In this document: positions 1-64,000 of the stretch, piece after piece
Layout: each line of letters starts with the position of its first letter
How positions within the stretch are numbered: position 1 is the stretch's first letter
Source: Candidatus Doudnabacteria bacterium
GTDB lineage: Bacteria > Patescibacteriota > Doudnabacteria > UBA920
Length of the DNA stretch: 64,000 bases
Assembly (NCBI GenBank): GCA_016218585.1
Contig: JACRDK010000031.1
Location: forward strand, 65,764 to 129,763
Reading direction: 5' to 3'
Position numbers and translations under genes: made by a program
The notes under the pieces: model-generated
What the model saw: the letters and a program-made list of their open reading frames with translations, nothing else
The model's database searches: none
What the model was told of the DNA's origin: nothing

Positions 1-692
1 CCGGCGTACTTAACCAAAAAATCCACGGGCACATACCCGTGTATCCAGGCGCCAAGCGCAATGCCCACCAGAATATATGGCCATACTTTTTTTAAAATAT
101 CTGCGGTATAAGTTTTAGCGTAAACAACCCTCTCTCTTGCCGTCATTTGCGGAAGCTCAACATTGCCGTTCGCTAAGTTTTTGTAAACAAACGGTTCTAC
201 CAAATTTTCTACTTTTAGCCGGCCAATTATAATGCCGGAGATAATGGCAATAGCAAGTCCGCTGGTAATGTAAATTAGCGCGACTTTCCAGCCAAACAAA
301 CCCAAAAGCAAAACCACGGCCACTTCGTTTATCATTGGGGAGGAAACTAAAAAAGAAAATGTTGCGCCGAGAGGAACTCCCGCCTGAACAAAACCTAAAA
401 ACAGCGGGACGGCGCTGCAGGAGCAAAACGGCGTAACAATGCCAAGCAGAGATGCCGCAACATTCCCGGTGTATTTATTTCTATGAGATAAAATGGCGCG
501 AATTTTTTCCGGTGGTAAATAGGAGCGAATAATGGACACGGCAAATATTATAACCGCCAGCAGGATAAATATTTTTAACGTGTCAAAAATAAAAAAATTA
601 ACCGCGCCGGCTAATACAGACTGCGGTTTAAACAAAAAAATATTGTAAGTTAGCCTGTCGGCCAGCCATTGGACAGGGGCAAAAATACTCAT
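1..692 (-). CDS. predicted permease (COG0701/DUF318-like, CxC motif TPFCSCSAVP); C-terminus cut by window edge
   Basis: Read manually from ATG at 692 to position 1 with no stop; hydrophobic multi-TM; translationally coupled to the thioredoxin-like gene upstream (4-nt gap). It is absent from the ORF track only because it has no in-window stop. Confidence 0.6.
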   Translation of the reverse strand, partial: MSIFAPVQWLADRLTYNIFLFKPQSVLAGAVNFFIFDTLKIFILLAVIIFAVSIIRSYLPPEKIRAILSHRNKYTGNVAASLLGIVTPFCSCSAVPLFLGFVQAGVPLGATFSFLVSSPMINEVAVVLLLGLFGWKVALIYITSGLAIAIISGIIIGRLKVENLVEPFVYKNLANGNVELPQMTARERVVYAKTYTADILKKVWPYILVGIALGAWIHGYVPVDFLVKYA

Positions 693-695
693 AAA

Positions 696-944
696 CTATT
701 TGCTCTCCAAAGCTTTAAGGATGGCTTTTTTTATTTCTTCCACTTTTGGCACAAAGCCAACCAGGGCCGGTTTTCCGTTAACGGCCAAAACCGGGCTGGA
801 CATAAGCCCCATATTTAATATTTGTTGGAAGTCGGTAATGTACTCCACTTCTCCGGGCAGGCCCAACTCTTTTACCGCAGTTTTGGTAATTTCAAAAAGT
901 TTTTTGCACGTGGCGCAGCCAGAACCTAAGACTTGAATCTTCAT
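696..944 (-). CDS. thioredoxin-family redox-active disulfide protein (MKIQVLGSGCATCKKL motif)
   Basis: CxxC motif; internal ATG at 944 fits the family better than the longer track ORF, which overlaps a terminator hairpin. Confidence 0.65.
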   Translation of the reverse strand: MKIQVLGSGCATCKKLFEITKTAVKELGLPGEVEYITDFQQILNMGLMSSPVLAVNGKPALVGFVPKVEEIKKAILKALESK

Positions 945-976
945 AATTGTATTATATACCCATGCATTTAAAAATA

Positions 977-1007
977 AAAACACCCCATCTTTTAAGATGG
1001 GGTGTTT
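977..1007. terminator. rho-independent terminator hairpin (AAACACCCCATCTT..AAGATGGGGTGTTT)
   Basis: Perfect 12-bp stem flanked by A/T runs, between two minus-strand genes. Confidence 0.6.
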
Positions 1008-1070
1008 ATTCGGATCATTCGTAACATTCGGATCATTCGGATTCAATCTGTGGATTAGGATCGGCTGGCT

Positions 1071-1487
1071 TTATCTCCATCCCCCTAAAATAGCGCCGGC
1101 AACCAAAAGAGTAATTAACATATTGCCAATGTTCAGCCAAAACAGTTTTACCTTGCCGCCCCAAATGGCATTACCCAAAGCCAATGGCACAACAAAACCT
1201 AACCACAAGCCAAAAGCATTAGCCACGCCGCCATACACGCCGGTATGAACGCTGGTTACAATGTACCAGGCCAAAACAAAAAACATTACAAAGCTGCCTA
1301 CAAACTGCAGGGCATAAGAGCGCATCATTGCGTTCTTCATTTTTGTTTGCTGTTCGGGAGTCCATTTGTCCATGCCCATTTCCTGCATAAACATTTTGCC
1401 GAACAACGGTCCGTACCAAATGGAACCAATAACCATACTCGCAATGGCAGCGACCAGCACCGCCCAATAATTTATTTCTGTATTCAT
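1071..1487 (-). CDS. DUF1761-like small membrane protein
   Basis: 138-aa hydrophobic ORF, low GC like the host. Confidence 0.5.
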   Translation of the reverse strand: MNTEINYWAVLVAAIASMVIGSIWYGPLFGKMFMQEMGMDKWTPEQQTKMKNAMMRSYALQFVGSFVMFFVLAWYIVTSVHTGVYGGVANAFGLWLGFVVPLALGNAIWGGKVKLFWLNIGNMLITLLVAGAILGGWR

Positions 1488-1581
1488 ATTTTAGACACTT
1501 AATATTTATTATGATTATTATAGCAAACCAAGATATTAAAAAATATTCCCCGTCAAGTAAAAGATTTTTATAAAAAACAGC

Positions 1582-1610
1582 GGCGATTCCACCCTCCAAA
1601 TGGAATCGCC
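1582..1610 (-). terminator. terminator hairpin downstream of xylose isomerase (GGCGATTCCA..TGGAATCGCC, then T-run on minus strand)
   Basis: 10-bp perfect stem; T6 follows on the minus strand. Confidence 0.55.
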
Positions 1611-1667
1611 GCACTGCTGCAGTTGTTGATGTTGTCCGCCGGCGCGAGGTTGTGCCGGAGAAAAAGA

Positions 1668-2981
1668 CTACTTTCCGTCGCGTCCGACCAAGAGACCCGG
1701 AGTAGTTGCAAGCAACTCCAAGTCGGCGGCGTCCACCCCATAAAGAGCGAGCTTGAGAGCAAATTCGACCATGAGGTGATCCTGGCGCCAACGCTGGATG
1801 CCACCCACCGAAACTTTTGTTGCCAAAAGCACGGCGATGTTTTCCGGATCGGGATCCGCCAGCAAGGCCGCATACTTCTCAAGCCTTTCAGGCGGTGAAT
1901 GCTGGGGCCTGTCGAGATCGTCCAGAGCCATCGCCAGCATAGCGTTGTTCATGAGGCGTGGAACCAGAACCTGCTCGATGAGAGTGTACATCAGGGAATT
2001 GAAGGCGAGGAATTGTTTAAAGATTTCCTCCACTTCCTCCTCAGAGAGGCCGTAGCCCAAGTCGGAACGAAGCGCGTGGCAGTCGAACTCAATGACGCCG
2101 TTCCAGCCTATCTCGTCCAGGTACTTAAAAATAAGCACCATGGTCTCCTGGCCTTCCCCAACGAGAGTCGGGAAGTCATCGTCGAACTGGCCGGGAATCT
2201 GGCCGCCGATGTGCAGGAAGAACAGTTTTTTCTGGTCAGTGGCGTGCATGACTTCCAGGAATGGGTGCTGGTTGCCCATGGCGCTGTGTTGCGGAATTTC
2301 GGGATTTACACCCCAAAAATCGGGGTCGTCGAGGGTGGCAATGAGAGCCAAGGCGGCGCCGACGAGAGCGATGTACATTGCCCCGCGGGGTTCATTGCAC
2401 TTAGGCTCAATCGTGCCGTGCTTGATGGTGTATCGGTTGGCTTTGCAGGACGCCGAGATGATGTTCAGTGCCTGACGAAGCCATTCGAGAGGGCTGTTGT
2501 CACGGCGCGAGGGTACGCAGACGACGGATTCAAAACCGTCGCGCGCGACCCAGTACGTGATGAACTCGGCACCGAGAAAGTTGCCAATCCAGGCGCAACG
2601 AAGGGCCTTCTTGATGGCGAGCACGCGGATTGCCGCGTCGCGGTTAGTGAAACCGCCGGCCGTGAACATGGGGTGTCCGTGAAGACTGCACGTAATCATA
2701 TGCATCTTCAGGCCCGCCTTGTCCATGACTGCCTTGATGGCGCGAAGCTCTTCATGGATTGGATGCTTGGGATTCTTGTAATCCTCGGGGTCGTCTGGAT
2801 CCCAACCCAGCAGATCGTCGTCGTGGGCTGAGAAGAGATCAATGTACCCACTGGTCTTGGCCCATGCCAAGATAGACATGGCCTTGAGAACGCTCATGGG
2901 TTTGAGCACCGGGCCACCGAACGGGTCGGCGCCCTGATATTTTACAGTCCAGAGAGCGCCGGAGCGCAATCTTCTTATCAT
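1668..2981 (-). CDS. xylA: xylose isomerase (class II); high-GC foreign-looking gene
   Basis: 437 aa; motifs FSAHDDDLLGWDPDD (cf FHDxD..LGWDTDQFP), IEPKCNEPRG (cf IEPKPxEP), YWVARDGFE (cf WGGREGYE); strong AGGAGG Shine-Dalgarno; about 60% GC against a roughly 40% background. Confidence 0.65.
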   Translation of the reverse strand: MIRRLRSGALWTVKYQGADPFGGPVLKPMSVLKAMSILAWAKTSGYIDLFSAHDDDLLGWDPDDPEDYKNPKHPIHEELRAIKAVMDKAGLKMHMITCSLHGHPMFTAGGFTNRDAAIRVLAIKKALRCAWIGNFLGAEFITYWVARDGFESVVCVPSRRDNSPLEWLRQALNIISASCKANRYTIKHGTIEPKCNEPRGAMYIALVGAALALIATLDDPDFWGVNPEIPQHSAMGNQHPFLEVMHATDQKKLFFLHIGGQIPGQFDDDFPTLVGEGQETMVLIFKYLDEIGWNGVIEFDCHALRSDLGYGLSEEEVEEIFKQFLAFNSLMYTLIEQVLVPRLMNNAMLAMALDDLDRPQHSPPERLEKYAALLADPDPENIAVLLATKVSVGGIQRWRQDHLMVEFALKLALYGVDAADLELLATTPGLLVGRDGK

Positions 2982-3312
2982 ACTAATAATCCTCCTGAAC
3001 GTTTCGGACTATTACCAAAAAATCCCTGAAAAAGACTATTTTGGCAATCAAAATATCTTACACCTAAGCGGAGTAATCGTCAATAGACAAAAAAACAACC
3101 TTCTCTTTATGGAAGGCCGTCTTATTATTAATACAATTAATATTAACCCTACATATTTCCAACTGCACGATTCCTGCGGCGCGCCTGACCGCCCCCGACT
3201 GGACAATTCGCAGTTTACCCCGTAGCGGAGCCGATGAACGTCGCAGCGACTGGTACTGGGGCGAATTGTCCAGTTGAACGATAATTGTATAAGTATAAAT
3301 TTTACTTCCCTT

Positions 3313-3672
3313 CTAAACAGATAATTTTTCTATTGCCGCTTGGATAGTTGGAACAAAATAGGTCTGGCGGCCGCGGTTGCTCTCTATTATTAAGGCTTTA
3401 AAGGCTTCACTGGTAATATTGGAAAAATCGCCAACAATGGCGCAAGCAATGCCGTATTGGGAAAACTTTTGCAAAATTTCTCCGGCCAGGCCGGTGCGCA
3501 GCTCAAAAAAGTCCGGATGAATATTTTCCCGGTGCAAAATAATTTTCTTTGGCGCGGGGGTTTGCACATTGGCCACTAAATCCAAAGCGTCTTGCATGCT
3601 GTTTATGCCAATTCCCTCAAACTCAACTTCCGCTATTTTTACTCCCCCATTTTCGTGAATTGTAGTTTTCAT
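3313..3672 (-). CDS. DUF4180-like hypothetical protein
   Basis: 119-aa ORF in host-like GC. Confidence 0.4.
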   Translation of the reverse strand: MKTTIHENGGVKIAEVEFEGIGINSMQDALDLVANVQTPAPKKIILHRENIHPDFFELRTGLAGEILQKFSQYGIACAIVGDFSNITSEAFKALIIESNRGRQTYFVPTIQAAIEKLSV

Positions 3673-3676
3673 AAAG

Positions 3677-4345
3677 CTAGAGTAATTTTAGGATAACTTG
3701 TTTTAAATCGGAAACCGTATTTACAATATTTTTTAAATTAAAATGTTTTTCTCTGTTTAAAATATCTTCTCTGTGGACGCCCCAAGTTACAGCCACGGCG
3801 GGAACGCCTGCCTTATCGGCATCTATAATATCGCCCAAAGCGTCGGTTATAAACAACATTTCTTTATTGCTAACCTTGTATTTGTCCGCAATAATTTTAA
3901 ACTTTTCAACTTTATCTTTAGAAGTTTCAGCCGATGCTATAAAGCCAAATAAATTTTCAATTTGGGAATTCTTTAGCAAAGGCAACGCATTGCGCTCATA
4001 GGCATTGGTATTTAAAACAAGAATGTAACCCAAATTACGCAACTCAGTTAAAAGATCTTTAATCCCTTCAAATAACTTGCTCTGGCTTTTCTTTTCGGCA
4101 TATTCTGCGTGCCGCTTATTTTTTTCTTCTTCAGATTCCGAAATATGCAAGCTTAAATATTTAGCCGCTTCCTGATGAAAATTCCCGCTATGGATTTCAT
4201 TGTACATTTCCTCGGTTACTCCCGGATGCGTTTCCAAAAACACCTTCCTGGCAAAAGGTATGGTATCAAATAGCACTCCGTCCATATCAAAAATTATAAT
4301 TTTGTTGTTATCCACCATACCTAAAGAATAACAAAAAAATGCCAT
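3677..4345 (-). CDS. HAD-superfamily hydrolase (subfamily IA-like)
   Basis: Motif I IIIFDMDGVLFDT; true start may be the internal Met (MVDNNKIII). Confidence 0.65.
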   Translation of the reverse strand: MAFFCYSLGMVDNNKIIIFDMDGVLFDTIPFARKVFLETHPGVTEEMYNEIHSGNFHQEAAKYLSLHISESEEEKNKRHAEYAEKKSQSKLFEGIKDLLTELRNLGYILVLNTNAYERNALPLLKNSQIENLFGFIASAETSKDKVEKFKIIADKYKVSNKEMLFITDALGDIIDADKAGVPAVAVTWGVHREDILNREKHFNLKNIVNTVSDLKQVILKLL

Positions 4346-4390
4346 TTATGCGATTCTAGCGCTTTGGCTTTAAAATTTTCCTAATATATA

Positions 4391-4435
4391 GAGAAAGCGC
4401 GCGTTTCGCCGATGGGCAAAACGCGCGCTTGATGA
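4391..4435. repeat. 45-bp direct repeat copy 1 (contains 12-bp-stem hairpin AAGCGCGCGTTT..AAACGCGCGCTT)
   Basis: Identical to 5280..5324. Confidence 0.9.
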
Positions 4436-4482
4436 TGAGCAGCTATCTCGATTGTTTCGAAGCCGTCCGCAACTACTGCTTA

Positions 4483-5226
4483 TTAGTTGCGATTGGCGGA
4501 GCTGGCTACATACGGCTTGGCGATGAAAGTGGTGTGGCAGCGATAATGGATGCAGGTAATTACCTTCTCCTCATTGCCGAGAACCATGTCCATCATAACC
4601 TGACTGCATTTGGGACATTGGATGTCACCGTAGCCGTTGAAGGCTGTGGCCGTAGGTGACTCAGCCGGCGCAGTGGGCGGCTTGGAAACCTCCGTTTTCT
4701 TGGCGATGGCTTGAAACTTTTGATAACAGACCCGGCAGGAGTATACGTCGGGTTTGTTATTGACGTTCATCCAGATGCCGCATTCGGTTCGCGTACAGCG
4801 TGCCCACCCATCAAAGTCGATTTCGGACTCGGGCAATTTCGGGGCGACCGGAGCAGGTTTGCTGGGCGGCACTGAAACGCAGGACGACGGTAGTGGCGCG
4901 GACGCCAAGGAGCCGTCCAAAAGTTTCCGGAGCTCGTCCGGCGTACACCGGGCACCGGTAACTTTGCCGTGCGGCCCATCCATTATGAGCCGTCCTCGGA
5001 ACTGATGTGTAACACGAAGGCTGTAGAACACACTCATTCCGCGTATTGTGCCAAGGTTAGAGGCAATCACGACGAAATCGGGTTGCAGTTCTTTTAAAAG
5101 CTTCGCCGTTTGTGTCGTTGCCGTAAACGGCGTAAACGGAAGCGCGGTAAAGAGTCCGCTATGGCCTGACTGTTGCCATTGCTCTGCTGTACCGGGATCC
5201 TTATCAACAAAAAAGACCGTAGACAT
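4483..5226 (-). CDS. hypothetical protein: N-terminal flavodoxin/receiver-like fold followed by two CxxC zinc-ribbon pairs; high-GC foreign gene
   Basis: 247 aa; strong AAGGAGG SD; GC about 60%; CxxC..CxxC twice; no confident family assignment. Confidence 0.5.
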   Translation of the reverse strand: MSTVFFVDKDPGTAEQWQQSGHSGLFTALPFTPFTATTQTAKLLKELQPDFVVIASNLGTIRGMSVFYSLRVTHQFRGRLIMDGPHGKVTGARCTPDELRKLLDGSLASAPLPSSCVSVPPSKPAPVAPKLPESEIDFDGWARCTRTECGIWMNVNNKPDVYSCRVCYQKFQAIAKKTEVSKPPTAPAESPTATAFNGYGDIQCPKCSQVMMDMVLGNEEKVITCIHYRCHTTFIAKPYVASSANRN

Positions 5227-5279
5227 ACGATCCTCCTTATGTGGTATATATTAGTGAAAATTGAACCCTGTGTCAAAAT

Positions 5280-5324
5280 GAGAAAGCGCGCGTTTCGCCG
5301 ATGGGCAAAACGCGCGCTTGATGA
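5280..5324. repeat. 45-bp direct repeat copy 2
   Basis: Perfect copy of 4391..4435 on the other side of the high-GC gene. Confidence 0.9.
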
Positions 5325-5378
5325 CTAAATTGAGTTTAATTTAACTATTCTCCAAAAGCTTTTTGTTATCTAATTAGA

Positions 5379-6236
5379 TTATTTCCATTCAGCCAATAAT
5401 GGTTTGCCGGGGCTCTGCCATGGGCCGACGTATAAGCCATTAGCCTTTCTTTGTTCCTCGTTGCTTTTGCCGCCATCGGACAATATTTCCTGAAAAGCCT
5501 CATTGAAACCGCTCTCAAATTTTTTTCGTCCATCCTGCAAGGCAGTCTGCCATTCCGCGTCCGAAATCCCGTCAATTTTGCCGCTATAAAACGGAAACTT
5601 TTTTTCATAAGAAATTGATTTAGCGGCAAGATCATGCCAGGCATTTACATCGCTGCCAGCCCACTCATTAATTGGCCCGCCTATAACTTGGTTTAAGGAA
5701 GCCTTTAACGCCGGGTAATTTGACTGGTCGGGGTCATTGGCAACCCAAGCGCCGGAACGCGACTGAAAAATATAAAACCAAAATGCCGCCTGTTCAATAT
5801 TTCCCTGCTTAGCTAGCACTCCGGCCAACTCGGCATACATAAAAGGGTTGACCTGTTCGGGATGCTTAAAAATTTGTTCAATGGCGGCTTGCTGATCCGC
5901 AAGTTCCTGTTGGGAACTGCCTTTTGGCATAAGCATTTGTTCTAACTGACTTTCCTTGAATTCATTTGATTTGTTGTTCATATTATTCTGGCTGCTGTTA
6001 GATGTTTGCGAGTTGGAATTTGGCTGCTGCTTTTCCAAATAATAGCCGTACCAGGCCAGGAGGATAAAAATAATAACAACTGCCCCAATAACTGCGCCGA
6101 CAATTTTCCAAACTTTTTTGGCGGCAGAAGGCGCGGGAGTCGGACTGCTTGCATTAGGGGTCGGCGTTGGAACAGCCATTTCCGGGCTGTTGTCTAACTG
6201 GCTATTTGTATTTGTGTTTAAATTTTGCTCTGGCAT
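5379..6236 (-). CDS. hypothetical membrane-anchored protein (Pro/Thr-rich N-terminus, single TM, Asn/Ser-rich linker)
   Basis: 285-aa ORF; TM segment IVGAVIGAVVIIFILLAWY. Confidence 0.5.
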   Translation of the reverse strand: MPEQNLNTNTNSQLDNSPEMAVPTPTPNASSPTPAPSAAKKVWKIVGAVIGAVVIIFILLAWYGYYLEKQQPNSNSQTSNSSQNNMNNKSNEFKESQLEQMLMPKGSSQQELADQQAAIEQIFKHPEQVNPFMYAELAGVLAKQGNIEQAAFWFYIFQSRSGAWVANDPDQSNYPALKASLNQVIGGPINEWAGSDVNAWHDLAAKSISYEKKFPFYSGKIDGISDAEWQTALQDGRKKFESGFNEAFQEILSDGGKSNEEQRKANGLYVGPWQSPGKPLLAEWK

Positions 6237-6272
6237 AATTTGTTATTAATTATTTTTTTAGTTAAGGCGGGC

Positions 6273-7022
6273 TTAATCTTTATAGCTGTCTGGGGCTATG
6301 GTTTGAATTTTCCAAGTTCCTTCTTTCACCAAATTAAAAATTAAGTGTTTGGAAGTTTTGTCGTTCCCTATGACTTGAAGATTAACCGTGGCGGTTGTGA
6401 AGACAACTTTGTTCTCGTAAACGGAATAACCGCTATTGTCCAATAAAATAGGATACTGCGCAACCAGGGCGGGTAAATTTACCGGGCTTTGTTTAGAAAT
6501 TAAAGCTTTTGCCGCATCCATATTTGATGCCTTTAAATCGCGGTAAAAATCTAATACCGCTGATTTGGAAAAATATTTATCTTCAAGCATTGCGACTTTG
6601 TCTTTTATCCCCTGCTGCGCTTCTTGGCTATCGGGTCCGGCCTCGGGGAAAATAAAATTGCTGGAGTCTTGGCCAAACTGGCGCCAACCCCCTTTTTCAA
6701 GATCATAATTTAGCAAAACAAAATTAATTGAATCTGCATCCTCTTGTTGGCTCTTAACATATGCGGCGTGGTTGCCTACCTGCATCGCATCCAAGAATTT
6801 AACCGGGAATTGTTTAGGGTCTACTTCGTCAAATATTGGAGAAGTGGCCTCTTCGCTGGCATCTTCCAATGCGGATTTTATATCGTTGTTCATATTATTA
6901 TTTTGTTTGTTATCTTTGGCTGATTGTTGGACTTGTTGGTTTGTAGCTGGTGGCGGTGTTTTTGCGCCGCAGGCGGCCGCTAAAAGCACAATAGAAACTA
7001 AGCTAACGATTGTTTTTTTCAT
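6273..7022 (-). CDS. hypothetical lipoprotein
   Basis: Signal peptide plus lipobox LLAAAC. Confidence 0.55.
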   Translation of the reverse strand: MKKTIVSLVSIVLLAAACGAKTPPPATNQQVQQSAKDNKQNNNMNNDIKSALEDASEEATSPIFDEVDPKQFPVKFLDAMQVGNHAAYVKSQQEDADSINFVLLNYDLEKGGWRQFGQDSSNFIFPEAGPDSQEAQQGIKDKVAMLEDKYFSKSAVLDFYRDLKASNMDAAKALISKQSPVNLPALVAQYPILLDNSGYSVYENKVVFTTATVNLQVIGNDKTSKHLIFNLVKEGTWKIQTIAPDSYKD

Positions 7023-7225
7023 TTTTAAAATTTTAATTATTTGTTTCTAAAAAACTATATAATATAGAGTATAAATATAAATAACTAAGCCGCAAAAATT
7101 CATACTCCGCATATTTATAAGTTAATTATACACTCTTTTAATACAGTTAGCCATTGCGGCATAAAAGCCTTAAAAACTCCTAACAAAAAACGCGCCGGCT
7201 TTAGGCCGGCGTTTTTAAATTTAGT

Positions 7226-8599
7226 TTATATCTCCGAATGAATGTTTGCGTTGTTGTGGAAGAAGTTGGTTGGGTCGTATTTCTTTTTTATTTCCAGCAA
7301 ACGATCCCAGGTTTTTCCGGGGTAAGCTTCCTTTATGCGTTCCTTGTCGTCATATTGCCCCAAGAAATTTGCGTAAACCGCTTTGTCGCCCTGGTCTAAC
7401 AATTTTAAAAATTCATCCGCCCAAACTTTGCGTTCTTGTTTTTCCTGTTCGGTTTCGTAAAAGCTGGCAACGTTTGCCATAATTGCGCTGCTCCTGTGGG
7501 CGTAAGCGGTATTAAAACTCCCTACCCTGGCCATTGCTCCGCCTAACACTCTAAGCTGCAAAACTTTCATTTGGGCGTTTAGGGAATTTAAATGCGCAAC
7601 TATTTTTTCCGCCAATTCTTCGTCTATATTATCCAAATGCAAATTTTTAGACACTGCTTTAGGGTGATAGTCCGGATTTTCCGGAAAATAAATATCTTTA
7701 TAGCGCATTGGCTTTAGCATATCCGCAAGCGGCGCAGCTAAAGCGCGCAGCGGAGAGAGCGCTTTTTCCCCTTCTGTTGGGCTGCCCGCATACACAGCCA
7801 AAGCCATAACGCATAGCTTGCCGTGATGCTGGGCCGGAATAAACGGCATTGGGGGCATAGGCATAATATTATAAATCACCGAAAGCTCTTCCGGAGCTTT
7901 TTTGGCAATGTCCACGGCTTTCCAAATTACTTCCGGGGTTGCGGGCAAAAATAGCATGCCGCCATAGCAATTTTCCAGCTTGTGCAATTGAAATTTAAAC
8001 TTTGTGGCAATGCCAAAATTTCCGCCGCCGCCGCGAATGGCCCAGAATAAATCGGGGTTTGTTTTGCTGTCTGCCAGCAGCGTTTGGCCGTCTGCCGTAA
8101 TTATTTCCGCGGCCAAAAGATTGTCTATGGTAAGGCCAAATTTTCTAACTAAAAATCCCACGCCGCCGCCTAAAGTAATTCCGCCCACGCCAACCGAGCC
8201 TGCATCGCCAAAGCCTAAAACAAAATTATGCTTATCTAGCTCCGTGGTTACTTCCCCTGCGGTCATGCCGCTTTCTATCCACGCGGTTTGCTCTGTTGTG
8301 TTTACTTCCATTCTTTTCATATCGCGCAAATCTATAACTACGGCGCCGTTTACAACGCAAGCTCCGGTGGCGCTGTGTCCCCCGCTGCGCACGCAAACTT
8401 CCAAATTATTTTCCTTGGCAAAAATAATTATTTTTTTAATATCTTCCGCATCTGTCACGCGCACAATGCACGCGGGTTTTCTGTCTAATTCGCCCGGAAA
8501 AACCTGCCGGGCTTTATTGTATTCAACATCATCAGGGAAAATAATTTTTCCCTTAAGGGTATGCGAAAACGCTTTTAAATTGTCGGAAATATTTTGCAT
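7226..8599 (-). CDS. FAD-linked oxidoreductase (PCMH-type FAD-binding, berberine-bridge-enzyme-like C-terminus)
   Basis: RSGGHSATG FAD motif; C-terminal NFFHNNANI BBE-like motif. Confidence 0.7.
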   Translation of the reverse strand: MQNISDNLKAFSHTLKGKIIFPDDVEYNKARQVFPGELDRKPACIVRVTDAEDIKKIIIFAKENNLEVCVRSGGHSATGACVVNGAVVIDLRDMKRMEVNTTEQTAWIESGMTAGEVTTELDKHNFVLGFGDAGSVGVGGITLGGGVGFLVRKFGLTIDNLLAAEIITADGQTLLADSKTNPDLFWAIRGGGGNFGIATKFKFQLHKLENCYGGMLFLPATPEVIWKAVDIAKKAPEELSVIYNIMPMPPMPFIPAQHHGKLCVMALAVYAGSPTEGEKALSPLRALAAPLADMLKPMRYKDIYFPENPDYHPKAVSKNLHLDNIDEELAEKIVAHLNSLNAQMKVLQLRVLGGAMARVGSFNTAYAHRSSAIMANVASFYETEQEKQERKVWADEFLKLLDQGDKAVYANFLGQYDDKERIKEAYPGKTWDRLLEIKKKYDPTNFFHNNANIHSEI

Positions 8600-8663
8600 A
8601 TAGGAAATAATAACAAAAAATATTAGCTTTGGCCATAGAATAAAAACTATTATTTACAAAATG

Positions 8664-8706
8664 AAGAAGCGCACGACACCACCTGCTAGGGTGGGCGCGC
8701 GCTTCG
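8664..8706. repeat. GC-rich palindromic element / terminator behind foreign gene B (GAAGCGCACG..TAGGGTGGGCGCGCGCTTCG)
   Basis: Imperfect inverted repeat; shares its ends with the element at 10526..10572. Confidence 0.5.
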
Positions 8707-8717
8707 TTCAGCTGTGT

Positions 8718-9257
8718 TCATGAGACGAGAGCCTCGGCCAGGTGCTGGACGATGCAGCCGAGCGCCCCGTCCGGATTTCCCGGCATGTCGAGGCAACCGC
8801 TGAATTGGACCAATATTACCAGCGGGTCGCCTTCGCCCGGCAACAGGCAGTAGTGGATTGTGAGCCGTTCGCCGCGCCACTCGCGGAGAAGTTTCTCAAG
8901 CCGTTCGATGAGCGGTTTCGGAATTGAAAGATCGGTTACGACTGCTTGCTGGTTCCAGTCGCGAGTGTACGTTCTCTCGGTCGTTTCCATCAAGTAATCG
9001 ATGAAGATGTCGGCGTTTTCAAAGCCTTCACCAATTCGAAGCGGTGCCGGCAACTTGATTTCTACGGCCAGGCTGCCGCCTTTCGGTATGGCGTAGTGCA
9101 TTGTCCAAGGCTGGTTGAGGAACGCCTGGAAATCAGCGTAATCATCAATGCTGCCTTTTCCCGTGGTGTAGCTCCGGCTCCAAAACAGCGAGCCAAGGAC
9201 TCCTACCGGAACAGGTTCCCTAATCCGCAGAGATTCAATCGTGTCACAAATTGGCAT
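8718..9257 (-). CDS. hypothetical protein; high-GC foreign gene
   Basis: 179 aa; AAGGAGG SD; GC about 60%. Confidence 0.45.
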   Translation of the reverse strand: MPICDTIESLRIREPVPVGVLGSLFWSRSYTTGKGSIDDYADFQAFLNQPWTMHYAIPKGGSLAVEIKLPAPLRIGEGFENADIFIDYLMETTERTYTRDWNQQAVVTDLSIPKPLIERLEKLLREWRGERLTIHYCLLPGEGDPLVILVQFSGCLDMPGNPDGALGCIVQHLAEALVS

Positions 9258-9365
9258 TCTGCCTCCTTATTGATACCGTAATGTACCAAAAAAGCCTAAG
9301 GAAGTCCAGACCAAAAAATGCGCGTGCCCAAGGCACGCGCATTTTTTAACTCATTACAGATTGTG

Positions 9366-9959
9366 TTAAATAATCTTTTTCAGTCGCATTGATTTTCTTC
9401 GAACTATTAGCATAATTGCAAACAGCGCATTAGCTATTACCCACGTGCCGGGGAATAACCAGGTTATTATGCTGTAGTGCGCTAATCCCAGTATGCTGAG
9501 GGCGTGCCGAAAAGTGGTAATTGTATACAACGACAATGTTTCAGAATATGGGTCAACCCAGGACTTCCTAACTGTGGGAGCAAATCCCAACATATCTATG
9601 GTTGAAAGTAAAACTATTGATAAAACCGGTTGCTTAACTACCAACCAAATTGGTATGGATATAATAGCCAAAAAAAGAAAAATAACATCAATCGCTGTTA
9701 TTTGTTTTCTTCCGCTTGGCAAAGCTTTAAAGAAAATAAAAAAAGAAATCAAAGAGACACTTAAAGTAACATAAGAACCAATTCCCCCACCTGCATTTAT
9801 TTGTAACGCAAAAATTATAGAAGTTATTATCCCCCAGATAAGCCAAGAAAAGACATGGGGCTTAGTTTTGCCTTTAAAGATATCTATAATATAAGGCGCA
9901 TAGCCTATGAATGTTAGAGCGATTGCGATTACGCTAACGATTGTTTTTATTTCCAACAT
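9366..9959 (-). CDS. hypothetical integral membrane protein (about 6 TM)
   Basis: 197-aa hydrophobic ORF, host-like GC, hairpin terminator downstream. Confidence 0.5.
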   Translation of the reverse strand: MLEIKTIVSVIAIALTFIGYAPYIIDIFKGKTKPHVFSWLIWGIITSIIFALQINAGGGIGSYVTLSVSLISFFIFFKALPSGRKQITAIDVIFLFLAIISIPIWLVVKQPVLSIVLLSTIDMLGFAPTVRKSWVDPYSETLSLYTITTFRHALSILGLAHYSIITWLFPGTWVIANALFAIMLIVRRKSMRLKKII

Positions 9960-9992
9960 ATTTTGATTATATCATTTTTTAACTCAACATTA

Positions 9993-10451
9993 TTACTCTT
10001 TTTCCGCAAGCTCTTTTAGTTTTTGCAAAGCTTCCGGCCACATTTTGTTAAATTCTTCGGCCATGCTGTCTTCCGAATCCATATCCACTGTCAGTGTTGT
10101 AATTCCGTTTTGTTCCTCAAAAGAATAATTTTCAAATGCCGGAGTCCACTTCCTGGCTGCTTCGCTGGTTGTGTCCTCCACCCCATTATTAACAATTCCC
10201 AAATGTTCTATGGACAAAAATTCATAGGGTTTATTTTCCGCTATTGTGCTTACCATACCGCCTTCTTCCCCGGTATTTGGATCTTTGCCTAAAAATAAAA
10301 TTTTAGAACCCTTGCTCCAATCCCCTTTAAAATAACCCCCGGCGGCGTTAAAAGGCAAAGTCCATTCTCTATAAGTTTTGTCTGCCAACATTACATCCCA
10401 AACTTTTTCTTTAGGCGCGTTAATTTCAATTGAAAAATGTATTTTTTTCAT
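9993..10451 (-). CDS. SRPBCC/AHSA1-like domain protein
   Basis: 152 aa; acidic C-terminus; typical size and composition. Confidence 0.5.
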   Translation of the reverse strand: MKKIHFSIEINAPKEKVWDVMLADKTYREWTLPFNAAGGYFKGDWSKGSKILFLGKDPNTGEEGGMVSTIAENKPYEFLSIEHLGIVNNGVEDTTSEAARKWTPAFENYSFEEQNGITTLTVDMDSEDSMAEEFNKMWPEALQKLKELAEKE

Positions 10452-10525
10452 ATATTTATTTTTAATTATTTTAGTTAGCTAATTATAGCATTAGTTTAAT
10501 TTGTTCCAAAAAATCCAAACAAAAG

Positions 10526-10572
10526 AAAGAAGCGCACGTCGTTGCCGGTTAGGGCGAGCGGGTGCGCTTCGG
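10526..10572. repeat. GC-rich palindromic element / terminator behind the PNP-family gene (GAAGCGCACG..TAGGGCGAGCGGGTGCGCTTCG)
   Basis: Same end motifs as 8664..8706. Confidence 0.5.
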
Positions 10573-10595
10573 GTTGTTCTGTACCACGGTTTTAC

Positions 10596-11423
10596 CTACG
10601 AATAGGCGGGAAGCGGATGTCGGGAGATGTCTGCCAAAATCGAAGGGTCCGAAGACAGTATTACCAAGGCATCCAGGGCAATCTTTGCCGCCCTCTCTTC
10701 GCCTTCCACGCCCCACTCGTTGCTGTGGCGGTTGGCGAACACGGCGTTGATGGCACCGCACGGCAGACCACGACCCTTGGCCATGCACCAGACGAACAGA
10801 CTGGCCGCTTCCATGGAGTAGCAGGCGGCACCGAGATCCATCACTTCCTGATGGCGCTTCAGCATCCGCTCGGAAAGTGTGCCCCAGATGTCGGGACGGC
10901 CCTGCCCGTCATAGAAGCAGTCGGTGGTGCACTCCGGGCCGAGATGAAAGTCGGACGGGCACTCCTTCTCCGCGGCGGCAGTCAGCGCTGAGACCACCCG
11001 CCAGTCGGCCACAGCCGGGAATTCCGGCGGAGCCCAGTTGTTGGAGGCGCCGTCGTAACGAATGGCGCAGGTGGGGATGATTACATCGCCGATGTGCGAC
11101 TCCTCGATGAGTGAGCCACAGGAACCGACGCGGATAAACAGCCGGGCGCCGCTGCGGACGGCTTCGGGAAGAACGATGCCAGTTGAGGCTCCGCCCATGC
11201 CGGAAGTCGTGACCGAAACTCGGGTGTTGCCATAGTAACCGGTATGCGAAACGAGGCCGCGATGATCGTTGGAAAAGCGTTTGGACTTCGTCAAAAACTT
11301 TTCCGCAATCATGTCAGCCCGTCCAGACGCACCGACGATCAGGCAGAAGTAGGACAGATCGCCGTCGGAAGTGTGGGTATGGTACTGCTCATAGTGAGCA
11401 GTCCGTGGTTGATCTGCTTTCAT
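10596..11423 (-). CDS. purine/uridine nucleoside phosphorylase family protein (DeoD-like); high-GC foreign gene
   Basis: Motifs SGMGGAST (phosphate loop), FIRVGSCGS (cf DeoD IIRVGSCGA), MEAAS; start moved to the internal ATG at 11423 with AAGAGGAG SD, because the longer track ORF runs into low-GC host DNA. Confidence 0.65.
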   Translation of the reverse strand: MKADQPRTAHYEQYHTHTSDGDLSYFCLIVGASGRADMIAEKFLTKSKRFSNDHRGLVSHTGYYGNTRVSVTTSGMGGASTGIVLPEAVRSGARLFIRVGSCGSLIEESHIGDVIIPTCAIRYDGASNNWAPPEFPAVADWRVVSALTAAAEKECPSDFHLGPECTTDCFYDGQGRPDIWGTLSERMLKRHQEVMDLGAACYSMEAASLFVWCMAKGRGLPCGAINAVFANRHSNEWGVEGEERAAKIALDALVILSSDPSILADISRHPLPAYS

Positions 11424-11496
11424 AACCGTAGCAAACTCCTCTTTTTGATTTGGTCCCAAGGGTAAGATTCCCAAAAGACCCTTTAGTCTAGCAAAA

Positions 11497-11650
11497 AAAC
11501 CTAAGGAAGTCCAGACCGGGAGCTGTCCCGATATAAAATAGGGTTGCGATAAATTCAATTGTAATTTCAACAAACCCAAACAATAACAAAAAGCCCCATC
11601 ATAAAGATAAGGCTTTTTGTATGGCTCCAGTTAGTGAACGTACTGAGAAC
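11497..11650. repeat. intergenic repeat family copy (A-run plus hairpin terminator module)
   Basis: About 80% identical to 13895..14045; 3' half matches 16178..16255 in inverted orientation. Confidence 0.75.
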
Positions 11651-11702
11651 TGTTGATTGGAAGGAATTGGAGCAATATTAAGATTATTGCTGGTATTTGC
11701 TG

Positions 11703-13013
11703 TTAGTAGTCATTTACTTTAATTTCTTCTTCGCCATAAACCCTATGACCAATTATTTTTCCGCCGCGTCGTTCAATCAGTTTATACATTGAGCTACTAA
11801 GTTCTCGTCCTGTTCTTTTATCAATCAAATGTTCGTAACCGGCAATATCTTGGCCAATAAGAAGGTCGTCGCGCAAAATTAACGATTTATAGGAAGATGA
11901 CAATTCTTGGCCAGTATTACGGTCTAATAAACGCTGGTAGCCGGCCATTTCGTTGGCAACAGGGAGATTACCCATAATGTTGATTTGCTTATAAGACCTT
12001 GAAAGGTCACGGCCGGTATTTGTGTCTAGAAGTCTTTGATAACCGCTAATGTCGGTTGCAATTACAAAATCGCCAATAATATCAATTTTTTTATAAGAAC
12101 TAGAAAGCTCTCTGCCAGTATTTCCATCAATTAGTCTTTGATAACCGACAATTCCTGTGCCTACATAATAACGGCCGTACTGCTGAATATCCTTGTAAGA
12201 AGAACCTACCGAAGAGCCGCGTTCGTCTACCAAACTGACGAACGAGCCGGTTCGTCTTATTGTAAAATGGCCTTGTTGTGGACTCTGTTCTTCGCGCCGT
12301 GCAGAATAGCTTTCCGAACTTTGTGGCTCTTGATGCGTGGTACTTTCTCTAAAAGAAGAACTAAACGCGCGGGAACTGGAACTTGTGCCGCCGGTAGCCT
12401 CGTCCATTCTTCGCTTGGCGTATTCTGAAAAGTTATCAATCTTTGCCTTATTGCGTATTGGGTCTTTGAATAAGTCTTCCAACTCTTGTTTGAGCTGTCG
12501 AGATACTTCGTCCAAAGCGTCCTTTTTGCGTTTAAATTCTTCGCTGCCTGTGTGTCGCTGTTGGTAGCCCGTCCTTGCTCTCGCTTTCTTTAGCTCTTCG
12601 TAAAAATCAAAACCTTTACCAAACCCAGTATCTTTAAAAAAGTCCTCATCAAAACCAAAATCTGAACCGAAGTCCGATTTCGGCCTTTTATGGGACTGTT
12701 CTTGTCTAGGCGGTTGTTGCGTTCGGTGTGTGTCTTGTCTGGGTGGTGTTTCAGCCCCTGAAGCACTAAAACCCAAATCGTAAGTTCTACGCTTTTTTGG
12801 GTCACTTAAAACCTGATAAGCCTCATTAACATCCTTAAATAGTTCTTCTTTCCCTTTGTTAGCAGGTATGTCTGGATGGGTTTCCCGCGCTAGTTTTCTA
12901 AATGCTAATCTTATTTCATCGTTAGTTGCAGCAGGACTAACCCTCAAAACTTCATAGTAGCTTCTTTTGCGATTATATTCTTCTCCGCCTCCAAAACCTT
13001 TTTCTCTTGGCAT
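11703..13013 (-). CDS. J-domain (DnaJ-like) protein with C-terminal tandem 34-aa KWG-like repeats
   Basis: HPD motif (ETHPDIP), YQVLSD..KKRR J-domain; four repeats of [18 protein letters not shown].. Confidence 0.6.
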
Positions 13014-13139
13014 AGGTATGTAGTCAACAATTATTTATTTTATTATAACATTTTTTTCCAAGCCTTACTTCATATACAAAGGCCATCTTTGTATGGGGGT
13101 CTTTGTACTTTTTGTTATGACTCACCTTTGTGGAAAGGA

Positions 13140-13865
13140 TTAAGGGTTATTAAATTTTGGTTCATATACCTTTTTAAACTCTTCGAGAGCTTCTGCCAAA
13201 TCTGATTTTAAGAGATTTATTGCTTCCTGCTGGGTTCCATCTTTAATACCAACACCAACCACCCATTTAAAGTCACCACCGGCTTTAAGCCGCAAGTGCT
13301 TATCGGGATTTAACAAAACAGCTCCAAATCCATGACTTGTTAACTCTTGAATGATTACTGAGTTTAATTGTTCGTCTTGTTCATCGTTATTTCTATTTGT
13401 AAATTTAACCACTCCTTTTTTTACTAATATTCTGTTTAGTTCTGACACAATTAGCTCAGGTGCCAGTGAGTGGGTCATCGCTCCAAAGACACTTATGGCC
13501 CCTTGGACTGAATTTGACTCAATTTTCATTTTTTCTGCCGATGATTTTATAAAATGTCCCGGCGCAAAATTTGTTTGATGTTCTGGAAAATTTGTTAAAC
13601 CAAGACCATAAAAATCTATACCCGAGTAATTGCCGTTATTTCTAAACCCTCTGATTGCCTCACCTTTGCCTGTTCCTAAGTCTAAAATTTTTGGCTTTGG
13701 CGAAAGAGAAGACGCGTATTTAAAAAATTGGTTTAAACCAAAAATTAAACACTCATACTCTGCGGCATCTCTAGATAATTCATAGTCAGGCGTTGGGTTG
13801 CGGTCTTGCTTTATTGCTCCCCTTAGACTATTAAAAGCGAATTTTGATAATTCAGATTCGTTCAT
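13140..13865 (-). CDS. class I SAM-dependent methyltransferase
   Basis: Motif I ILDLGTGKGEA. Confidence 0.6.
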   Translation of the reverse strand: MNESELSKFAFNSLRGAIKQDRNPTPDYELSRDAAEYECLIFGLNQFFKYASSLSPKPKILDLGTGKGEAIRGFRNNGNYSGIDFYGLGLTNFPEHQTNFAPGHFIKSSAEKMKIESNSVQGAISVFGAMTHSLAPELIVSELNRILVKKGVVKFTNRNNDEQDEQLNSVIIQELTSHGFGAVLLNPDKHLRLKAGGDFKWVVGVGIKDGTQQEAINLLKSDLAEALEEFKKVYEPKFNNP

Positions 13866-13894
13866 AGTTTAATTATACCATTTTAGTTTCGATC

Positions 13895-14045
13895 GCCCCA
13901 GACAGGCCGGGAGCTGAGCCCAATATTAAATCGGGATGTACCAGATTCAATCGTAATCTCAACAAACCCAAAAAATAACAAAAACCCCCATCATAAAGAT
14001 GAGACTTTTTGTATGGCTCCAGGTAGCAAATGATGTCAGAACTAA
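13895..14045. repeat. intergenic repeat family copy
   Basis: See 11497..11650. Confidence 0.75.
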
Positions 14046-14092
14046 GATTATGGAGAATAAAGAGCATCATTATATACCTGATTTGAAACTTG

Positions 14093-14836
14093 CTATGTAA
14101 ATATCTTTTCCATGACCTGTGCTACCCCTTCATTATTTTCATTTTCAGCTATTAAGTCAGCTTTGGCTTTCAAGTCATCTGTCGCATTACTCATGGCCAC
14201 TTTATAGCCTACACTTTCAAAAATAGGAAGATCATTGTTTCCATCACCAAAACCAACAACTTCTTCTCTTTTTAGATTAAGTAACTCCAGCCATAATTCT
14301 AAGGCGTGTTTTTTTGTAGCTTCTTTATGTACAATATGAATGTCAAAATGCTTTGGTGTCCAGGATGGAACAGGATGGGCTGCAATACCTGTAATCTTAT
14401 TTAGTGCACTCAAAAGGTTTTGGGCGCCGTCCTTACTTACAGTCATTATATAAATAATAGTTTCTGGGCTTTTCACAAGCCTTGCCTTTGCGAGTGAAGA
14501 TTCAGTTTCATTGCTAAAGTATAGCTGGTACTCAAAGGGCGTTGCAATATCAATTATTCCTCTCACCTGTTCAATTGAAAGCTGTTTCTCCCAAATAATT
14601 TTTTCGGTTAAGGGATCTATGATTTGTGTTCCGCCTGATATTATACAAGGACTTGTCAATTTGAGGGTTTTTAGTATATGCCTACAATTTGAAATTGGCC
14701 TACCTGTAGCTGCGGCAACTATTATTCGGTCTTTAATTTTATTAACTGCAGATATAAGCCGTGCCGAAGGCATGCCATCCTCTCTATTAAGAATGGCGGT
14801 TCCGTCTAAATCAAAAATTGCAGCTTTATATTCCAT
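14093..14836 (-). CDS. Cof-type HAD-IIB hydrolase (sugar phosphatase family)
   Basis: AIFDLDGT motif I, GDGNND motif. Confidence 0.7.
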   Translation of the reverse strand: MEYKAAIFDLDGTAILNREDGMPSARLISAVNKIKDRIIVAAATGRPISNCRHILKTLKLTSPCIISGGTQIIDPLTEKIIWEKQLSIEQVRGIIDIATPFEYQLYFSNETESSLAKARLVKSPETIIYIMTVSKDGAQNLLSALNKITGIAAHPVPSWTPKHFDIHIVHKEATKKHALELWLELLNLKREEVVGFGDGNNDLPIFESVGYKVAMSNATDDLKAKADLIAENENNEGVAQVMEKIFT

Positions 14837-14837
14837 A

Positions 14838-15182
14838 TTATTGTTTTTCTATGTACCTTACATGGACTTCGTTTTCTGGTTTCCATGCAGGAGCGGTTAC
14901 AAGCACCATTTTCATTCTGCCCAGATAATAAATTTTTGTCATTGGGGGTGCAACAATAACGTCAGTGGCTTTTACTGGGGTTGACTCTCCATTCAAATAG
15001 AATGTACCCTCACCCTCAATAATGTAGTAAATAAAAGTACTTTCTTTATCGTAAAATTCTTGAAAATGGCCTTCTTCTACCTCAACGTAGACCATTCCTG
15101 CTTCTTCACGATTAACTTGGTAAACCCATAAGTTAATGCCGTGCTTGGATTTGGGGACTGCTTCTGCTCTTGTTAATTTCAT
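14838..15182 (-). CDS. cupin-domain protein
   Basis: 114-aa beta-rich ORF coupled to the HAD gene. Confidence 0.45.
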   Translation of the reverse strand: MKLTRAEAVPKSKHGINLWVYQVNREEAGMVYVEVEEGHFQEFYDKESTFIYYIIEGEGTFYLNGESTPVKATDVIVAPPMTKIYYLGRMKMVLVTAPAWKPENEVHVRYIEKQ

Positions 15183-15367
15183 ATAATTTCATTAGTTTAT
15201 CTTAATTTCTTCATTTTGACCAACAAATTTATACTCATTGTCTAAAGGAACAAAAAAGGTGTCAGGAGCCTTTTTAATTTTTGAGTTATTTCACTTTTAG
15301 TCTATACCTAACCTAAAGGGTTGTAAATATGAGAAGCTTTATAAGTTTTGCCCAAATTATCCAAGTC

Positions 15368-15396
15368 TTGCCAGTTTGAGGAAATTTTGTTAAAAT
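15368..15396 (+). promoter_or_regulatory. sigma70-like promoter (TTGCCA-17-TAAAAT)
   Basis: Consensus-like -35/-10 with 17-nt spacer, upstream of the structured leader and the GIY-YIG gene. Confidence 0.3.
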
Positions 15397-15538
15397 ATGC
15401 AAAGGTGATTAAAAGTCATCTATATATAGACAACGTTCGGGAGTAGCTCTCCGCCAAAGGCGGACTAAAGAGCGGTTAAGCAATCCCAACAGTAAAGTGG
15501 TCCGCCTCTGGCGGAGGCTGTAACTTATTACAAAATGT

Positions 15539-15784
15539 ATGTTTTACATCTATGTTTTAAGAAGCAGTAAAAACAATAAACGATACGTTGGTTCGACATC
15601 AAAGTCGCCCGAAAAGCGAACCAGCGAACACAATAATGGTATTAATAGTTTTACCAGGCACAACAAGCCATGGAACCTAATATACCAAGAATCATTTACG
15701 ACAAAAAGCGAGGCTTTAAAAAGGGAAAACTTTTTGAAGTCTGGTCAAGGCCGTAAATGGCTTGATGAAAATATTCGGGAGTAG
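15539..15784 (+). CDS. small GIY-YIG nuclease-domain protein
   Basis: FYIYVLRS..RYVGST motif; stop codon overlaps the first 10 nt of the tRNA. Confidence 0.6.
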   Translation: MFYIYVLRSSKNNKRYVGSTSKSPEKRTSEHNNGINSFTRHNKPWNLIYQESFTTKSEALKRENFLKSGQGRKWLDENIRE

Positions 15785-16177
15785 CTCAGCGGTAGAGCAA
15801 TCGGCTGTAGACACAGGTCTCAAAAGACCAAATTAGCAGCCTTCTCAAGTAATTGAGAAGTGAATAACGAGGTGAATTGTCCCGATGACAAGTCGGGATT
15901 CCGAAATCGCTTGAAATATTAGCGGAGTCGGAACTGGAAACCTAAATTCGTAAATTACGAATATGGCAATCAGCAGCCAAGCCCAGTTCTTTTAAAAAAA
16001 GATCTGGGAAGGTTCAGAGACTATCTCGAAAGAGAGTAGGCCTTAATAAGTTAAGGTCGAAGCCCCTCGTCCCGTACTCTTTTTATAGAGCGGGAATGAT
16101 ATAGTCCACTCCTAATAGAAATATTGGGGTTACGTGTAACCGATGGGTCCTGGGTTCGAATCCCAGCTCCCGAGCCA
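15775..16177 (+). tRNA. tRNA-Asn(GUU) interrupted by a group I intron in the anticodon loop (exons 15775..15808 and 16137..16177, CCA encoded)
   Basis: Acceptor stem TCGGGAG/CTCCCGA, D-arm GCTC-AGCGGTA-GAGC, anticodon stem ATCGG/CCGAT, T-arm CTGGG-TTCGAAT-CCCAG, G73, CCA. The spliced anticodon loop is CUGUUAA, and U1-A72/G73 match bacterial tRNA-Asn. Confidence 0.7.
15809..16136 (+). other. group I self-splicing intron (tRNA-type, IC3-like)
   Basis: Conserved Q-like AATCAGCAGCC (15969), R-like GGTTCAGAGACTATC (16011), S-like AATGATATAGTCC (16095); P7 GACTA/TAGTC. Internal guide GCAGCC (15836) pairs with exon end GGCUGU including a U-G wobble; UUA just 5' of it can pair with 3' exon UAA (P10); terminal G at 16136. 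Confidence 0.75.
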
Positions 16178-16255
16178 TAACAAAAAGTCTCATCTTTATG
16201 ATGGGGCTTTTTGTTATTCTTTGGGTTTGCTGAAATTACGATTGAGTCTGACACA
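16178..16255. repeat. intergenic repeat family copy (3' half, inverted); serves as terminator right after the tRNA
   Basis: Reverse complement matches ATTCAATCGTAAT.TCAACAAACCCAAA.AATAACAAAAAGCCCCATCATAAAGATGAGACTTTTTGT. Confidence 0.7.
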
Positions 16256-16335
16256 TCACAATCTTTTTTAAGTAGAACCTAGGACCTGTTTGGTGCTATA
16301 ATTAAAATCAGAATCATTATTTAGAAAAAAATTTA

Positions 16336-16764
16336 ATGTTACCCGACGAAAATTCGCAGCGGTTTATTGCTGTATTAAACAAAAAGATTGAAATAGGAAA
16401 GTTAATGAACGCCCTTGGCCATATGACAGCTGGCCTGGCTGGCGGTTTTGGCAAAGGCCAGGAAATGCGCTTTTTGGAATATAAAGACAAAGACGGCGGT
16501 GTCCACCCGCATATTTCCCATTTTCCTTTTATAATCTTAAAGGCGGATAATTCGAATCAAATTAGAAAAGTCAGAAACGAAGCAATAACCAGAAATATAA
16601 TGTTTACGGATTTTACCAGTACAATGACCGTTGGAACTTCGGCAGACCAAGTGGAACGAACAAAAAACACCCCCGAAGCAGAGTTGGAGTATTACGGAAT
16701 TTGTTTATTTGGTTCAACCCAAGAGCTGCGTGAGTTTACTGGTAAATTTTCTTTATTTCAATAA
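16336..16764 (+). CDS. DUF2000-like hypothetical protein
   Basis: 142-aa ORF. Confidence 0.4.
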   Translation: MLPDENSQRFIAVLNKKIEIGKLMNALGHMTAGLAGGFGKGQEMRFLEYKDKDGGVHPHISHFPFIILKADNSNQIRKVRNEAITRNIMFTDFTSTMTVGTSADQVERTKNTPEAELEYYGICLFGSTQELREFTGKFSLFQ

Positions 16765-16774
16765 TTTTAAACTT

Positions 16775-16990
16775 ATGGAAATAGAGCCGGGAATCTATTT
16801 ACATTTCAAAGGTAATAAATACAAGGTTATTGGAATGGTTAAACATTCCGAAACAAATGAAGACTTGGTTTTGTATGAAGCATTATATGAAAATCCTACC
16901 TCAAAATTTTGGGTAAGACCGGCTAATATGTTTTTAGAAGAAGTCCTGGTAAATGGCGAGAAGACTCTCAGGTTTAAAAAACTGCTATAA
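16775..16990 (+). CDS. DUF1653-like small protein
   Basis: Internal ATG MEIEPGIYLHFKGNKYKV; typical 70-aa family size. Confidence 0.45.
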   Translation: MEIEPGIYLHFKGNKYKVIGMVKHSETNEDLVLYEALYENPTSKFWVRPANMFLEEVLVNGEKTLRFKKLL

Positions 16991-17019
16991 TTAAGCTATT
17001 AAAAATATAAACAAAATTT

Positions 17020-17295
17020 ATGACTAAAATAATACTTGGCATTACTCAACCAATTGCAACTGCGCTGATATTAGAACTGCTAATTCTATACACTCCCCTA
17101 AAAAACGTCATCCCACCCAAAAGTTTCCTGTTTTTCTTTATAATAAATTTTGCCGTTTTGTTTGCGATTCAATATTTTCTGCATATTAACTATGAATGGT
17201 ATTGGTGGGCAATTATTAACCCATTTATATACTTTGTATCTATATTTATAATTCCTTTGTTCCTTTTTATGGTTCTGGGAATGACTCAAGGATAA
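17020..17295 (+). CDS. small hydrophobic membrane protein
   Basis: 91 aa, three hydrophobic segments. Confidence 0.35.
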   Translation: MTKIILGITQPIATALILELLILYTPLKNVIPPKSFLFFFIINFAVLFAIQYFLHINYEWYWWAIINPFIYFVSIFIIPLFLFMVLGMTQG

Positions 17296-17407
17296 ACAAA
17301 TTAAGCAGCGGGACCCTTATTGGCCATATAAAACACCAACTTTTGTTGGTGTTTTATATTTATTTAGATGCTATAATATTAAAACTAATTAATAAAATTT
17401 AAATACT

Positions 17408-17830
17408 ATGACAATAAATCCTTGGGTTAATTTTAACGGCAATGCCGAAGAAGCTTTTACTTTTTACAAGTCTGTCTTTGGCGGAGACTTTGCCAAAGTC
17501 GTGCGTTTTAAAGACCTTGCAAGCCCCGAATATCCCGTGGCGGAAAAAGATCAAAATAAAATAATGTTAATTACTTTGCCAATTGGCAAAAGTAATACGC
17601 TAATGGCCAATGACGTTCCGGAAATTATGGGACAAGTAAATGAAAATGAAAACAGAAGCAAAATTGCCATAGCCGCGGACAGCAAAGAAGAAGCGGAAAA
17701 ATTATTTAACGGCCTTTCCGCCGGCGGACAAATAGAAGTACCAATGAGCGACGGTCCCTGGGGCTCGTATTTTGGCATGCTTCGGGACAAATACGGCATT
17801 GAATGGATAATTGAATTTTACTCCAAATAA
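17408..17830 (+). CDS. VOC/glyoxalase-fold protein (PhnB-like)
   Basis: N-terminal MTINPWVNFNGNAEEAFTFYKSVFGG signature. Confidence 0.6.
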   Translation: MTINPWVNFNGNAEEAFTFYKSVFGGDFAKVVRFKDLASPEYPVAEKDQNKIMLITLPIGKSNTLMANDVPEIMGQVNENENRSKIAIAADSKEEAEKLFNGLSAGGQIEVPMSDGPWGSYFGMLRDKYGIEWIIEFYSK

Positions 17831-17845
17831 TATCTTTATTGTACA

Positions 17846-17880
17846 AAGCCCCGGAACTCGTTTGAGTCCCGGGGCCTTTG
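17846..17880. terminator. bidirectional terminator hairpin (GCCCCGGAACTC..GAGTCCCGGGGC)
   Basis: 12-bp stem between convergent genes. Confidence 0.55.
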
Positions 17881-17901
17881 CGATTTTTGAGGAGCCGTTA
17901 T

Positions 17902-18156
17902 TTAGGGCTTCCTCAGGAAATAGAGATTCAGCGGTACCATGCGGCCGAAAAGAAACCCGGCCTGCTGGTAATGATGGACTTCACCGTGGCTCTTTAGCAC
18001 GTGGTGGAGTTCCAGCACGGTCCGATCTTCGCCGGATCGCGTGGCCACCAGGTACCAACCGCTGTTTTCGTGCTGCTCGATGTAGTCGAGCGTATCATCG
18101 ACCGGGACGACCCGGCCGAAGACTTCATCAGTGCTGTTGCGTCTGATTGCTGTCAT
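17902..18156 (-). CDS. hypothetical small protein; high-GC foreign operon gene 3
   Basis: 84 aa; AGGAGAA SD; GC about 60%. Confidence 0.45.
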   Translation of the reverse strand: MTAIRRNSTDEVFGRVVPVDDTLDYIEQHENSGWYLVATRSGEDRTVLELHHVLKSHGEVHHYQQAGFLFGRMVPLNLYFLRKP

Positions 18157-18165
18157 CGTTTTCTC

Positions 18166-18555
18166 CTATAACACATCCATGGGCGGTGGCGAACTTACCA
18201 CATTCAGACCATACCGCCGTGCAACCATCTTGGCTACCAGAGGGTTTACAGCGAAAACCAAAGCGGTTCCGACAATAAACCCGACTGCTTCCAAGGCGGC
18301 AAAAATGAACCCACCGTCCGGGCCGTCTGAAGCAAAGCCGACAAGGCCTGACAGGCCCAGCAAGGCAAAGCTGCCCAGACTGCCGAAAAAGTACAGGCAT
18401 ACAAACCACACCCAGCTCCTGGTGGACGATTGCCTCCTGTCCATGACTGAACAGGTTGCTTTGGCATGCCGGGCTTCGCCGATATTGCTAATAATGACCG
18501 CGATGGCCACCGAAAGCAGTACGAAACCTAAAACTATCAATACTTCCTTAAGCAT
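18166..18555 (-). CDS. hypothetical 3-TM membrane protein; high-GC foreign operon gene 2
   Basis: 129 aa; GGAGGA SD. Confidence 0.45.
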   Translation of the reverse strand: MLKEVLIVLGFVLLSVAIAVIISNIGEARHAKATCSVMDRRQSSTRSWVWFVCLYFFGSLGSFALLGLSGLVGFASDGPDGGFIFAALEAVGFIVGTALVFAVNPLVAKMVARRYGLNVVSSPPPMDVL

Positions 18556-18711
18556 ACATCCTCCAATTTTGAAATATCTACCCTTCCAAATTCACCTTTC
18601 GACAGGCTCAAGACCTGTGGCAAAATTAGATGAACTTAGAAGGATGAAGCAAGTGGCGCGAATACTTGCTTCAAGTTTAGTGTATGGCCTTCGCGCGGCC
18701 AAGTTGCGGTT

Positions 18712-20559
18712 TTACTTCTTCGGCTGGCGGATCTTCTTGCCGAGTTCCCGAAGCTGCTCGGGGCTCATCTGCTTAATCTCTTCCGTCACCGTTCTTGCTT
18801 CGTTTTGCGCTTCTTCCTTGTCCCGGCGCTGGGTCGAGCGTTCGGTCACCTCGGTCTGGGCCTTAGTGACTTCCAGCGGAAGCGATAGATTGTCGAAGTT
18901 ATGCATCGGGACGATATCTTCGCCGGAGGCGAAGTATTCGATCTTGACCTTGTCGCCCGGCTCCGTTACCGGGAGTTTGTGGAAGTCGGCGCTGCCGCCA
19001 GTGAACAGATGCGGAACGCCTTTCAAATGCACGTAGTACACGGCGCCCGTAGTCAGCAGATCCGGCTTTACCCGGTCCACTGTTCCCTCGATGGTTTGCA
19101 AATCGCGCGTCTTGTCGAGCGCCACTTGTTGGCCGAACTGGGAGAGTAGTTTTTGATAAGCGCGGAGTGCTTCGAACTGGTTGCGGCCAGTCGCGACGGT
19201 CTGGATATTGGTGATATCCACAATCGCGACGCCCTGGTAAGCGTGATTCTCTGAGAGCAACGGAACGACCGATGACATAATGCCGTAGACGTTGTAGAGT
19301 TGCGGGTCGACGCCATGGAGCTTCTTGTACTGGACATCCTGGTTCTTGCTAATCGCGTCTAGCACCGCCTGGTCCGTCCCGCCGCCTTTGGTCTTATACA
19401 ACACCGTCTTCCCAGTCCGGGAGTTAGTGTAGACGAGAGATACGAGCGAGTCGTCCTTGTCATTGCGCGAGGTCAGGCCGGTCACCCAGTCGGGTTGCTG
19501 GTCGGAAGCATAAATCAGGTTGGGGTCTTCGGGTTTGGTAAGGTCTTTCGTACCCCACCAGCTGTTGAGCCAACCGTGCGTGTATTCGCCCCACCAGTCG
19601 AGGTAATTCTTGACGTAATTGGACGGAATAGCGCGGTCGATCCAGTCGGGAATTTCTCCCATCCTTTTGAAATTGATGTCGCCGGAAACTGGATCCACGA
19701 TGGCCACGCCCGTGACCTTTTTACCGCTCCACATGATGGTCGGTTCAAAAGTCGAAACTACCCACCACGGCCGCTGGTTATCGTCGATCTCAAACTGGTA
19801 TTCGGCCAGACCCTTGCCCAGGTACCCGTTATTGCGCAGATGCCGTTCCAAGTTGTTCCCGAAGCAGGCTTCGGGCATGTAACGGAACTGTTGGTCGGAG
19901 AGCAGGATCTTGAGAATAGGTTGCCGATGCGGATCTTCGCCGTGGACCATGATGTAACCGGGTGTCGCCTTGGTGTTGAGCCAGACCGAGAAGCCGGAAA
20001 AATCCAGCGGCGCCACATACCACAGTTCTCCGTTGATCATCTGCAAAGTCATGTGATCCTCGGAAATGACGAACTGGCTGCCGATCGCGCCCGCTTCGCC
20101 GAGGGCTTTCTTAGCCAGGTAGATGGCGTTCTCCCGGGTGGACATGCGCATGTGCTTGGGGTCCTTGGGTTGGACGTCTTGGGTCCACACCCTGGTTTCC
20201 AGAGATCCGATCATATGCTGGTATTCGTCGGCGCGGAACAGGCCGCTTCCCAGAATGAAGCTACCGATATACAACACGGCAGCCCCGATCGGGAAAATCG
20301 CGGCTTTGGTGATATGGGTATCGTAGTCGTCTTCGATGAACGCGTCGATGACGGCGGCGATGATCCAGCAGATGAATATAAACACGCCAGGCACGCCGAA
20401 CAGCGGCCAGACAGTCGAAGGGGTAGCGAGGTAGAAGACAAGCCAAAGAACAATGGCCGAAATCGACCCCTGCCAAACGGCAGCCGTAATCTTCCTTCCC
20501 ATTAGGAGCGGGACGGTTCCGATTGCGGCGCAAATCAACGCTGCAAGAAAGTAAAACAC
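18712..20559 (-). CDS. hypothetical large membrane protein (4 N-terminal TM helices plus about 450-aa extracytoplasmic domain, charged C-terminal tail); high-GC foreign operon gene 1
   Basis: 615 aa; GTG start 7 nt after AAGGAGG. Confidence 0.5.
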   Translation of the reverse strand: MFYFLAALICAAIGTVPLLMGRKITAAVWQGSISAIVLWLVFYLATPSTVWPLFGVPGVFIFICWIIAAVIDAFIEDDYDTHITKAAIFPIGAAVLYIGSFILGSGLFRADEYQHMIGSLETRVWTQDVQPKDPKHMRMSTRENAIYLAKKALGEAGAIGSQFVISEDHMTLQMINGELWYVAPLDFSGFSVWLNTKATPGYIMVHGEDPHRQPILKILLSDQQFRYMPEACFGNNLERHLRNNGYLGKGLAEYQFEIDDNQRPWWVVSTFEPTIMWSGKKVTGVAIVDPVSGDINFKRMGEIPDWIDRAIPSNYVKNYLDWWGEYTHGWLNSWWGTKDLTKPEDPNLIYASDQQPDWVTGLTSRNDKDDSLVSLVYTNSRTGKTVLYKTKGGGTDQAVLDAISKNQDVQYKKLHGVDPQLYNVYGIMSSVVPLLSENHAYQGVAIVDITNIQTVATGRNQFEALRAYQKLLSQFGQQVALDKTRDLQTIEGTVDRVKPDLLTTGAVYYVHLKGVPHLFTGGSADFHKLPVTEPGDKVKIEYFASGEDIVPMHNFDNLSLPLEVTKAQTEVTERSTQRRDKEEAQNEARTVTEEIKQMSPEQLRELGKKIRQPKK

Positions 20560-20936
20560 TTGAGGCCTCCTTTGCCTTGTGTGAGAGCGAGATTAGTTTC
20601 GGAGCAGCCGAAACCGCCGTACCTTGGGAGATACGAACATATTATAATGGCATAAATTGGCTTGTTTGTCAAGATTTTTAGCCATCACAAAAACCCTTTA
20701 TTTTAGGGGGTAAAATTCAAAAAAAAGACACGAAGACAGACTATTAAGGACTGTTTCATTTCTCATTTTAGTACCAGTAACCCGTACCATGTAATACCCG
20801 TCACAGAGCCACGCAAGATTGCCCGAAAAGGGGTGACCGGAACCATACCACGGAGCCTTTAAAAACCACCACTATTTATTGGTGGTTTTTAAAGGAAAAT
20901 AGGAGCTTGAATCTGTTTGATGGTATAATTATATTT

Positions 20937-22001
20937 ATGAAAAAATTTCTTATTACATTTTCAATTGTAGTAGCGGCTGTATTTTTTAGTTACAGCGGTT
21001 TAGCGCAGGCCAAAGACCTTTGCGGCGGGACCGGCGGCAATGGAGAAATTATTAGCTTGGAGAATAACGGCTTCACACTTAAACTTAATGGGGGTGGAAA
21101 TAAAAAACAAAATGAAGGCGATGACCTGATTGTTAGTCTTGCCAATGGAGCAACAATAGAAACTCAAGCCGGTGTTATGCCTTTATCCGCTTTAAAAATT
21201 GGAGACAGAGTAACACTCGTTGGGGATTCACATCGCAATGGCACATTTACCGCGCAAGCTGTCGTGCTCTGCGACAAAACCGGAGAAACAGGAACAAAAG
21301 TAAATGAAGCGGGCGGCGTATTGCCCGTTACCGTGCGAAATCAAGAAGGGAATTATAATATAGTAAGCCGCATAATAAACATAACAACAATAATTATTGT
21401 TGGTTTAATTTGGCTTGCTGCGGTTGCGTTTATTTTACTAAAGAAAAGAAAAGGTCTGGTCTACGCGCTCTTCTTCACCATTTTCTACATTTATTTATAT
21501 AAAGTTATAGACTATACCCTGTTGCAATTTCAATCCCTGCTTTTATTGCAACATTTTGTGCCGGGCTTAATGCTTCGAGGGGTGGAAGCGGGAAGAAATT
21601 TAAATTTGCTGCCGCTGGTCACGCTCACTCCGGAAGACATAAAAACCTCAGCCTTAAATATTTTAATGATGGTGCCATTTGGCTTTGGGCTGCCGTTTAT
21701 TACAAATTACCGTATGAAAAAAGTGGTTATGGCCGGATTATTTTTAAGTATTGTAATTGAATTTTTACAGTTCGTAACAGGATTTATGGCCAACGCAACT
21801 TTCCGAGTAGCCGATATTAATGATTTAATATTTAATACGCTTGGCGTTGCAATTGGCTATTTGCTATTTAAAATATTTATTCGCATATACTGCCGCATAT
21901 ACAACAATTGGAAAACAAAATCCAGCTCCCCTCCCGGCAACTCAAACCGGACAACTGGCATTGCGTCTATCTTGCAATATATTGCCGACCGGTCTAAGTA
22001 A
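20937..22001 (+). CDS. VanZ-family membrane protein with N-terminal secreted domain
   Basis: Signal peptide, C-terminal multi-TM with VanZ-like FGFGLPF..NDLIFNTLGVAIGYLLF; TATAAT just upstream of ATG 20937. Confidence 0.5.
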   Translation: MKKFLITFSIVVAAVFFSYSGLAQAKDLCGGTGGNGEIISLENNGFTLKLNGGGNKKQNEGDDLIVSLANGATIETQAGVMPLSALKIGDRVTLVGDSHRNGTFTAQAVVLCDKTGETGTKVNEAGGVLPVTVRNQEGNYNIVSRIINITTIIIVGLIWLAAVAFILLKKRKGLVYALFFTIFYIYLYKVIDYTLLQFQSLLLLQHFVPGLMLRGVEAGRNLNLLPLVTLTPEDIKTSALNILMMVPFGFGLPFITNYRMKKVVMAGLFLSIVIEFLQFVTGFMANATFRVADINDLIFNTLGVAIGYLLFKIFIRIYCRIYNNWKTKSSSPPGNSNRTTGIASILQYIADRSK

Positions 22002-22062
22002 AGACGGGCAAGCGCAGCCTCAGCCAAATATAAATTTAAGGCCGCCAAATTTAAAACCGGCC

Positions 22063-22266
22063 TTATTTTTTATACTCCAAAATATCCCCGGGCTGGCAGT
22101 CTAGGGCTTTGCAAATTGCCGCCAGGGTTGAAAGCCGAATTGCTTTTGCCTTGCCGTTTTTTAATATGGAAATGTTGGCCATTGTAATCCCGACCTTATC
22201 CGTAAGCTCGGTTACGCTCATTTTTCTTTTTGCCAGCATTACGTCTATGTTTATTATTATTGCCAT
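22063..22266 (-). CDS. XRE-family HTH transcriptional regulator (YozG-like)
   Basis: 67 aa; MSVTELTDKVGITMANISILKNG helix-turn-helix. Confidence 0.65.
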   Translation of the reverse strand: MAIIINIDVMLAKRKMSVTELTDKVGITMANISILKNGKAKAIRLSTLAAICKALDCQPGDILEYKK

Positions 22267-22270
22267 AAAA

Positions 22271-22753
22271 TTAAATAGTTAAATCGTTTTCCGACTTCAT
22301 TTCCACGGCTGTCTGCAAAAGCTTTTCAAAAACGCCGGCGGCAGTGGCGATTACAATAAAAATAAAAGTGGCTACAACACATATGGCAACAAAACCCGCA
22401 GGATCGTCATCTTTAGCATGAAATATCCTTATATATGCCGCTGCCGTAACAATCAAAACGCCCTGTATAATCGCGCAGTACTTTATAGTCCGCAATGCCT
22501 TTACCGAATTTTGTGAAAATATTTTATTTTCTCCGGCAAGGCCAAGCAGTTTGAACGTTTTATACAAAACGGCAAAAAATGGCAATGAGGCAATATATAC
22601 ATACGCCAAAAACGGGTCTTTAAAATAAATTTCAAATAAGGTAGCGTGCGCGTTTCTGCCCTCTAAATGGGGCTCCCAAAGCAAAAAAGCTAAAACTCCC
22701 ATCCCTATTAACACTATTATTACCCGTAAAAATATAGTCGAGGTTTTATTCAT
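22271..22753 (-). CDS. DUF2975-family membrane protein
   Basis: 4-TM 160-aa protein immediately upstream of the XRE HTH gene, which is the usual pairing. Confidence 0.55.
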   Translation of the reverse strand: MNKTSTIFLRVIIVLIGMGVLAFLLWEPHLEGRNAHATLFEIYFKDPFLAYVYIASLPFFAVLYKTFKLLGLAGENKIFSQNSVKALRTIKYCAIIQGVLIVTAAAYIRIFHAKDDDPAGFVAICVVATFIFIVIATAAGVFEKLLQTAVEMKSENDLTI

Positions 22754-22966
22754 ATAATTATTGTTACTAATTCAATACTATTAGCTTAATATATCATTTA
22801 TTGTTTGTCAATATATTTTTATTGTTATATTTTATACTGCTTTCCCCCATTTTATCTACTTTATAAAAATGTTTTCCATAGTTAACCGGAAACTTGCCCA
22901 ATGAAAATTAGCAATGCCAAATATTTTTTGATATAGTTAGCATACAAATTATTAATACAAAAATTT

Positions 22967-23566
22967 ATGAGAAAAATAATTGTTTTGTCTTTTATAACGT
23001 TAGACGGGATAATGCAGGCTCCGGGCGGGCCCGAGGAAGATACTTCCGGCGGTTTTAAATATGGCGGCTGGACTGCTCCATACTTTGACGAGTTCTCCGG
23101 CAAAATTATGGGAGAACAAATGAAGCAGCCGTTTAATTTATTATTAGGCAGAAAAACTTTTGAAATCTTTGCCTCTTACTGGCCGCAGCACGCGGATGTC
23201 TGGCCGGGCATAAACGAATCTGTAAAATATGTTGTTTCCAATACCCTTTCCGAACATGCCTGGGAAAATTCCATTTTTATAAAGGGCGATGTGGTTGAGG
23301 AATTAAAAAAACTTAAAAACCAAGACGGGCCGCACCTATACGTGCACGGCAGCGGCAATCTTATTCAAACGCTTTTAAAAAATGACTTGGTAGATGAATT
23401 ATGGCTAAAAACTTTTCCCATTACACTGGGAAGCGGCAAGCGCCTGTTTGCCGAAGGAACAATTCCGGCGGCCTTTAAGCTAACCGACCATAAAGTTTCC
23501 CCGAGCGGAGTAATTTTTGCCAATTACCAACGCAGCGGTGAAGTTAAAACCGGCACGGTTGGATAA
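22967..23566 (+). CDS. dihydrofolate reductase family protein (RibD C-terminal domain-like)
   Basis: IVLSFITLDGIMQAPGGPEED..GGW signature. Confidence 0.65.
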   Translation: MRKIIVLSFITLDGIMQAPGGPEEDTSGGFKYGGWTAPYFDEFSGKIMGEQMKQPFNLLLGRKTFEIFASYWPQHADVWPGINESVKYVVSNTLSEHAWENSIFIKGDVVEELKKLKNQDGPHLYVHGSGNLIQTLLKNDLVDELWLKTFPITLGSGKRLFAEGTIPAAFKLTDHKVSPSGVIFANYQRSGEVKTGTVG

Positions 23567-23730
23567 TTGCCGATTTCAAGCCTTTAATGCTAAAATAAAC
23601 TAAATTGGATATCGCTTCCTGTCTTGCCCTTGAGACGCCAAAAGGAAGCCCGATTGCAAAACAAGGGCCCCAAATTATCCAAATTAAAAGGTCGAATGGA
23701 TAATCTTATTCACTATTTTAATTCTATTTT

Positions 23731-23919
23731 ATGGATCAAAACAAAGAAGACAAGCTTACTCTTACAGCGGATGAAAGATACTGGCTGGAGAGAAAAGCTC
23801 CAAGACAAAGATGGGATGAATGGGGCTCCCCTGTCGGATTATCCTTAGGTTGGGCTATCTTTATAGTCTCAACCGGACTCTTTCTCTATCTCTTGCGCTT
23901 AGCAGGCTTTCTCCACTAA
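23731..23919 (+). CDS. small membrane protein (hypothetical)
   Basis: 62 aa with C-terminal TM; followed by a good terminator at 23933..23965. Confidence 0.35.
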   Translation: MDQNKEDKLTLTADERYWLERKAPRQRWDEWGSPVGLSLGWAIFIVSTGLFLYLLRLAGFLH

Positions 23920-24075
23920 AGCCGAATGCAAGAAAAAACCGTTCCAATTATATTGGGACGGTTTTTGTTTATACAATAAACTCTCGCCTAGTCCCTATTG
24001 ACTAAACTGTTATAATAATATATTATTCAACTATATGGTTGAATGTAGTATATTAAATTAAAAACCATACTTAAT

Positions 24076-24414
24076 ATGCAATTAACAATTTCACGCAACT
24101 CCAGCTTAGACGCAATATTTAGTTCCCTGGCCGACGAAACCAGGCGGGACATTTTAAACAGAGTTTCCAAAAAACAGCTAAGCGTGGGCGAAATTGCCAA
24201 ACATTATAAACTTACCTTTGCGGCTATTTCCAAACATTTAAAAGTTCTGGAAAAAGCCAGCCTAATAATTAAGCAGCGGCGCGGCAAAGAACAAATTATT
24301 AGAATCTCCCCCGACGCATTGGCAATGGCGAATAAATACTTAGAAACTTATGAGCAGCATTGGGAAAACAGGCTTAATAACTTGGACAAACTTTTAACCG
24401 GCAAAAAATCTTAA
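24076..24414 (+). CDS. ArsR/SmtB-family transcriptional regulator
   Basis: LSVGEIAKHYKLTFAAISKHLKVLEKASLI HTH. Confidence 0.7.
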   Translation: MQLTISRNSSLDAIFSSLADETRRDILNRVSKKQLSVGEIAKHYKLTFAAISKHLKVLEKASLIIKQRRGKEQIIRISPDALAMANKYLETYEQHWENRLNNLDKLLTGKKS

Positions 24415-24425
24415 CAAAAAAATTT

Positions 24426-24683
24426 ATGACAAACAAAGTTTCCTCCGGCACGGTCCACAAACTGCCCGAAGATTTAAAAAAAACCTTACTTTCCAACCCA
24501 AAAGTTTTAGCTCTGTGGGAAGACATTACCCCGCTCGCGCGCAATGAATGGATCTGCTGGGTAACATCCGGCAAAAAGGAAGAAACCCGGGGGATAAGAA
24601 TAGAAAAAGCCCTTTCTAAACTGAAAAGCGGCATGCGCCGCCCCTGCTGCTGGGCAGGCTGCCTTCATAGGCAAAAATCCTAA
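24426..24683 (+). CDS. YdeI/OmpD-associated family protein (DUF1801-like)
   Basis: 85 aa, co-transcribed with ArsR. Confidence 0.45.
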   Translation: MTNKVSSGTVHKLPEDLKKTLLSNPKVLALWEDITPLARNEWICWVTSGKKEETRGIRIEKALSKLKSGMRRPCCWAGCLHRQKS

Positions 24684-24738
24684 GCTCGAATATCTAAATC
24701 CTAAACAAATTTTTAAATATTAAATTCAAATAATTAAA

Positions 24739-24900
24739 ATGGGTAAGGTCAAAATTTTATTTTCAATTTTAGCAATACTATTTGGGATATTTATATTTGT
24801 CTATGGTGGGTATGACGACAGCCCCGGCGCGCAATTGCTGGGAGTAATCGCGGTTATTAGCGGAATTGTGGGCATCATAAGAACAAGAAAAAATAATTAA
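24739..24900 (+). CDS. small two-TM membrane protein (53 aa)
   Basis: Not in the ORF track (<60 aa); ATG at 24739. Confidence 0.3.
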   Translation: MGKVKILFSILAILFGIFIFVYGGYDDSPGAQLLGVIAVISGIVGIIRTRKNN

Positions 24901-24951
24901 CATCCGTAAAAAACGGATTTATTAGCCTAGGCCGGCTAAAAAGGAAAAAAT

Positions 24952-25434
24952 ATGGAACCAATTAAACAAGTAACTTTAGAAAAAACATATGACGCTTCGC
25001 CGGAAACAGTTTGGCAAGCCTGGACCAAACCTGAAATGTTAAAACAATGGTGGGGTCCGGACAATGTTACTATCCCCCAGTGCGAAGTTGACCTTAAGGT
25101 TGGCGGAAAATTTTATATTGTTATGGAGGCCGGGGAAGGAATGGGTCCGTACAAAGGAACCCTCTGGCCAATGGAAGCCCAGTTTACTGTTGTTGAGCCT
25201 AATGCCAAACTCAGCTATACCGCGCAGGCCTGGACCGAAGGCCACAAAGAAGAAACTACCATAGAACAAACCACGGAAATTACTTTTACCGAGGAAGCAA
25301 ACAAAACCAAAGTCAAAGTTATTGCCGCTATTTATAAAGCAGGCCCGGGCGCAAAAATGGCCGCGGAAGGAATGCAGTACGGCTTTACCCAGCAGTTGGA
25401 AAAACTTATCGCTTTCTTGGCCGGGAAAAAATAG
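24952..25434 (+). CDS. SRPBCC (AHSA1/polyketide-cyclase-like) domain protein
   Basis: 160 aa; common partner of ArsR regulators. Confidence 0.55.
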   Translation: MEPIKQVTLEKTYDASPETVWQAWTKPEMLKQWWGPDNVTIPQCEVDLKVGGKFYIVMEAGEGMGPYKGTLWPMEAQFTVVEPNAKLSYTAQAWTEGHKEETTIEQTTEITFTEEANKTKVKVIAAIYKAGPGAKMAAEGMQYGFTQQLEKLIAFLAGKK

Positions 25435-25513
25435 AAAATTTTTTGTTGGCAGACTCGCATAAATTTGTTAAGATAAATCTCCAAGAATAATAACTAATAT
25501 AGGAGACCAATTT

Positions 25514-25990
25514 ATGACTAACAAAGAATTCTTCCTTAAACTAATAAAAGAAGAGGCTCCAAAATTCCGAGTCGCCATAGACGCCTTGCCGGAAGACAAG
25601 CATACGCACAAAGTCCACGATAAATCCCGCGAAGCCGGAAACATTGCCGCCCAGCTTGCTTTGCAATGGAAAGCCATTTCCGGTATTTTAAAAAACGGCG
25701 CGCCGGATTTTAACCCCCACGAAATGGGTCCGCAAAGCAAAGCCGATATGCTCGCCAAGTTCGACGCAGGCATGGCGGAATTGCAAAAAGATGTTGCCGC
25801 GGTTTCCGAAGAAGATTGGGACAATGGCGATGCCAGCATGGGTGAAATGTGGAAAGACAAAAAGTATAATATGGCCTGGGGTTTTTTGTTTGACGCCATT
25901 CACCACCGCGGACAATTAGCTACTTACCTTCGAGCAATGGGAGCTAAAGTGCCTTCTATTTACGGCCCGACCGCCGACACCGAAAGCTAA
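25514..25990 (+). CDS. DinB/YfiT-like family protein
   Basis: 158 aa with His-rich four-helix motif (HHRGQ). Confidence 0.5.
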   Translation: MTNKEFFLKLIKEEAPKFRVAIDALPEDKHTHKVHDKSREAGNIAAQLALQWKAISGILKNGAPDFNPHEMGPQSKADMLAKFDAGMAELQKDVAAVSEEDWDNGDASMGEMWKDKKYNMAWGFLFDAIHHRGQLATYLRAMGAKVPSIYGPTADTES

Positions 25991-26007
25991 TAGTAATATT
26001 ATAGAGT

Positions 26008-26036
26008 AAAACCGCCAGCGAAAGTTGGCGGTTTTT
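26008..26036 (+). terminator. rho-independent terminator (CCGCCAGC-GAAAG-TTGGCGG then T5)
   Basis: Stem-loop then TTTTT. Confidence 0.55.
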
Positions 26037-26100
26037 GATATAATACTATATAGGCATATGTTTTAGCGCTTAGCTAATTGCATTCAACAAATAAGAACAA

Positions 26101-27201
26101 ATGGAAAAACAGATTACTTTAGAAGAATTAGGTTACAATGAATTTTTTGAATCCAACCGAAAAAAACTTGGTTGGGAAGTTTTTTCCGTTGCCCGCGTTA
26201 CTTCCGAACATCGCGGCGCTTATAAAGTTAAAGACACCGAGGGAGAATATTTAGCAAAAATTACGGGAAAACAAATGTTTAATGCCGCTTCGCGGCAAGA
26301 CTTCCCTGCCGTCGGCGACTGGGTGGCCATAACAAAACAGGATGAAAAACAGGCTGTTATTCAGGGCATTCTGCCCCGGGCTACCATAATCCAAAGAAAG
26401 CACGGCGACAAAAATAAAACCGGCGGCAAAGATGAAACCCAAATTATCGCCACTAATGTTGACGTGGCTTTTATAGTGGAATCGGTTAACCGGGACTTTA
26501 GCTTAAACCGGTTTGACCGGTACTTTGCCATTGCCCAGGCTGGCAAAGTAAAACCTGCAATTATTTTAAACAAAATAGATTTAATTCCCCAACCGGAGCT
26601 GGAGGAAAAACTAAACCAGCTAAGGCTGCGCTTTCCTGAATCAACAATTATTTCAACCAGTACCACCAGCCAGCAGGGCTTAGCTGAACTTAGAAACCAC
26701 ATTGAAAAAAACAAAACTTATTGTTTTTTGGGTTCTTCGGGAGTTGGCAAATCTTCTTTAATTAATTTGCTGCTCGGGCGGGAGGTTACGGAGACTAAGG
26801 ACATTAGTTCTTATTCAGACCGCGGCAAACACACCACTACGGTAAGGCAAATGTATTTTTTGCCGACTGGTATTGTTATAGACAACCCAGGCATGCGCGA
26901 AGTTGGCTCGGCAGACGCGGACGAAGGCCTGGATGACTTATTCGAAGAAATAAACATTCTCGCCGCGCAGTGCAAATACGCGGACTGCACGCATACTCAC
27001 GAACCCGATTGCGCTATTTTAAATGCCATACAATCCGGCGAACTTGATAAAGAAAAATACGATAATTATTTAAGCTTGAAAAAAGAAGCTCAGTTTTATA
27101 AAAAAACCAGCTACGAAAAAAAGCAAAAAGACCGAAACTTCGGCAAATACTTAAAAAAAGCAAAAAAAGACCTAAAAAAATTTGGGCATAAAGATTATTA
27201 A
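26101..27201 (+). CDS. rsgA: ribosome small-subunit-dependent GTPase A
   Basis: Circularly permuted GTPase: NKIDL (G4) before GSSGVGKSSLIN (G1); C-terminal zinc finger CKYADCTHTHEPDC. Confidence 0.85.
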   Translation: MEKQITLEELGYNEFFESNRKKLGWEVFSVARVTSEHRGAYKVKDTEGEYLAKITGKQMFNAASRQDFPAVGDWVAITKQDEKQAVIQGILPRATIIQRKHGDKNKTGGKDETQIIATNVDVAFIVESVNRDFSLNRFDRYFAIAQAGKVKPAIILNKIDLIPQPELEEKLNQLRLRFPESTIISTSTTSQQGLAELRNHIEKNKTYCFLGSSGVGKSSLINLLLGREVTETKDISSYSDRGKHTTTVRQMYFLPTGIVIDNPGMREVGSADADEGLDDLFEEINILAAQCKYADCTHTHEPDCAILNAIQSGELDKEKYDNYLSLKKEAQFYKKTSYEKKQKDRNFGKYLKKAKKDLKKFGHKDY

Positions 27202-27210
27202 ATAAAAAAA

Positions 27211-27957
27211 ATGAAAAGTAAATTTTTTGTTTTGTGGTTTATGGGTTTAATAGGAGCGGCCGCGGTTCTCCCTTACGCTTTTACTTTGCAACGCGACATT
27301 ATTTCTAAAACCGGCCAGCCTCTCGCCGTAATAGTTCTGGCGTCCATTGCCCAAACTGCCGTGCTTTTGGCTGTGGCCGCCTTTTTCGGCTTAAAACTGG
27401 CAACCAGCTTAAACCTCCCCGTACTCGCGATTTTTAACCAGACGGAACAAACAAAAGAAAAACTTCCGGGATTTTTTCGCCTAACAATTTCCGCCGGAAT
27501 TATAACCGCCATTTTAATAACTCTTGGCGATAAAATATTTGGCCGCTATCTTCCCCAGCTGGCTGTGGCTAACAGCCAGGTGGCAATTTGGAAAACCTTG
27601 ATTGCCGCTCTTTACGGAGGAATAGTTGAAGAAATTTTAATGCGGCTTTTGGTAATGTCCTTGTTTGCCTGGATAATTGCCAAAATTTTTAAATCCGCCG
27701 AGCCGGTAAAAAATAATTTGCTTATGTGGTCCGCAATAATTATTTCCTCTGTTCTGTTTGGGCTTGGGCACTTACCCATAACCGCATCGCTTACCGCTAT
27801 AACACCGCTAGTTGTTGCCAGAGCAATTGTGTTAAATGGAATAGGCGGGCTTGTTTTTGGCTGGCTCTACTGGAAAAAAGGTTTGGAGTATGGAATGTTG
27901 ACGCATTTTACCGCAGATATTTTTCTGCTTGCCATTCTGCCGGCATTGTTAAAATAA
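27211..27957 (+). CDS. CPBP-family intramembrane metalloprotease (CAAX protease-like)
   Basis: EEILMRLL (EExxxR) and FGLGH motifs in a multi-TM protein. Confidence 0.7.
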   Translation: MKSKFFVLWFMGLIGAAAVLPYAFTLQRDIISKTGQPLAVIVLASIAQTAVLLAVAAFFGLKLATSLNLPVLAIFNQTEQTKEKLPGFFRLTISAGIITAILITLGDKIFGRYLPQLAVANSQVAIWKTLIAALYGGIVEEILMRLLVMSLFAWIIAKIFKSAEPVKNNLLMWSAIIISSVLFGLGHLPITASLTAITPLVVARAIVLNGIGGLVFGWLYWKKGLEYGMLTHFTADIFLLAILPALLK

Positions 27958-28112
27958 TATTATTGAGTAAAATAAAAAAACGCTCTTGCCTAATTATTCA
28001 GGCGGGCGTTTTTGCTTTTTTTGGGCATCCTAAATATTCAAAAAAACTCTTTTCCCTTGCGGTCTTTCATATGTTATACTAGGAGCAAGCTTTAGTAATT
28101 AACCCTATATAT

Positions 28113-30950
28113 ATGCGCAAAATCACAAGAAAAATGGCTAATATAATAAAAGGCCTGTCGCCTTTTATTACTCTCGTAGTCGTATTATCTCAGTTTGCCC
28201 CATTGCCTAAAATAACGCCTACGGCGCAAGCGGCATCGCCGGTTTCTGTAAACATATACACGATGTCAGGAGACGGCAGCGTTCGCTACTGGAATAACAC
28301 CAAATTTCTTGTGGCCAGAAAAGCAGCAATAGGCAGAAATGTTTCTGCCAGCGGGGTAAATTTAGCCGCCGCTTCAGAAGGCGCTACAGGCTGGAATGAT
28401 GGCACAAATTGGGTAATTACCAGAACATTCCTTCCGTTTGACACTACTTCAATTCCAGCTAACGCAATAATTGATTCTGCCGTACTTAATGTTAAAGGCA
28501 GGTCTTTTGTTAAAGGCGGGCTTGTTTCCTTAGTTGCTTCGTATCAAGTAAACACCAAGACGTTAACGGACAACGATTATGGTTCTGTTATTTTTACCAG
28601 GCAAGCAGCGGACATTGACGCCGGTGTTTTTGGAACAACCGCTTCTATGCAAGCATGGCCGTTGAACACAACGGGAATTGCCAACATTAAAAAAGGTTCT
28701 ATTACTAAATTTGCCATTGTTACGGGGAATGATTTTAGCAACGTGGAGCCGCCAACAGGTGGGGCTAACAATTTCGGTTTAGCTGATATTTCAACTTCTA
28801 GAGCAAATCAGGCGGATAAGCCGTATTTAAAAATTACTTATCACATTAACCCCTACAACACAACAACTCCAACAACAACTCCAACAACAACTCCAACAAC
28901 AACTCCAACAACAACTCCAACAACAACTCCAACAACAACTCCAACAACAACTCCAACAACAACTCCAACAACAACTCCAACAACAACTCCGCCTGTCGCT
29001 CCCCCAGTGTATCCAAAACTTGTTGTTCAATTCCAAAACCCACAGGGCTCTGCTTTTTTCACTCAACCATACCAAAACCTCTCCTTCCCCATTCCTGTTA
29101 ATGGGCAATATTTTTATTCGGTTGGCGATAACAGAACCTCGGCTATACTTTTGCGAAAAGGAATGACTATTTATGTCTGCGACTTTCAAACTTTGGGCCA
29201 AGCTAAAATGCTGCAAATGATTCAGGATATAGGCCTAAGCCCAACAGCAACATACCCTTGGTATATTGACGGCCAATTATCTGACGTTGCAAAAAAAGTT
29301 CAAGCCGCCGGATTAGAACTCAATATAAACGCATCGCAAGGAACATTTATAATTGCCCCTAATGAAGGAATGTTTTTAGTAACTTTAGGGCGCGGAGTAT
29401 TTCAAGAAAAAACCGGAATAAGTTGGGATTCAATAACAAACAGATACAACATGGGCGATGTTTTAAGCGCAGGCTTTACTAGTTCTGCCGCGGATATTTC
29501 CATGTTTATACCGGAATTAGCTTCTAAAGCATCTCTTAATATTATTAAAGATTATCCAAACGGCTCGTACTTTTTCATTAACAATGAAAAAGGAACAGCG
29601 CAACAAATAACACCGGAAGCCGCGGCTGCCCTTAGTGCCGGCAAAATACAAGTAAACTCAATTATTGGAAACTTTGACAGCAGTGTGGCCCAGAGCCTTG
29701 GCCTTACGCTGCTTTCCGGGTTTGACACAAACGCACAAAATTTTGCCACTTACGGCGATGCAAGTGAGGTAATTACCAGAACAATTTCTCCTGTAAACCC
29801 TTATGCAGCCGACCTAACATCTAGCTTAACCGGGAGTATATTTAAAGCACGTTCCTTGGCAGAGAATTTAGCTGCTGCTGGAGCAACCCCAGCACAAATT
29901 GCCGCGCTAGTTGCCGCTGCTCCTACGGCTGCACAAGCTGCCCAAGCTATTTTAGACGCCTCCGCTGGCGGCGGACAAGCCGCTTTGGCAAACGCTAACT
30001 ATATTATTACTCCGAGGCAACTAGCCATTGTAACAGGTGCTCAGTATGTTGATCCTGCGTCACTCCCCCCGGCAACTGTTGTGGCAACCAGCAGTTCAGG
30101 CTCAATCTTAAATGCACCGGAAGCAGGGTCACTGTTTTATTTACCAGACGATAATGGATTCGTATGTTATATTACGACTTGTCATATAGCAAGCACTGAT
30201 TGGACTGGCATTGGCGGAATCCCTCTGCCAATAGTTCCTAACTATTTTTTGACCTGGAATAAGCCGTTTGTTAACTTAGGGACCAACATATTTTCTACAA
30301 CGGCAATAGCCAACAGCACTGCCATAGTATCCGAAGCTGTAAGACTAAATATCCTTAAACAAGTTGAAGCCCAACCAAAATTAATTTATAACAATACTCA
30401 AGTTATTTCTCCAGACAAATGGTACTATCAGAAAGACCCTTACATTTTGAGCAACTACCCAAATACAACTTTGGGGCCTGATGAATACTGCCTAATAACA
30501 AGCGGAGTAATTGCTGGATATTCGATGGTTAAATCTACAACCAGCTCAGTTGTTTCGAGCGGCTCAATTTTGATGGCAAATCTAGAAAATGGCTCGTGGA
30601 CCACCAGTTCATCTGCTTTGCGTGGTATTCAAGAAATCAATAGCAGTCTGGCGGCAGGCATACCAATTATTGTCGGTGTTAACAGATTTAACCAGCCTGT
30701 AGCAAATGGAAAAGTAAGCAATGCAACAGAACACTGGGTTGTAATTGTCGGCTCCTCAGTTGCCCCTGATGGATCTCAATACTACAGATTCTATGATGCC
30801 GGCACAAGTCAAAAAGATAAAGGCACGTCTGACCAAGCGAAATTATTTATAAACAACCTTACTCTAAGACTTACTGGAAAGCGCCAATATATTACAAACG
30901 ACCACCCAGAAGAAGTCACATACACAGTTACGGAAGTTTTACTCCGCTAG
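28113..30950 (+). CDS. large secreted/anchored hypothetical protein (945 aa) with (TTTP)n linker
   Basis: N-terminal signal anchor; Thr/Pro linker; no recognised catalytic motifs. Confidence 0.6.
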   Translation: MRKITRKMANIIKGLSPFITLVVVLSQFAPLPKITPTAQAASPVSVNIYTMSGDGSVRYWNNTKFLVARKAAIGRNVSASGVNLAAASEGATGWNDGTNWVITRTFLPFDTTSIPANAIIDSAVLNVKGRSFVKGGLVSLVASYQVNTKTLTDNDYGSVIFTRQAADIDAGVFGTTASMQAWPLNTTGIANIKKGSITKFAIVTGNDFSNVEPPTGGANNFGLADISTSRANQADKPYLKITYHINPYNTTTPTTTPTTTPTTTPTTTPTTTPTTTPTTTPTTTPTTTPTTTPPVAPPVYPKLVVQFQNPQGSAFFTQPYQNLSFPIPVNGQYFYSVGDNRTSAILLRKGMTIYVCDFQTLGQAKMLQMIQDIGLSPTATYPWYIDGQLSDVAKKVQAAGLELNINASQGTFIIAPNEGMFLVTLGRGVFQEKTGISWDSITNRYNMGDVLSAGFTSSAADISMFIPELASKASLNIIKDYPNGSYFFINNEKGTAQQITPEAAAALSAGKIQVNSIIGNFDSSVAQSLGLTLLSGFDTNAQNFATYGDASEVITRTISPVNPYAADLTSSLTGSIFKARSLAENLAAAGATPAQIAALVAAAPTAAQAAQAILDASAGGGQAALANANYIITPRQLAIVTGAQYVDPASLPPATVVATSSSGSILNAPEAGSLFYLPDDNGFVCYITTCHIASTDWTGIGGIPLPIVPNYFLTWNKPFVNLGTNIFSTTAIANSTAIVSEAVRLNILKQVEAQPKLIYNNTQVISPDKWYYQKDPYILSNYPNTTLGPDEYCLITSGVIAGYSMVKSTTSSVVSSGSILMANLENGSWTTSSSALRGIQEINSSLAAGIPIIVGVNRFNQPVANGKVSNATEHWVVIVGSSVAPDGSQYYRFYDAGTSQKDKGTSDQAKLFINNLTLRLTGKRQYITNDHPEEVTYTVTEVLLR
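28857..28990 (+). repeat. perfect 12-bp tandem repeat (ACAACAACTCCA)x11, encoding (TTTP)n
   Basis: Directly visible in sequence. Confidence 0.9.
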
Positions 30951-30962
30951 CCGTAAAAATTT

Positions 30963-31002
30963 AAAAAACGCTCCTTAAAATAATTTAAAGGGAGCGTTTT
31001 TT
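30963..31002. terminator. bidirectional terminator (AAAAAACGCTCCTT..AAGGGAGCGTTTTTT)
   Basis: Perfect stem, between convergent genes. Confidence 0.65.
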
Positions 31003-31005
31003 ATT

Positions 31006-31704
31006 TTACTTTTGTTGGTGTTCTAATAGCTCATTAACAGTTAACAGGTTATAGCCTTGTTCTTTTAGTCCGGCTATTACTTTAGGGATAGCTTCCAAAT
31101 CTGACCGGTTATACATTGGATGCAAAATAATTATGGAACCAGGACTTACGTTGTCTAAAACATATTTGGCAATTTGGTCGGAACTTTTGTTACTGTCTAC
31201 TTCTATATTCCACATTATAGTTTTCATCCCCAACTTATTTGCGTACCAGGGAAGAAATAGCAGCTTCTTGCCGTAAGGCGGGCGAAAATTTATTACTCCG
31301 GCAAAACCGGTTTTCCTAATTTCTTCATTTGTTTTTCCCAGCTCGCTGCTAATAAATGATGGGCTTTTAAACACCATCCGCTGGTGCGTATAAGAATGAT
31401 TGCCAAGTTCGCTCCCTTGTTCAAAAATTGCTTTGCCGAGCTCGGGATTTTTTTCCAATGATTCGCCGACCACAAAAAAAGTTGCTTTAACATTTTGCTC
31501 TGACAAATATTTTAAAATCTCCGGCGTATTAGCGGTTGGTCCGTCGTCAAAAGTTAGGGCCACAATTTTTTCGGTGGTGTTAACTTTGGCGGTTAAGTTG
31601 CCAAAGACCTGAGAGGTTCTGGCATTCATCCAAAAATATAAAACCGCAGCAGTAAAAGTTAAACAAAGCAGAATTATAAATACAATCTTAAGAAATTTCT
31701 TCAT
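31006..31704 (-). CDS. polysaccharide deacetylase (NodB homology) family protein, membrane-anchored
   Basis: VALTFDDGP motif, N-terminal TM. Confidence 0.7.
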   Translation of the reverse strand: MKKFLKIVFIILLCLTFTAAVLYFWMNARTSQVFGNLTAKVNTTEKIVALTFDDGPTANTPEILKYLSEQNVKATFFVVGESLEKNPELGKAIFEQGSELGNHSYTHQRMVFKSPSFISSELGKTNEEIRKTGFAGVINFRPPYGKKLLFLPWYANKLGMKTIMWNIEVDSNKSSDQIAKYVLDNVSPGSIIILHPMYNRSDLEAIPKVIAGLKEQGYNLLTVNELLEHQQK

Positions 31705-32078
31705 AAACCAATTATATACTCATATAAAAATTATTACTACCAGCGCGGCGGCGGCCGGAAGTAAGCTTTAAATCTCTATATTTTTGTGTATAAATATGCC
31801 AAAAACATTGATTTTTTAACAAAAAATGAGGTTACAATAATAAAAAAAGTAGTGTATGATAAAATTAAATATTGGCATTCCGGAAACAAAGCCACAAAAT
31901 TAAATAATCTATATGAACCACCTTCACCATTGGCTAGAGCAGCATTTGGATTGGTATAAAAAATGGCACCAGTCCCCATACTCTAATAGCCTCCATATGA
32001 TAATTTTTCTGCTAATGGCCGCGATTGATATTTGGTTAGTCAACCGGCTCATTAACGCAGTTTCATTAGTAACCCATT

Positions 32079-33308
32079 ATGCCTATGCCATACGTTAAAG
32101 AGCGTCTTTCTTCCCGAGCTGCGGGCTTGGAAAGAAAAAAGAACGCCTCAGGTTTCACGCTTATTGAACTTCTGGTGGTAATCGCGATTTTAGGATTGCT
32201 TGCCTCCGTGGTTTTAGTTTCCACCAACAGCGCAAGAATAAAAGCCCGCGACGCAAAACGCGCCGCCGACTTTAGCCAACTGTCTAAAGCTTTGGAACTC
32301 TATTATAGCAATCATAACCAGTACCCCACTCTCACGGTCTCCATAGACAACTGCTGGGTAGACAATAGCTGCGACAGTAAAATGGACATTAACTGGACCG
32401 GAATGATAAACGCGCTGCGTTCCGATAAAGTTTTAGCGGAAGAAAAATTTGAAAGCTTCCCAGACGATGGTTTTATGTTCACTGAAAAAGTTAAGGCAGC
32501 AGGCGCGGCAATACAAGACCCGCGCTATCCCGCCCAACGGTACGGCTATATGGTGTCGGCAACCCCGCTTAACCAAAATTATCGTATGCGAGCCATGCTG
32601 GAAGAATTAAAAAACCCAATCCTTAATAGCGGGGTAAAAGGCTCGTTTATGTTTTATGATGAAAACGAAACTACCGACCCTTCTGTTTCGTGTTCTCCGG
32701 CAATTGGTTATTATTGCGTTGGGCCTTCCAGCAGCAGCTTTACCACCTTCTATCCCGGCAAGCCTGTAATTTACCTTTACCCGACTTATGCCCAAAATGT
32801 TACTGTGAAAGTTTTTCCAAAAACAATTACAGATTCCGTACCGGCTTACGGCGATGGCTGGAAAGTTTTTGCCCATCCGAACGGGCGCCTGACAAACTTA
32901 AGCGACGGACAAACCTACCCCTACTTGTTCTGGGATGGAATCTCAGGCAAGCCAACTGTTAACACAAATAAAGGTTTTGTGGTAAAAGAAGCGGACATAA
33001 AATCATTTTTAGCTGACAGCTTAAAAAAACAGGGATTAATTGAAAATGAAGCTAATGAGTTTATTGAATACTGGGCTCCATTAATGAGCGGTAAGCCATA
33101 CGTTTATGTTTACTTCATGCCGCAACCGGATTATGACAAACTCGTTCCTATGGAGATTGAACCAAAACCCGAAACTCTAATTCGCGTATATATGTTGTTC
33201 AAAAAACTAGAAACTTACGTTGAAGTTCAACCTCAAGAATTCAACCCGCCAAAACGCCGCGGTTTTACGGCTGTAGAATGGGGCGGCGACAGAAGCCAGC
33301 TCCGCTAA
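32079..33308 (+). CDS. type IV pilin-like protein with large C-terminal domain
   Basis: Prepilin leader then GFTLIELLVVIAILGLLASVV (N-methylation motif). Confidence 0.7.
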   Translation: MPMPYVKERLSSRAAGLERKKNASGFTLIELLVVIAILGLLASVVLVSTNSARIKARDAKRAADFSQLSKALELYYSNHNQYPTLTVSIDNCWVDNSCDSKMDINWTGMINALRSDKVLAEEKFESFPDDGFMFTEKVKAAGAAIQDPRYPAQRYGYMVSATPLNQNYRMRAMLEELKNPILNSGVKGSFMFYDENETTDPSVSCSPAIGYYCVGPSSSSFTTFYPGKPVIYLYPTYAQNVTVKVFPKTITDSVPAYGDGWKVFAHPNGRLTNLSDGQTYPYLFWDGISGKPTVNTNKGFVVKEADIKSFLADSLKKQGLIENEANEFIEYWAPLMSGKPYVYVYFMPQPDYDKLVPMEIEPKPETLIRVYMLFKKLETYVEVQPQEFNPPKRRGFTAVEWGGDRSQLR

Positions 33309-33316
33309 ATATAAAC

Positions 33317-33346
33317 AAAACCCCAGACAGTTTGTTTGGGGTTTTT
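33317..33346 (+). terminator. rho-independent terminator (AAAACCCCAGAC..GTTTGGGGTTTTT)
   Basis: Stem plus T-run. Confidence 0.6.
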
Positions 33347-33434
33347 AATTATGTTTTTTATTTTAATGCCGAAACAAACATATTATTTTATCGTTATAAA
33401 TATATAATTAACCTGGTAAGGAGGTGCTTTATTT

Positions 33435-33617
33435 ATGCCAAAATATGGAAAACTTGCCCAGACTAAGGTTAAACGAGCTCTTCATGAAATGAAGAGAGGG
33501 AAACTAAAAAGCGGCCGCAGCGGTAAAGCCGTACGAAACCCAAAACAGGCCATTGCCATTGGGCTTTCGGAAGCAAAAAAAGCCGGCGGCAAAGTCCCAA
33601 AAAAATCACGGGGATGA
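33435..33617 (+). CDS. small basic hypothetical protein (60 aa, Lys-rich)
   Basis: SD-like GGAGG upstream. Confidence 0.4.
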   Translation: MPKYGKLAQTKVKRALHEMKRGKLKSGRSGKAVRNPKQAIAIGLSEAKKAGGKVPKKSRG

Positions 33618-33649
33618 AAAAAATATTTAATAATTAAAAATAAAAATAT

Positions 33650-33889
33650 ATGGGTATTATACTTTGGATAATTTTTGGAGGGTTAGTTGGTTGGATAGCC
33701 TCCTCTATGACAGGCGCAGGCGGCGGAGCAATTATGAATATTGTTTTAGGGATAGTGGGGGCAATAATTGGCGGTTGGATAATGAGTTACTTTGGCAAAA
33801 CCGGAGTAACCGGTTTTAACCTCTACAGCTTTCTGGTTGCGCTGCTCGGGGCTGTGGTACTTATTAGCATTGTCAGGCTTTTTAGCTAA
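33650..33889 (+). CDS. GlsB/YeaQ/YmgE-family stress membrane protein
   Basis: Gly-zipper TM helices GGLVGWIASSMTGAGGGAIMNIVLGIVGAIIGGWI. Confidence 0.7.
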   Translation: MGIILWIIFGGLVGWIASSMTGAGGGAIMNIVLGIVGAIIGGWIMSYFGKTGVTGFNLYSFLVALLGAVVLISIVRLFS

Positions 33890-33980
33890 GTCGCTCAAAC
33901 TAAAAACAAACCATCGGCAAATGCCGGTGGTTTGTTAAGCTTATGATATAATTAAGCAAACAATTTATTATATTGAACCT

Positions 33981-34892
33981 ATGAAAAAAATAACCCCTCA
34001 CTTATGGTTTGACAAGGAAGCAAAGGAAGCGGCAAATTTTTATGCCAGCGTCTTCCCGGATTCAAAAATTACTTACAATTCAACCCTGCACGAAACGCCT
34101 ACCGACACGGGAGACACCGACGTTGTTTCTTTTGAAATCTCCGGCCAGCCGTTTATGGCAATTAGCGCCGGACCCGTATTCAAACTGAATCCTTCAATTT
34201 CTTTTTTTGTAAACTTCGACCCAGCCAAAGACAGCTCAGCCAAAGAACATTTAACCGAACTTTGGGAAAAACTTTCCCAGGGCGGCACGGCTTTAATGGG
34301 TTTAGACAAATATCCTTTTAGCGAACTCTACGGCTGGATCCAGGACAAATACGGAGTCTCCTGGCAATTAATGCTTACTAACCCATCCGGAGAAGAACGT
34401 CCTTTTATTATTCCTTCCTTGCTGTTTACCGGCGCGGTCGCAGGACGTGCGGAAGAGGCTATAAAATTTTACACCTCAATTTTTAAAGACGGCAAAATCG
34501 GCACTCTCGCCCGTTATGGAAAAGGAATGGAGCCGGACAAAGAAGGCAGTTTAATGTTTGCGGACTTTAATATTATGAGCACCTGGCTGGCGGCTATGGA
34601 CAGCGCGCACGACCATAAGTTTAATTTTAACGAAGCCATTTCACTGCTTGTCCCCTGCGAAAGCCAGGAAGAAATAGATTACTACTGGGAAAAACTTTCG
34701 GCCGACCCCGCGGCGGAGCAATGCGGCTGGCTAAAAGATAAGTTCGGCGTTTCCTGGCAAGTCTGGCCAACGGCTATGGGAGAAATGATGTCTAAAGGCA
34801 CGCCCGAACAAATCGCCCGGGTAACCAAAGCCTTTATGCCAATGAAAAAGTTTAACCTGGAAGAACTGCAAAAAGCCTTTGACGGGAAATAA
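33981..34892 (+). CDS. tandem VOC/PhnB-like (glyoxalase-fold) domain protein
   Basis: Two copies of the same signature as 17408..17830. Confidence 0.55.
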   Translation: MKKITPHLWFDKEAKEAANFYASVFPDSKITYNSTLHETPTDTGDTDVVSFEISGQPFMAISAGPVFKLNPSISFFVNFDPAKDSSAKEHLTELWEKLSQGGTALMGLDKYPFSELYGWIQDKYGVSWQLMLTNPSGEERPFIIPSLLFTGAVAGRAEEAIKFYTSIFKDGKIGTLARYGKGMEPDKEGSLMFADFNIMSTWLAAMDSAHDHKFNFNEAISLLVPCESQEEIDYYWEKLSADPAAEQCGWLKDKFGVSWQVWPTAMGEMMSKGTPEQIARVTKAFMPMKKFNLEELQKAFDGK

Positions 34893-34907
34893 AACACGGT
34901 TTTATAC

Positions 34908-34938
34908 AAAAAGCCTAAAATACTTAGGCTTTTTTGTT
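34908..34938 (+). terminator. rho-independent terminator
   Basis: AAAAAGCCTAAAATACTTAGGCTTTTTTG. Confidence 0.6.
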
Positions 34939-35008
34939 TTATCTGCGCGCTACCAAATAACAAGTCTGTTATATAAACAACAAATTGGCAAAGTGCTATA
35001 ATTTAGCT

Positions 35009-36061
35009 ATGAAAAATATAAATTGGCAAAAAGTAGTTACTCGGGAATTCTCATTTTTATGGGCCTCATATACAGCGGAGGCTTATCGAGTCATGCAAAA
35101 ACTGACAGGGACAACACTTAAATTCAACCTCTTTTATACGGAAGGCAGGACGCTTACCATATACCGCGACCCAAAAGATGTTGCCAAATCATATAGGCTT
35201 ATTGAGAAACTTACAAAATCCAATCCCCAAAAAGCTTTGGAAAATATGGATAATTTTGAAAATTATTTTGAGGAAGGAATAAATCTTTTTAAAAAAATTA
35301 CTAATTCAACCAACAACAAGAATCAAATAGCTAAAATGCTTTTAGAATTTGATAAAACTTTTGTAAAGATTATTAGCTATTATTTATTTGTTGTATTTTT
35401 AGGATATGCTGGGGATTCGCCGGCTAATAAAAGATTTATCAGCCTAAACAAAACTCAATTTGAGAGGATAAGGATGTCAACCATGGATGCTGATTTTCAT
35501 ATTTTTTTACCGAAAGCATTTTCAAAATTCAACAACAAATTAAAAAACAATGCTCTATTTATGACGCGCGATGAGTTAATTGGCGCATTAAATAAAAAAG
35601 TTGTCTCGTGGCCTAAAGTAAAGCATAGAAAAAAGAATGCTTTAATAATAGTAAAAGATAGCAAAGAAAAAGAGATTCAATCCAGCAAAATTATATTCAC
35701 GTTAAAAAAAGAACTGTCGCATCTTCGTTTTAATAAACACGCAAAAATCATTAAAGGGGCAGTTGCGTACAAAGGGTTAATTAAAGGACGGGTAATAAAA
35801 ATTTCAAAAAAAAGCGAGTACAACCTAATTTCCAAAGGGGATATTTTAGTTATCTCAATGACCAAGCCGGATATCATCCCCTATTTAAAAAAGGTAAAGG
35901 GTATAATTACCAATGACGGCGGAGCATTATCACATGCGTCAATACTTTCCAGGGAGCTTAAAATTCCTTGTATTGTTGGAACAATGTACGCCACAGATAT
36001 TTTAAACAGCGGCGATTTAGTTGTTCTGGACGCAAACACCGGGATTATCAAAAAACTTTAA
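35009..36061 (+). CDS. PEP-utilizing-enzyme mobile (swivel His) domain protein
   Basis: C-terminal ILVISMTKPDIIPYLKKVKGIITNDGGALSHASILSRELKIPCIVG; ATG 35009 preferred over TTG 34985; TATAAT at 34996. Confidence 0.6.
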   Translation: MKNINWQKVVTREFSFLWASYTAEAYRVMQKLTGTTLKFNLFYTEGRTLTIYRDPKDVAKSYRLIEKLTKSNPQKALENMDNFENYFEEGINLFKKITNSTNNKNQIAKMLLEFDKTFVKIISYYLFVVFLGYAGDSPANKRFISLNKTQFERIRMSTMDADFHIFLPKAFSKFNNKLKNNALFMTRDELIGALNKKVVSWPKVKHRKKNALIIVKDSKEKEIQSSKIIFTLKKELSHLRFNKHAKIIKGAVAYKGLIKGRVIKISKKSEYNLISKGDILVISMTKPDIIPYLKKVKGIITNDGGALSHASILSRELKIPCIVGTMYATDILNSGDLVVLDANTGIIKKL

Positions 36062-36063
36062 TT

Positions 36064-36933
36064 ATGCATTTTTCCGAATTCATAACAATCAAAAGGCGGA
36101 AATTTAAACTTGTTAAAGTTCGCCAATATCAGGACGTAGGAATTTACTGCTATAAAAACTCATTTTGTAGGATTGGTAATGCCGAAGAAATTAACAGGGA
36201 AATTATTAAGCATAACCAAATTTCTTCCCATAATTTTCCCATGGCAAAAATACTTGAGCAGGGCAAATTTAAAAACCAGGCGTACTATATAGAAAGCTCT
36301 TTAGGTAAAAAGCATTTTGGGGAAATTTTTGCCGAAGAGGCAAAGCATCATAAAAAAATCTCCGACAAAACTTTTGACGAATTTTTAAAGATTACTATTC
36401 GGTTCGCCATAGCACAGTTAAGCAGTAAAAAAACCGGCGGGAACTTCCCGGCTTTTGGCAAAGCTATCCATCTAAATGTATTAGCCAAAGAACTTCCGGC
36501 CTACAAAAACAAAATCCTTGGTAAATTTGTCGAAGCTAAAACAAAACTGCAAATTTATCCGTTTGTGTTAACCCACGGAGATTTTAACCCATACAATCTT
36601 TACAAAAAAGGCGTAATAGATTTTGAGCATTTGCATTACGGGCCAGCAGGTTATGACTTAGTAACCAATATTTTTACCGTGTCTTATTTTCCTAAAACCG
36701 GCCGCTATGAATTTATAGCTAAGTATAACTTTAGTAAACACCAAATAAAAAAATATCTTAACGCCTTGGATTCTTTATACCAAAGCCACGGTCTGCCAAA
36801 AATTTCCAGCAATTATAAATACTTTGGTTTTTGCCGCGCAATTTTGCAAACAGTCAGAATGCAAAAATTTCCTAAAATCCAAGAATACAGATACAAAAAA
36901 TTTATAAAAATGTATCTCAAACAAAATAGATAA
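36064..36933 (+). CDS. aminoglycoside-phosphotransferase/choline-kinase-fold kinase (APH family)
   Basis: THGDFNPYN (HGDxxxxN catalytic loop); start 2 nt after the previous stop. Confidence 0.55.
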   Translation: MHFSEFITIKRRKFKLVKVRQYQDVGIYCYKNSFCRIGNAEEINREIIKHNQISSHNFPMAKILEQGKFKNQAYYIESSLGKKHFGEIFAEEAKHHKKISDKTFDEFLKITIRFAIAQLSSKKTGGNFPAFGKAIHLNVLAKELPAYKNKILGKFVEAKTKLQIYPFVLTHGDFNPYNLYKKGVIDFEHLHYGPAGYDLVTNIFTVSYFPKTGRYEFIAKYNFSKHQIKKYLNALDSLYQSHGLPKISSNYKYFGFCRAILQTVRMQKFPKIQEYRYKKFIKMYLKQNR

Positions 36934-37009
36934 CTAAGTCATGGCCAAAGACCTCGCGTAAAGTTAAGAAAAATGCTACTATTATTAAACAATTAATAAC
37001 CATAAGAAA

Positions 37010-37639
37010 ATGATACACAAACACCATCTCAAACAAGCCTGCCAAATTTGGCTGCCTATGGCAGTTATTACGGTTATTTTGGCCGGATTAGTTTATGCTG
37101 CCGTGCAGCAAAATTACCGCCAGTCCGCTAATGACCCGCAAATTCAAATTGCCCGCGATGTGGCCGATGCCATTGTCCGCGGCGACGCCCAAGCCGACGG
37201 AATAGTTCCTCCCACCCCAACTTCGGAACTTGCAAACAGCCTCGCAACTTTTGTTGCTGTTTACTCCGCCACCGGCACGCCAATTGGCGCTTCGGTAAGT
37301 GTGGACGGAAAATTGCCAACTTTGCCGGTTGGGGTATTTTTAGCAGCAGCGCAAAAAGGAGAGAATCGTTTTACCTGGCAGCCAAAAACCGGCGTAAGAG
37401 TGGCGGCTGTTTTGGAAAGCTTTAAAGGCAAGGATTCCGGTTACATTTTAGTCGGACGCTCTATTAGAGAAGTAGAAGTGCGCATTGCCCAGCTCACAAT
37501 TATGACAGGCATTGCTACAGCTCTGGCTTTAATTTTAAGCTACCTCGCAGTTCTATGGTATGCCATGCAGGTTATAAAGCCTGAACACCATGAACACATA
37601 CACGAACACACCGAAGAGCATCACCATCACGCAGCGTAA
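37010..37639 (+). CDS. hypothetical membrane protein with His-rich C-terminus (HHEHIHEHTEEHHHH)
   Basis: Two TM segments plus a possible metal-binding tail. Confidence 0.45.
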   Translation: MIHKHHLKQACQIWLPMAVITVILAGLVYAAVQQNYRQSANDPQIQIARDVADAIVRGDAQADGIVPPTPTSELANSLATFVAVYSATGTPIGASVSVDGKLPTLPVGVFLAAAQKGENRFTWQPKTGVRVAAVLESFKGKDSGYILVGRSIREVEVRIAQLTIMTGIATALALILSYLAVLWYAMQVIKPEHHEHIHEHTEEHHHHAA

Positions 37640-37646
37640 ATAATTT

Positions 37647-37685
37647 AAAATCCCCATTCCTGAAAATAGGAATGGGGATTTTTTT
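37647..37685. terminator. bidirectional terminator (AAAATCCCCATTCC..GGAATGGGGATTTTTT)
   Basis: Perfect 12-bp stem. Confidence 0.65.
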
Positions 37686-38586
37686 AATTAATGTTAGCGA
37701 TGGCGTAATTGTCAAAAATTACATCCATAAAGTCGGTGCGAATTCCGCCGCTGCCGCCGCTAGTTATGGGATTATTGGCGTCGGTTGCTTCGGCAATAAG
37801 CTGCCAGCGCAAATTCCAATTTTTATCCATATACAATTTAATCTTTACCGATCCGTCCGACTGCGTAACAACTTCTGTCTTTAGCCCCACCCAGGTATTT
37901 AGGGGCAGCAGGTTTGGGCTGGTCTCATGGTTATAACTCCCGGGAAAAATCCCTTTAGCATAAGCCAGCGTGGTATAAATGCCATTTTGTTTTTTCTTAA
38001 TTACCGCGGCGCCATCTCGCCTGACTCCGGCATAATACAAATTTTGGGAGTCAACATAGCGGTTAAACAGCAATAAACCGTTGGATTCATTTCTGTTGGG
38101 GCTGGCGCTTAAATTATCCGCGGTTATTTTAAAGTATGCTTCTTGGGAAATATTCCGCCAGTCGTTTTTCCTGGTAACCAGGCGAAAAATATTCTGCGGG
38201 TGAAAGCCCAAGTCTGTATCAAGCGGATTATTTAAGGAATACAGCAGGCGAAAAGGATCTATATCCGCTAATTTCCCCTGCACAGTTGTTCCCCGCCCGG
38301 CGCTTACATACATATAACCGCCGGAGTTTACCCACCAATAGGGACTGCTGCTGGTTATATCAGATCCCGCTTCGGAAACATTACAGGAGCAGGAAAAGGT
38401 ATAATAAAACGGCGACAAAACCGGTAAGGCGTCGCCGGCGTATGCGGCATTAGGGTACAAACCTAAAGCGGGTAAAAATAAAAAGCATCCCATTATGAAC
38501 ATAAGTACCAGGTATTTTTTTTCTTTTTTTTGTTTGTGTAATTTTCCTGAATGCGGTTCAGGATCCGATTTTATTTCTGGCTGCAA
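37684..38586 (-). CDS. hypothetical secreted protein
   Basis: N-terminal TM/signal; 300 aa. Confidence 0.45.
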   Translation of the reverse strand: MQPEIKSDPEPHSGKLHKQKKEKKYLVLMFIMGCFLFLPALGLYPNAAYAGDALPVLSPFYYTFSCSCNVSEAGSDITSSSPYWWVNSGGYMYVSAGRGTTVQGKLADIDPFRLLYSLNNPLDTDLGFHPQNIFRLVTRKNDWRNISQEAYFKITADNLSASPNRNESNGLLLFNRYVDSQNLYYAGVRRDGAAVIKKKQNGIYTTLAYAKGIFPGSYNHETSPNLLPLNTWVGLKTEVVTQSDGSVKIKLYMDKNWNLRWQLIAEATDANNPITSGGSGGIRTDFMDVIFDNYAIANIN

Positions 38587-38773
38587 GATTTATTTAATTA
38601 ATAATTAATATGCTTGTATCGCGACAGGTGCATATTAAATTATTTTCTTCTTGCTGTCAAAAACTTTTTTTAAAATTCAACCAAATAAATCTTTAAATAA
38701 AACTCTTTTTTTATTTTGCGCTGTGTTTGCGGAAGATTTTCCCCGGCGCTAGAATAAGCGCCGGGGAAAATCT

Positions 38774-39811
38774 TTACTGCTCCTGCGACAATGCCTGCCA
38801 AATCCCCGGGTCTTCCCCGCCGAGCCGCCATAAGGCTACCTTTTTCAAACCTAAACTTTTGAGCATGGTTATCCTGGCGGCCAAGCTTTGCCGATCTTCA
38901 AACCAGACCTGTCCTTCGCCGCTGCGGACAATTGGAGCACTGCTGTCGGTATCCCTACTGAGCGCGCCGCTGTTAGCCTGAACCGGACGGACCAGCCGCT
39001 GCCAGGTGCCGGTACGGTAATTGCCTTTGGTCCAATACAAAGCCACAATTGAAACGCCAACGGTAAGCTTCTCCGGCGGAACGGCCTGCAATATATGCTG
39101 CAAACGAAGCCGGCTCCACCACAGGGATGCCGATGGTCCCGGAGCGGTTGAAGCGCGGTGTTCGCCGTAAAGCATTAGCCTCACCGAGTCTGCCGCCACG
39201 CCAATTCTTTTCCAGGACACAAGCGCGCTTTGCGCCATTGTCGGCTCCAAACTTACCGCCACAGTTTTTCCCTTGCTCCTCAGCGCCGCCGAAAGCTCTT
39301 CTACAAAATCGGCCAAAACCGGCAACTGTTTAGGCAGCAAGCCTTCTATGTCGATGTCCACACCGGCATAGTTTTTAGCTTCAACCAGAGCAACAATGTT
39401 GTCCGCCAATGCGGCGCGAAGAGTTGGGTTGGTTAAAACCGGCAGCGCCCACTCCGGATGAGAACCCGAAGCATCCACATTGCTGATTATAGGCCTAAGC
39501 AAAAATCCGTTTTTCTTGACGTCGTTTAGCAGCCGGGAGTCATCTACAAATGCGTTGGGGTTATTTTTCAAAGCCCCATTGCTCTGAACTTGATACCAAG
39601 CCGGGCTCACCTCGGCGATTTGGGCGGAATGGCTTTCCAAACTCGACAAGCCGGCGTCCCAATCGTTCTGATGCAGCCAGGCAATTACGGTGAATTTACC
39701 CCGCTCCTGCGCAATGCCGCTTGGCACCGCAACAAGCAGCGACAAAAAGAAAATTGTCGCATTCGTCATTCTTCCCTCCTTGGAAAAAAATCTCACCAAC
39801 CATTTTTTCAT
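38774..39811 (-). CDS. putative secreted glycoside hydrolase (GH18-like TIM barrel)
   Basis: GVDIDIEG resembles the GH18 DxDxE catalytic motif; signal peptide; in the EPS operon. Confidence 0.4.
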   Translation of the reverse strand: MKKWLVRFFSKEGRMTNATIFFLSLLVAVPSGIAQERGKFTVIAWLHQNDWDAGLSSLESHSAQIAEVSPAWYQVQSNGALKNNPNAFVDDSRLLNDVKKNGFLLRPIISNVDASGSHPEWALPVLTNPTLRAALADNIVALVEAKNYAGVDIDIEGLLPKQLPVLADFVEELSAALRSKGKTVAVSLEPTMAQSALVSWKRIGVAADSVRLMLYGEHRASTAPGPSASLWWSRLRLQHILQAVPPEKLTVGVSIVALYWTKGNYRTGTWQRLVRPVQANSGALSRDTDSSAPIVRSGEGQVWFEDRQSLAARITMLKSLGLKKVALWRLGGEDPGIWQALSQEQ

Positions 39812-41385
39812 TCAGATATTGGTTCAATAACCGCTTTTTTTATTATCAGCGACGCTTTATCAGGCTGCGGATCCCAAACTTTAAAACCTACCGATCCCTC
39901 AATTAGTTTTTCCGACACCCTGTCGGTGGTTAATACCACCTTGCCATTTAGCAAACATCTCGCTCTTCCATCCATAAGCTCAATGCCGGCGGAAATTTCT
40001 TCGGAATTAATTTGCGGGAATTTAAACCACCAGGAAGACACTTCTTTTTTACGGCCATCCGTCACTTCATTAATCGTTATTCCTGCGGAAGAATAATTGC
40101 AGCTCAAATAATTATTATCATCAATATATGCAGCCAGTAGGCTAAAAGATTGCCCTGCTTTCAATTGCACCAGTGAACTAAATTTATATTTTGACAGTTT
40201 ATTTCCACCGTCTAAGTATACAGAAGCTCCGGTCGAAGATGCGGTTGGCGATAAAACCTGTACCCCGTTTTGGCCGACGGAATTTCCCCAGGTAGGGACC
40301 CAATCTTTTGAATTAGAAAAATCTTCACTCCAGGGAAGCTCTTTGGCTATTCCGGCGGTTACGGCATTTAGCAAATCTTTTCCTTGCCAGTTTCCCTCGA
40401 CGGTAATTCGCTTGGCTAAATAAAAGGCTGAATTCTCCGGATAATTTTGGGTAAAATAAGTATCGCTGCGTGTTTGCGTAAAAGCCGTGCTGTAATTTTT
40501 GGCAACTTCCGCCAGTAAAAAATTCTGGTCATTGGGAACATTCTTCGAATCTACGCCATAGTCGCCGTAAGGAAAAGCATAAGCTGCGGGCACCACGCCA
40601 AGCTGATTTTTTAAGTCTGTTTTTATGCCTGAAAGTTCTGTTGCTACCCGATTATGATATTCCTCCTCTGTTTCCAGGCGATTTTTCTGCTCAAGCCAAA
40701 TTCTATTGCTAAGAAAATTTCCGCTGTTGCCGCTGCCGTCTATTGGCCTTGGGTCATGGCCAACTTGGGCGTGAGCCCCCAAATCCCAGCGGCCGCTGTC
40801 TCTCATAAAAGCTAATTCATTGCGATTTAAATAATACGTGGTTTTGTCGTTAAACGAACTGCCGGTAATTACAAACATTGTCGCCCTAAATCCGAGCAAC
40901 TTAAGTACCGGATCAGCGCCGTAAAAACTGTCCTTGCGCCCGTCGTCAAAAGTCAGTAAAAAAGATTTTGTCGGCAGCTTTTTGTCTCCGCGCGCAAAGG
41001 CGCCAAAGTCATCCAGACTCACGGTTTGCCAGCCGGCAGCGGCAAGCTCTTTCATCTGTTCTAAAAATTGTTGTTTGGTGACATTTACGCCGTCTGCTTT
41101 ATCGACAATTCCATGATAAACCAAAACCGGCATTGAACTGGCTTCCCCTGAGGGCGTTTGCGCGCTAAAAGCTCCGGCAACCCGCCCCTGCCCGCTTATC
41201 TCGGCAAAGCCGCTGTCTAAAATATCCATCCTTACCGGCTCGGCTCCAAAAATTTTATTTCCTGCCGTACCGGCAAAATAAAAACTCAAACCGCCGACAA
41301 AGGCTACCAGCCCCGCCGCAAAAATTAAAAAACCTTTTTTTGAGTTGTCTAAATGAGCGTCTAAATTCATTATCGTGTTCCCCAT
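39808..41385 (-). CDS. polysaccharide deacetylase (NodB) domain protein with C-terminal beta-rich domain
   Basis: FLLTFDDGRKD motif; N-terminal TM; overlaps neighbouring genes (coupled). Confidence 0.65.
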   Translation of the reverse strand: MGNTIMNLDAHLDNSKKGFLIFAAGLVAFVGGLSFYFAGTAGNKIFGAEPVRMDILDSGFAEISGQGRVAGAFSAQTPSGEASSMPVLVYHGIVDKADGVNVTKQQFLEQMKELAAAGWQTVSLDDFGAFARGDKKLPTKSFLLTFDDGRKDSFYGADPVLKLLGFRATMFVITGSSFNDKTTYYLNRNELAFMRDSGRWDLGAHAQVGHDPRPIDGSGNSGNFLSNRIWLEQKNRLETEEEYHNRVATELSGIKTDLKNQLGVVPAAYAFPYGDYGVDSKNVPNDQNFLLAEVAKNYSTAFTQTRSDTYFTQNYPENSAFYLAKRITVEGNWQGKDLLNAVTAGIAKELPWSEDFSNSKDWVPTWGNSVGQNGVQVLSPTASSTGASVYLDGGNKLSKYKFSSLVQLKAGQSFSLLAAYIDDNNYLSCNYSSAGITINEVTDGRKKEVSSWWFKFPQINSEEISAGIELMDGRARCLLNGKVVLTTDRVSEKLIEGSVGFKVWDPQPDKASLIIKKAVIEPISE

Positions 41386-42713
41386 TTTCGATTTTGAATG
41401 CTAATCATGGCATAATAGAAAATAAATGACAGAACAAACATATTAAGGGTGGACCAAATAAAAACATAAGGCCAATATTTATTTTCCCTGGACACAAAAC
41501 GATAATAAAGGACAATAGCCACCGAAACCAGGTAAACCCCCAAAATATAATAATAAGGCACAATTCCTTTTACAATCGGGTTGTAAATTAACGCCTTAGT
41601 CGCCATTACCGGCGTGGCAATGGTAATAAATATTAGTGGAAAAAAATAAGTAAGAGCTACAAAGGGATATTGCTTTAAAACAAAGCCGGATGCAAAAATT
41701 GAATTTACAAACCAACCTTTCTTCCAACGAACCTGCTGTTTTAAAAGTTGTCGTAAATTGTCAGGCACAATAGTTTTTGCCAAAACCGTGTCGGTATAAA
41801 TAGTCTTATAGCCTTTGCGCAAAACCCAGTTGGTAAGCGCCCGGTCGTCCCCCCAGCTTACCGGTTTACCTAAAAATCTTTCGCCCAGCCATTGGTCTAA
41901 AATTGGCAGGACAATATTTTTTCTATAAGCTGAGCTGCAGCCGCTGCAGCAAAACACTGTCATAAAGGTCGACTCCGCGGCTTTTAAAATACGGAATGAC
42001 AAAAAATAATAAGCGGCCTGAATTTTAGTTAAAAAATTCTGGTCGGCATTGTCAGGGTCGGCGTGGGCGCAAACCGCGCCAATCTCCGGGTGTCGGAACG
42101 GCGAAATGAACTGATAAAATGTTTCCGGTTCAATATAGCTATCGCTGTCTAGTTGCACGATAATTTCTCCGCGTGCGCGGCGGAATCCTTCGGCCATAGC
42201 CATTCTTTTCCCCTGATTAACTTTCCAATCCACCACTACAAGATTCGGATAAGCTTTTTGCGACTCTCTTAATACCTCAATGGTATTGTCAGTACTGCCG
42301 TCATTTATAATAATTACTTCGAGCAATGATTTTGGATAATCTGCGGCAAAACATTTTTCTACTGTTTTGGCTATGCTTTTTTCCTCGTTTTTGCAGGGAA
42401 CCACAAAAGTTACGCTGGGAAAATATTCGTCATTGGCCTGATTACTGGTTAAACTGTTTTCAATATACTTCCCGCTTTTGCTAAAAATATGAGCCGCTAC
42501 AATTCGCGACAACTGAAAGACTGTAACAAAAACCGTATAAACAAATAGCAAGGGGTCACGGCCAAACTCAGATGCAGTTTTAGTCTTTACCCAAACCACG
42601 GCAAACACCGTAGCGCTAGCCAAAATAAATAAAATCAAGTTAAACCAGGAGGGATTTTTAACCTCTTTGGCAATTAAAATGCTATTCATTGCTGCGGTTG
42701 CTACTCTTGGCAC
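41370..42713 (-). CDS. family-2 glycosyltransferase, synthase type (PgaC/IcaA/cellulose-synthase-like)
   Basis: DGSTD, DSDS (DxD) and QVRWKKG (QxxRW) motifs; flanking TM helices. Confidence 0.7.
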   Translation of the reverse strand: MPRVATAAMNSILIAKEVKNPSWFNLILFILASATVFAVVWVKTKTASEFGRDPLLFVYTVFVTVFQLSRIVAAHIFSKSGKYIENSLTSNQANDEYFPSVTFVVPCKNEEKSIAKTVEKCFAADYPKSLLEVIIINDGSTDNTIEVLRESQKAYPNLVVVDWKVNQGKRMAMAEGFRRARGEIIVQLDSDSYIEPETFYQFISPFRHPEIGAVCAHADPDNADQNFLTKIQAAYYFLSFRILKAAESTFMTVFCCSGCSSAYRKNIVLPILDQWLGERFLGKPVSWGDDRALTNWVLRKGYKTIYTDTVLAKTIVPDNLRQLLKQQVRWKKGWFVNSIFASGFVLKQYPFVALTYFFPLIFITIATPVMATKALIYNPIVKGIVPYYYILGVYLVSVAIVLYYRFVSRENKYWPYVFIWSTLNMFVLSFIFYYAMISIQNRKWGTR

Positions 42714-42732
42714 GGCTGCCCCCTTTCGCTAA

Positions 42733-43425
42733 TTAAACTAAACGTTTATTAAACTTTAAAATCTGTTTGGCAATTGGCGACCGGAGCAAATGCGCATTAG
42801 GAATAACACAATGCCCGCCAATCGGGCCGTCTTTATGATTCAAATAAGGACGCACCACTTCCAAACGGCCCAGTTCCGAATAGCCGGCGTTATAGTCTTT
42901 ATTGGCGGTTTTGTAAATGGCTTCAAAGTCTAAATTATTTCTTTCGCACCAGGCGTAAATTTCTTTCTCTAATATTATCTGCCAGCCATACTGAGTTGTG
43001 TCCCACAGCTTAATGGCCTCGGTAGTTTCTTGTTCGTTATAACACTTAACCTTTATTCCCAGGGCTTCAAACCAAGCCGCAGCCTGAGTTGCTTTTGGCC
43101 CGCCAAAATATTTTACAAAAATTTTAATTCCCAAAGCTAAGTTTGGATGAACGCCGCGAATCGGCGAATGCACCGCCTGGCACTTTCTGCTGGTGCCAAT
43201 TGGCACGGTTGAATGAATAATGGTAATTTTTGGCTTAAATTCTTTTTGATACTCTTTAACTAATTTAATAAAAGATTTGTCTTTATATGGGAAAGCAATA
43301 TGGAGGACTTCATATTGTTCGGACTTTACATCCCGAAAGGCTAAATCCAAAACATCGCATTTTAATACTTCGCGCAGAGCGCTGCCTACTTCTCCGTAAC
43401 CAACTATCAATTGATTTTTTTCCAT
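42733..43425 (-). CDS. hypothetical Rossmann-like protein (GYGEVGSAL)
   Basis: 230 aa, first gene of the EPS operon. Confidence 0.4.
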   Translation of the reverse strand: MEKNQLIVGYGEVGSALREVLKCDVLDLAFRDVKSEQYEVLHIAFPYKDKSFIKLVKEYQKEFKPKITIIHSTVPIGTSRKCQAVHSPIRGVHPNLALGIKIFVKYFGGPKATQAAAWFEALGIKVKCYNEQETTEAIKLWDTTQYGWQIILEKEIYAWCERNNLDFEAIYKTANKDYNAGYSELGRLEVVRPYLNHKDGPIGGHCVIPNAHLLRSPIAKQILKFNKRLV

Positions 43426-43658
43426 ATTTTTTTATTTAATTTTAATTTATCAGCCAAACTTATTTTAAATTTTATCGGCAAGAGTGAGAACCTGTTTCAC
43501 TTTTTCTAAAATTAAAAACTTAAGTTTGCCTTATAGTTTAAACAGAAAAAAATATTTTGTATTTTATAATAAGCAAAAATATTTTTCTCCGTTTAACAAT
43601 GAACCAAAATAAAAAATCCCTTAAAGACAAAGCTTTAAAGGATTAAAAATTATTGATT

Positions 43659-45125
43659 TTACAGCGCGCTCAAATCTATATTTTGATCTATGCGAATTTG
43701 CGAAACGAACTCAGGAATATGGGAAACCATAATGCTGGCGCCCTCATACTCAGAGAGAGCTTTGGCAATTATGGGCAAGTGGCGGAAATTAATATGGTTA
43801 GTCGGCTCGTCTAATATAAGCAAACCCGGCTTCATTAGCATAAGGCGGCAAAAAGCCAACAAACCCTTTTGCCCTTCTGACAGCGCGGCAATTGGCTGGT
43901 CAAGCAGCTTGCCGTCTAGCAAAAAGCCGGCGGCGGCGGCGCGCAAATTATGTTCATCAAACTTTTGCATTACTTCCTTTAGAGCATCGTAAGCTTTTTG
44001 CTCAAAGTCGAAATTTGAGAAATCTTGTTTGTAATAGCCAATTCGGATATCTTTGGCTACAGCAAAACCTTCTCCGGCCCCGGAAGCAATTTTCTCCAAC
44101 ATGGTAGATTTACCAATACCATTAGGACTGGAAATAAGCAGATGTGTGTTTTTTCGCAAAACCATTTCCACCTCTTTACTTACCACACCGTGGGGGCGGA
44201 TGGCGGATATGGAATTAAATTCCATTATCTTGCCGTCAAAAAATTGGTCAAACTCTTGCGCCGGAATATTGAACTCGCGGATAGTTTTGTCTTCCTGGCG
44301 TACCGAGACAATGGACTCCTCCGCCTCTTCCGCGGACTCGCGCATCCGTTTTGCTACCGCGCGCAGTTTTCCGCCCTTGTGGGCAAAGACTTCGGCCTGC
44401 GCTAATTTTTCTTTAATTTGGGATTGCATGCGGGCATTCTGCAAATTTTCTCTTTCAATCCGATTTTTTATTTCTTCCACCACGTCAAAATAGTTGCCGT
44501 TATATTGCTCAACTTTTTTTGTAAAAACATCCAAGTACAAAACGCCGTCGGAAAAAGCATTTAAAAAATCCGCGTCGTGGGAAATAACCAAAACAGTTTT
44601 TTCATACATCATCAAAAAACCGGTAAGGTGCTCTATGCCAGCCTGGTCAAGATTGTTTGTCGGCTCGTCCAATAACAAAATATCCGGACTTTGAATAAGG
44701 GCGTGCGCGAGCAACAATCTGGCCTGCTGTCCTCCGGACAATTTTCCGACCAAACGGTCGAGCGGTAAATCAACATTCACAACTTCAAAAACATCTTTTA
44801 TAAGCTTGTCTAAATTATATTTAATTTCCGTAAACGCAGTTGCAAAATAATCTCTCACGGTAAGCTCCTGCATTTCTTTTGGCATTACTTGCCTGGCAAT
44901 GGCAATACTGGCGTCTTTCGGCGTGCGGTTAATCTGCCCTTCTTGAGGAACTATTTCTCCGGTAATCATTTTAAACAGCGAAGATTTGCCCGCGCCATTT
45001 TGTCCCATTAAGGTAATTCTGCTTCCGGTGCGCACGCTAAAATTAACCTCATCTAAAATGGGTTTGTTGTGGCTGTATTCAAATGTTACGTCTGAGAAAC
45101 GCAAAATCACGCTGTCATTGGCCAT
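43659..45125 (-). CDS. ABC-F family ATPase (tandem ABC domains, no TM)
   Basis: Two Walker A motifs (GQNGAGKSS, SPNGIGKST) and two signature motifs (LSGGQQ, LSEGQK). Confidence 0.8.
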   Translation of the reverse strand: MANDSVILRFSDVTFEYSHNKPILDEVNFSVRTGSRITLMGQNGAGKSSLFKMITGEIVPQEGQINRTPKDASIAIARQVMPKEMQELTVRDYFATAFTEIKYNLDKLIKDVFEVVNVDLPLDRLVGKLSGGQQARLLLAHALIQSPDILLLDEPTNNLDQAGIEHLTGFLMMYEKTVLVISHDADFLNAFSDGVLYLDVFTKKVEQYNGNYFDVVEEIKNRIERENLQNARMQSQIKEKLAQAEVFAHKGGKLRAVAKRMRESAEEAEESIVSVRQEDKTIREFNIPAQEFDQFFDGKIMEFNSISAIRPHGVVSKEVEMVLRKNTHLLISSPNGIGKSTMLEKIASGAGEGFAVAKDIRIGYYKQDFSNFDFEQKAYDALKEVMQKFDEHNLRAAAAGFLLDGKLLDQPIAALSEGQKGLLAFCRLMLMKPGLLILDEPTNHINFRHLPIIAKALSEYEGASIMVSHIPEFVSQIRIDQNIDLSAL

Positions 45126-45614
45126 ACTCTATAAATCTATTTTAAAGTCGTATTAAAAATTTTGCCCCTTGCTGGGGCAAAATGCTAATAAATTATACTA
45201 CTATATTTGCTCTTAGTCAATCCGGGCCTTAGTTTAGGAAATATGTTATAATTTTTTCTATTTCTGTGGATAATTTGAAAATAAAAATAAAATCAAAAAA
45301 GCATTTTTATTTGGATTGTAAGACATCAGAAAAAATAAAAAAATAACCTTTTGTAAAACAAATTCTCTTCATTTTAGATATACCATAACCGCAAAAAAAC
45401 TTGTCTTAATTAAGTTGCAGATACTTTTTAAATCCAGGCGTAGTAATTTATAAAAAGTTTTTTAAATTATTTTACTGAATTATTGTAAGCTGTTTCACAT
45501 TCCCTACAAAATTCTTAGACATTTAAAACCAACTTTATTTCTTCCAATCTCCTCTATATTAGCAATTAGAAATCTTTTTTTAAAAATGAGATAATTAATA
45601 TATAGGAAAAAGTC

Positions 45615-48600
45615 TTGAAAATAGAAAAGTCAAAATTAAAAAATAGCTTTTTGGGCGGAATGCCGAAAGCAGAAACACTCAAAAAAAATTTGGGGGGTTT
45701 TTTAATTATTTGCATTTCCTTCTCTCAAACCATTGCTCCCTGGGCCATTGCTGCCACCCCGACCGATAATGCAAGCGCAAACTACACCACAGAACAATTT
45801 TATCCGGAACAAATTTTACAAAACTCCGATGACTCTCTCCCCTATGCCTGGGCGGCTTCTGAAAACGCCTTGACTCGCGAGCTTGCAGACAGCGCACCCT
45901 TAGAGCAATTCTCAACAAGCAATTCCGCAGTACTGGCCAATTCAAAAACTGAGGCCACTTCCACCCCGTCAGACTTGCTGGCGGAACAACCTCCTCTTGA
46001 AAATAATAATTCAACTACCACAGCCAGTTCAACCAATATTGAAGTTCCTCCGGCGGTCTCTGAGGCCAGCTCAACGGAAATTAAAATTTACGAGGCGGAT
46101 GTCTCGCCTGCAAACCTCTCGGAGCAAAACCAAATAGAAAATTCCGAGAGCTCCACTTCTCCGGATGTTTTGGATTCTAACCAGAACTCTCCAACCAATC
46201 AAACAAATTCAACTGAAACAGAAATCACGCCAACAACAACTCAAAGCAGCGACACAGAAATTACACCGAGCACAACGCCAAGCAGCGTCACCCCGCCAGC
46301 CGCAACTATTAACAATGAAGACAACTCGTCAACAACGCCGCCGGACATAGCGAGCGCGACGCCGGTGGAAATTTTGCCGACACCGGAACTTAGCGCCCCA
46401 GTTTTGGAATACGGACATTTTACCAGTAGCCAAAATTCCTCGGATAAAAATAATTTTAACAACCCGGCCCAGGCAAGAATAAAACTGTCGTTTGCTTCTC
46501 TGCCGCTTATTGCCGGAAAACTTATTTTAGAATATTCAGTTGCCAGCTCTTCCTGGCAAACTCTCTCGACTGTTGCGCTAGACGGCCAAAGTTCAAATGC
46601 GGAGCGAAACGGCTTCTTTTCTGCCGAACTACCGCAAACAGCTATAAATGATTTATCAACTCTACATGTAAGGCTAAAAATATCCGCCCCGCAAACCAGC
46701 TGGCAAAATATTTTGCCTAGCGAATTATTTTATTTGGATTCTATCTGGCTGGAAGCAGATTACAAAAACACGCTTCCGGAAATTGACGAAGACCAGCTTG
46801 CCGCGACTGACCTTGGCAATTTAACTCCCGAGGAGTTCGCCCATTTAGATTTTTTCAGCCCGCTTATGGAATTATTTATGCCGGCGGACTTATCTGCTAA
46901 TCCAATTACGGTTGGCAGCAAAAAATTAGGCTTTAACTCTCTCCCTTTGCAGATGCTTCCAATAAACGTCTCGACCGACTCGCCAGCTACCAGATTAGGG
47001 CAAAAAGTAACCTATGCCGATGCCTACAAATCCACGGATTTGGAATATATAATGTCTGACTCAGGATTGAAAGAAAACATAATCCTAAAAGATAAAAATC
47101 ATCCGTCTAAATTCCGCTACCTTACCAACTTAGACAAATACGACTCTGTTCAGACCTCTTCTTCGACCATTGCTCTTTTTGCCAAAGGACATAAAGGACA
47201 GCCGCTGTATCAACGCTATGTTCTGTCCGCGCCAATAATGACAGACAGCCAGGGACAGGTTAGTTCGCGGCTTGAATTTAAAGTTAACAAAAATTTAATA
47301 ACTTTAATTCCGGACCCGGCCTGGCTAAAAACCGCCAGCTATCCGGTTACTGTTGACCCGAACGTCAGCTTAAGCGTTTTAAATGTTTCCTCTTTTCCGG
47401 TAGCCGGAGAATTTTGGACTATTGATTTTACGACAGTCGGGCAAGATAACTTAACAATAACCCCGGCTGACCAGGCAACCGTAGATGATATGGAATTTTC
47501 TTCACTAACCTGCGACGGAAATCCAATAAGCGCAAATGTTTCCGCCGGCGGACAGGTGGCGGTTAACAACTGGTCGTGCGACGGCATTGGTGAGGTAAAA
47601 TTCTTGGACAAAAAAACCGGACACCACCAAATGATATTTAATTTTGGCGATGCCAGCCAGGATGCTTATAACGGCTCCAACACTTGGAATGGCTTAGCCG
47701 GAGACAGCAACTGGGCTACCGGCGGCAACTGGTCATTGGGAACAGCCCCGGCGCTGGCTGACGATGTAGTAATTAGCACGGCGGCGACCATAAACATTAG
47801 CAGCTCCACCGCAATAAATTCGTTAACTCTTGGCAACTCCGGCGGCGGAGTAGCGACTGTTTTAAATTTTAATTATGACGCAATTGGCGGACAGCCTCTT
47901 AGCATTACCGGCAACCTTACTGTGTATAGCGGCGCCAGCATTACCCACACGGTAAGTTCTGCCGGATCTGTTGTAGGAACTGTAAATATTTCAACCGGCG
48001 GAAATTCCACCATTACGGGAAGCATTAGCTTAAATGCCAAAGGGTATACCGGCGGTTACGGACCCGGCAAAGGAACCGACGACTTAAGGGCGGGCGGAGG
48101 CGGTTATGGCGGCAACGGCGGAACCGGAAATTTGGGGGCTTTGGGCGGAACAAGCAATGGCTCAACTACAGTGCCAACCTCTTTGGGTTCCGGCGGCGGC
48201 AACTCGGGATGCGGAAGCACCGGCGGGACAGGAGGAGGAGCCTTAAAATTAAGCACAACCGGAACAACAACAATTGCCGGAACTATTACCGCCAACGGCG
48301 GAACCGGCGCAACCCCCTGCTGGAACTCGGGCGGCGGCAGCGGTGGTTCAATTTATATTATTACAAATGTCTTAACCGGAGCCGGAAGCATTACCGCCAA
48401 CGGCGGCGTTGGCGTTACCGGCGGCAACGCCTCAGGCGATGGCGGCGGCGGAAGAATTGCCATAAATTATACCACTGACAATTCCACCATAACTTATTCC
48501 GCTTACAGCGGCGCCGGACAGCTTTATGGAGGAAGCGGGACGGTTTACAAAAAAAGCCAGGCGCAAAGCACGGGCGATTTAACATTTGATAATAATAACT

Positions 48601-51600
48601 TAGGCGGCAGCACCGACACATCTTTTGGCAAAAGCATTTTAGGTTCCGCCTCTTATAATTCCATTACAATAAAAAATTCTGCCTCATTATATTTAACCGC
48701 GTCTTCGGCGACTGCCACAACTTTAACTCTTTCTAACAATGGCTTATACGATGCCAAAGCCAGCACGACTTTAAGCTACTCAACTTTGAACTGGGGCGGC
48801 ATTATTGTTGACAGCGGAGGAACTTTGCCGGTTTTAAATCAAAATCAAGACATAACTATTCCAACCAGCTCCATATTGTCATTTAATGTTTTAAGCGGAA
48901 CCCGCACTTATAACAATGTAACCGTAAATGGAACGCTTACCAACACCGCAAATTCATCCGCAACAACAGGCACGGTTTCTTTGTATAAAATAAATTGGTC
49001 AGCAACTAATAATTTAACTGTTGGTCCTTCGGGCAGCATAAATGTTGACTCAAAAGGTTATCCTGGCGGCGCAGGCCCCGGAGCAGGCGGCACCGGAACT
49101 CAGGCGGGCGGCGGCGGCTACGGCGGCAAAGGCGGGGCGAGCCCAACCCCGGTAGCCGGAGGCGTTACTTACGGCTCAACATCCAGCCCTGTTAGCCTTG
49201 GATCGGGCGGCGGCAACACCGGGTGCGGCACTGTCGGAGGAATTGGTGGCGGCGCTGTTCAATTAACAGTTAGCGGAACCACGACAATTTTAGGAACTAT
49301 TTCCGCCAACGGCGCCAACGGCGGAACTTACCCTTGTTGGAACTCCGGCGCGGGAAGCGGCGGCTCAATTTTTATTACTACTAGCGGTCTTGCCGGAACC
49401 GGCACGGTTTCCGCTAACGGCGGAAGCGGAGTAGCCGGAGGCAGCGCTTCCGGTGACGGCGGCGGCGGCAGAATTTCTATTATTGCCACAACTAATTCCG
49501 CCAGCCTTACCAGAACTGTAAACCCCGGAACATCATACACCGCCGGAGCGCCCGGCTTGGGAACAACTTACCCGACTGACTTTCCCAGTATGTCCACCCA
49601 GGCGGTATCCAATAACATTACAGGAACGTCCGTTACCGGCAATGGGACAATTAACTCCATAAATTATTATCCCATAACTCAGTACGGCCATGTCTGGTCA
49701 ACCTGGGTCAATCCAACCGTACCAAACACAGATATTACTGACGGCGGATTCGGCACAGCGACATCTTCAAAATACAACCAAGGCGTGGTAGCTAATGCCT
49801 TTGACAACAGCACCAGCACTTTTTGGGGATCGGACCAAGGAACTCCTTACGATGTAGAGTATGACTTTGCTACAACTACGGTAGTAAATAAATACATTAT
49901 TATTTCTTCGCCTTCCGGTGCGCCTACCGACTCGCCAAAGGATTGGCAATTCCAGGCTTGGGATGGAGCTTCATGGGTAAATTTGCAATCCGTTTCTTCA
50001 CAAACAGCCTGGGGTAATACCGAATCAAGAGCTTTTACTTTAGTGAACACCACGCCATATACTAAATACCGCCTATACATTACCGCCAACAACGGCGGCG
50101 GCTGGACCAGGTTTGCCGAATTTCAAATGTTAAATACTTCCAGCAGCGTAGCGGCCAATGGCGCCACTACCACTCCCGGAGCATTTACGTCTAATATTTC
50201 CGGGCTGAGCCCGAACACAACTTACTACACCCGTTCTTATGCCACCACCCAAGCGGGCATTGCTTACGGCGACAACATTTCCTTTAGTACCGGTAATGCC
50301 AACAACGCCCCAAACTCCCCCTCTTCTTTAGGTCCCAATAATTTTACCAGTAATACTTGGACAACTTCTACCGCGCCGACTTTGACTTTTAATTTAACCG
50401 ATCCGGACGGCAGCGATACCGTAAAGTACAGAATAATTTTAGACAACGACAGCAATTTTTCTTCACCGTTAATAGATTATACTTCCTCGCTGCAATCACA
50501 AGGAGCCGCCAGCTTTACGGTTGGCCAAAGCGCCGGCAGCGGCAGCTACTCCATTGGCACTGCCGGGCAAACCCTGTCTGACAATAGTTCATACTACTGG
50601 GAAGTCCAAGCCATAGACAGCAATACCCTTACCTCATCATTTACCGTAGCAAATTCCGGAAGCATAGCTTTTAAAGTTGACACCACGGCCCCGGTCGCGG
50701 GAACGGCAAACTTTGGCGCGATTACAGAAACATTATTAATTGTAACTTCCAGCGGATCTTCAGATGCCGGCTCGGGAATTGCCAGCTACTACTATAGAAA
50801 CTTTACCAACTCTACCACTTACGGGCCAAATCTTTCCGCTTCTTGGAATGACAGCGGACTAACCCCAAACACGCAATATTCATTCAACATAACCTTAACT
50901 GACGGCGTAGGTTTAACTTCCACCACCGCCACATCCAGCGCTTACACTCTTGCCAACATTCCATCCAGCCCGACAACCACGGTAATTTCCAATTCCTCAA
51001 TTTTGCTTTCTTGGAATAATAATTCAAACCCGGCCAATACCGAATACTACGCGGAAAATTCAACCAGCGCATTTAACTCCGGCTGGATTACCGGCACCAG
51101 TACGCTCTTTACCGGCTTGTCCTGCGGCACCTCGTACACTTTTCACGTTCGGGCACGCAATGCTGTTGGAACCGTTACTTCTTATAGCGCCTCTGTTAGC
51201 CCTTCCGCTTCACCTTGCAATAACAATCCCAACACGCCTAGCTCTCTAGGCTACAGCCAATACACTAATGGCGGATGGACAAATCAATCAACGCCGATTT
51301 TGGCATTTAGCTTAACTGATTCAGATGCCTCGGACACTATTAAATACCGGGTGCAAGTTGCAACCAGCAGCGACTTTTCCGCATTGGTGGCAGACTATAC
51401 TTCTCCCCTGCAAGCACAAGGAGCGCAAGCTTTTACCGTTGGACAAGCAACCAGCACCGGCAGCTACGCGGTTGGTTTTGCCGGACAAACTTTGGCGGAT
51501 AATTCAAACGGTTATTATTGGCGGGTAATGGCCATAGACAACAGTTTAGCAACTTCATCCTGGGCCAGCGCAGCCGGCGGAGCGGTTGCTTTTAAATTAG

Positions 51601-54596
51601 AAACCGTGGCTCCGACAGTTGGAAGTTTGAGCGTTACCAGCACAACTACCAATGCCGTATCTCTTTCATTTAGCGGCGCAAGCGATTCAGGCTCCGGCTT
51701 AACAGCCACGCCATATATTTATTTCAACACCAGCAATTGGAATTCATCCGGCAATACCGCAGCCACTACCTGGACTAATTCCGGGCTTGCTGCGGGAACT
51801 TACTCCTATAAAGTTAGGGTAACTGACAATGCCGGAAACTATACCGAAGCTTTATTGCCTCAAACAGTAACTGTCTCAGGCGACGGTGGGGGCGGCGGAG
51901 GCGGCGGCAGCGACCCATGGACCGGCGGAGTCACCAACGGCTTTAGCGTATTTATAAACCAAAATGATTCCATAACAAATACTAACAATGTAACGCTGCA
52001 GTTAACCGGCCAACCCGGCACAACGCAGATGTTAATTTCCAATCTGTCTAATTTTTCCGGCGCCAGCCTAGAGCCGTATGATACCACAAAATTCTGGGAT
52101 CTTTGTTCCGGTTTGGGCAGCTGCCTAAATGGCACTTACACCGTTTACGCAAAATTCTATAATTCTTTAAGCCAAAGCTCGGGCACTGTTTCAGACAGCA
52201 TAACTTATCAAATTCTTAACAGCTTAAATCCGGGCACTTTATCCTTAACCGGCGTCAGCACAAGTACAGCAAGCATTTTAATTAGCGGCTCGAGCGACGC
52301 AGTTTACGGCTTAGCCGCAAGCCCTTACACTTTTATTAACCGTACCAACGGAAATCAGTCTGCTACCAGTTCTGTCTCATCTTGGATAAATACCGGGCTT
52401 ACTCCAAATACCCAATACTACTATTATGCGATTGTAGGAAACGCCAATTCCACTTACGGGTACACTTCAGATATTAGTGCTTATACTTTAGCCAACCCGC
52501 CAACCTTACTCGCAACAACTTCTATTACCAGCTCTTCAATAGGACTTGCCTGGAGCGCAAACAACAACCCCGTTGGAACCGAGTACCAAATTCTCAACCA
52601 AACTGCCGGCACCTCCTCCGGCTGGATAACATCTACCAGCACTACAATAAGCGACTTAACCTGCGCCAACTCTTATTCTTTTAAAGTTAAAGCGCGTAAT
52701 GCTAACGGCGTAGAAACAACATACTCAAATCTAATTACGGAAAGCACTTCCGCCTGCCCTGTCACGCCGCCGCCATCAGGTGGAGGCGGTGGCGGTGGAG
52801 GCGGCGGGCAGCCGGTAGTCCCGCCAACGGACACAACCCCCACGCCGGCCCTTGTTTGTCCCGCTCCGGGCGAGGATGAATTTAACGCCTGTTTCTATAA
52901 TAGTATGGATTTAAGCTCTCCTGCGGCGACCGGAACCACAAAAGAAATTAATTTTGATTGGGGTTTCGGCTCCCCCGCAACCGGAGTTAGGGTTGATAAC
53001 TTTAGCGCCCGTTGGCAAGGTTATTTTAATTTTGAAAACGGATTATACCGTTTTTCCGCCACTAGCGATGACGGAGCAAGAGTTTATGTTGACGACCAAT
53101 TAGTTATTAGCCAATGGAATGACCATCCGGCTACCAGATATACAAATGATATTAGGCTCTCCGCCGGCAGGCATTATGTCTTAATGGATTACTATGACAA
53201 TATGGCCAGCGCCATAGCCAAACTTTCCTGGCAAAAAATAATAGCTTCTCCGGCAACTTCAACTCCGCCGCAAACGCCTCCGCAGACTCCGCCAAGCACC
53301 ACTCCGACAAATCCGCAAACCAGCACCAACCCGAGCACTCCGACAAATCCGCCGGTTGTTGTAGTAACTCCTCCGGTAAGCACTACAATAATTCCGCCAA
53401 CTGCGCCAATTACAAACCCTTCCCCCGCCACATCTGTCACCCCCACAGTTCCAAACACCGACACCAAACTCTCTCTTCCGACTATTGAGCTGCCTGACCT
53501 AAGCGGCATTGGCAATGAAGTAAAAATTCTTTCCAGTTCCGTTCTTTCTACTTCTCTGCTCCAGGCAAAGAAATTCTTTTCTTATGCTTTAGTCGAGCCG
53601 GTAAGCTCACTAGTGGGAACAATGTTTAAAATTCGCAACTCCTCGCACACAGCCGTGGGCGTAACTGCTTTAACGCTCGCGCCGGCAAGTTTTTACCTGG
53701 AATACTCCTTAGCCAGCTACGGCTTAAACATAAATGCCGCGGGAACTTTTGCGGACATTTGGCTTAGATTATTGCAATGGTTCTACGGCCTCCTTGCCAT
53801 AACAGGACTCAAGAGAAAACGCCGCTACTGGGGAACGGTTTATGACAGCGAAAGCAAACAACCGCTGGACCCGGCGATTGTAGAGTTAATTGACCCCGCC
53901 ACAGGAAAAGTTATTGAACAAAACATTACCGACATGCACGGAAGATTTGGCTTTTTAGACCGACCGGGAAAGTTTATTATTCGTTCTACCAAAACCAATT
54001 ACCGCTTTCCTTCGGAAATAGTCTTAGGAAAAACCGATCTGGTTTTCGACAACCTCTACCACGGAGAAAAATTGGAAATTGCTTCCGATAACGATATTAT
54101 CACCCCAAATATCCCAATGGATCCAATGGCGTTTGATTGGAACCAAATGGATAAACAACGGGTGGTAAAAATCAACCCCCGCATGGAATATATTTTCCAT
54201 ATAATTTTGCAAACTCTATTTTGGTCCGGCGCGCTGTTTGTGCTGATTAATTTTATTCTTCTGCCAAACTTGTTCAATTCAATTTCCGCTTTGTTCTATG
54301 TTGTTATGGTAATTATGCGCAAACTTATTCCCCATGCCCACCTATGGGGCCGAGTTGTTTTCCATAACGGCGAAAGAGCTAACCATCTTCTGCTTGAACT
54401 CCACCCGGTAAAAATCCCGACCGTGGTAACCGGCAGAGCTGTAAGCGCCGAAAGCGGCAAATTCTTCTTAAAAGCCATGCCCGGAAACTACATACTAACC
54501 GTAAAAAAAGTAGACGGACTTAACAACACCATACTTTATAAACAGGAAGTCACAGTCGGCAAAGAAGGCGTTGTAAACGAAATTATCAGCTTATAA
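45615..54596 (+). CDS. giant multidomain surface protein (2993 aa)
   Basis: N-terminal TM anchor, Ser/Thr-rich stalk, duplicated Gly-rich beta-helix-like modules, F5/8 discoidin-like domain (about 49780..50130), FN3-like modules, PA14-like domain (about 52985..53230, FSARWQGYF..GARVYVDDQLV), PT-rich linker, C-terminal TM helices with two carboxypeptidase-regulatory-like beta-sandwiches; TTG start 8 nt after AGGAAAA. Confidence 0.7.
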   Translation: MKIEKSKLKNSFLGGMPKAETLKKNLGGFLIICISFSQTIAPWAIAATPTDNASANYTTEQFYPEQILQNSDDSLPYAWAASENALTRELADSAPLEQFSTSNSAVLANSKTEATSTPSDLLAEQPPLENNNSTTTASSTNIEVPPAVSEASSTEIKIYEADVSPANLSEQNQIENSESSTSPDVLDSNQNSPTNQTNSTETEITPTTTQSSDTEITPSTTPSSVTPPAATINNEDNSSTTPPDIASATPVEILPTPELSAPVLEYGHFTSSQNSSDKNNFNNPAQARIKLSFASLPLIAGKLILEYSVASSSWQTLSTVALDGQSSNAERNGFFSAELPQTAINDLSTLHVRLKISAPQTSWQNILPSELFYLDSIWLEADYKNTLPEIDEDQLAATDLGNLTPEEFAHLDFFSPLMELFMPADLSANPITVGSKKLGFNSLPLQMLPINVSTDSPATRLGQKVTYADAYKSTDLEYIMSDSGLKENIILKDKNHPSKFRYLTNLDKYDSVQTSSSTIALFAKGHKGQPLYQRYVLSAPIMTDSQGQVSSRLEFKVNKNLITLIPDPAWLKTASYPVTVDPNVSLSVLNVSSFPVAGEFWTIDFTTVGQDNLTITPADQATVDDMEFSSLTCDGNPISANVSAGGQVAVNNWSCDGIGEVKFLDKKTGHHQMIFNFGDASQDAYNGSNTWNGLAGDSNWATGGNWSLGTAPALADDVVISTAATINISSSTAINSLTLGNSGGGVATVLNFNYDAIGGQPLSITGNLTVYSGASITHTVSSAGSVVGTVNISTGGNSTITGSISLNAKGYTGGYGPGKGTDDLRAGGGGYGGNGGTGNLGALGGTSNGSTTVPTSLGSGGGNSGCGSTGGTGGGALKLSTTGTTTIAGTITANGGTGATPCWNSGGGSGGSIYIITNVLTGAGSITANGGVGVTGGNASGDGGGGRIAINYTTDNSTITYSAYSGAGQLYGGSGTVYKKSQAQSTGDLTFDNNNLGGSTDTSFGKSILGSASYNSITIKNSASLYLTASSATATTLTLSNNGLYDAKASTTLSYSTLNWGGIIVDSGGTLPVLNQNQDITIPTSSILSFNVLSGTRTYNNVTVNGTLTNTANSSATTGTVSLYKINWSATNNLTVGPSGSINVDSKGYPGGAGPGAGGTGTQAGGGGYGGKGGASPTPVAGGVTYGSTSSPVSLGSGGGNTGCGTVGGIGGGAVQLTVSGTTTILGTISANGANGGTYPCWNSGAGSGGSIFITTSGLAGTGTVSANGGSGVAGGSASGDGGGGRISIIATTNSASLTRTVNPGTSYTAGAPGLGTTYPTDFPSMSTQAVSNNITGTSVTGNGTINSINYYPITQYGHVWSTWVNPTVPNTDITDGGFGTATSSKYNQGVVANAFDNSTSTFWGSDQGTPYDVEYDFATTTVVNKYIIISSPSGAPTDSPKDWQFQAWDGASWVNLQSVSSQTAWGNTESRAFTLVNTTPYTKYRLYITANNGGGWTRFAEFQMLNTSSSVAANGATTTPGAFTSNISGLSPNTTYYTRSYATTQAGIAYGDNISFSTGNANNAPNSPSSLGPNNFTSNTWTTSTAPTLTFNLTDPDGSDTVKYRIILDNDSNFSSPLIDYTSSLQSQGAASFTVGQSAGSGSYSIGTAGQTLSDNSSYYWEVQAIDSNTLTSSFTVANSGSIAFKVDTTAPVAGTANFGAITETLLIVTSSGSSDAGSGIASYYYRNFTNSTTYGPNLSASWNDSGLTPNTQYSFNITLTDGVGLTSTTATSSAYTLANIPSSPTTTVISNSSILLSWNNNSNPANTEYYAENSTSAFNSGWITGTSTLFTGLSCGTSYTFHVRARNAVGTVTSYSASVSPSASPCNNNPNTPSSLGYSQYTNGGWTNQSTPILAFSLTDSDASDTIKYRVQVATSSDFSALVADYTSPLQAQGAQAFTVGQATSTGSYAVGFAGQTLADNSNGYYWRVMAIDNSLATSSWASAAGGAVAFKLETVAPTVGSLSVTSTTTNAVSLSFSGASDSGSGLTATPYIYFNTSNWNSSGNTAATTWTNSGLAAGTYSYKVRVTDNAGNYTEALLPQTVTVSGDGGGGGGGGSDPWTGGVTNGFSVFINQNDSITNTNNVTLQLTGQPGTTQMLISNLSNFSGASLEPYDTTKFWDLCSGLGSCLNGTYTVYAKFYNSLSQSSGTVSDSITYQILNSLNPGTLSLTGVSTSTASILISGSSDAVYGLAASPYTFINRTNGNQSATSSVSSWINTGLTPNTQYYYYAIVGNANSTYGYTSDISAYTLANPPTLLATTSITSSSIGLAWSANNNPVGTEYQILNQTAGTSSGWITSTSTTISDLTCANSYSFKVKARNANGVETTYSNLITESTSACPVTPPPSGGGGGGGGGGQPVVPPTDTTPTPALVCPAPGEDEFNACFYNSMDLSSPAATGTTKEINFDWGFGSPATGVRVDNFSARWQGYFNFENGLYRFSATSDDGARVYVDDQLVISQWNDHPATRYTNDIRLSAGRHYVLMDYYDNMASAIAKLSWQKIIASPATSTPPQTPPQTPPSTTPTNPQTSTNPSTPTNPPVVVVTPPVSTTIIPPTAPITNPSPATSVTPTVPNTDTKLSLPTIELPDLSGIGNEVKILSSSVLSTSLLQAKKFFSYALVEPVSSLVGTMFKIRNSSHTAVGVTALTLAPASFYLEYSLASYGLNINAAGTFADIWLRLLQWFYGLLAITGLKRKRRYWGTVYDSESKQPLDPAIVELIDPATGKVIEQNITDMHGRFGFLDRPGKFIIRSTKTNYRFPSEIVLGKTDLVFDNLYHGEKLEIASDNDIITPNIPMDPMAFDWNQMDKQRVVKINPRMEYIFHIILQTLFWSGALFVLINFILLPNLFNSISALFYVVMVIMRKLIPHAHLWGRVVFHNGERANHLLLELHPVKIPTVVTGRAVSAESGKFFLKAMPGNYILTVKKVDGLNNTILYKQEVTVGKEGVVNEIISL

Positions 54597-54630
54597 AAAA
54601 ATCTGCTCCCAATTCGGGAGCAGATTTTTT
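54597..54630. terminator. bidirectional terminator (AAAAAAATCTGCTCCC..GGGAGCAGATTTTTT)
   Basis: Perfect stem between convergent genes. Confidence 0.65.
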
Positions 54631-54638
54631 ATGTTTAT

Positions 54639-56027
54639 TTAAAATTGATTGGCAAACTTATTGGTTCTGGGGCCCTTAAAGGAACGTTGTCCGCCAAAAC
54701 TCGGTCCGCGGGATTTTTTCCTAAAATTTGGCTTTGGCTTAGATAAAAAGTAGCCGCGTCCGCTTTCGCCTCGGGCGGTATTTTCTTGGGCTTGAGGCAT
54801 TCTGGCCGGAGCCGGCCTGGCTCCGCGGAAACGGGAAAATTTAGAAGTTCCCTGTTGGCGTCCGCCATAGCGTTCCCTTTCGGCAAAAGGCTCTTTTGCG
54901 CGGGGTTCTAATTTCGGCAGCTCGGAAACCGGAAGTTGTTTTTTAATTAAACGCTCAATAGCTCTGACATCGTGCTTTTGATCCGGGGTGGCAAATGACA
55001 CGGCATGCCCTGTCATTTGAGCGCGTCCGGTGCGGCCAATGCGATGGACGTAATCGGCAGCCTGTTCGGGCAAATCAAAATTAATTACCAGCTCAATACC
55101 GGTAACGTCAATGCCGCGGGCGGCAATATCGGTAGCAACAAGCACGCGATACTTTCCGGACTTAAAGCCATTTAAAGCTTCCAGCCTTTGGTTTAAAGAA
55201 CGGTTAGAGTGAATTTCCGCGGAAGTATAACCCATGCCGCTAACCACGCGAGCAACTTTTTTGGCGCCAAATTTTGTGCGGCAAAAAACCAAAGCGGTGC
55301 CGGAATATTCTTTTAACAAGCTTTCCAGCAAAGGAAGTTTAAAATCTTTTTGTACAAAAAATAATTCCTGGCTAACATTGGTGGCGGCAGTCCCCTGCGG
55401 AACCACTTCCACTCTTACCGGCAGCTTCATATAAGAATTGGCAATGTTGATAATTTCCGCCGGCATAGTCGCGCTAAACAACATAGTCTGGCGAACAGCG
55501 GGAACTGTTTGGAGAATTTTTTTAATTTGCGGGGCAAATCCCATATCTAGCATTCTATCGGCTTCATCCAATACCAGAATGTTTACCGCATCCAGGCGGA
55601 CAGTGTGCTGCTGCAAGTGGTCAATTAATCTGCCCGGGGTGGCAATAATAATATGCGGACTCTTTCTTAATTGCTGCACCTGGCGGTTAATATTTTCTCC
55701 GCCAATCAGCACCGCGGTTTTAAGCCCCAACGGCGAGCCAAGCTTGTGCAAAGACTCTTCTACCTGAACTGCCAGCTCTCTGGTTGGCAAAATAATCAAG
55801 CCGCGGCCTTTTTGCGTTACCAAGCGCTGCAGCATAGGAATGCCAAAAGCCAGGGTTTTCCCTGTGCCGGTCTGGGCAATACCCATAATATCTTTGCCTT
55901 CCAAGGCATGAGGAATTGACTGGAACTGAATTGGGGTTGGTGTTTGAAACTGTAATTTTTCCAAAATGCTTAAAATTTTCGGCGCAATGCCTAATTCGGA
56001 AAAAGTCTTTGTTATTTGTTGTGTCAT
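54639..56027 (-). CDS. DEAD-box ATP-dependent RNA helicase with basic RG-rich C-terminal tail
   Basis: Q motif, AQTGTGKT, DEAD, SAT, HRIGRTGR; start taken at MTQQITKTF (ATG 56027). Confidence 0.9.
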   Translation of the reverse strand: MTQQITKTFSELGIAPKILSILEKLQFQTPTPIQFQSIPHALEGKDIMGIAQTGTGKTLAFGIPMLQRLVTQKGRGLIILPTRELAVQVEESLHKLGSPLGLKTAVLIGGENINRQVQQLRKSPHIIIATPGRLIDHLQQHTVRLDAVNILVLDEADRMLDMGFAPQIKKILQTVPAVRQTMLFSATMPAEIINIANSYMKLPVRVEVVPQGTAATNVSQELFFVQKDFKLPLLESLLKEYSGTALVFCRTKFGAKKVARVVSGMGYTSAEIHSNRSLNQRLEALNGFKSGKYRVLVATDIAARGIDVTGIELVINFDLPEQAADYVHRIGRTGRAQMTGHAVSFATPDQKHDVRAIERLIKKQLPVSELPKLEPRAKEPFAERERYGGRQQGTSKFSRFRGARPAPARMPQAQENTARGESGRGYFLSKPKPNFRKKSRGPSFGGQRSFKGPRTNKFANQF

Positions 56028-56459
56028 AAATAAAAGAAAAACTCCCATTTGCCTTAAGCCTGTGAGGGAAGAGACTTTGGGATTATGAAATAGATTATGT
56101 AATTAGGGTGACTATCTTAAAAACTAAAGAGGGTATGGCTCCCAGCTTAACCGAAAATACTTGAAAGCCGGAAACATTGTTTCCGGTCTGCAAAATTCAA
56201 GAAACCGATATAAATGCTAGGTACGTCAATAATTTATATTATTATATCATATCTAAATTATTTTGTCAAGAATATAGCCTGATTTGTTACTTTTTCCCCT
56301 ATTTCCGGTATTAATATATGCCGCAAGCAAAGCCTTTAACTTATATATAGAGGCCGGTATGTTATGATTAATATACCAATTAAAGAAAAGGCGGCGCCAA
56401 AATAGAAAATTTTTATAGAGCGCCAAATTTCTAATAATAAAATTAACCAGTGCTCACTT

Positions 56460-57023
56460 ATGGAAACAAACCTGGCGCAAATTATCGCCGAGTGCCAAGC
56501 CGGACAATTAGAACAATTCGCGGTTTTATACGATGCCTATGTGCGAAAGATTTATGACTTTATCTTCTACCGCACTATGCATAAGGAAACCGCTGAGGAT
56601 TTAACCAGCCTGACTTTTACCAAAGCGCTGGAAAGAATAAATACCTATCAAGCCAACAAAGGCAGCTTTAGCGCCTGGCTTTACCAAATTGCCCGCAACA
56701 CATTAATCGATAACTATAAAAACCACAAGCCCACCGCGGCAGTTGAGGAACTGGAAAATTTTGCCAGCGGGGAAAACCTGGAACAACAAACCGAAGCCAG
56801 GCTGAATTTGGAAAAAGTTAAAAACTTTTTACAAACCCTGGACGAAGAAAAAAGAGAAATTGTCACAATGCGCGTATGGGACGGCCTGTCTTACAAAGAG
56901 ATTGGCGACATTCTGGGAAAATCGGAAAGTTCCTGCAAAATGAGCTTTCTGAGAATTATGGAAAAACTAAATAAAGAAGCGGCTTTTGCCTTAATTTATT
57001 TATTGATGTTAAAAATCGGCTAG
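56460..57023 (+). CDS. ECF-type RNA polymerase sigma-70 factor
   Basis: Region 2 (YQIARNTLIDNYK) and region 4 HTH (LSYKEIGDILGKSESSCKMSFLR). Confidence 0.75.
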   Translation: METNLAQIIAECQAGQLEQFAVLYDAYVRKIYDFIFYRTMHKETAEDLTSLTFTKALERINTYQANKGSFSAWLYQIARNTLIDNYKNHKPTAAVEELENFASGENLEQQTEARLNLEKVKNFLQTLDEEKREIVTMRVWDGLSYKEIGDILGKSESSCKMSFLRIMEKLNKEAAFALIYLLMLKIG

Positions 57024-57045
57024 TTAAGCCAAATGAAAGGATTTT

Positions 57046-58644
57046 ATGGAAAATATAGAAGTAAAAATTGAAGAGCTTACCAAAGAATTATTAGCTTACG
57101 ACAAAAACTTTATGGCACACGAAGCGGAACTTAAAAAAATTATCCGCCAATTGCTGATGTCCAAACCGGACACTAAATTTGATCCGCAATTCGCGGAGAA
57201 CTTGCGCCGCCAACTACTGCTTAAAGCGGAAGACTTAAAAACCGCGTCCTCGCCGAGGCTGTGGAAAAGCTGGAGAACCTTGCTGGTTCCGGCAATGGCC
57301 GTTGCGGTTTTGATTTTTGGCGGCATATATATTAATAATAAAAACAATAAAACCGTTATCGAAACCCCGCTGCTCTCGGATAAAATAGAAATTGATTCCA
57401 TCGGCAAAAATGCTTTTGGAAAAATCGCTTTAAATGACATCGGCTCAGGAGGTACAGGCCGCGGGGGCGGAGGCGGCGGCAGTGAAGCCTTAAGCGCCAC
57501 TCCGATAGCCGCGCCAAAAAACGCGGACTCATCTAATACCCAAACCCAAACAGCCGCGGAACCCGATTCCGGAACCGCTTCCAATTTAGCCAACACCAAC
57601 AGTTTGGCTATGCCAACAACAGTAGCCAGCCCGGTGGCCAGCGGCATGGGTGGTGGTGGCGGCGATGCTAAAATGATAGCCCCCTATCCAAACTATCGCT
57701 ATGTTTATAAAGGCGAACCGCTAAAACTCACCGACACGGAAGTAAGCGTCTATAAAAGGCAAAAAGGCATGACCAGCTCGGCCGCCGCGCAATTTATTAA
57801 GCAGCTGCGTTTTGGCTTAATTGATATGACCAAATTCAACAATGTTGATGTTGATTTAATAAGCCTAATGGAGAAAAAAGAATACGGCTATAACTTAACC
57901 ATAAACTTCCGCGAAGGAATAATTGCCATTAACGAAAATTGGGAGCTGTGGCCAACCCCGGATAAACAATGCCAAACTCCGGAATGCTATGACTCTTTGC
58001 GCCTAAAGCCGAGCGATGTTCCGGCAGACGAAGAAATTCTGTCTATTGCTTCCAAATTTTTATCCAATTACAATATTTCCACCGCCAATTACGGCCAGCC
58101 ACAAATAATGAAATTCTGGCAGCGGGATTTGGAAATGGCAACGGATAAAAATCAAGTTTATATTCCCGATGTAGTGTCGGTAATTTATCCGCTAATTATA
58201 GAGGGCCAGCAGGTTTATGACGAAAGCGGTTCCCCTGCCGGACTTGCGGTTAACGTTAATATCCGCGTAAAAAAAGCTTCGGGCGTGCAAGAACTTGCCG
58301 TGCAAAAATACCAGTCTTCTTCTTACCCGGCTGAAACAGACGCAAATAGAATTATTAAGCTTGCGGAAAATGGCGGCTTTAGAACAATTTACTATGCGCA
58401 GGAAGGCGTAAAAACTGAAGACATTGAATTAGGAACGCCGACCAAGTCTCTGGTAAAAATCTGGCAGTATAAAAACGGCACTTCTGATGAATTATATATC
58501 CCGGCTTTAGTTTTCCCGGTAACTTCCGCCCCTAAAGATTCCCGCTACGGATATTTTTACAAAACCAATGTCATTGTTCCTTTAGCAAAAGAAATTTTAG
58601 ATGATGCTAACAATGGCGGCGGACCAGTACCGCTAATGAAGTAA
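57046..58644 (+). CDS. putative anti-sigma factor / membrane protein (cytoplasmic N-domain, one TM, Gly-rich and globular extracytoplasmic domain)
   Basis: Gene order and topology are typical of ECF anti-sigma factors. Confidence 0.5.
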   Translation: MENIEVKIEELTKELLAYDKNFMAHEAELKKIIRQLLMSKPDTKFDPQFAENLRRQLLLKAEDLKTASSPRLWKSWRTLLVPAMAVAVLIFGGIYINNKNNKTVIETPLLSDKIEIDSIGKNAFGKIALNDIGSGGTGRGGGGGGSEALSATPIAAPKNADSSNTQTQTAAEPDSGTASNLANTNSLAMPTTVASPVASGMGGGGGDAKMIAPYPNYRYVYKGEPLKLTDTEVSVYKRQKGMTSSAAAQFIKQLRFGLIDMTKFNNVDVDLISLMEKKEYGYNLTINFREGIIAINENWELWPTPDKQCQTPECYDSLRLKPSDVPADEEILSIASKFLSNYNISTANYGQPQIMKFWQRDLEMATDKNQVYIPDVVSVIYPLIIEGQQVYDESGSPAGLAVNVNIRVKKASGVQELAVQKYQSSSYPAETDANRIIKLAENGGFRTIYYAQEGVKTEDIELGTPTKSLVKIWQYKNGTSDELYIPALVFPVTSAPKDSRYGYFYKTNVIVPLAKEILDDANNGGGPVPLMK

Positions 58645-58669
58645 CGGCTGAAAGAGAATTAACTAATTT

Positions 58670-58700
58670 AAAAACACCCTTTCTAGAGAAGGATGTTTTT
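58670..58700 (+). terminator. rho-independent terminator (AAAAACACCCTT..AAGGATGTTTTT)
   Basis: Stem plus T-run after the anti-sigma gene. Confidence 0.55.
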
Positions 58701-58714
58701 AAATTTAAAGCGTA

Positions 58715-59156
58715 TATAAATGGTAAACCCGGGGACGAATACGCGAATATGCTGCAGGCGCAGCGTATTGTTTTTCGCGTATTGTTCCCGGGAAGATGTG
58801 GGTCCATGCTCGTAATGGAAATCTTTTTTTGCCGTCGAGACGGATTAGGATCCGTTACCTGCCTGATAATGAAACTCTTGTGGTGATTCCGCCCTGCTGA
58901 GAACATTAGCTCCTAAAAATCTTGGATGTTATCCAAGACTAACTAATGTGATCCGGCAGAGGTTACAAAAACGACATGAAAACGGATTGTTCTTATACTC
59001 CTCCTTTCTCCTCTTTGGCAAACTTCTGTTAGCGATATGCAACCTTTTAAGGGAGCGGGGGTGTTTACCTTCCAAGTCTAAGGTCTTTACCCGTGGATTC
59101 GCTAAACAGGTGTTCACACAAATAATACATTACTCCCGGAACTTTTGTTTGTCAAG
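58715..59156 (+). ncRNA. rnpB: structured intergenic RNA candidate, possibly RNase P RNA (type B-like)
   Basis: No plausible ORF in about 440 nt; nested stems (CCCGGG..CCCGGG enclosing AATACGCG..CGCGTATT); 11-nt GTCCATGCTCG identical to the conserved CR-I/P4 segment of Bacillus-type RNase P RNA; possible P4 partner CCCGGAAC near the 3' end. Confidence 0.35.
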
Positions 59157-59159
59157 AAA

Positions 59160-59193
59160 AACCCCGTCCTTTGGCAGCCGAAGGACGAGGTTT
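59160..59193 (-). terminator. terminator of mscL (CCTCGTCCTTCGGCTGCCAAAGGACGGGG then T5 on minus strand)
   Basis: Stem-loop plus U-tract on the minus strand. Confidence 0.6.
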
Positions 59194-59212
59194 AAAAAAT
59201 TTAATTCAAATG

Positions 59213-59611
59213 TTATAACTGGCTGGTGCAAAACGCGCAACGCTTGGCATCTTTGGGAATTTCGCTTAAACATTCCGGGCATTTTTTTGTGGTAGGGTCT
59301 GCCGGGGCTTCTTTGCGGGCTTTGGCAATCAGAGTATTAATGGGAATAACAACAAAAAAGTAAACGGTAGCGGTGACAATTAAAAATGATACGGCGGCAT
59401 TTATAAAATTGCCGTACATGAAACGGCTGTGATTGATGGTAAAATTAAGTCCTGAAAAATCAGGTTGTTTAACTATTGCCGCCACCAGCGGGGTGAGCAA
59501 ATCTTTTACTAAAGAGTTAACTATAGAAGTAAACGCGGCGCCAACCACAACACCAACCGCCAAGTCCACCACATTACCTCTTAAAATAAACTGTTTGAAT
59601 CCTTTTAGCAT
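59213..59611 (-). CDS. mscL: large-conductance mechanosensitive channel with C-terminal zinc-ribbon extension
   Basis: MLKGFKQFILRGNVVDLAVGVVVGAAF signature; extra CPEC..CAFC tail. Confidence 0.85.
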   Translation of the reverse strand: MLKGFKQFILRGNVVDLAVGVVVGAAFTSIVNSLVKDLLTPLVAAIVKQPDFSGLNFTINHSRFMYGNFINAAVSFLIVTATVYFFVVIPINTLIAKARKEAPADPTTKKCPECLSEIPKDAKRCAFCTSQL

Positions 59612-59635
59612 ATTTGTCGCTTTAAATTAATTATA

Positions 59636-60739
59636 CTATTTAATGCCTTGCCCTATTGCTTCGCTAATATTTTTATAACCATCGGCTTGCAATAATTTTA
59701 CCAAACCCTGGTTTATTTCGCTAATTAGTTGCGGGCCTTGGAATATCATCCCGGTAATTAATTGCACCAGGCTGGCGCCCAGCTTAATTTTTTTATAGGC
59801 ATCCTCCGCGCTAAACACTCCGCCGCAGCCAATAATAATTTTCTTGCCGCCATAATATTTATAGACCTTTGCGATCATTTGGTTGGATAATTCTTCCACG
59901 GCTTTGCCGGAAAAACCACCCTTGCCTTCGTGATTAAACCTGTTAACTTTGGTCAGGTTGGTGCAAATAAAACCGTCCACGGGGTATTTATTTCCTAAAG
60001 CCAAAATTCCATTCAGCTGGTCTTCTGCTAAATCCGGCGACAATTTAACAAACACCGGCTTTGTTTTGGGAATGCTAAAAAGTTTAGCCAGTAAAACATC
60101 CAAATTTTCTGCCTGGGCAAATATTGGCGAAGGTTCACAGGTGTTGGGGCAGCTAATGTTAACCGTAAAATAATCGCCAACGTCCTGAAAAATTTTATAA
60201 CTTTTAAAATAATCCTCCGCCCCGGCTTCAACATGAGATGTTTGTTCGGAATTGGTTTTAGCTATGCTCACGCCTAAAACAAAATCAAACTTCCTGCCCT
60301 TAAGGCGGTTATGGATATTTTCCGCTCCGGAATTTTTTAACCCATAATTTACCCGCAAAGCCTTTTCTTTGGGTAGGCGCCACAACCATTTGCCTGGATT
60401 GCCTGAAAAAGCCAGGGCGGTAATAGAGCCGGCTTCTTCAAAACCAAAACCCACCTTGGGCAAAATACCCGGCAAAAAGGCCTCTTTATCAAAACCGGCG
60501 GCCAAGCCAATTGGATTTTTAAAGTTAATTCCTGCTAAATTTTGGGTAAGCATTTGGTTTTGATAATTGAACATTAAGCCGGTAAGCCAACGGCCAACGG
60601 GGTTGCTCCCTAAAAGCCGGCCAGCCAAAACCATCCGGTCATGCAACTTTTCCGGATTTAACAAAAAGAAAAACCTTTTTAAAAGATTTCTGTATATAAA
60701 AGAAATGGTTTTATTCCTAACCGCGACTAAAGTCTCCAT
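59636..60739 (-). CDS. pyrD: dihydroorotate dehydrogenase (quinone), class 2
   Basis: NISCPNT (cf NxSSPNT), GLAAGFDK, FMN-binding GGVFSAEDAYKKIKLGASLVQ. Confidence 0.8.
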   Translation of the reverse strand: METLVAVRNKTISFIYRNLLKRFFFLLNPEKLHDRMVLAGRLLGSNPVGRWLTGLMFNYQNQMLTQNLAGINFKNPIGLAAGFDKEAFLPGILPKVGFGFEEAGSITALAFSGNPGKWLWRLPKEKALRVNYGLKNSGAENIHNRLKGRKFDFVLGVSIAKTNSEQTSHVEAGAEDYFKSYKIFQDVGDYFTVNISCPNTCEPSPIFAQAENLDVLLAKLFSIPKTKPVFVKLSPDLAEDQLNGILALGNKYPVDGFICTNLTKVNRFNHEGKGGFSGKAVEELSNQMIAKVYKYYGGKKIIIGCGGVFSAEDAYKKIKLGASLVQLITGMIFQGPQLISEINQGLVKLLQADGYKNISEAIGQGIK

Positions 60740-60825
60740 AAATTAATTATAAGCCCAAATGGCAAACATTGCCAATATTGGCTTAAAACTGTAAAATATA
60801 GAGGATAATTCTTAAAACAATTCCA

Positions 60826-61755
60826 ATGAAGCAAAAATTTGTTACCATCGGACTTATCCAGAGCAAAGTTTCCTCCGATATTCCGGCTAACGTAAAAAAA
60901 ACGGAAAAGATGATTCGGGCTGCGGCAAAAAAAGGCGCGCAAATTATTTGCCTGCAGGAACTTTTTCAAACGCCTTACTTCCCCCAATGGGAAAATATGG
61001 ACAAAAAATCCTACGCCGAAACTATTCCCGGACCAACTTCCACTGCTATGCAAAAACTCAGCCGTGAGCTGGGCGTGACTTTAATTGTGCCAATGTACGA
61101 ACAACTCGGCAATAAATTTTTTAACACTGCGGTTGTGTTTGATTCCAAGGGCAAGAACATTGGCAAGTACCACAAAATTCACATTCCCCACGACCCGGGT
61201 TTTTACGAAAAAGAATACTTTGAGCATGGGCAAGCCGGATATAAAATCTTTACCGTTCAGGGCGTAAAATTCGCCGTGCTTATTTGCTACGACCAGTGGT
61301 TTCCGGAAGCAGCCAGAGAAGTGCGCCTTAGCGGCGCTGAAATAATTTTCTACCCTACCGCAGTCGGCGACATTGTCGGCTATAAGGCCGAGGGCGACTG
61401 GCACGATGCCTGGGAAACGGTTCAACGCGGGCATGCTATTGCCAACAGCTTGTATGTTGCCACGGTAAACCGAACAGGACGCGAAGGCCGAATGCAGTTA
61501 TTTGGGCAATCTTTTATTTCCGACCCATTTGGCAAAATTTTAAAACGAGCCTCCGTAGACAAGGAAGAAATCTTAGTGCAAAAATTGGACCTTACCAAAA
61601 ACGAATTCTTTTCCGAAGGCTGGGGCTTTATGCGCAACCGCAGGCCGGATACCTACAAAACTTTAGTTACCAATAAGCTCACCAAAAAATCAAAGAAGTT
61701 GCAAAACGTGGCTCACTATAAAGATGAAATTAAAGCCTTGGGGGCAAATAAATGA
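60826..61755 (+). CDS. aguB: carbon-nitrogen hydrolase (N-carbamoylputrescine amidase-like)
   Basis: E-K-C triad context: [16 protein letters not shown]; adjacent to agmatine deiminase. Confidence 0.7.
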
Positions 61756-62411
61756 TTGAGGCGATTATTTTTGACGCTGAAGGAGTAGTAATTGACACTC
61801 ACCCATTATGGGTAAAAGGTGATATGGAATTTATGCAAAAAAATTCTTCGCGGACAAATTTAGAACAGCTATATCAGTCGGAAATAGTAAGCAAAATAGT
61901 AGGAAACTCAATTCTTGATGGAACAAAAATCTTTAAAAAAATTCTGGACATCCCAGGAGAACTGGAAGAATTAGTAAAGGAACGGGTAGAAATAATGGAG
62001 AGATTGTTTAAAACCGAGATTAAATTTATTGATGGTTTCGAACAGTTCTTTAATAAAAATGTAAAAAATTCTTACAAAACTGCCATCGGAACATCCATTA
62101 AGAAGGAGTTCTTTGAGTTGGTTGAACAAAGGCTTTTGATGCGGCAATTTTTTGGAGACAATATTTACCATATTTATGACATAAGGGGCATTTCCAAACC
62201 TAACCCGGATATATTTCTTTACGCAGCCCATCAGATTGGCGCAAGCCCCAAAGAATGCCTGGTCATAGAAGATGCCCCTAACGGTATTGAAGCAGCCAAA
62301 CGTGCTGGAATGAAGTGCATTGCTTTAACAACAACTTTCAAGGGAGACAAACTCACAGGCGCCGATTTAATTGTAGATCACTACAGCAAAATTAACCTAT
62401 CAACGATTTAA
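61752..62411 (+). CDS. HAD-superfamily hydrolase
   Basis: [12 protein letters not shown] motif I; overlaps the aguB stop. Confidence 0.6.
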
Positions 62412-62414
62412 TCT

Positions 62415-63467
62415 ATGACAGACACTCCTTTAAAACTTGGATTTACCATGCCCGCCGAATGGGAAGAACATTCGGCTATTTGGCTTGCTTGGCCATATGA
62501 CGAAATTACTTTCCCCGAAGGCCGCGTTGAAAAAATAGAAAAAATTTACGTGGAAATAATTAAAAACATCCATACCAGTGAAGACATTGAACTTTTGGTG
62601 TTAAATGAACAAATGAAAACCAAAGCCACTCAAATGATCGCGGATGCCGGCATAAATTTATCAAAAATAACTTTTCATATTACGGATTATGCCGATGTCT
62701 GGATGCGCGACTATGGCCCAACATTTATAAAAAACCCGGAAACCAGGGAGTTGGCCTGGGTAAAATGGAACTACAACGCCTATAATAATAAATTTCCAGA
62801 TCTGTTAAAAGATAACGAAGTTTTTTTTGCTTTGCGCAAAACCGTAGACAAACGAATGTTTGAACCGGGAATACTTTTAGAAGGCGGCGCGCTGGAAGTA
62901 AACGGCAGCGGAGTATGCCTTACCACCGAACAATGCCTGCTGGCACGCAATCCCAATTTTTCTAAAGAACAATTAGAAAATTATTTGCGAGGGTTTCTGG
63001 GAGTTAAAAAAGTTATTTGGCTAAAACAAGGACTCCCCCACGACCACACTGACGGCCACATAGACGAACTGGCGCGGTTTGTCTCCTCCAATAAAATTGT
63101 TTGCGCTTACGAAGAAAACCGCGAAGATGAAAATTTTAAAGTTTTAGACGACAACTATCAGGCTTTATGCAAAGCTACAGATACAAACGGCAACCCATTT
63201 GAGGTTATTAAATTGCAAGTGCCTCATATAACTTACGACTCCAACAAGCCTTTTGAAGCCGGAGAGCCGGCCCCCGCTTCTTACACCAATTTTTACATTG
63301 GCAATGAAGTTGTTTTAGCTTCTGTATTTAAAGACGCCAACGATGCCGCGGCTTTAGAGGCCTTGCAAATGTGCTTCCCGGATAAAAAAGTTATCGGAGT
63401 TGATTGTTCAGATGTCATCTACGGCGGCGGCGGCGTGCATTGTATGACTCAACAACAGCCTTCTTAG
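62415..63467 (+). CDS. aguA: agmatine deiminase
   Basis: MPAEWEEHSAIWLAWPY N-terminus and GGGVHCMTQQQP C-terminal catalytic Cys motif. Confidence 0.8.
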   Translation: MTDTPLKLGFTMPAEWEEHSAIWLAWPYDEITFPEGRVEKIEKIYVEIIKNIHTSEDIELLVLNEQMKTKATQMIADAGINLSKITFHITDYADVWMRDYGPTFIKNPETRELAWVKWNYNAYNNKFPDLLKDNEVFFALRKTVDKRMFEPGILLEGGALEVNGSGVCLTTEQCLLARNPNFSKEQLENYLRGFLGVKKVIWLKQGLPHDHTDGHIDELARFVSSNKIVCAYEENREDENFKVLDDNYQALCKATDTNGNPFEVIKLQVPHITYDSNKPFEAGEPAPASYTNFYIGNEVVLASVFKDANDAAALEALQMCFPDKKVIGVDCSDVIYGGGGVHCMTQQQPS

Positions 63468-63690
63468 TTTGTAGAGCGTAGTTGGTAGCTTGTAGATTTG
63501 GCACAAAATCTCTTTACTTATTTTATATATTTGTTAGAATAATTTTGTAATTAATCCTTTTCGCTTGAACTATAACTAATAGGAATTCGCGGAAAAAAAT
63601 AATCTCCATTCCAAACAAAGAGAGAAATCCCTTAACCAATTAAGTTCAAGGGAACCCTCGCTCCGCTCGGGATGGCAAAGGAAAATTCCT

Positions 63691-64000
63691 ATGGAAAAAA
63701 AGAAAATAGACAAGTTGTCTTCGTCATTAAAAAAAATGATTGAGCCGGACTTGCGTAAAAGCATTGGGACTTTGAGCCAGAACACTAAAAAGGCCAAAAA
63801 CCCGGTAAGCGCTTTTGCCGACCAGACCTTAAAGCATTTAAATGGCGGTTCAACTTTGCAGGCGGCTTTGTGGCTTAAAAACCATATAGACAACGGCGGC
63901 AAATTGGTAGTTACCCTAGCCGGAGCCCTAAGCTCTTTTGAAGTCGGCGTAATGTTGGCGGAATTAATTAGGCAAAACAAGGTACATTTGGTTTCCGCCA
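63691..64000 (+). CDS. deoxyhypusine synthase-like protein (N-terminal part; continues beyond window)
   Basis: Open frame from ATG 63691 to the window end; TLAGALSSFEVGVMLAELIRQNKVHLVSA resembles the DHS NAD-binding core; not in the ORF track because no stop lies in-window. Confidence 0.45.
   Translation, partial: MEKKKIDKLSSSLKKMIEPDLRKSIGTLSQNTKKAKNPVSAFADQTLKHLNGGSTLQAALWLKNHIDNGGKLVVTLAGALSSFEVGVMLAELIRQNKVHLVSA

Follow-up and report, generated by a model that had tools for sequence, protein, structure and literature searches.

Self-contained GC-rich gene islands as probable horizontal acquisitions in a Candidatus Doudnabacteria chromosome

How do five GC-rich units, each with its own expression signals, come to lie among the GC-poor genes of a Doudnabacteria chromosome? 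The contig comes from an NCBI Candidatus Doudnabacteria metagenome-assembled genome (MAG), and the window is the whole stretch of 64 kb that was analyzed. With a probability of about 0.7, the five islands were acquired horizontally and fairly recently, as self-contained transcription units and most likely from other CPR. They sit in a 25-kb accessory-gene zone that holds a tRNA gene.

Composition and anatomy of the islands

The original prediction placed five segments at 58–62% GC. The segments are real, but their GC contents over the spans first proposed (53.8, 53.8, 56.0, 60.2, and 54.7%) are slightly lower. The background is at 39.5% GC for positions 1..24000 without the islands and at 43.1% for 24001..64000. 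Outside the islands, 1.9% of 600-bp windows reach at least 54% GC, all of them either in a GH18 gene (38.7–39.5 kb) or within a 2993-aa gene. GC3 is 0.59–0.73 in island genes versus 0.29–0.52 in host genes, with the GH18 gene as an exception at 0.60 (means 0.67 and 0.42, Mann–Whitney p = 2e-8). For codon usage, each island gene was scored with a model derived solely from the other islands. The score is clearly positive in five of the seven genes (+0.19 to +0.31 per codon), weak for I2 (+0.08), and about zero for I5b; it is negative for all host genes (median −0.27). GC, GC3, codon usage, and translation signals shift abruptly at the island boundaries, which are all intergenic and disrupt no host ORF. 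The non-coding flanks, with their promoter-like sites and GC-rich terminators, shift in step with the ORFs. The repeated horizontal acquisition originally proposed is supported by these abrupt changes.

The seven island ORFs all lie on the minus strand, as first noted, and so do the features below unless stated otherwise. Island 1 (1578..3276, 54.6% GC) contains an ORF (1668..2981) for a 437-aa xylose-isomerase-like TIM-barrel protein; its naming as xylA was an over-call (TIGR02631, 165 bits against a cutoff of 447). The ORF is preceded by an AGGAGG Shine–Dalgarno (SD) sequence (2991..2996) and a promoter-like site, TTGACG-17-TAAGAT (3055..3083), and followed by a terminator (1580..1612) made up of a 15-bp-stem hairpin and a T-run. 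At the 5′ end lies a GC-rich non-coding block with a perfect 14-bp stem (about 3160..3276). Island 2 (4391..5324, 53.4% GC) encodes a Cys-rich, zinc-ribbon-like protein of 247 aa with no assigned function (4483..5226), with AGGAGG at 5232..5237 and TTGACA-17-TAATAT at 5248..5276. A copy of a perfect 45-bp direct repeat stands at either end (4391..4435 and 5280..5324), and each copy contains a hairpin with a 16-bp stem (−29 kcal/mol, z = −7.3).

Island 3 (8656..9312, 54.8% GC) has an ORF for a 179-aa protein (8718..9257), for which no family match was found, an AGGAGG (9262..9267), and a 3′ hairpin terminator (8667..8704). Island 4 (10519..11517, 58.3% GC) encodes a 275-aa PNP_UDP_1 protein (10596..11423) with GAGGAG at 11436..11441 and a 3′ hairpin at 10530..10569. 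The protein, described earlier as DeoD-like, resembles uridine phosphorylase more closely than DeoD and falls below both cutoffs. The longest ORF there (10596..11579) is over-extended as the phosphorylase gene, since the SD-led ATG at 11423 gives 275 aa, in agreement with the NCBI call. Island 5 (17845..20866, 53.6% GC) is a three-ORF unit: a 615-aa membrane protein of a Patescibacteria-wide family (18712..20559, GTG start with AGGAGG before it), a 129-aa membrane protein (18166..18555, after GGAGG), and an 84-aa protein (17902..18156, after AGGAG). Its promoter-like site is TTGACA-17-CATTAT, TGn-extended (20641..20672), and its ORFs are followed by a terminator hairpin at 17844..17880 (z = −6.9).

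Expression signals and shared modules

The prediction that island genes carry strong SD sequences and that host genes largely lack them holds: AGGAG or GGAGG is found 4–20 nt upstream in 7/7 island genes versus 1/47 host genes (Fisher p = 4.5e-8), and the anti-SD duplex energy averages −10.2 kcal/mol in island genes versus −1.2 kcal/mol in host genes. Host starts appear to be leaderless, with a −10 box 6–9 nt before the ATG, or to follow short AT-rich leaders without SD. A TAnWAT hexamer occurs 5–9 nt upstream of the start in 10/47 host genes and in no island gene. A promoter-like site, identified as a consensus match only, is present for every island unit. The proposal that each unit has its own terminator is largely borne out, with a GC-rich hairpin and then a T-run after every unit, strong in islands 1, 2, 3, and 5 (z = −3.5 to −7.3) but weaker in island 4 (z = −1.3).

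Islands 3 and 4 begin with a common 26-nt 5′ module (9287..9312 and 11492..11517, identical at 25/26 positions), for which 0.02 chance matches are expected, and hold unrelated ORFs between this module and related 3′ hairpins. There are four occurrences of the hairpin motif AAGCGCRC..GYGCGCTT, all at island edges (0.01 expected). Illegitimate recombination does not readily account for the shared end modules of islands 3 and 4 or for the perfect repeat of island 2. They would fit a dedicated cassette-mobilizing system, integron-like or hairpin-targeting, with its recombinase encoded outside the window and small circles with conserved 5′ and 3′ modules inserted at hairpins. The 45-bp repeat with its hairpin is the expected trace of an 889-bp circle integrating at a matching site, and the assembly graph of island 2 fits a free circle and an empty site equally well. 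As in integron cassettes, the units are small, co-oriented, and mostly single-ORF, with unrelated functions and a palindromic 3′ element, and one of them lies between near-identical palindromes as in chromosomal super-integrons.

Such a system is nevertheless unlikely. Pfam scans of the ORFs in the window detected neither an integrase nor a transposase or other recombinase, and the window has no IntI or attI. The hairpins, read directly, lack the R″/R′ core of integron attC sites (RYYYAAC / GTTRRRY). Unlike integron cassettes, the units come with individual promoter-like sites and intrinsic terminators, and host genes lie between them. The shared modules are missing from islands 1 and 5, and the 26-mer was not found in JGI metagenomes or IMG/VR. 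The host, moreover, has its own AT-rich intergenic repeat, composed of a hairpin terminator and about 90 nt more, with copies at 11527..11651, at 13919..14043, and, on the plus strand, at about 16169..16290. The first copy adjoins island 4 and marks native sequence right beside it; the 5′ edge of the island follows directly after the end of the repeat ("...CAGCTCCCGGTCTG"). This lineage itself thus has repeated terminator/promoter modules, so that the shared island modules could simply be intergenic repeats of a donor genome. Together with the shared codon usage, the related terminator hairpins of islands 2–4 and the promoter module of islands 3 and 4 suggest one donor genome or gene pool.

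Native genes, donors, and assembly

The islands could also be long-resident native genes with GC and SD kept by selection, for instance to keep expression from leadered mRNAs high. Members of the 615-aa family occur widely among Patescibacteria, and homologues of island genes in other CPR loci are likewise SD-led. In those loci, 13/153 genes have a strong SD, and their GC3 is slightly higher (+0.04; p = 0.016). The difference in the islands (+0.25) is far larger, and the shift is abrupt and extends over the non-coding flanks and terminators. The products are unrelated accessory functions and not typical highly expressed genes, whereas the core genes in the window (RsgA, DEAD-box helicase, sigma factor, and MscL) have the host composition and no SD. 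Furthermore, homologues in two other genomes (L007 and L002) are at or near the GC of their own host. Retention of native genes is therefore improbable. Relatives defined by RsgA have 29–47% GC and an SD core in 6/87 genes across eight loci; none shows synteny with the window. No relative with an empty site was found, a close relative being absent from the genome collection, so that the polarity of insertion and the exact boundaries are read from a single genome.

For acquired islands, the donor or donors would be SD-using and at roughly 55–60% GC. Actinobacteria or Deinococcota had been put forward, and a high-GC donor outside the CPR could even be the physical host of the epibiont. The 54–60% GC of the islands and the AGGAGG sequences fit such phyla, most sampled Patescibacteria genes lack an SD, and the solved structures nearest to the TIM barrel are class-I xylose isomerases of Thermus and actinomycetes. 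The latter resemblance is remote (144 bits for the PDB match, in line with the NCBIfam score below cutoff), and the proposed phyla are unsupported by the closest relatives with a named source. For the TIM barrel, the source-named matches at 49–60% identity are all Patescibacteria MAGs. For the 615-aa protein, the top non-self matches are at 63–64% identity, and all source-named matches are Patescibacteria (Lloydbacteria, Paceibacterota, Moranbacteria, Adlerbacteria, Buchananbacteria); outside Patescibacteria, the family's only relatives share 24–32% identity and are encoded on plasmids of Bacteroidota and Firmicutes. Islands 1 and 5, the two compared with named databases, thus appear closest to other Patescibacteria. 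At 59% identity, the closest relative of the phosphorylase is encoded in a 36%-GC contig from 0.1-µm-filtered groundwater, which would be compatible with a CPR origin. A donor outside the CPR is accordingly given little weight. An SD-using CPR donor clade is itself an assumption, since most genes in other CPR loci also lack an SD. The donor lineage is unsampled: the island proteins are all singletons at 90% identity, and a collection of 5.8 billion proteins contains no donor sequence above 64% identity, so that "recent" refers to the unameliorated composition of the islands.

Assembly chimerism had been raised as the alternative to horizontal transfer. An independent assembly, made of Logan contigs of run SRR12113407 (different assembler, k = 31), is 100% identical to the window where it tiles it. 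Both junctions of island 1 are reproduced by L045 (1..2008) and L044 (1985..4420), those of islands 3 and 4 by L001, and both of island 5 by L011 (16009..21872). Island 2 is a separate 904-bp contig (L012, 4406..5309), with neighbor contigs ending inside the 45-bp repeat, and its placement comes from the NCBI assembly alone. A chimera, with GC-rich pieces of another organism joined into a low-GC contig of this short-read MAG, is thus very unlikely and is rejected for islands 1, 3, 4, and 5, because a second assembler reproduces 8/10 junctions, all ten are intergenic with every host and island ORF intact, and ten repeat-mediated mis-joins in 20 kb would need shared k-mers, with the other eight junctions free of repeats.

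Entry into the chromosome and related systems

Horizontal acquisition thus remains the preferred reading. Each unit combines a sigma-70-like promoter, a 20–70-nt leader with an AGGAGG-type SD, one to three ORFs, and a GC-rich intrinsic terminator. Because a unit brings its own promoter, SD, and terminator, it would be expressible at any landing site; such portable signals matter because host genes are leaderless or without SD. Genes for type IV pili and competence are widespread in CPR. Natural competence is, in the account of PMC10633639, demonstrated in Saccharibacteria. On these grounds, DNA uptake is proposed as the most likely route of entry, and the incoming DNA may then have recombined into intergenic sequence beside terminator hairpins, either illegitimately or through short homologies.

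The tRNA gene in the accessory zone (15775..16177, plus strand) is interrupted by a group I intron and is possibly the anchor of an integration hotspot. As in tRNA-associated genomic islands, a patchwork of accessory genes extends on both sides of it, and its 5′ end has a partial duplicate 338 nt upstream. In contrast to such islands, an integrase is missing, the present units do not adjoin the tRNA, and host genes are scattered among them. Repeats that include a stretch like the tRNA 3′ end are inverted relative to the tRNA.

The units also resemble the "morons" of lambdoid phages, reportedly described by Juhala et al. and Hendrix et al. in 2000: an extra single gene that comes with a promoter and a factor-independent terminator of its own, is inserted between two resident genes, and deviates from its neighbors in base composition. 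Here, the neighbors are cellular and not prophage genes, the island proteins have no meaningful match in PHROG, and no relatives of the three island proteins searched were found in viral collections.

The closest known case is that of the genomic islets and individually transferred genes of Patescibacteria (Gios et al. 2025, mSystems; PMC12455944). In the aquifer Patescibacteria of that study, individual-gene transfer is common, and 83% of the inferred transfers come from other Patescibacteria. Both cases concern compositionally deviant acquired genes in streamlined groundwater CPR genomes, with mostly Patescibacteria donors and uptake by competence proposed. The present case differs in that single transcription units are resolved with promoter, SD, and terminator, against an SD-poor and partly leaderless host; three units have common end modules, and no donor–recipient pair was identified. 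Gene exchange among Patescibacteria is already documented, and the present islands are a clean example of something known.

Composition and start signals

The 300-bp sliding GC profile shows five blocks between 1.5 and 20.6 kb that peak at 0.55–0.65, against a background of 0.30–0.45. They correspond to five minus-strand units, islands 1 to 5 (1578..3276, 4391..5324, 8656..9312, 10519..11517, and 17845..20866). Within the block limits of the original prediction, the GC content is 53.8–60.2% (39.5% for the remainder of 1..24000), so that the five high-GC segments are real and the 58–62% quoted for them is a slight overestimate. Outside the blocks, 54% GC is reached in only 1.9% of the 600-bp windows, all of them within a GH18-domain gene (38.7–39.5 kb) or in the interior of a gene for 2993 residues.

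The seven island ORFs have GC3 values of 0.59–0.73 (mean 0.67) and the host genes, that is, the AT-rich genes of the window outside the islands, values of 0.29–0.52 with the exception of the GH18 gene at 0.60 (mean 0.42, p = 2e-8). In a leave-one-island-out log-likelihood ratio of codon usage, with the model trained on the other islands only, five of the seven island genes are clearly of the island type, the gene I2 is weakly so (+0.08), and the gene I5b lies at about 0; the ratio is negative in every host gene. Sliding-window GC, GC3, and codon usage, three of the measures proposed with the original prediction, all set the islands sharply apart from the host, and the islands are compositionally foreign.

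The GH18-domain gene (38774..39811, minus strand; GC 0.54, GC3 0.60) has no Shine–Dalgarno sequence (SD), an intermediate codon-usage score, and a match in PHROG to a “minor tail protein” family. An overlap of 4 nt with the polysaccharide-deacetylase gene upstream places it inside a host operon, and it could represent an older acquisition that has partly ameliorated. The 2993-residue protein is encoded by a single ORF (45615..54596, plus strand), with an internal region of 54–59% GC at about 47.7–49.3 kb.

The start signals divide the two gene sets in the same window almost completely. AGGAG or GGAGG occurs 4–20 nt upstream of the start codon in 7/7 island genes and in 1/47 host genes (Fisher p = 4.5e-8), and the mean energy of the anti-SD duplex is −10.2 kcal/mol for the former and −1.2 kcal/mol for the latter. 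A canonical SD in front of each island gene, scarce in the host, had been anticipated correctly; in this SD-poor host a strong SD is a near-perfect divider between foreign and native genes, a modestly new observation. About 10 of the 47 host genes present instead a −10-like hexamer 5–9 nt before the start codon, with a peak of the spacing at 6–7 nt, a predicted signature of leaderless mRNAs. Most other host genes have short AT-rich leaders and no SD. The poverty in SD looks like a trait of the lineage, since in the eight loci analyzed from relatives defined by RsgA (mostly 54–70% identity, 29–47% GC) only 6/87 genes carry an SD core. In other CPR loci, SD-led genes (13/153, in a biased sample) have a GC3 higher by 0.04 (p = 0.016), a weak hint that they form a GC-elevated minority there too. 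Homologues of island genes led by AGGAGG are found on three contigs of other Patescibacteria, L002 (2033..9560, 12433..13944), L006 (1564..2907), and L007 (6001..7152). Most of their neighbors in L002 and L007 have AT-rich, SD-less starts, and in L002 and L006 the genes of higher GC content are among those with an SD.

Anatomy, boundaries, and assembly

In the minus-strand reading, each island has the predicted elements of a complete expression unit, with −35/−10-like sites (putative promoters, by sequence match) and a closing hairpin with a T-run. In island 1 (1578..3276), a promoter-like TTGACG-17-TAAGAT and a leader of about 70 nt with AGGAGG precede a gene for 437 aa and a 3′ terminator with a 15-bp stem. 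Island 2 (4391..5324) has TTGACA-17-TAATAT, AGGAGG, a gene for 247 aa, and a 3′ hairpin; island 3 (8656..9312) has TGGACT-N14-TGgTACATT, AGGAGG, a gene for 179 aa, and a 3′ hairpin. Island 4 (10519..11517) shares the promoter module of island 3, followed by a leader of about 65 nt with GAGGAG, a gene for 275 aa, and a 3′ hairpin. In island 5 (17845..20866), TTGACA-17-CATTAT and a leader of about 75 nt with AGGAGG precede genes for 615, 129, and 84 aa, all three with an SD of their own, and a strong terminator. A GC-rich hairpin terminator for each unit, as originally proposed, is present in all five; compared with shuffled sequences, folding is far better for islands 1, 2, 3, and 5 (z = −3.5 to −7.3), and the hairpin of island 4 is weaker.

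All island boundaries are intergenic, between intact ORFs, none of the host ORFs being cut short. For island 4, the 5′ edge is fixed to a few bases because a copy of a three-copy AT-rich host repeat departs from its paralogues right after “...CAGCTCCCGGYCTG”. The copies of this repeat (11527..11651 and 13919..14043 on the minus strand, about 16169..16290 on the plus strand) are 82–92% identical and consist of a hairpin terminator (ACAAAAAGYCTYATCTTTATGATGGGGSTTTTTGT) and about 90 nt reaching into the promoter of the next gene. Islands 1, 3, and 4 have CTGGAC at their 5′ edge and islands 2 and 5 do not, too weak a pattern for a common 5′ target. At its 5′ end, island 1 contains a non-coding block of about 65% GC (3160..3276, minus strand) in which CTGGACAATTCGC...GCGAATTGTCCAG form a perfect inverted repeat of 14 bp. 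The block could be left over from an upstream gene or terminator of the donor, or from an earlier insertion; a structured RNA was rejected (no Rfam match, and a folding z against shuffles of only −1.8).

Assembly chimerism, raised in the original prediction, is rejected for islands 1, 3, 4, and 5 on the basis of the Logan contigs of run SRR12113407, built with a different assembler at k = 31. These tile the region at 100% identity (L045, 1..2008; L044, 1985..4420; L012, 4406..5309; L001, 5295..12588; L011, 16009..21872), and 8/10 junctions, both ends of these four islands, are reproduced at 100% identity by L045, L044, L001, and L011. Four of the five islands are thus not an assembly artefact. 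Island 2 lies between the two copies of a perfect 45-bp direct repeat, inside both of which the k = 31 contigs end, so that the Logan data fit an integrated island 2, an empty site together with an 889-bp circle, or a copy elsewhere.

Gene products and relatives

The island proteins are recorded at NCBI under locus tags HY918_* of the Candidatus Doudnabacteria MAG (contig of 137,608 bp). The protein of island 1 belongs to PF01261 (xylose isomerase-like TIM barrel) and gives 144 bits with PDB 1bxc; it stays far under the NCBIfam cutoffs (164.6 bits vs. 447 for TIGR02631, 38.7 vs. 533 for TIGR02630), and the Pfam scan of the window ORFs finds neither xylB nor xylR near the gene. The “xylA” label thus fails at the equivalog cutoff, and the scores point to a remote relative of class-I xylose isomerases and not to an equivalog; NCBI names it “TIM barrel protein.” Likewise, the “DeoD-like” assignment of island 4 is not sustained. 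The protein falls in the PNP_UDP_1 superfamily of Pfam, below both DeoD cutoffs (NF004489, 92.5 bits vs. 230; TIGR00107, 73 vs. 232). Its best model is the uridine phosphorylase TIGR01718 (174.8 vs. 280) and its top PDB matches are uridine phosphorylases, so it is a PNP_UDP_1 enzyme nearest to uridine phosphorylase, though under that cutoff too. Salvage in an auxotrophic epibiont would be a sensible role for a sugar isomerase and for a nucleoside phosphorylase.

The 247-aa protein of island 2, described before as a zinc-ribbon protein, is indeed Cys-rich, but its sole match is a sub-threshold one to a HypA-like zinc ribbon. The 179-aa protein of island 3 has no match in Pfam, NCBIfam, or PHROG, in agreement with its first description as an unknown protein. 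In island 5, the NCBI start of the first gene (18712..20559, minus strand) is an internal ATG giving 596 aa; an upstream GTG, led by AAAGGAGG, gives 615 aa, and the homologues have roughly 610 aa. The AlphaFold model of the 615-aa protein, a confident one (pLDDT 86), contains an N-terminal helical membrane bundle, a beta-rich ectodomain, and a long C-terminal helix, and the best PDB structure matches have a TM-score of 0.2 or less, with no convincing neighbor. The protein belongs to a Patescibacteria-wide family, and the model supports no assignment that goes further than a membrane-anchored protein with a beta-rich ectodomain. PADLOC returns zero matches, and a defense-island reading is rejected.

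At 90% identity each island protein is a singleton, and no donor is among the sampled sequences. For the 615-aa protein, the best non-self matches are at 63–64% identity and all source-named matches are Patescibacteria; for the TIM-barrel protein, the source-named best matches (49–60%) are Patescibacteria MAGs, followed at roughly 45% by proteins labeled “xylose isomerase” from Spirochaetia, Victivallales, and Saccharibacteria. Judged by sequence identity, the nearest source-named relatives of these two proteins (49–64%) are Patescibacteria, of other classes. The phosphorylase subfamily is small (34 representatives below 1e-30, top matches at 52–59% identity), and the relative with the best context lies on a 36%-GC contig from 0.1-µm-filtered groundwater, a context that fits a CPR origin without demonstrating one. 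Homologues in other CPR genomes have a GC content equal to or modestly above that of their own host. Among the relatives of these three proteins, nothing points to the Actinobacteria or Deinococcota suggested initially as donors.

Setting, origin, and meaning of the islands

The islands are self-contained units in intergenic sites, and Pfam scans of the ORFs reveal no recombinase, mobility, or phage genes in the 64-kb window. Their neighbors are cellular genes (HAD, FAD oxidase, DnaJ-like, SRPBCC, RsgA, and others), and elsewhere in the window the genes are ordinary cellular ones, among them those for RsgA, a DEAD-box helicase, an ECF sigma factor, MscL, a type IV pilin, glycosyltransferases, and dihydroorotate dehydrogenase. 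Between 1 and 25 kb lies a mosaic of small accessory genes unrelated to one another, together with an intron-split tRNA gene, which fits an acquisition hotspot. Searches for an empty site gave, for the FAD oxidase in GTDB genomes, one match only, a 55%-identical gene of Anaerolineales, and, for RsgA in JGI metagenomes, 14 relatives (32–70% identity) with no shared neighbors; neither search revealed a close relative among Doudnabacteria in which synteny is conserved. The FAD/BBE oxidase gene (7226..8599, minus strand) has host composition, and its sole relative among 185,579 species genomes is that of Anaerolineales (Chloroflexota); “background” genes of the accessory zone may be older imports as well.

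A group I intron of some 300–330 nt (Rfam RF00028, 59 bits, 15836..16128) splits the anticodon loop of the tRNA gene (15775..16177, plus strand). With default settings ARAGORN overlooks this gene, which it recovers only with long introns permitted, and the anticodon reads as Asn, Val, or Leu according to where the splice site is placed. A 21-nt copy of the tRNA 5′ end (GAMAAYRTTCGGGAGTAGCTC; 15429..15449 vs. 15767..15787), 338 nt upstream of the gene, could have been left by an integration or rearrangement at the tRNA. The host repeat copy at 16.2 kb comes directly after the tRNA 3′ end, and the other two open with the tRNA-3′-end-like “CTGGAGCCA”.

Overall, we read the islands as foreign self-contained units acquired horizontally in intergenic sites of the accessory zone (probability about 0.7). 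DNA would have been taken up from co-resident, GC-richer, SD-using bacteria and then joined, next to terminator hairpins, by illegitimate or short-homology recombination. The route is plausible because natural competence is described as demonstrated in Saccharibacteria (PMC10633639), pili and competence genes are prevalent in Patescibacteria, and transfers from Patescibacteria to Patescibacteria make up 83% of those inferred (PMC12455944).

The ends of some islands are related. A 26-nt 5′ module, which we interpret as a −35 box with an extended −10 box, is common to islands 3 and 4 (25/26 positions; chance expectation 0.02). The 3′ hairpins of these two islands are related, with the same stem base in the repeat of island 2, and the pattern AAGCGCRC-N(10-40)-GYGCGCTT has four occurrences in the 64 kb, each of them at an island edge (0.01 expected). 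Common promoter and terminator modules around unrelated cargos are modestly new. Since the host itself has an intergenic family of repeated terminator/promoter modules, the simplest reading is that the island modules are the equivalent intergenic repeats of the donor genome, traveling with each gene. That a dedicated cassette vehicle mobilized the islands we hold to be unlikely, because the window encodes no recombinase, an integron attC core is missing from the hairpins, every unit brings a promoter-like site of its own, islands 1 and 5 lack the modules, and the 26-mer is not found in JGI metagenomes nor its first 18 nt in IMG/VR. A specific form of this idea, very improbable in our estimate, is that islands 2–4 are cargo of an undescribed CPR cassette system with a recombinase in trans: single genes, packaged with a conserved promoter module at one end and a GC-rich hairpin at the other, would travel as circles of less than 1 kb and integrate at matching hairpins, the 45-bp repeat around island 2 would be the scar, and the SD leader a portable translation adaptor for leaderless or SD-less hosts. 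A degenerate form of the hairpin pattern matches 17 GC-rich viral contigs; none encodes relatives of the window proteins, and these matches are therefore treated as generic terminators.

Like a phage moron, each island is a deviant unit between its own (here predicted) promoter and an intrinsic terminator; morons sit, however, among phage or prophage genes and the islands among cellular ones. The island proteins have no meaningful PHROG match, relatives of the 615-, 247-, and 179-aa proteins are absent from IMG/VR and those of the 179- and 247-aa proteins from INPHARED, and against plasmids the 615-aa protein matches only “hypothetical proteins” of Bacteroidota and Firmicutes at 24–32% identity, so that a phage or plasmid vehicle is rejected. 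Mobile genomic islands carry an integrase, transposase, or relaxase inside or adjacent, whereas the window has none. The integron reading fails as well: an integron array has IntI, attI, and Pc beside promoterless cassettes, whereas the window has no tyrosine recombinase domain, and the attC core R″(RYYYAAC)...R′(GTTRRRY) is absent from the island hairpins (GAAGCGCRC...GYGCGCTTC or AAGCGCGCG...CGCGCGCTT).

Individual-gene transfer among Patescibacteria has been published (PMC12455944); the general phenomenon is therefore known and the islands are a well-resolved further case. For annotators of this MAG, the islands are to be kept and not removed as contamination, and the names “xylA” and “deoD” are unfit for metabolic reconstruction. 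A strong SD together with a high GC3 offers a simple marker for recent acquisitions in such lineages, and SD-led foreign genes in an SD-poor, partly leaderless host constitute a natural experiment on whether foreign translation signals are functional in hosts of this kind. The locus is an unusually clean example, resolved to the base pair, of gene gain by streamlined CPR genomes in steps of one complete expression unit, without visible mobility genes and in an apparent hotspot at a tRNA gene.

Follow-up and report, generated by a model that had tools for sequence, protein, structure and literature searches.

In the chromosome of a Candidatus Doudnabacteria organism, a member of the CPR bacteria, two perfect copies of a 45-bp, hairpin-forming sequence enclose a single-gene transcription unit of foreign base composition. 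Judged from its sequence, this unit is complete, and each copy of the repeat is located at the position expected of a terminator. The enclosed gene has its own promoter, is mobile between genomic contexts, as comparison with its homologues shows, and belongs to a region in which terminator modules are shared by unrelated genes. We give an even chance to the explanation that the gene forms a cassette of the moron type, the terminator copies on either side of which arose by recombination between terminator modules and make such recombination possible. The sequence analysed (hereafter, the window) is a stretch of 64,000 nucleotides from a MAG contig of 137,608 bp, in which the neighbours of the cassette are housekeeping or accessory genes (Table 1).

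The repeated hairpin and the transcription unit that it encloses

The 45-mer GAGAAAGCGCGCGTTTCGCCGATGGGCAAAACGCGCGCTTGATGA, here called module T1, occurs twice in the window, exactly where the preliminary description had placed it, with no mismatches between the copies in a pattern search and no matches in 100 shuffles. The two copies are in direct orientation, 889 bp apart from start to start, and the repeat is exactly 45 bp long, the outer neighbouring bases being unlike on either side. The high-copy, REP-like scatter that had been named as an argument against a cassette is not seen within the window: a third copy at up to three mismatches was not found, nor was a degenerate copy by blastn-short. 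The wider search for further 45-mers that had been recommended also gave none in GTDB representative genomes, JGI metagenomes and IMG/VR. The stem-only pattern matched four unrelated hairpins with other loop lengths in the GTDB representatives, which do not include the source MAG; an exact 36-mer of T1 is absent from the JGI metagenomes and IMG/VR, and nothing significant was found in Rfam either for the repeats or for the T3 module described below.

The 12-bp stem that had been reported is present in the DNA (AAGCGCGCGTTT/AAACGCGCGCTT, all pairs perfect) and, as minus-strand RNA, becomes a continuous stem of 16 bp (one G-U) closed by a 4-nt loop. Predicted energies on this strand, which is that of the gene, are -29.4 kcal/mol (z -6.0) for copy 1 and -31.2 kcal/mol (z -7.3) for copy 2; the plus strand folds more weakly. 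In both copies the stem is followed by UUUCUC, which continues into AUUUUG in copy 2 (TCTCATTTTG), passing the terminator scan with 16 pairs, and into UAUAUAUU in copy 1 (UUUCUCUAUAUAUU), just under the scan's rule of five T in eight. With a GC-rich hairpin on the transcribed strand of both copies, as in intrinsic terminators, T1 on the gene strand looks like an intrinsic (Rho-independent) terminator, a role assigned purely from folding and the consensus scan.

Table 1. Coordinates of the cassette, its neighbours and other features of the window.
Feature	Position	Strand	Description
HAD-family hydrolase gene	3677..4345	-	downstream, low-GC (0.354); Pfam HAD_2, E 4e-21
T1 copy 1	4391..4435	-	predicted terminator, 47 nt past cassette stop, upstream of HAD hydrolase gene
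247-aa orphan protein HY918_05940	4483..5226	-	ORF; two Cys4 zinc ribbons
5'UTR/start hairpin	5207..5240	-	predicted fold -14.4 kcal/mol, z -3.7
Cassette sigma-70-type promoter	5248..5276	-	TTGACA (5276-5271), 17 nt, TAATAT (5253-5248)
T1 copy 2	5280..5324	-	predicted terminator, 54 nt past stop of 285-aa gene
285-aa gene HY918_05945	5379..6236	-	upstream; transcript would end at copy 2; GC3 0.47
Units of genes A and B with their modules	8657-9312 and 10520-11517	-	upstream module GGTCTGGACTTCCTTAGG..TTTTTTG.TA.A.TA and terminator T2
Gene A	8718-9257		179 aa
Gene B	10596-11423		PNP_UDP_1 phosphorylase
Further genes with outlying GC3	1668-2981, 18712-20559, 38774-39811		
125-nt intergenic module	11527-11651, 13919-14043, 16180-16265	-, -, +	three copies in 5 kb
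GC-rich non-coding stretch	3199-3273		13-bp inverted repeat round 49 nt
tRNA gene split by group I intron	15775-16175	+	Rfam RF00028 at 15836-16128, 59 bits, E 2e-12
Partial copy of the split tRNA's 5' end	15429-15449		
2993-aa ORF	45615-54596	+	GGC-rich internal repeats

On the minus strand, the order of elements is the 285-aa gene, 54 nt, copy 2, the promoter, the start hairpin, the ORF, a 47-nt 3'UTR, copy 1 and the HAD gene. Copy 1 is therefore placed, by its distance from the cassette stop, as the predicted terminator of the gene, and copy 2, proposed as an upstream element, is such an element and at the same time the predicted terminator of the preceding 285-aa gene. The foreign composition of the gene is likewise borne out by a GC content of 52.7% in the 844-bp interior vs 37.4% and 43.1% in the flanks, and by a GC3 of 0.61 in the 247-aa ORF. 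The interior does contain this ORF but not, as had been stated, the ORF only, since a promoter and a ribosome-binding site are also located there. The promoter begins 3 nt beyond copy 2 and is the top promoter-like site in 3000-7500, agreeing with the consensus at 10 of 12 positions. Downstream of it, UCUUUUUU in the coding sequence is predicted to form a start hairpin with the Shine-Dalgarno sequence AAGGAGGA (5238-5231) and the AUG (5226-5224), and a homologue on the metagenomic contig L004 has the same hairpin (-13.8 kcal/mol). In the window and at 233-260 of L004, the pairing partner is a U-run in codons 4-6, and the DNA of this hairpin is kept among homologues whose proteins are only 49-51% identical; in its predicted fold it resembles a fourU-type RNA thermometer or a translational repressor.

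NCBI lists the 247-aa protein as a hypothetical protein of Candidatus Doudnabacteria. Its N-terminus is an alpha/beta domain, weakly receiver-like, and eight Cys, invariant across homologues, form its two zinc ribbons. Comparison with Pfam gave a HypA match below cut-off and nothing else, a PDB profile search gave weak L34 and EvgA matches only (EvgA receiver, E 0.09), and the AlphaFold model has a pLDDT of 54. Nothing significant was retrieved for the cassette protein from PHROG (one marginal match, E 0.006), the PADLOC defence search gave no match, and tblastn found no counterpart in phages or plasmids; a viral origin is not borne out. Homologues of the neighbouring 285-aa gene are patchy, being found in CPR-like contigs and a few Alphaproteobacteria.

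Homologues of the gene and the sharing of modules

Homologues of the 247-aa protein are rare, only three being found among 5.8 billion sequences, and 21 matches among 1.84 billion representatives. Three contigs (L004, L006 and L007) hardly differ from the window in their DNA between the -35 box and the first codons, and the gene stands in four contexts, namely behind T1 in the window, behind T3 on L004/L005, behind the terminator of another cassette on L006 and behind an AT-rich host terminator on L007. The reading as a cassette proposed in the preliminary description is thus upheld, the unit being discrete and its gene recurring in three other genomic contexts with the same promoter. From L007 (GCA_040961665.1, contig JBFOMY010090819.1) the 5' part only entered the comparison; its GC content runs from 0.22 through 0.55 to 0.72, its cassette gene, which a gene on the opposite strand overlaps, breaks off at about 840, and the whole is probably a chimeric contig. 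Counted from the ATG, the left limit of the homology differs by context (about -95, -72 and -38), which is a poor fit to one fixed recombination point. The window cassette joins T1 exactly at the -35 box, without the AT-rich upstream part that is present in the homologues.

The homologues carry T3, not T1. T3 is a 3' module of two hairpins, both sequence-invariant across genes and metagenomes, with a free linker between them. Two T3 copies (48-144 and 981-1077, 933 bp apart) enclose the homologue on the MEGAHIT contig L004 (k=141), the upstream copy coming after a different gene; the pair agrees at 25/25 positions in hairpin 1 and at 47/51 in hairpin 2 with its tail, and the 21-nt linkers are unrelated. 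T3 is also found after the homologue on L006 (2432-2500) and after a third, unrelated gene on L019 (770-840, minus strand). A loop-loop contact is possible, the loops of hairpins 1 (UGGGG) and 2 (CCCCA) being complementary.

Within the window, module sharing is seen at genes A and B, which are GC-rich and mutually unrelated and have a common upstream module (88% identity) and a common terminator, T2 (72%). In other metagenomes (L020/L021 and L022), T2 accompanies homologues of gene A (67-73% identity), and on L020/L021 the upstream module is also with them; on L020 this module is a perfect terminator hairpin, with which a -35-like TGGACT overlaps. What looked like a cassette swap between L020 and L021 reflects different gene calls on DNA that is identical. 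T1 and T2 have in common the outer stem AAGCGCRCG/CGYGCGCTT, around centres that vary, and the looser stem-base pattern AAGCGC...GCGCTT has five matches vs 0.45 expected. A covariance model of T1 and T2 found only four sites in the 64 kb, those of T1 and T2 themselves, at 49 bits or more, the other terminators scoring 18.6 bits or less; by this comparison T1 is of the cassette type and not of the AT-rich host type of terminator. The AAGCGC stems were also considered as a DNA-uptake signal, which we rejected, the motif being confined to cassette terminators. All three modules, T1, T2 and T3, have U-tails in the sense orientation. IMG/VR contains neither the T3 hairpin nor the A/B upstream module nor the cassette promoter.

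A further module of 125 nt, intergenic and 82-89% identical among its three copies, consists of a bidirectional terminator hairpin and a promoter-like stretch, and each copy lies upstream of a different gene. The third begins right at the 3' end of a tRNA gene that contains an intron. In this tRNA gene, ARAGORN detects no tRNA in the intact sequence and one after in-silico removal of the intron, and which anticodon it has depends on where exactly the splice points lie.

The cassette is not the only GC-rich unit of the window. GC3 values of 0.60-0.73 were found in six single genes, namely the 247-aa gene, genes A and B and the further genes of Table 1, most genes having 0.29-0.50, and those outliers whose upstream DNA was inspected have near-consensus sigma-70 promoters, such as TTGACA-17-TATAAT at a gene of 615 aa (start 20559). 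At five other GC-rich single-gene units of the window no flanking repeats beyond chance were found, so that the duplication is not a general mark of insertion here. Between a DUF4180 gene and the promoter of a GC-rich xylose-isomerase-like gene lies a GC-rich non-coding stretch with the inverted repeat CTGGACAATTCGC ... GCGAATTGTCCAG, and the window also contains a giant ORF (Table 1).

Origin of the flanking repeats

According to the explanation that we favour, the 889-bp unit would have been acquired horizontally as a self-contained transcription unit with the anatomy of a moron, placed between the 285-aa and HAD genes. Its start hairpin would sequester the ribosome site and the AUG, copy 2 would end transcription of the 285-aa gene, and copy 1 would end the cassette transcript and shield the HAD gene. 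The T1 copies would owe their identity and sharp borders to a recent recombination event and not to descent along with their genes. Most likely, a cassette with T1 already at its end was joined by recombination to the T1 that followed the 285-aa gene, in a linker-mediated shuffling such as has been suggested for promoter/stem-loop (PeSL) cassettes in T4-type phages. We infer that the duplication was made in this way and that the modules serve as crossover sites. The T1 pair would also allow the gene to be lost precisely, either by slippage or as a circle of 889 bp, with one terminator left, and excision as a circle may take place.

Recombination between modules is supported by the perfect identity and sharp borders of the repeats, together with the parallel offered by L004 with a different module, and by the location of the copies at similar distances past the stops of same-strand genes. 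The near-consensus promoter and ribosome site of the cassette and its deviant GC content also argue for it, as do the homologues with the same promoter and 5'UTR behind different terminators in three contexts, the recurrence of T2, T3 and the 125-nt module at unrelated genes, and the relatedness of T1 and T2. Furthermore, the papers on PeSLs follow the same logic and describe mini-circles (PMC2839356, PMC4122927). The explanation is weakened by the failure to find an empty site, a circle junction or a second T1 location, by a promoter that, unlike in PeSLs, lies outside the repeat, and by the five GC-rich units without flanking repeats. It is also weakened by the occurrence of T3 instead of T1 at the homologues, which leaves the acquisition of T1 unexplained, by a length of 45 bp, short for RecA-type recombination, and by a terminator role that comes from folding and a consensus scan, with the tail of copy 1 below the T-run rule.

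It is unlikely, in our judgement, that T1 is instead a lox-, dif- or attC-like site for site-specific recombination, at which the gene, ‘floxed’, would be mobilised in trans by a recombinase whose gene lies in another part of the genome. The perfect direct repeats and their sharp borders speak for it, and T1 can be read as 14-bp inverted arms (13/14 matching) round an asymmetric 8-bp spacer CCGATGGG, as can any such hairpin. The invariance of the T3 hairpins around a varying linker, which is more constraint than a terminator needs, and the common outer stems and variable centres of T1 and T2 point in the same direction. Against this, no recombinase, transposase or integrase domain was found in the about 50 ORFs of the window, and no attC cores (GTTRRRY/RYYYAAC) within or at the ends of either T1 copy. 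The T1 stem is perfect, without extrahelical bases, every module has a terminator-like U-tail in the sense orientation, and the cassette has its own promoter and a left border that differs between contexts. No empty site was found either, and the att-like, integrase-driven insertion suggested in the preliminary description is not supported. In the search for an empty site, homologues of the 285-aa gene were 56-64% identical, non-syntenic and followed by other terminators or none; neither a circle junction nor a second location of T1 was found.

REP elements are GC-rich palindromes in 3'UTRs, and T1 could be a small palindrome of the REP/MITE kind, or a reused terminator, that spread independently to both sites, its bracketing of the gene being incidental. 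Several short intergenic repeat families are indeed present in this genome, and the other GC-rich genes have no flanking repeats. We consider this improbable, given that just two copies of T1 are present in the 64 kb, in direct orientation and separated by 889 bp from start to start, and that they exactly enclose a GC-rich unit, that T1 was not found in the GTDB representatives, JGI metagenomes and IMG/VR, that no RAYT, TnpA, TnpB or IS200-like domain is encoded by the window ORFs, and that the homologue on L004 is enclosed likewise by a different module.

More doubtful still is a hairpin-directed target duplication, in which staggered nicks beside an extruded palindrome, insertion of the foreign DNA and fill-in would have doubled a resident terminator. 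The borders of the repeat, 4 and 5 nt beyond the stem and almost symmetric, and the perfect identity of the copies would agree with it, as would the junction at the -35 box, without the AT-rich part upstream; moreover, the different terminator of the homologues implies that T1 could be host-derived. However, T1 is of the cassette and not of the host type, the unrelated linkers of the module copies on L004 are incompatible with simple duplication, and we know of no bacterial mechanism that gives target duplications of 45 bp. Cruciform resolution was rejected as the source of the duplication, in that the 4 + 5 non-palindromic bases are duplicated too.

In the k=31 Logan assembly of SRR12113407, contigs break inside both T1 copies, as is to be expected of a true 45-bp repeat: the exact matches to the window (L001, 4406-5309; L002, 1985-4420; L003, 5295-12588) end 30 nt within the repeat copies. 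That a chromosome with one T1 was joined, through the 45-mer, to a separate 889-bp circle or to another organism's sequence by an assembly artefact is very improbable: the loop topology of the k=31 graph cannot separate R-X-R from R plus a circle, but any assembler k above 45 resolves the repeat, the MAG contig is 137.6 kb long, other GC-rich units lie inside the unbroken k=31 contig L003, so that the GC mosaic is real, and an independent k=141 contig has the same architecture.

Relation to known systems and significance

Morons, PeSLs, integron cassettes and REPs are already known, and in its layout the present unit is closer to the cassettes of T4-type phages, with their terminator and promoter boundaries, than to an integron or to an insertion driven by an integrase. 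The PeSLs, or promoter-early stem-loop cassettes, were described in the hyperplastic regions of T4-type phages (Arbiol et al., 2010, PMC2839356; Comeau et al., 2014, PMC4122927) and resemble the present unit in that single orphan genes lie between repeated short motifs with a terminator stem-loop beside a sigma-70 promoter, no dedicated recombinase is known and the cassette is transcriptionally insulated; recombination of the motifs has been put forward as the means by which the gene, in the form of a mini-circle, leaves or enters. A repeated terminator stem-loop motif around an orphan gene is found with T1 and also with T3 on L004. In contrast to PeSLs, the promoter here is not in the repeat, as it adjoins copy 2 and is absent after copy 1, although a promoter within the repeated motif is present in the A/B upstream module and in the 125-nt module. 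Moreover, the repeat is a terminator only, of 45 bp, it is located on a cellular CPR chromosome rather than in a phage, and only two T1 copies are seen; neither a close relative nor a circle junction was found. According to the PeSL authors, there was no evidence yet for such plasticity in cellular organisms (PMC2839356).

With the morons of temperate phages (Hendrix et al., 2000; Cumby et al., 2012, PMC3594210) the cassette shares its own promoter and terminator, a deviant GC content and a location between two resident genes; it differs in being outside a prophage context, with no significant PHROG match. As in integrons, single-gene units end in a palindromic site, the 3' site is common to unrelated genes, arrays are possible (L004, L006), and outer stems are kept while centres vary (T1 vs T2); unlike in integrons, there is no IntI in the window, R''/R' cores are missing, the stem, which is imperfect in attC, is perfect in T1 and followed by a U-tail, and the cassette has its own promoter. 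REP/BIME and REPIN elements are, similarly, short GC-rich 3'UTR palindromes able to act as terminators or stabilisers, but the two copies in 64 kb are direct and placed round a gene, instead of forming inverted doublets, with no RAYT in the window. Perfect direct repeats of tens of bp round foreign DNA, with restoration of a resident function (the terminator), recall the att sites of integrase islands and Xer-dependent IMEX/dif elements, from which the 889-bp insert differs in having no integrase, no dif-like AT-rich core and no recombinase in the window. From IS200/IS605 elements (PATE) it differs in the absence of TnpA/TnpB and in ends that are identical over 45 bp, including non-hairpin bases, instead of two differing subterminal hairpins that carry conserved cleavage motifs. 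The cassette misses defining features of integrons, REPINs and IS200-type elements. What sets it apart from PeSLs and morons is that a CPR chromosome is its host and that the terminator only is repeated.

A broader proposal, which we advance only tentatively and consider doubtful, is that of a CPR cassette-exchange system, in which GC-rich, promoter-bearing single-gene units would be moved from genome to genome and from locus to locus via the terminator hairpin modules T1/T2 and T3 acting as recombination sites; the agent may be the general machinery or a hairpin-specific recombinase yet to be found. If true, such a system would amount to a cellular counterpart of the phage PeSLs, or to a kind of integron lacking both IntI and attC. 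How CPR bacteria, whose genomes are tiny, come by accessory genes is poorly understood. If the modules are crossover points, they would provide a plug-and-play gain and loss of genes, recombinase-free or dependent on a novel recombinase, that leaves the transcription of the neighbouring genes intact, and the perfect 45-bp pair would be the cleanest test case for such crossover between modules.

Follow-up and report, generated by a model that had tools for sequence, protein, structure and literature searches.

A small GIY-YIG nuclease gene, fused at its 3' end to the start of a tRNA-Asn gene in Candidatus Doudnabacteria, is probably a minimal free-standing selfish cassette which is nested in the tRNA-Asn transcription unit and rides on it. 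The locus was analyzed in a 64,000-nt stretch of DNA, referred to as the 64-kb window, and compared with related loci, which are designated by L numbers.

Organization of the tRNA-Asn transcription unit

The unit has the order native promoter, broken copy of tRNA exon 1, 17-nt spacer, ORF, intact tRNA-Asn and terminator. The element is 338 nt in length and the GIY-YIG gene is its sole ORF. The features of the locus are as follows.

15368..15396, + strand: sigma-70-like promoter (TTGCCA, 17 nt, TAAAAT; TG 5' of the -10; 10/12 consensus match)
15436..15449, + strand: left copy of the 14-mer, consisting of the base preceding the tRNA and tRNA positions 1-13; first intact block of the pseudo-half
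15437..15521, + strand: pseudo 5' half, a displaced and disrupted copy of tRNA-Asn exon 1, read from the sequence
15450..15470, + strand: insert 1 of the pseudo-half, between tRNA positions 13 and 14
15486..15515, + strand: insert 2 of the pseudo-half, between positions 29 and 30; double-hairpin unit
15522..15538, + strand: A-rich spacer and 5' UTR of 17 nt, AACTTATTACAAAATGT, from the pseudo-half to the start codon
15539..15784, + strand: GIY-YIG nuclease ORF, 81 aa, UPF0213/Slx1-like, single-domain
15774..15787, + strand: right copy of the 14-mer, where the functional tRNA begins
15775..15808, + strand: tRNA-Asn(GTT) exon 1, positions 1-35
15809..16136, + strand: group I intron without ORF, between anticodon positions 35 and 36
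16137..16177, + strand: tRNA-Asn exon 2 with encoded CCA
16177..16217, + strand: intrinsic terminator (consensus match), the sole one predicted for the unit of pseudo-half, ORF and tRNA

The tRNA-Asn(GTT) gene (15775-16177) is split by a 328-nt group I intron (Rfam RF00028, 59 bits). Default ARAGORN fails to call the gene; joining of the exons in silico yields a canonical 75-nt tRNA-Asn. The preliminary description of this locus stated that the 14-mer TTCGGGAGTAGCTC recurs and brackets the ORF. It is indeed present in just two exact copies in the 64-kb window (15436-15449 and 15774-15787), and a search with up to 2 mismatches recovered the same two matches alone, with 0.21 expected by chance in the window. 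The repeat extends imperfectly to 21 nt, 18 of which are identical. The duplication is real, but its extent was taken as too small, as the 14-mer merely forms the tip of a much longer copy of exon 1, interrupted and spanning 85 nt. This pseudo-half includes the complete exon 1 of 34 nt, 32 of the 34 tRNA-derived bases are identical, and the copy is broken by 51 nt of GC-rich palindromic hairpin inserts. Positions 1-13 are found at 15437-15449, positions 14-29 at 15471-15485 (13/15 identical) and positions 30-35 (GGCTGT) at 15516-15521. The 3' end of the pseudo-half is the base at which the intron splits the real tRNA-Asn gene.

The pseudo-half is joined to the native promoter and leader while the intact tRNA is situated 3' of the ORF. 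As described previously, the ORF ends within the first 10 nt of the tRNA. Its TAG stop (15782-15784) is formed by U8-A9-G10 of tRNA-Asn, and the last three codons along with the stop come from the tRNA leader and tRNA positions 1-10. A stop codon at tRNA positions 8-10 was also found in 17 related loci. In the region 15150-16350, the site at 15368..15396 is the sole promoter-like site on the + strand by consensus match, and no promoter belonging to the ORF or to the tRNA itself was predicted on that strand. The -10 element and leader of the window, TAAAATATGCAAAG, align with the promoter and leader of the unoccupied tRNA-Asn genes L160 and L158. From the consensus match and this alignment, the site is predicted to be the native tRNA-Asn promoter, now placed 5' of the displaced pseudo-half.

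Sequence and predicted fold of the nuclease

The window ORF matches the Pfam GIY-YIG profile PF01541 with 65.5 bits (cut-off 22.6; E 5.3e-18). It lies outside the ORF-less intron and 5' of the tRNA, in agreement with its first description as a free-standing GIY-YIG gene. Among 30 homologs, Y5, Y16, G18, R27, H31 and E63 are invariant, and the residues expected of the GIY-YIG superfamily, namely the two tyrosines, the arginine, the histidine and the metal-binding glutamic acid, are all kept. The dN/dS of the ORF is 0.12 in comparison with L001 and 0.1-0.3 across comparisons, showing that the ORF is kept by purifying selection. The exact-sequence look-up of the ORF returned no record, and an identical protein (P0001) is present in the homolog database. 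PADLOC gave no defence-system match.

The AF2 model of the 81-aa protein has a pLDDT of 94.5. The top PDB matches in Foldseek were UPF0213 protein BH0048 (1zg2, ranked first), Slx1 (TM 0.65, rmsd 2.6 A) and the I-TevI catalytic domain. Among the sequence relatives with a solved structure, EF2693 (1ywl) was matched with E 3.5e-6 and BH0048 (1zg2) with E 4e-3. From sequence and model, the protein is predicted to be a single-domain UPF0213/Slx1-like GIY-YIG nuclease. It resembles UPF0213/YhbQ and Slx1 most closely in sequence and fold and shares with them a single catalytic domain of the ~80-100 aa class. In contrast to them, it carries a family-specific C-terminal motif, FLKSGQGRKWLD, invariant in the 30 homologs, and its gene shows apparently obligatory linkage to a tRNA gene and presence/absence polymorphism. 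We know of no Slx4-like partner of the cassette nuclease.

An I-TevI-like relationship, raised earlier as one of two outcomes of a profile search, was not borne out. The I-TevI-like profile TIGR01453 gave 18.6 bits against a cut-off of 56.05 and covered residues 4-38 alone, the C-terminal DNA-binding region is absent and the ORF is placed outside the intron; an I-TevI-type intron endonuclease was rejected on these grounds. The 81-aa protein consists of the catalytic domain only. A protein of this kind, having no DNA-binding domain, would be unlikely to act alone as a sequence-specific homing enzyme, which is a point against the selfish cassette.

Occurrence in other genomes and empty sites

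The same architecture was found in more than 40 independent assemblies, some of them with megabase contigs. In 62 of the 75 loci encoding relatives of the nuclease, a tRNA gene on the same strand abuts the ORF, with the ORF 5' of the tRNA in 44 and 3' of it in 18. In a few of the remaining 13 loci, the ORF is abutted by the 3' end of a tmRNA gene. At least 10 kinds of RNA gene serve as host, including tRNA-Asn, Met, Lys, Val, Ser, Gln, Pro, Asp, Gly and Tyr, and also tmRNA. Each locus is composed of an intact RNA gene and a hairpin-disrupted partial copy of the same gene, and two mirror layouts were distinguished, with the ORF either upstream along with a pseudo 5' part or downstream along with a pseudo 3' part. 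The first 12 nt of the own tRNA are copied exactly upstream of the ORF in 22 of 31 loci, while non-cognate 12-mers gave 0 of 888; this test took in 20 different 12-mers. The longest exact repeats per locus range from 12 to 40 nt. Perfect tandem arrays were found in L016 (4 x 326 nt and 6 x 101 nt) and L025 (7 x 103 nt), and in L042 elements of different clades are stacked at one tRNA-Asn. Decayed ORFs are present in L003, L025, L042, L046, L050, L069 and L070. Copies from CPR bacteria, Omnitrophota and Ignavibacteriales show about 60-65% identity to each other. Among the Bacteroidota, Indibacter and Arthrospiribacter (L044 and L045) are carriers.

The pseudo-half architecture of the window is common to L001, L003, L004 and L030, with ORF identity of 59-83%, and in this clade the cassette appears to have been inherited vertically for long. 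Synteny of the occupied tRNA-Asn with a VOC gene was observed in the window, L001 and L012. The syntenic Doudnabacteria loci L158/L159 and L160/L161 possess the promoter, tRNA-Asn, terminator and VOC gene and have no ORF, pseudo-half or intron. Presence of the ORF at this conserved locus beside a conserved tRNA gene is thus polymorphic between related genomes. Since these syntenic sites lack the ORF, pseudo-half and intron, the arrangement is most probably an insertion and not a fixed housekeeping gene, though the empty sites come from related, non-conspecific genomes (VOC protein 86% identical), so that loss is not strictly separable from gain. The VOC gene is the one neighbor usable as synteny anchor. 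A scan of metagenomes anchored on the downstream ORF (16336-16761) recovered 80 loci, none of them syntenic with tRNA-Asn, and the upstream neighbors (cupin, HAD, methyltransferase) showed synteny in no related locus.

A domesticated or housekeeping UPF0213 nuclease, merely syntenic with tRNA-Asn, is an improbable explanation, though the strongest of the alternatives. In that case the tRNA fragment would be an old fossil and the absences would reflect gene loss. The UPF0213-like sequence and fold, the strong purifying selection, the single pseudo-half architecture across a clade with 59-83% ORF identity and the conserved position beside tRNA-Asn in many CPR lineages are consistent with it. The variety of RNA-gene hosts and the mirror layouts speak against it, as do the perfect arrays, the stacking of different clades, the decayed copies, the empty syntenic sites and the identity between copies in different phyla. 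Moreover, the pseudo-copies still equal the local tRNA in 22 of 31 loci, which is not expected of a neutral fossil. The preliminary description had also envisaged the opposite outcome to mobility, namely a gene of the housekeeping clade at fixed synteny, with the 14-mer absent from intronless relatives. Comparison of relatives gave a different picture, as the repeat is present in intronless relatives too (31 nt in L002) and the ORF is absent from the syntenic L158 and L160. Its suggestion of mobility into the tRNA locus gains support from the same ORF-free syntenic loci L158/L159 and L160/L161, which point to an insertion product.

Relation of the ORF to the group I intron

Four states of the tRNA-Asn gene were found: empty, intron only (L156, L157), ORF only (L002, L006, L009 and others) and both. 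Because all four exist, the group I intron occupies the tRNA-Asn gene independently and a link to the intron is not needed for the ORF; the tie between nuclease and intron suggested at first is not required. The ORF-bearing segment was also considered as a second intron, with the 14-mers as splice-site repeats. The group I rule demands U as the final base of the 5' exon and G as the final base of the intron. With both splice sites placed in a direct repeat these two bases are always the same, so no position in the repeat can satisfy the rule, and the second intron was rejected.

Collaborative homing, for which cyanophage F-CphI and the psbA intron are a precedent, would give the intron a role. 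By this analogy, the nuclease would cut intronless tRNA-Asn at the intron site, and the ORF-less intron would protect the host gene and be mobilized by the nuclease. We consider this unlikely, and slightly more so than the housekeeping gene. It is favored by the endonuclease gene adjoining a gene with an ORF-less group I intron in the window, and by more than 20 Asn-type pseudo-copies in which the pseudo-half ends at T35 or T36, the intron insertion site. A group I intron is present in 13 of about 31 ORF-associated tRNA-Asn genes, a count drawn from ORF-associated genes only, and the introns other than that of L001 are too short for an ORF (330 nt or less, ARAGORN). On the other side, the cassette is also found at intronless tRNA-Asn, at nine other intronless tRNA types and at tmRNA genes, non-Asn hosts have other breakpoints (positions about 20 to 40), and L156 and L157 carry the intron without the ORF. 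The common breakpoint of the Asn-type elements, which have one ORF-tRNA junction, may equally represent a single ancestral event.

Hairpin inserts of the displaced tRNA half

Insert 1 is composed of a perfect palindromic hairpin, TCCGCCAAAGGCGGA, at 15450-15464 followed by CTAAAG, and it is situated at the identical position in L001, L003, L004 and L030. Insert 2 contains a decayed hairpin, CCAACAGTAAAGTGG, at 15486-15500 and a perfect one, TCCGCCTCTGGCGGA, at 15501-15515. The pseudo-half region is strongly structured, with an MFE of -42.4 kcal/mol and a z of -4.7. Within 220 nt of the ORFs, the density of NNNGCC-N3-GGCNNN hairpins is 4.6 per kb, as compared with 0.18 per kb elsewhere in the loci, which is about 26-fold enrichment. 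Across loci, the stem bases covary around an invariant GCC..GGC core. Perfect palindromes make up 134 of 158 hairpins and the mismatches show no G-U bias (9 G.T against 7 A.C). The inserts in pseudo-tRNA copies are found at positions 12/13, 13/14, 17/18 and 29/30, in the anticodon loop and in the T-loop. In most upstream-type loci the hairpins lie 2-25 nt from the start codon, and in downstream-type loci they overlap or follow the stop codon.

Two other origins of the hairpins were rejected. Perfect TCCGCC...GGCGGA hairpins in the 64-kb window are just the two in the pseudo-half, and hairpins are scarce far from ORFs in related loci; both observations oppose a genome-wide REP-like repeat. P-nucleotide or fold-back repair was rejected because the hairpins keep the same sequence from locus to locus and bear no relation to the tRNA sequence around them.

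It is quite unlikely that the tRNA fragment and hairpins are a functional RNA, either a cis-regulatory or stabilizing leader, a processing signal, or a guide and scaffold steering the nuclease to tRNA genes. The strong structure, the covarying stems around the invariant core and the proximity of the hairpins to the start or stop codon are in its favor, and the succession of a target-identical segment of 12-35 nt, hairpins and a nuclease ORF is reminiscent of a guide with its scaffold. DNA palindromes nevertheless fit better than RNA helices, given the predominance of perfect palindromes and the lack of G-U bias. The hairpins follow the pseudo-tRNA side of the ORF and not one fixed mRNA end, and the 81-aa catalytic domain has no known RNA-binding module. 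Neither an Rfam family for the pseudo-half and hairpin region nor the candidate 'COG2827 RNA motif' was matched in Rfam searches of the window and 13 related loci. A chance repeat or an assembly artefact, to which short direct repeats can be due through coincidence or mis-joining of reads, is practically refuted by the recurrence in over 40 independent assemblies, with 0.21 matches expected even at two mismatches and a copy spanning all 34 exon-1 bases.

Comparison with known systems

No description of the arrangement was found in the literature searched, which took in few subscription journals, and earlier work may exist. By analogy, phage SegB and the mitochondrial mobile ORFs (mORFs) appear to be the nearest known relatives in behavior. 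SegB of phages T4 and T6 is a free-standing GIY-YIG homing endonuclease in tRNA gene clusters, which cleaves within tRNA genes and is statistically enriched beside them (PMC2330249; PMC13096335). It drives tandem repeats of tRNA and segB, and at the repeat junction the 5' end of the tRNA shares microhomology with the 3' end of segB (PMC2330249; PMC13096335). Likewise, the present GIY-YIG genes lie beside tRNA genes, the window ORF runs at its 3' end into the start of the tRNA, and L016 and L025 contain perfect tandem arrays. SegB is larger and modular and includes a DNA-binding region, whereas the cassette protein is an 81-aa catalytic domain nearer to UPF0213 and Slx1. It occurs in cellular hosts, namely CPR and other bacteria, a scan of viral contigs revealed no relative, and unlike SegB it is always accompanied by a partial tRNA duplication and palindromic hairpin inserts.

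Mitochondrial mORFs (Allomyces atp6; Glomus atp6, atp9, cox2 and nad3) create hybrid genes by inserting with a replacement copy of the host gene end, the native end being displaced as a fragment, and are sometimes in frame and co-transcribed with the host gene (PMC3630166). The cassette ORF similarly lies between a functional gene and the displaced native remnant of that gene. In contrast to mORFs, the host gene is a tRNA or tmRNA gene and not a protein gene, the 5' part and not the 3' part is duplicated in the window, and hairpin inserts interrupt the displaced copy. The two copies are also (near-)identical and locus-specific (32/34 in the window; exact in 22/31 loci) rather than foreign and native.

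Islands and prophages which integrate into tRNA and tmRNA genes by tyrosine integrases regenerate the RNA gene and leave a partial direct repeat. Their breakpoints reportedly fall at the anticodon loop or T-loop (K. P. Williams, 2002). An intact RNA gene, a direct repeat and tmRNA targets are shared by the cassette, but the window element has no integrase gene and is only ~0.3 kb, and in the upstream form of the cassette it is the 5' part that is duplicated, and the tRNA is cut off from its promoter. The mitochondrial double-hairpin elements and GC clusters (Allomyces elements, yeast GC clusters and Neurospora PstI palindromes flanking tRNA genes) are short GC-rich units of two adjacent hairpins with conserved stems, inserted cleanly without flanking duplications (cited in PMC2800124). 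The cassette shares GC-rich double hairpins with them, and some of the mitochondrial ones described there flank tRNA genes. The cassette hairpins differ in being bacterial, concentrated near GIY-YIG ORFs and placed at defined positions in pseudo-tRNA copies, and homology is not claimed.

Proposed mode of action

For the selfish nuclease cassette, the following course can be proposed. The nuclease would cut tRNA-gene DNA, in the manner of phage SegB. The ORF and the partial duplication would then be brought in either by repair from an occupied allele or by short-homology recombination at the tRNA, and the duplication would leave the essential tRNA intact, as in mitochondrial mobile ORFs and tRNA-integrating islands. 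The ORF and the tRNA would both be transcribed from the tRNA promoter, because no separate promoter is predicted for either, so that the cassette could not be silenced without loss of the tRNA. The hairpin inserts may inactivate the displaced copy or act as structure-specific nuclease sites. A point against this course is that the intact tRNA beside the ORF is the empty-allele sequence, which does not account for immunity of the occupied allele to self-cleavage. A further point against it is that both copies match the local tRNA, so that there is no 'foreign' element-borne portion as in mitochondrial mobile ORFs.

More tentatively, and with odds against it, the cassettes could represent an undescribed class of minimal mobile elements of ~0.3 kb in bacteria, which combine a single-domain Slx1/UPF0213-like GIY-YIG nuclease with GCC-N3-GGC double hairpins, the palindromes being the recognition or cleavage sites of the nuclease. 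If this is true, the elements are inserted within the transcription units of tRNA and tmRNA genes, where a part of the targeted RNA gene becomes duplicated, and the palindromes would promote insertion and tandem amplification and make the displaced copy immune. Homing would be guided by DNA structure and not by sequence, and such elements would occur widely in CPR bacteria, Omnitrophota, Ignavibacteriota, Bacteroidota and Desulfobacterota.

Implications

Since many tRNA and tmRNA genes of several phyla have the cassette beside them, it is a candidate general force behind tRNA-gene fragments and tandem tRNA-fragment arrays. It is also a candidate cause of annotation failures, in which pseudo-halves and intron-split tRNAs are missed or mis-called. 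The SegB paradigm of a GIY-YIG nuclease, tRNA genes and segmental amplification would be extended to cellular genomes and to a nuclease without DNA-binding domain. This raises the question of how an 81-aa catalytic domain finds its target, for which the conserved GCC-N3-GGC double hairpins are a candidate answer; these hairpins would give the unexplained double-hairpin elements of fungal mitochondria a counterpart in bacteria. If the proposed use of the tRNA promoter holds, transcription of an essential tRNA gene in a CPR bacterium with a reduced genome passes through a selfish nuclease gene, whose silencing would be impossible without losing the tRNA.

Organization of the tRNA-Asn locus

The window possesses a small GIY-YIG ORF abutting a tRNA-Asn gene which is itself split by a group I intron. 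The preliminary description had reported a 14-nt duplication of the tRNA 5' end bracketing this ORF and an ORF end lying inside the tRNA, and both were confirmed by the repeat search, by the coordinates and by the TAG stop codon, which forms U8-A9-G10 of the tRNA. Exact search placed the 14-mer TTCGGGAGTAGCTC at only two sites in the window, 15436-15449 and 15774-15787; allowing up to 2 mismatches returned the same two matches only, with a chance expectation of 0.21 in the window. The direct repeat around it continues imperfectly, to 21 nt. The 14-mer is real but understates the duplication, since the displaced copy (hereafter pseudo-half) represents the whole of exon 1 with two inserts. On sequence reading, 34 nt are copied (32/34 identical) and are interrupted by 51 nt of inserts.

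Features of the tRNA-Asn locus in the window
15437-15449, pseudo-half block 1, tRNA positions 1-13
15450-15470, insert 1, perfect palindrome TCCGCCAAAGGCGGA, then CTAAAG
15471-15485, pseudo-half block 2, tRNA positions 14-29, 13/15 identical
15486-15515, insert 2, decayed hairpin, then perfect palindrome TCCGCCTCTGGCGGA
15516-15521, pseudo-half block 3, tRNA positions 30-35, GGCTGT
15522-15538, A-rich spacer of 17 nt
15539, ATG of the ORF
15539-15784, plus strand, GIY-YIG ORF of 81 aa (Pfam GIY-YIG match, E 5e-18)
15775-16177, plus strand, tRNA-Asn(GTT), split by the group I intron
15809-16136, plus strand, ORF-less group I intron of 328 nt between anticodon positions 35 and 36 (Rfam RF00028, 59 bits)

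The 3' end of the pseudo-half is the base at which the intron splits the real tRNA gene, and in silico joining of the exons gave a canonical 75-nt tRNA. ARAGORN in default mode found 0 tRNAs in the 64-kb window, and the split tRNA-Asn appeared only with the intron search; in related loci the program frequently took it for tRNA-Thr(tgt) or tRNA-His with an intron. The pseudo-half region was predicted to be strongly structured (MFE -42.4 kcal/mol, z -4.7), its two palindromes forming either local hairpins or, alternatively, one long helix together. No Rfam family matched the pseudo-half and hairpin region.

The GC content of the whole window is heterogeneous (33-56%), with a jump at about 17.9 kb from 36-38% (13000-18000) to 54-55% (18000-20000), from which point a 615-aa membrane-protein-like ORF lies on the minus strand. 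In another minus-strand ORF (11703-13013, 436 aa), the N-terminus resembles a J-domain and a unit of about 30 aa (GYQRLxDxNTGxELSSSYK...) occurs five to six times.

The ORF encodes a conserved single-domain nuclease

The protein is under constraint, with dN/dS of 0.1-0.3 where dS was measurable (dN 0.10 and dS 0.85 against L001, a related locus). Residues Y5, Y16, G18, R27, H31 and E63 do not vary, nor does a C-terminal block specific to the family, FLKSGQGRKWLD. The AF2 model was confident (pLDDT 94.5). Its nearest solved folds were, in order, UPF0213 BH0048, the Slx1 nuclease domain (TM 0.65, rmsd 2.6 A, 30% identity) and the I-TevI catalytic domain, while the nearest solved chains by sequence were UPF0213 EF2693 and BH0048. 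The protein scored far below the cut-off of the group I intron endonuclease model TIGR01453 and matched none of the defence-system models. It is a predicted catalytic domain without a recognisable DNA-binding module. An I-TevI-like identity is thus not supported, given the TIGR01453 score and UPF0213 being nearest in both sequence and fold.

Recurrence at tRNA and tmRNA genes

A scan with one genome per species identified 75 loci encoding relatives of the ORF (numbered with the prefix L). In 62/75, a same-strand tRNA abuts the ORF, which lies immediately 5' in 44 and immediately 3' in 18; in several of the remaining loci it adjoins the 3' end of a tmRNA gene. Host genes include tRNAs for Asn (with or without intron), Met, Lys, Val, Ser, Gln, Pro, Tyr, Asp and Gly, along with tmRNA. 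The stop codon forms tRNA positions 8-10 in 17 loci, two tRNA-Val genes among them.

In the upstream form, where the ORF lies 5' of the tRNA, it is preceded by a partial copy of the 5' part of the same tRNA, with longest exact repeats of 12-40 nt. The first 12 nt of the own tRNA are copied exactly in 22/31 loci, compared with 0/888 in non-cognate comparisons (20 different 12-mers). The downstream form has the mirror order of tRNA, spacer, ORF, hairpins and a copy of the tRNA 3' part that starts at the T-loop; the Bacteroidota version of this copy is a near-complete tRNA with a hairpin in place of the anticodon arm. Omnitrophota and Ignavibacteriales copies show 59-65% identity to the Doudnabacteria protein. 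Records titled 'uncultured Gammaproteobacteria bacterium' (L006, L012, L017, L018, L020, L026, L027 and others) have CPR-like content; these labels look unreliable, and taxonomic claims made no use of the labels.

In L064 (2920-3300), L067 (2960-3320) and L054 (2830-3345) the host is apparently tmRNA (ssrA), judged by the 3' end ...GGTTCGATTCCC..CCTCCACCA, with hairpins and a duplicated tmRNA T-loop and acceptor 3' strand lying past the ORF. For L054, ARAGORN wrongly called an intron-containing tRNA-Ala.

Hairpins of the cassette

The density of perfect NNNGCC-N3/4-GGCNNN hairpins is 4.6 per kb up to 220 nt from the ORFs vs 0.18 per kb elsewhere in the loci. Most of them form adjacent pairs of 30 nt (60 pairs counted). 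The first loop of a pair is A-rich (AAA, AGA, ATA) and the second T/C-rich (TCC, TCT, TAC, TTT). The GCC..GGC core is invariant and the outer stem bases covary (TCC/GGA, TCA/TGA, CCC/GGG, CCA/TGG, TGC/GCA). The hairpins are clean insertions in the pseudo-tRNA, at 12/13, 13/14, 17/18, 29/30, the anticodon loop or the T-loop, and none was seen in a functional tRNA in any locus read. Perfect pairing was found in 134/158, and because the mismatches lack a G-U bias (9 G.T vs 7 A.C, a small sample), the hairpins appear to fit DNA palindromes better than RNA helices.

Hairpins of other sequence were also observed. In the Microgenomates-type loci L049 and L059 (about 2930-2990) the D-loop insert of a pseudo tRNA-Val is a different, longer hairpin, ACCCG...CGGGT, and Bacteroidota copies carry the TCCCG...CGGGA type. 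As judged from these sequences, disruption by a hairpin is general and the hairpin sequence is lineage-specific. In L037, the double hairpin TCCGCCAAAGGCGGA TCCGCCTCTGGCGGA is present in the rpmG 5' leader inside a tRNA cluster (3860-3930), with flanks (GTTTT/GAATTT) resembling a decayed T-loop; in the same locus, the pseudo-tRNA upstream of the GIY-YIG ORF resembles tRNA-Trp and the tRNA past the ORF is tRNA-Tyr.

The hairpins are the least understood component of the cassette. They may abolish uninterrupted homology and so prevent deletion, may wipe out leftover target sites, may avert mispairing between the pseudo-half and the precursor of the real tRNA, or may act as structure-specific sites for an Slx1-like enzyme.

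Empty and occupied sites

Syntenic sites were anchored by close homologs of a VOC-family gene (window 17408-17830), which is syntenic with tRNA-Asn in L001 and L012; L156-L161 are loci reached through this anchor.

Occupancy states of the tRNA-Asn locus
Empty: L158/L159 (GCA_054640895.1), L160/L161 (GCA_040960095.1); promoter, leader, tRNA-Asn, terminator and VOC gene, without ORF, pseudo-half or intron
Intron only: L156, L157
ORF only: L002, L006, L009, L010, L012, others
ORF and intron: window, L001, L003-L005, L007, others

The empty-site tRNA of L160 equals window exon 1 over the first 26 nt. The left copy in the window aligns with the empty sites through a homologous -10 box and leader (TAAAATATGCAAAG), which identifies it as the native copy, now displaced. 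The comparison indicates that the cassette is an insertion at the tRNA-Asn locus. As all four occupancy states exist at one locus, ORF cassette and intron occupy the gene independently of each other. The preliminary description, in viewing the ORF as a free-standing nuclease or a remnant of mobility, was largely right, and its framing in terms of the intron found no support.

Other traces were noticed at these loci. The L156 leader contains TTCGAGTAG and a GC hairpin, which may be the footprint of a lost cassette. L157 (1700-1800) has an intron-containing tRNA-Asn without a GIY-YIG ORF and a second copy of the 3' end (ACCTCCCGAGCCA) about 80 nt downstream, which a downstream-type element or an integrase event may have left behind. 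The tRNA-Asn intron contains an HNH-type endonuclease ORF in L001 (3349-3660) and L156 (3200-3490), apparently interrupted in the latter; the introns of the window and most other loci are ORF-less. In the window, an 83-nt inverted repeat (89% complementary) relates 13930-14012 (minus strand) to 16180-16262. The former, just downstream of a HAD-hydrolase gene on the other strand, duplicates the tRNA-Asn 3' tip (GAGCCA), its terminator and about 45 nt of the sequence that follows, suggesting that the tRNA locus was once rearranged.

Signs of amplification, turnover and inheritance

Perfect tandem arrays were found on megabase contigs. Two lie in L016 (1340-1930 and 2920-4245), one made of 6 x 101 nt units lacking the ORF, beside a minus-strand tRNA-Ser, and one of 4 x 326 nt units that include it, ahead of tRNA-Ser(gga). 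Another, in L025 (3355-4080), consists of 7 x 103 nt units, each comprising tRNA-Asn 30-76, flank and double hairpin. L042 (2950-4040) carries three GIY-YIG genes around one intronless tRNA-Asn. Upstream are a truncated older ORF (79% identical) and a newer full ORF of another clade (43% identical), both terminating as ...IRE on the tRNA 5' end. Each of the two has a separate pseudo 5' part disrupted by hairpins. On the other side of the tRNA is a third, downstream-type ORF with a pseudo 3' part after it. Decayed ORFs were also found, with an in-frame stop in L003 and truncations in L025, L046, L050, L069 and L070. The pseudo-half architecture is common to the window, L001, L003, L004 and L030, and the cassette has been long inherited within the clade.

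Relation to known systems and proposed working

Among known systems, the cassette comes closest to phage SegB, to mitochondrial mobile ORFs, to tRNA islands of the integrase type, and to the mitochondrial double-hairpin elements and GC clusters cited in PMC2800124. SegB cuts within tRNA genes, is enriched beside them and yields tandem repeats of tRNA and segB, whose junction is a microhomology of the tRNA 5' end with the segB 3' end (PMC13096335; PMC2330249). Mitochondrial mobile ORFs come with a substitute for one end of the host gene, and the native end is displaced (PMC3630166). Both these ORFs and tRNA-integrating islands share the logic of the cassette, a partial duplication keeping the host gene intact. 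Group I introns had already been described in CPR tRNAs (PMC8172020). A literature search of incomplete coverage turned up no account of a cellular cassette that combines a single-domain GIY-YIG protein, a cognate partial tRNA duplication and double-hairpin inserts. We file the cassette as a free-standing homing-endonuclease-type element at tRNA genes, in which the hairpins are the component likeliest to be new.

Anatomy, recurrence, empty sites, arrays and the conserved nuclease ORF are firm; from them we infer the remaining mechanism. By analogy with SegB, the nuclease would break the DNA of the tRNA gene. The ORF would be installed or amplified by repair from an occupied allele or by short-homology recombination at the tRNA, and the partial duplication would keep the tRNA intact. 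Both copies match the local tRNA, so the duplication would have been made from the local gene at insertion or homogenised by gene conversion. On the plus strand of 15150-16350, the sole promoter-like site is predicted at 15368-15396 (TTGCCA-17-TAAAAT) and the sole predicted terminator follows the tRNA. Given these and the ORF/tRNA overlap, pseudo-half, ORF and tRNA probably share one transcript, the essential tRNA being expressed through the nuclease gene. Speculatively, RNase P cutting at 15775, 7 nt short of the mRNA stop codon, might limit nuclease expression.

Follow-up and report, generated by a model that had tools for sequence, protein, structure and literature searches.

A tRNA-Asn(GUU) gene interrupted by a group I intron and overlapped by a GIY-YIG nuclease gene

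The locus and its genes

The window analysed here is the whole stretch of 64 kb, within which positions are counted from the first nucleotide. With introns allowed, ARAGORN makes a single tRNA call in the window, a tRNA-Asn(gtt) at [15775,16177] with an intron of 328 nt after position 35; with introns off, its default, it reports zero tRNAs over the same 64 kb. No second tRNA was found in the window by default ARAGORN, intron-allowed ARAGORN or an Rfam scan at the gathering threshold, and the Rfam scan returned no family other than Intron_gpI at that threshold. The Intron_gpI model (RF00028) matches positions 15836–16128 on the plus strand at 59.1 bits (gathering score 50; E 2e-12), spanning model positions 1–253 of 253. 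The original prediction, made by reading the DNA alone, had described a tRNA-Asn(GUU) gene at 15775–16177 split between positions 35 and 36 by a 328-nt group I intron, and had named the Intron_gpI search as a check on it; ARAGORN and Rfam agree with the prediction, and its coordinates are exact. The identification of the locus as a tRNA-Asn(GUU) gene interrupted by a group I intron is confirmed, far beyond chance. The gene and its neighbouring signals are as follows.

15368–15396, plus strand: promoter-like site ahead of the GIY-YIG gene (consensus match; such sites are fewer than expected by chance, which makes it a weak candidate)
15539–15784, plus strand: GIY-YIG nuclease gene of 81 aa, catalytic domain only (Pfam PF01541, E 5e-18); its stop codon is U8-A9-G10 of the tRNA, a 10-nt overlap with the tRNA gene
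15775–15808, plus strand: 5' exon of tRNA-Asn(GUU), nucleotide 1 to U35 (ARAGORN with introns; exact match to the 5' portion of the intronless tRNA-Asn on contig L204)
15809–16136, plus strand: group I intron, 328 nt, IA-type, ORF-less, with the terminal (omega) G at 16136 (RF00028, homology to published Patescibacteria introns, covariation)
16137–16177, plus strand: 3' exon of tRNA-Asn, U36 to A76, with G73 and an encoded CCA (ARAGORN with introns)
16177–16217, plus strand: terminator-like hairpin right after the tRNA (consensus match only)

When the exons are joined in silico, the tRNA-Asn is identical at 75/75 positions to the intronless tRNA-Asn(GUU) of L204, a related metagenomic contig on which the same GIY-YIG gene lies upstream of the tRNA. 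The joined anticodon loop is CUGUUAA, and U1-A72 and G73 are present in the tRNA body; all of these had been predicted. A protein of the DUF2000 type is encoded downstream of the tRNA-Asn gene.

An NCBI protein attributed by name to a “Candidatus Doudnabacteria bacterium” MAG shares 100% identity with the product of the GIY-YIG gene. Other close homologues of this product are found in Doudnabacteria, Moranbacteria, Yanofskybacteria and Falkowbacteria, and the closest intron loci are in Saccharibacteria and Parcubacteria MAGs. On this evidence the host is very probably a member of the Patescibacteria, and probably a Candidatus Doudnabacteria MAG. Default tRNA finders overlook this gene, so that the genome would seem to be without tRNA-Asn and its completeness would be scored lower. 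This consequence of missed intron-bearing tRNAs for annotation and completeness estimates was already raised by Nakagawa et al. (PMC13011429).

Secondary structure of the intron

The core elements of a group I intron are present in order along the interruption. The guide GCAGCC (15836–15841) is complementary to the exon end GGCUGU (15803–15808), the pair at the splice site being a U.G wobble. Further downstream lie AATCAGCAGCC, which comprises P4' and the beginning of P6, GGTTCAGAGACTA (16011–16023) and GATATAGTC (16098–16106); P7 is formed by GACUA paired with UAGUC, and the last intron nucleotide is G16136. The guide/exon pairing, the Q-, R- and S-like elements, P7 and the terminal G were each found where the original prediction had put them. 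The helices assigned in the intron are listed below.

15803–15841, plus strand: P1, GGCUGU (15803–15808) with the guide GCAGCC (15836–15841) and U15808.G15836 at the splice site (from the sequence; CUGU/GCAG pairs invariant in 21 relatives)
15842–15859, plus strand: P2 hairpin, UUCUCAA/UUGAGAA with a GUAA loop (compensatory changes in 7/7 pairs)
15868–15874, plus strand: P3 5' strand, CGAGGUG, with its partner at 16063–16069 (alignment of 21 relatives)
15880–15933, plus strand: two-hairpin module (15880–15898 and 15899–15933) within the P4 5' strand, between G15879 and C15934 (alignment, MFE, covariance model R1)
15934–15974, plus strand: P4 (G15879 and CUGG 15934–15937 with UCAGC 15970–15974) around P5 (15941–15966) (covariation; one P4 pair changes from U-A to G-C)
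15975–16014, plus strand: P6/P6a, AGCC/GGUU and CCCAG/CUGGG (compensatory changes in 5/5 pairs of P6a)
16019–16023, plus strand: P7 5' strand, GACUA, with UAGUC 16102–16106; guanosine-binding helix, in a pseudoknot with P3 (Rfam alignment; invariant in 21 relatives)
16024–16058, plus strand: P7.1 (16024–16035, GAAA loop) and P7.2 (16039–16058), the extra hairpins of subgroup IA (compensatory changes in 8/8 pairs of P7.2)
16063–16069, plus strand: P3 3' strand (alignment of 21 relatives)
16070–16095, plus strand: P8 hairpin (alignment of 21 relatives)
16102–16106, plus strand: P7 3' strand, UAGUC (Rfam alignment; 21 relatives)
16111–16128, plus strand: P9 hairpin with a GAAA loop (alignment of 21 relatives)

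Relatives of the intron were collected with a pattern for the region from P3 to P4' that required extra sequence in the P4 strand; it recovered 29 loci in species-representative genomes and 41 in JGI metagenomes. The complete gene could be resolved for 56 of these loci, comprising 48 distinct introns, and the tRNA-Asn junction CUGU|...G|UAA is present in 56/56. Twenty-one introns, chosen as too short to hold an endonuclease gene, make up the structure alignment. RNAalifold recovers P1, P2, P3, P4, P5, P6/P6a, P7.2, P8 and P9 from this alignment, together with the anticodon stem formed between the exons, and the full model that was counted adds the P7 pseudoknot and P7.1. Across the P1–P9 model, 94.9% of cells hold a standard pair, against 77.5% when shuffled and 34–48% when the partners are slid by 1–3 columns. 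Compensatory changes occur in 36/65 pairs (29.0 when shuffled, 18–26 when slid), and the covariation score is 0.457 (0.148 when shuffled, at most 0.135 when slid). P7 is invariant across the 21 relatives and so carries no covariation evidence either way; the U.G at the 5' splice site is present in 21/21.

Subgroup IA is recognised by hairpins in the position of P7.1 and P7.2, after P7 and ahead of the 3' strand of P3, and the intron is assigned to it on these predicted helices; the assignment is consistent with published introns at the same site (PMC13011429). An IC3 assignment, prompted by the Azoarcus-like P4–P6 region, was dropped in view of P7.1 and P7.2, both of which have covariation support. 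Relative to columns conserved in at least 90% of the family, the window intron departs at 2 positions (the family range is 0–9). The first of these belongs to a compensated P2 pair; the second, C16064, leaves the P3 pair U15873 x C16064 mismatched here, whereas this pair is U.G in the other 20 aligned sequences.

The P1 loop and coding content

The loop of P1 (L1, 15809–15835) is 27 nt long, and folding prefers a GGUCU/AGACC hairpin within it. A different hairpin (AGAC-ACAG-GUCU) had been drawn in this loop and regarded as atypical between a splice site and a guide; it is not the hairpin that folding prefers. Nor is such a hairpin atypical here, as 27 nt lies inside the P1 loop range of the family, which runs from 4 to several hundred nucleotides. 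In the published members that carry an endonuclease, the coding sequence lies immediately after the 5' splice site and before the guide (PMC13011429). Relatives of 580–680 nt have similarly long P1 loops and are the size of the published members with HNH genes. The 328-nt intron of the window contains no ORF of relevant size, and the intron-encoded homing endonuclease gene of a mobile group I intron is absent.

A P10 pairing between UUA ahead of the guide and the UAA that begins the 3' exon had also been proposed. The pairing can form in the window copy, but the three bases ahead of the guide vary among relatives, and P10 is therefore not counted as evidence.

A two-hairpin module within P4

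Fifty-four extra nucleotides (15880–15933) follow J3/4 (GAAUUG) and precede the remainder of P4 (CUGG). They fold into a pair of abutting hairpins (MFE -22.7 kcal/mol), and no other copy of them exists in the 64-kb window. The module is missing from 13/13 aligned published sequences and from the truncated tRNA-Asn entry GCA_016699425.1, and hence from all 12 published tRNA-Asn sequences that are readable at this site.

Every locus recovered in the scan has an insert at the P4 site by design of the pattern, and the informative property of these inserts is their structure. When folded separately, 46/47 distinct inserts of 31–58 nt form exactly two adjacent hairpins from very divergent sequences. 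MAFFT and RNAalifold were unable to align hairpins this variable, and a small covariance model (R1) of 13 base pairs was built on nine sequences; it matches 66/71 of the sources searched. In the resulting alignment (A3, 54 distinct sequences), 96.6% of cells are paired and compensatory changes occur in 12/13 pairs. The covariation score of the same 54 sequences is 0.477, against 0.150 when shuffled and at most 0.059 with slid partners. This alignment was fitted to R1 and is biased somewhat toward the structure, and the independent single-sequence folds agree with it. The idea that the 54 nt are a recent mobile mini-element was discarded: the window contains it once, its site is shared by 47 or more distinct variants, and the stems covary.

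Module-bearing tRNA-Asn introns occur in MAGs labelled Saccharibacteria, Parcubacteria, Uhrbacteria, Nomurabacteria and Peribacteria, and a few in MAGs labelled Gammaproteobacteria or Bacteroidetes (labels as binned). Covariation and the recurrence of two-hairpin folds across distinct variants argue that the module is a structural element under selection; as judged from the alignments, it is peripheral and lineage-specific, belongs to a large sub-lineage of tRNA-Asn introns, and has its pairing kept by selection. Its role would most likely be stabilisation of the fold or binding of a partner. A description of the module was not found in the Williams 2020 preprint, in Nakagawa et al. 2026 or in a limited literature search that included insertions between P3 and P4.

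Relation to published group I introns

The classical group I introns of bacterial tRNA genes are those of tRNA-Leu(UAA) in cyanobacteria, tRNA-fMet, tRNA-Ile(CAU) in Azoarcus and tRNA-Arg(CCU) in Agrobacterium. The window intron resembles them in its position in the anticodon loop, in the U.G wobble at the 5' site, in the terminal G and in a P4–P6 consensus (GGAAACCUAA...UAUGGCAA...GCCAAG). In contrast, the classical introns belong to subgroup IC3 and are inserted at 33/34, 34/35 or 36/37 (PMC13011429), whereas the window intron is IA-type and interrupts tRNA-Asn at 35/36.

Both the tRNA-Asn host and the 35/36 site had been predicted to be unusual. This rarity held for the classical literature and is no longer a novelty. 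The computational catalogue of the Williams 2020 preprint (bioRxiv 10.1101/2020.01.27.920355) raised the number of intron-bearing tRNA types from four classical ones to 21, and its set, according to Nakagawa et al., includes Asn.4Ug, which corresponds to position 35/36 (bioRxiv 10.1101/2020.01.27.920355; PMC13011429). Among 95 complete Patescibacteria genomes, Nakagawa et al. (mSystems 2026; PMC13011429) reported 15 tRNA-Asn(GUU) genes with introns at 35/36. In the same study, 25/28 introns at this position were placed in subgroup IA by scoring with covariance models specific to each subgroup, four tRNA-Asn introns contained HNH endonuclease genes, and intron-containing and intronless copies with the same anticodon were seldom found together in one genome. 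Self-splicing in vitro was shown for one tRNA-Asn and one tRNA-Asp intron (PMC13011429). The tRNA-Asn intron, from GCA_016700035.1, yielded ligated exons that were sequenced and correspond to 35/36, and mutation of its terminal G to C blocked the reaction (PMC13011429).

The window gene was aligned with MAFFT to 11 tRNA-Asn introns, one tRNA-Asp intron and one tRNA-Phe intron from Table S3 of that work (PMC13011429), GCA_016700035.1 included. It shares with the published tRNA-Asn introns at 35/36 the host tRNA, the junction CUGU|UAA, the guide core GCAG and a 3' end that reads ...GUG| before UAA. Common sequence blocks include GGUGAAUUG, GGAARCC, AAUCMGCAGCCAAG, GGUUCAGAGACUA and GAUAUAGUCC. 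The IA hairpins P7.1 and P7.2 and a P1 loop of variable length are likewise shared, as probably is a host among the Patescibacteria. The window intron differs in the extra 54-nt module in the 5' strand of P4, in the mismatched P3 pair and in having no HNH gene, unlike four of the published tRNA-Asn introns. Its host is labelled Doudnabacteria, a group that appears in the published set only with tRNA-Phe and tRNA-Tyr introns. The window intron is a further example of a class that was catalogued in 2020 and experimentally validated in 2025–26, and the locus is a Doudnabacteria-labelled addition to that class.

Subgroup IA introns are also found in phages (e.g., T4 td and Twort orf142-I2), where P7.1 and P7.2 likewise lie between P7 and P3' and where the introns sit in protein-coding genes. 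The two-hairpin module of the P4 strand has no counterpart known to us in phage IA introns. A pattern for the intron core without exon context found the same R and S core motifs in viral contigs (at least 120 matches); it was swamped by IA-type phage introns in the viral collection and was not applied to larger collections.

The upstream GIY-YIG gene

The nearest solved structures to the 81-aa GIY-YIG protein are UPF0213 proteins of unknown function (PDB 1ywl, EF2693; 1zg2, BH0048), and both it and these stand-alone proteins consist of the catalytic domain alone in about 80–100 aa. The subfamily linked to tRNA-Asn differs from UPF0213 in its location directly upstream of tRNA-Asn, often with the stop codon on U8-A9-G10. 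A full-length I-TevI-like match with a DNA-binding domain (TIGR01453) was not obtained with the 81-aa protein, which scores 18.6 bits against a cut-off of 56.05 over residues 4–38 only.

The identical 10-nt overlap of gene and tRNA is present at four other loci (L122, L128, L141 and L157), where the proteins, as far as they were measured, are about 38–72% identical to that of the window and the acceptor stems differ. Nine GIY-YIG homologues were sampled on longer contigs: 8/9 lie directly upstream of tRNA-Asn(GUU), with the 10-nt overlap in 5/8. The tRNA-Asn genes beside the sampled homologues are mostly intronless (L192–L196, L200–L206), and the linkage, as read from these contigs, is to tRNA-Asn with or without an intron. 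Pro or Arg and one further residue form the C-terminus of 49 among 120 homologues, as expected if the last two codons are nucleotides 2–7 of the tRNA (UCC... or UCG...).

The promoter-like site upstream of the gene would permit co-transcription of GIY-YIG and tRNA, a weak suggestion from a consensus match. A literature search on GIY-YIG and tRNA-Asn found nothing relevant on the linkage or the stop codon overlap, and the overlap may be a new observation. The covarying P4 module and the overlap of the GIY-YIG gene with the tRNA 5' end are thus two features for which no description was found. The remaining interest of the locus lies in these two; neither alters the main verdict.

Splicing and alternative readings

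By homology to the tested relative GCA_016700035.1, splicing would proceed through the two transesterifications of a group I intron. The precursor would be transcribed, possibly jointly with the upstream GIY-YIG gene, and the P1–P9 core would form, with the guide GCAGCC pairing to the exon end GGCUGU as P1. An external guanosine bound in P7 would attack after U35; G16136 would then replace it in P7, and the free 3'-OH of U35 would attack after G16136. Ligation of the exons would produce the anticodon loop CUGUUAA, and tRNA processing, by RNase P and in its other steps, would then yield a normal tRNA-Asn. We consider it highly likely that the gene is a Patescibacteria tRNA-Asn(GUU), probably of Doudnabacteria, carrying between U35 and U36 a 328-nt ORF-less subgroup IA intron that would splice itself out to leave the normal tRNA-Asn product.

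A wider reading, which seems unlikely, is that the locus is a composite tRNA-Asn hotspot, made up of the GIY-YIG gene, the IA intron and the P4 domain, in which some factor couples nuclease expression, tRNA maturation and the persistence or mobility of the intron. The GIY-YIG protein or another factor would use the locus, perhaps by binding the two-hairpin domain. Since the GIY-YIG stop codon lies in U8-A9-G10 of the tRNA, cleavage of a joint transcript by RNase P would remove it. Such a hotspot, if real, would explain the frequent invasion of tRNA-Asn in Patescibacteria.

The highly likely reading of a self-splicing intron must also be weighed against decay. If the P3 mismatch, the 54-nt insertion or both had inactivated the intron, the locus would be a tRNA-Asn pseudogene, with a functional tRNA-Asn elsewhere. 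The mismatch U15873 x C16064 is the main internal argument against full activity, though only a minor flaw. The visible genome amounts to only 64 kb and holds no other tRNA, and the module adjoins J3/4 and P4, where the core is sensitive, in a family whose experimentally tested introns are all without it. Against decay, the exons match the intronless tRNA-Asn of a relative at every position, the invariant core motifs are all intact, and the departures from conserved columns are not outlying. The insertion is a conserved, covarying module with at least 47 distinct variants rather than a lesion, and the scarcity of genomes in which intron-containing and intronless copies of one anticodon coexist (PMC13011429) argues against a functional copy elsewhere. 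Taken with these points, decay is quite improbable.

Still harder to sustain, and very improbable, is the idea of a selfish pair in which the GIY-YIG nuclease cuts intronless tRNA-Asn alleles while the intron shields its own allele (“collaborative homing”). The nuclease gene does abut the tRNA, with its 10-nt overlap conserved between the window and L122, L128, L141 and L157, and the protein has its weak, sub-threshold similarity to a group I intron endonuclease family (TIGR01453). In most sampled relatives, however, the gene lies upstream of an intronless tRNA-Asn, and a linkage kept at intronless genes argues against simple collaborative homing. The protein is, moreover, a catalytic domain without a DNA-binding domain, and its closest solved relatives are of the UPF0213 type.

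The identity of the tRNA depends on the exact position of the junction. Two junctions in the sequence obey the rule that a U precedes the 5' site and a G closes the intron: 35/36, which gives GUU (Asn), and 33/34, which gives UGU (Thr), an ambiguity documented for these introns (PMC13011429). In the P1 register, the U.G wobble falls on U35 and U33 forms a Watson-Crick pair with A15838, an arrangement kept in 21/21 aligned relatives, which excludes the 33/34 alternative. The 35/36 junction is favoured by this register, by the identity to the L204 tRNA and by the sequenced junction of a homologue. A tRNA-Thr(UGU) with its intron at 33/34 and both splice sites moved by two bases (...GGCU|GU...ACG|UGUAACC) is formally possible in the sequence, and ARAGORN and tFind often call these introns that way, but it is scarcely credible given the wobble at U35 and the U33-A15838 pair, a body with U1-A72 and G73 that is identical to an intronless tRNA-Asn(GUU), the 35/36 junction sequenced in a homologue (PMC13011429) and the ARAGORN call of the window locus itself as Asn with the intron after position 35. 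The label Thr(tgt) with an intron at 33, which ARAGORN gives to many homologous loci, is a known miscall.

A GIY-YIG gene overlaps the tRNA-Asn gene

The intron-bearing tRNA-Asn(GUU) gene of the window is immediately preceded, and partly overlapped, by a second small gene on the same strand:

15539-15784, plus strand: stand-alone GIY-YIG nuclease gene (81 aa), whose stop codon is the TAG formed by U8-A9-G10 of the tRNA

The overlap of the two genes is 10 nt, and the same arrangement of GIY-YIG gene and tRNA-Asn is found in four loci from the genome and metagenome scans (L122, L128, L141, and L157) and among the sampled GIY-YIG homologue contigs (L192-L206). Directly downstream of the GIY-YIG gene in eight of nine homologues sampled lies a tRNA-Asn(GUU) gene, either intron-bearing or intronless, and five of these eight have the identical 10-nt overlap. 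The predicted proteins end in proline or arginine followed by one further residue in 49 of 120 GIY-YIG homologues, as expected if the last two codons are drawn from tRNA nucleotides 2-7. Were the gene and the tRNA transcribed jointly, the stop codon would be lost upon RNase P cleavage.

Other GIY-YIG paralogues also lie close to tRNA genes: about 128 nt downstream of the tRNA in L122 (a second ORF), about 50 nt downstream in the scan locus L155, and beginning 14 nt past the end of a tRNA-Cys in the compared locus L207. Small GIY-YIG genes may be generally associated with tRNA genes in these genomes.

Structural features of the intron

The intron contains an insertion in one of its core helices, which is shared with the scan loci L122-L191:

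15880-15933: two-hairpin module in the 5' strand of P4

Covariation within the module is strong, with at least 47 distinct variants among genomes and metagenomes; it is present in none of the 12 published tRNA-Asn introns that are readable at that point. In the core helix P3, position 16064 of the window is C (G in the remaining 20 aligned relatives), so that the U.G pair becomes a U x C mismatch with U15873. This C may reflect true sequence polymorphism, a sequencing error, or a substitution that is mildly deleterious.

Distribution of the intron and of IA-type cores

The relative L204 has an intronless tRNA-Asn (1749-1823) identical to the spliced product of the window gene, and the intron is therefore patchily distributed among close relatives. 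Directly downstream of the L204 tRNA, on the opposite strand, is a serine recombinase (Resolvase) gene (1782-3243), a possible sign that an integrative element occupies this tRNA site.

For some intron-bearing contigs (L125, L126, L130, L132, L134, L138, and L143-L145), the MAG label is Gammaproteobacteria, Bacteroidetes, or Epulonipiscium. Mis-binning would account for these labels; otherwise, the intron family extends past Patescibacteria. Matches to the IA-type core pattern GCAGCCAA...GTTCARAGACTA...GATATAGTC abound in IMG/VR contigs (at least 120; viral contigs L002-L121), and several viral contigs among the matches listed have two or three closely spaced copies. Both observations fit phage introns that also belong to subgroup IA.

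Base composition

Base composition is patchy across the window, as G+C content jumps to 54.6% at 18001-20000, versus 38-40% in the flanking 14-18 kb. The high-GC stretch, which may have been acquired horizontally, includes an ORF:

18712-20559, minus strand: membrane-protein-like ORF (615 aa)
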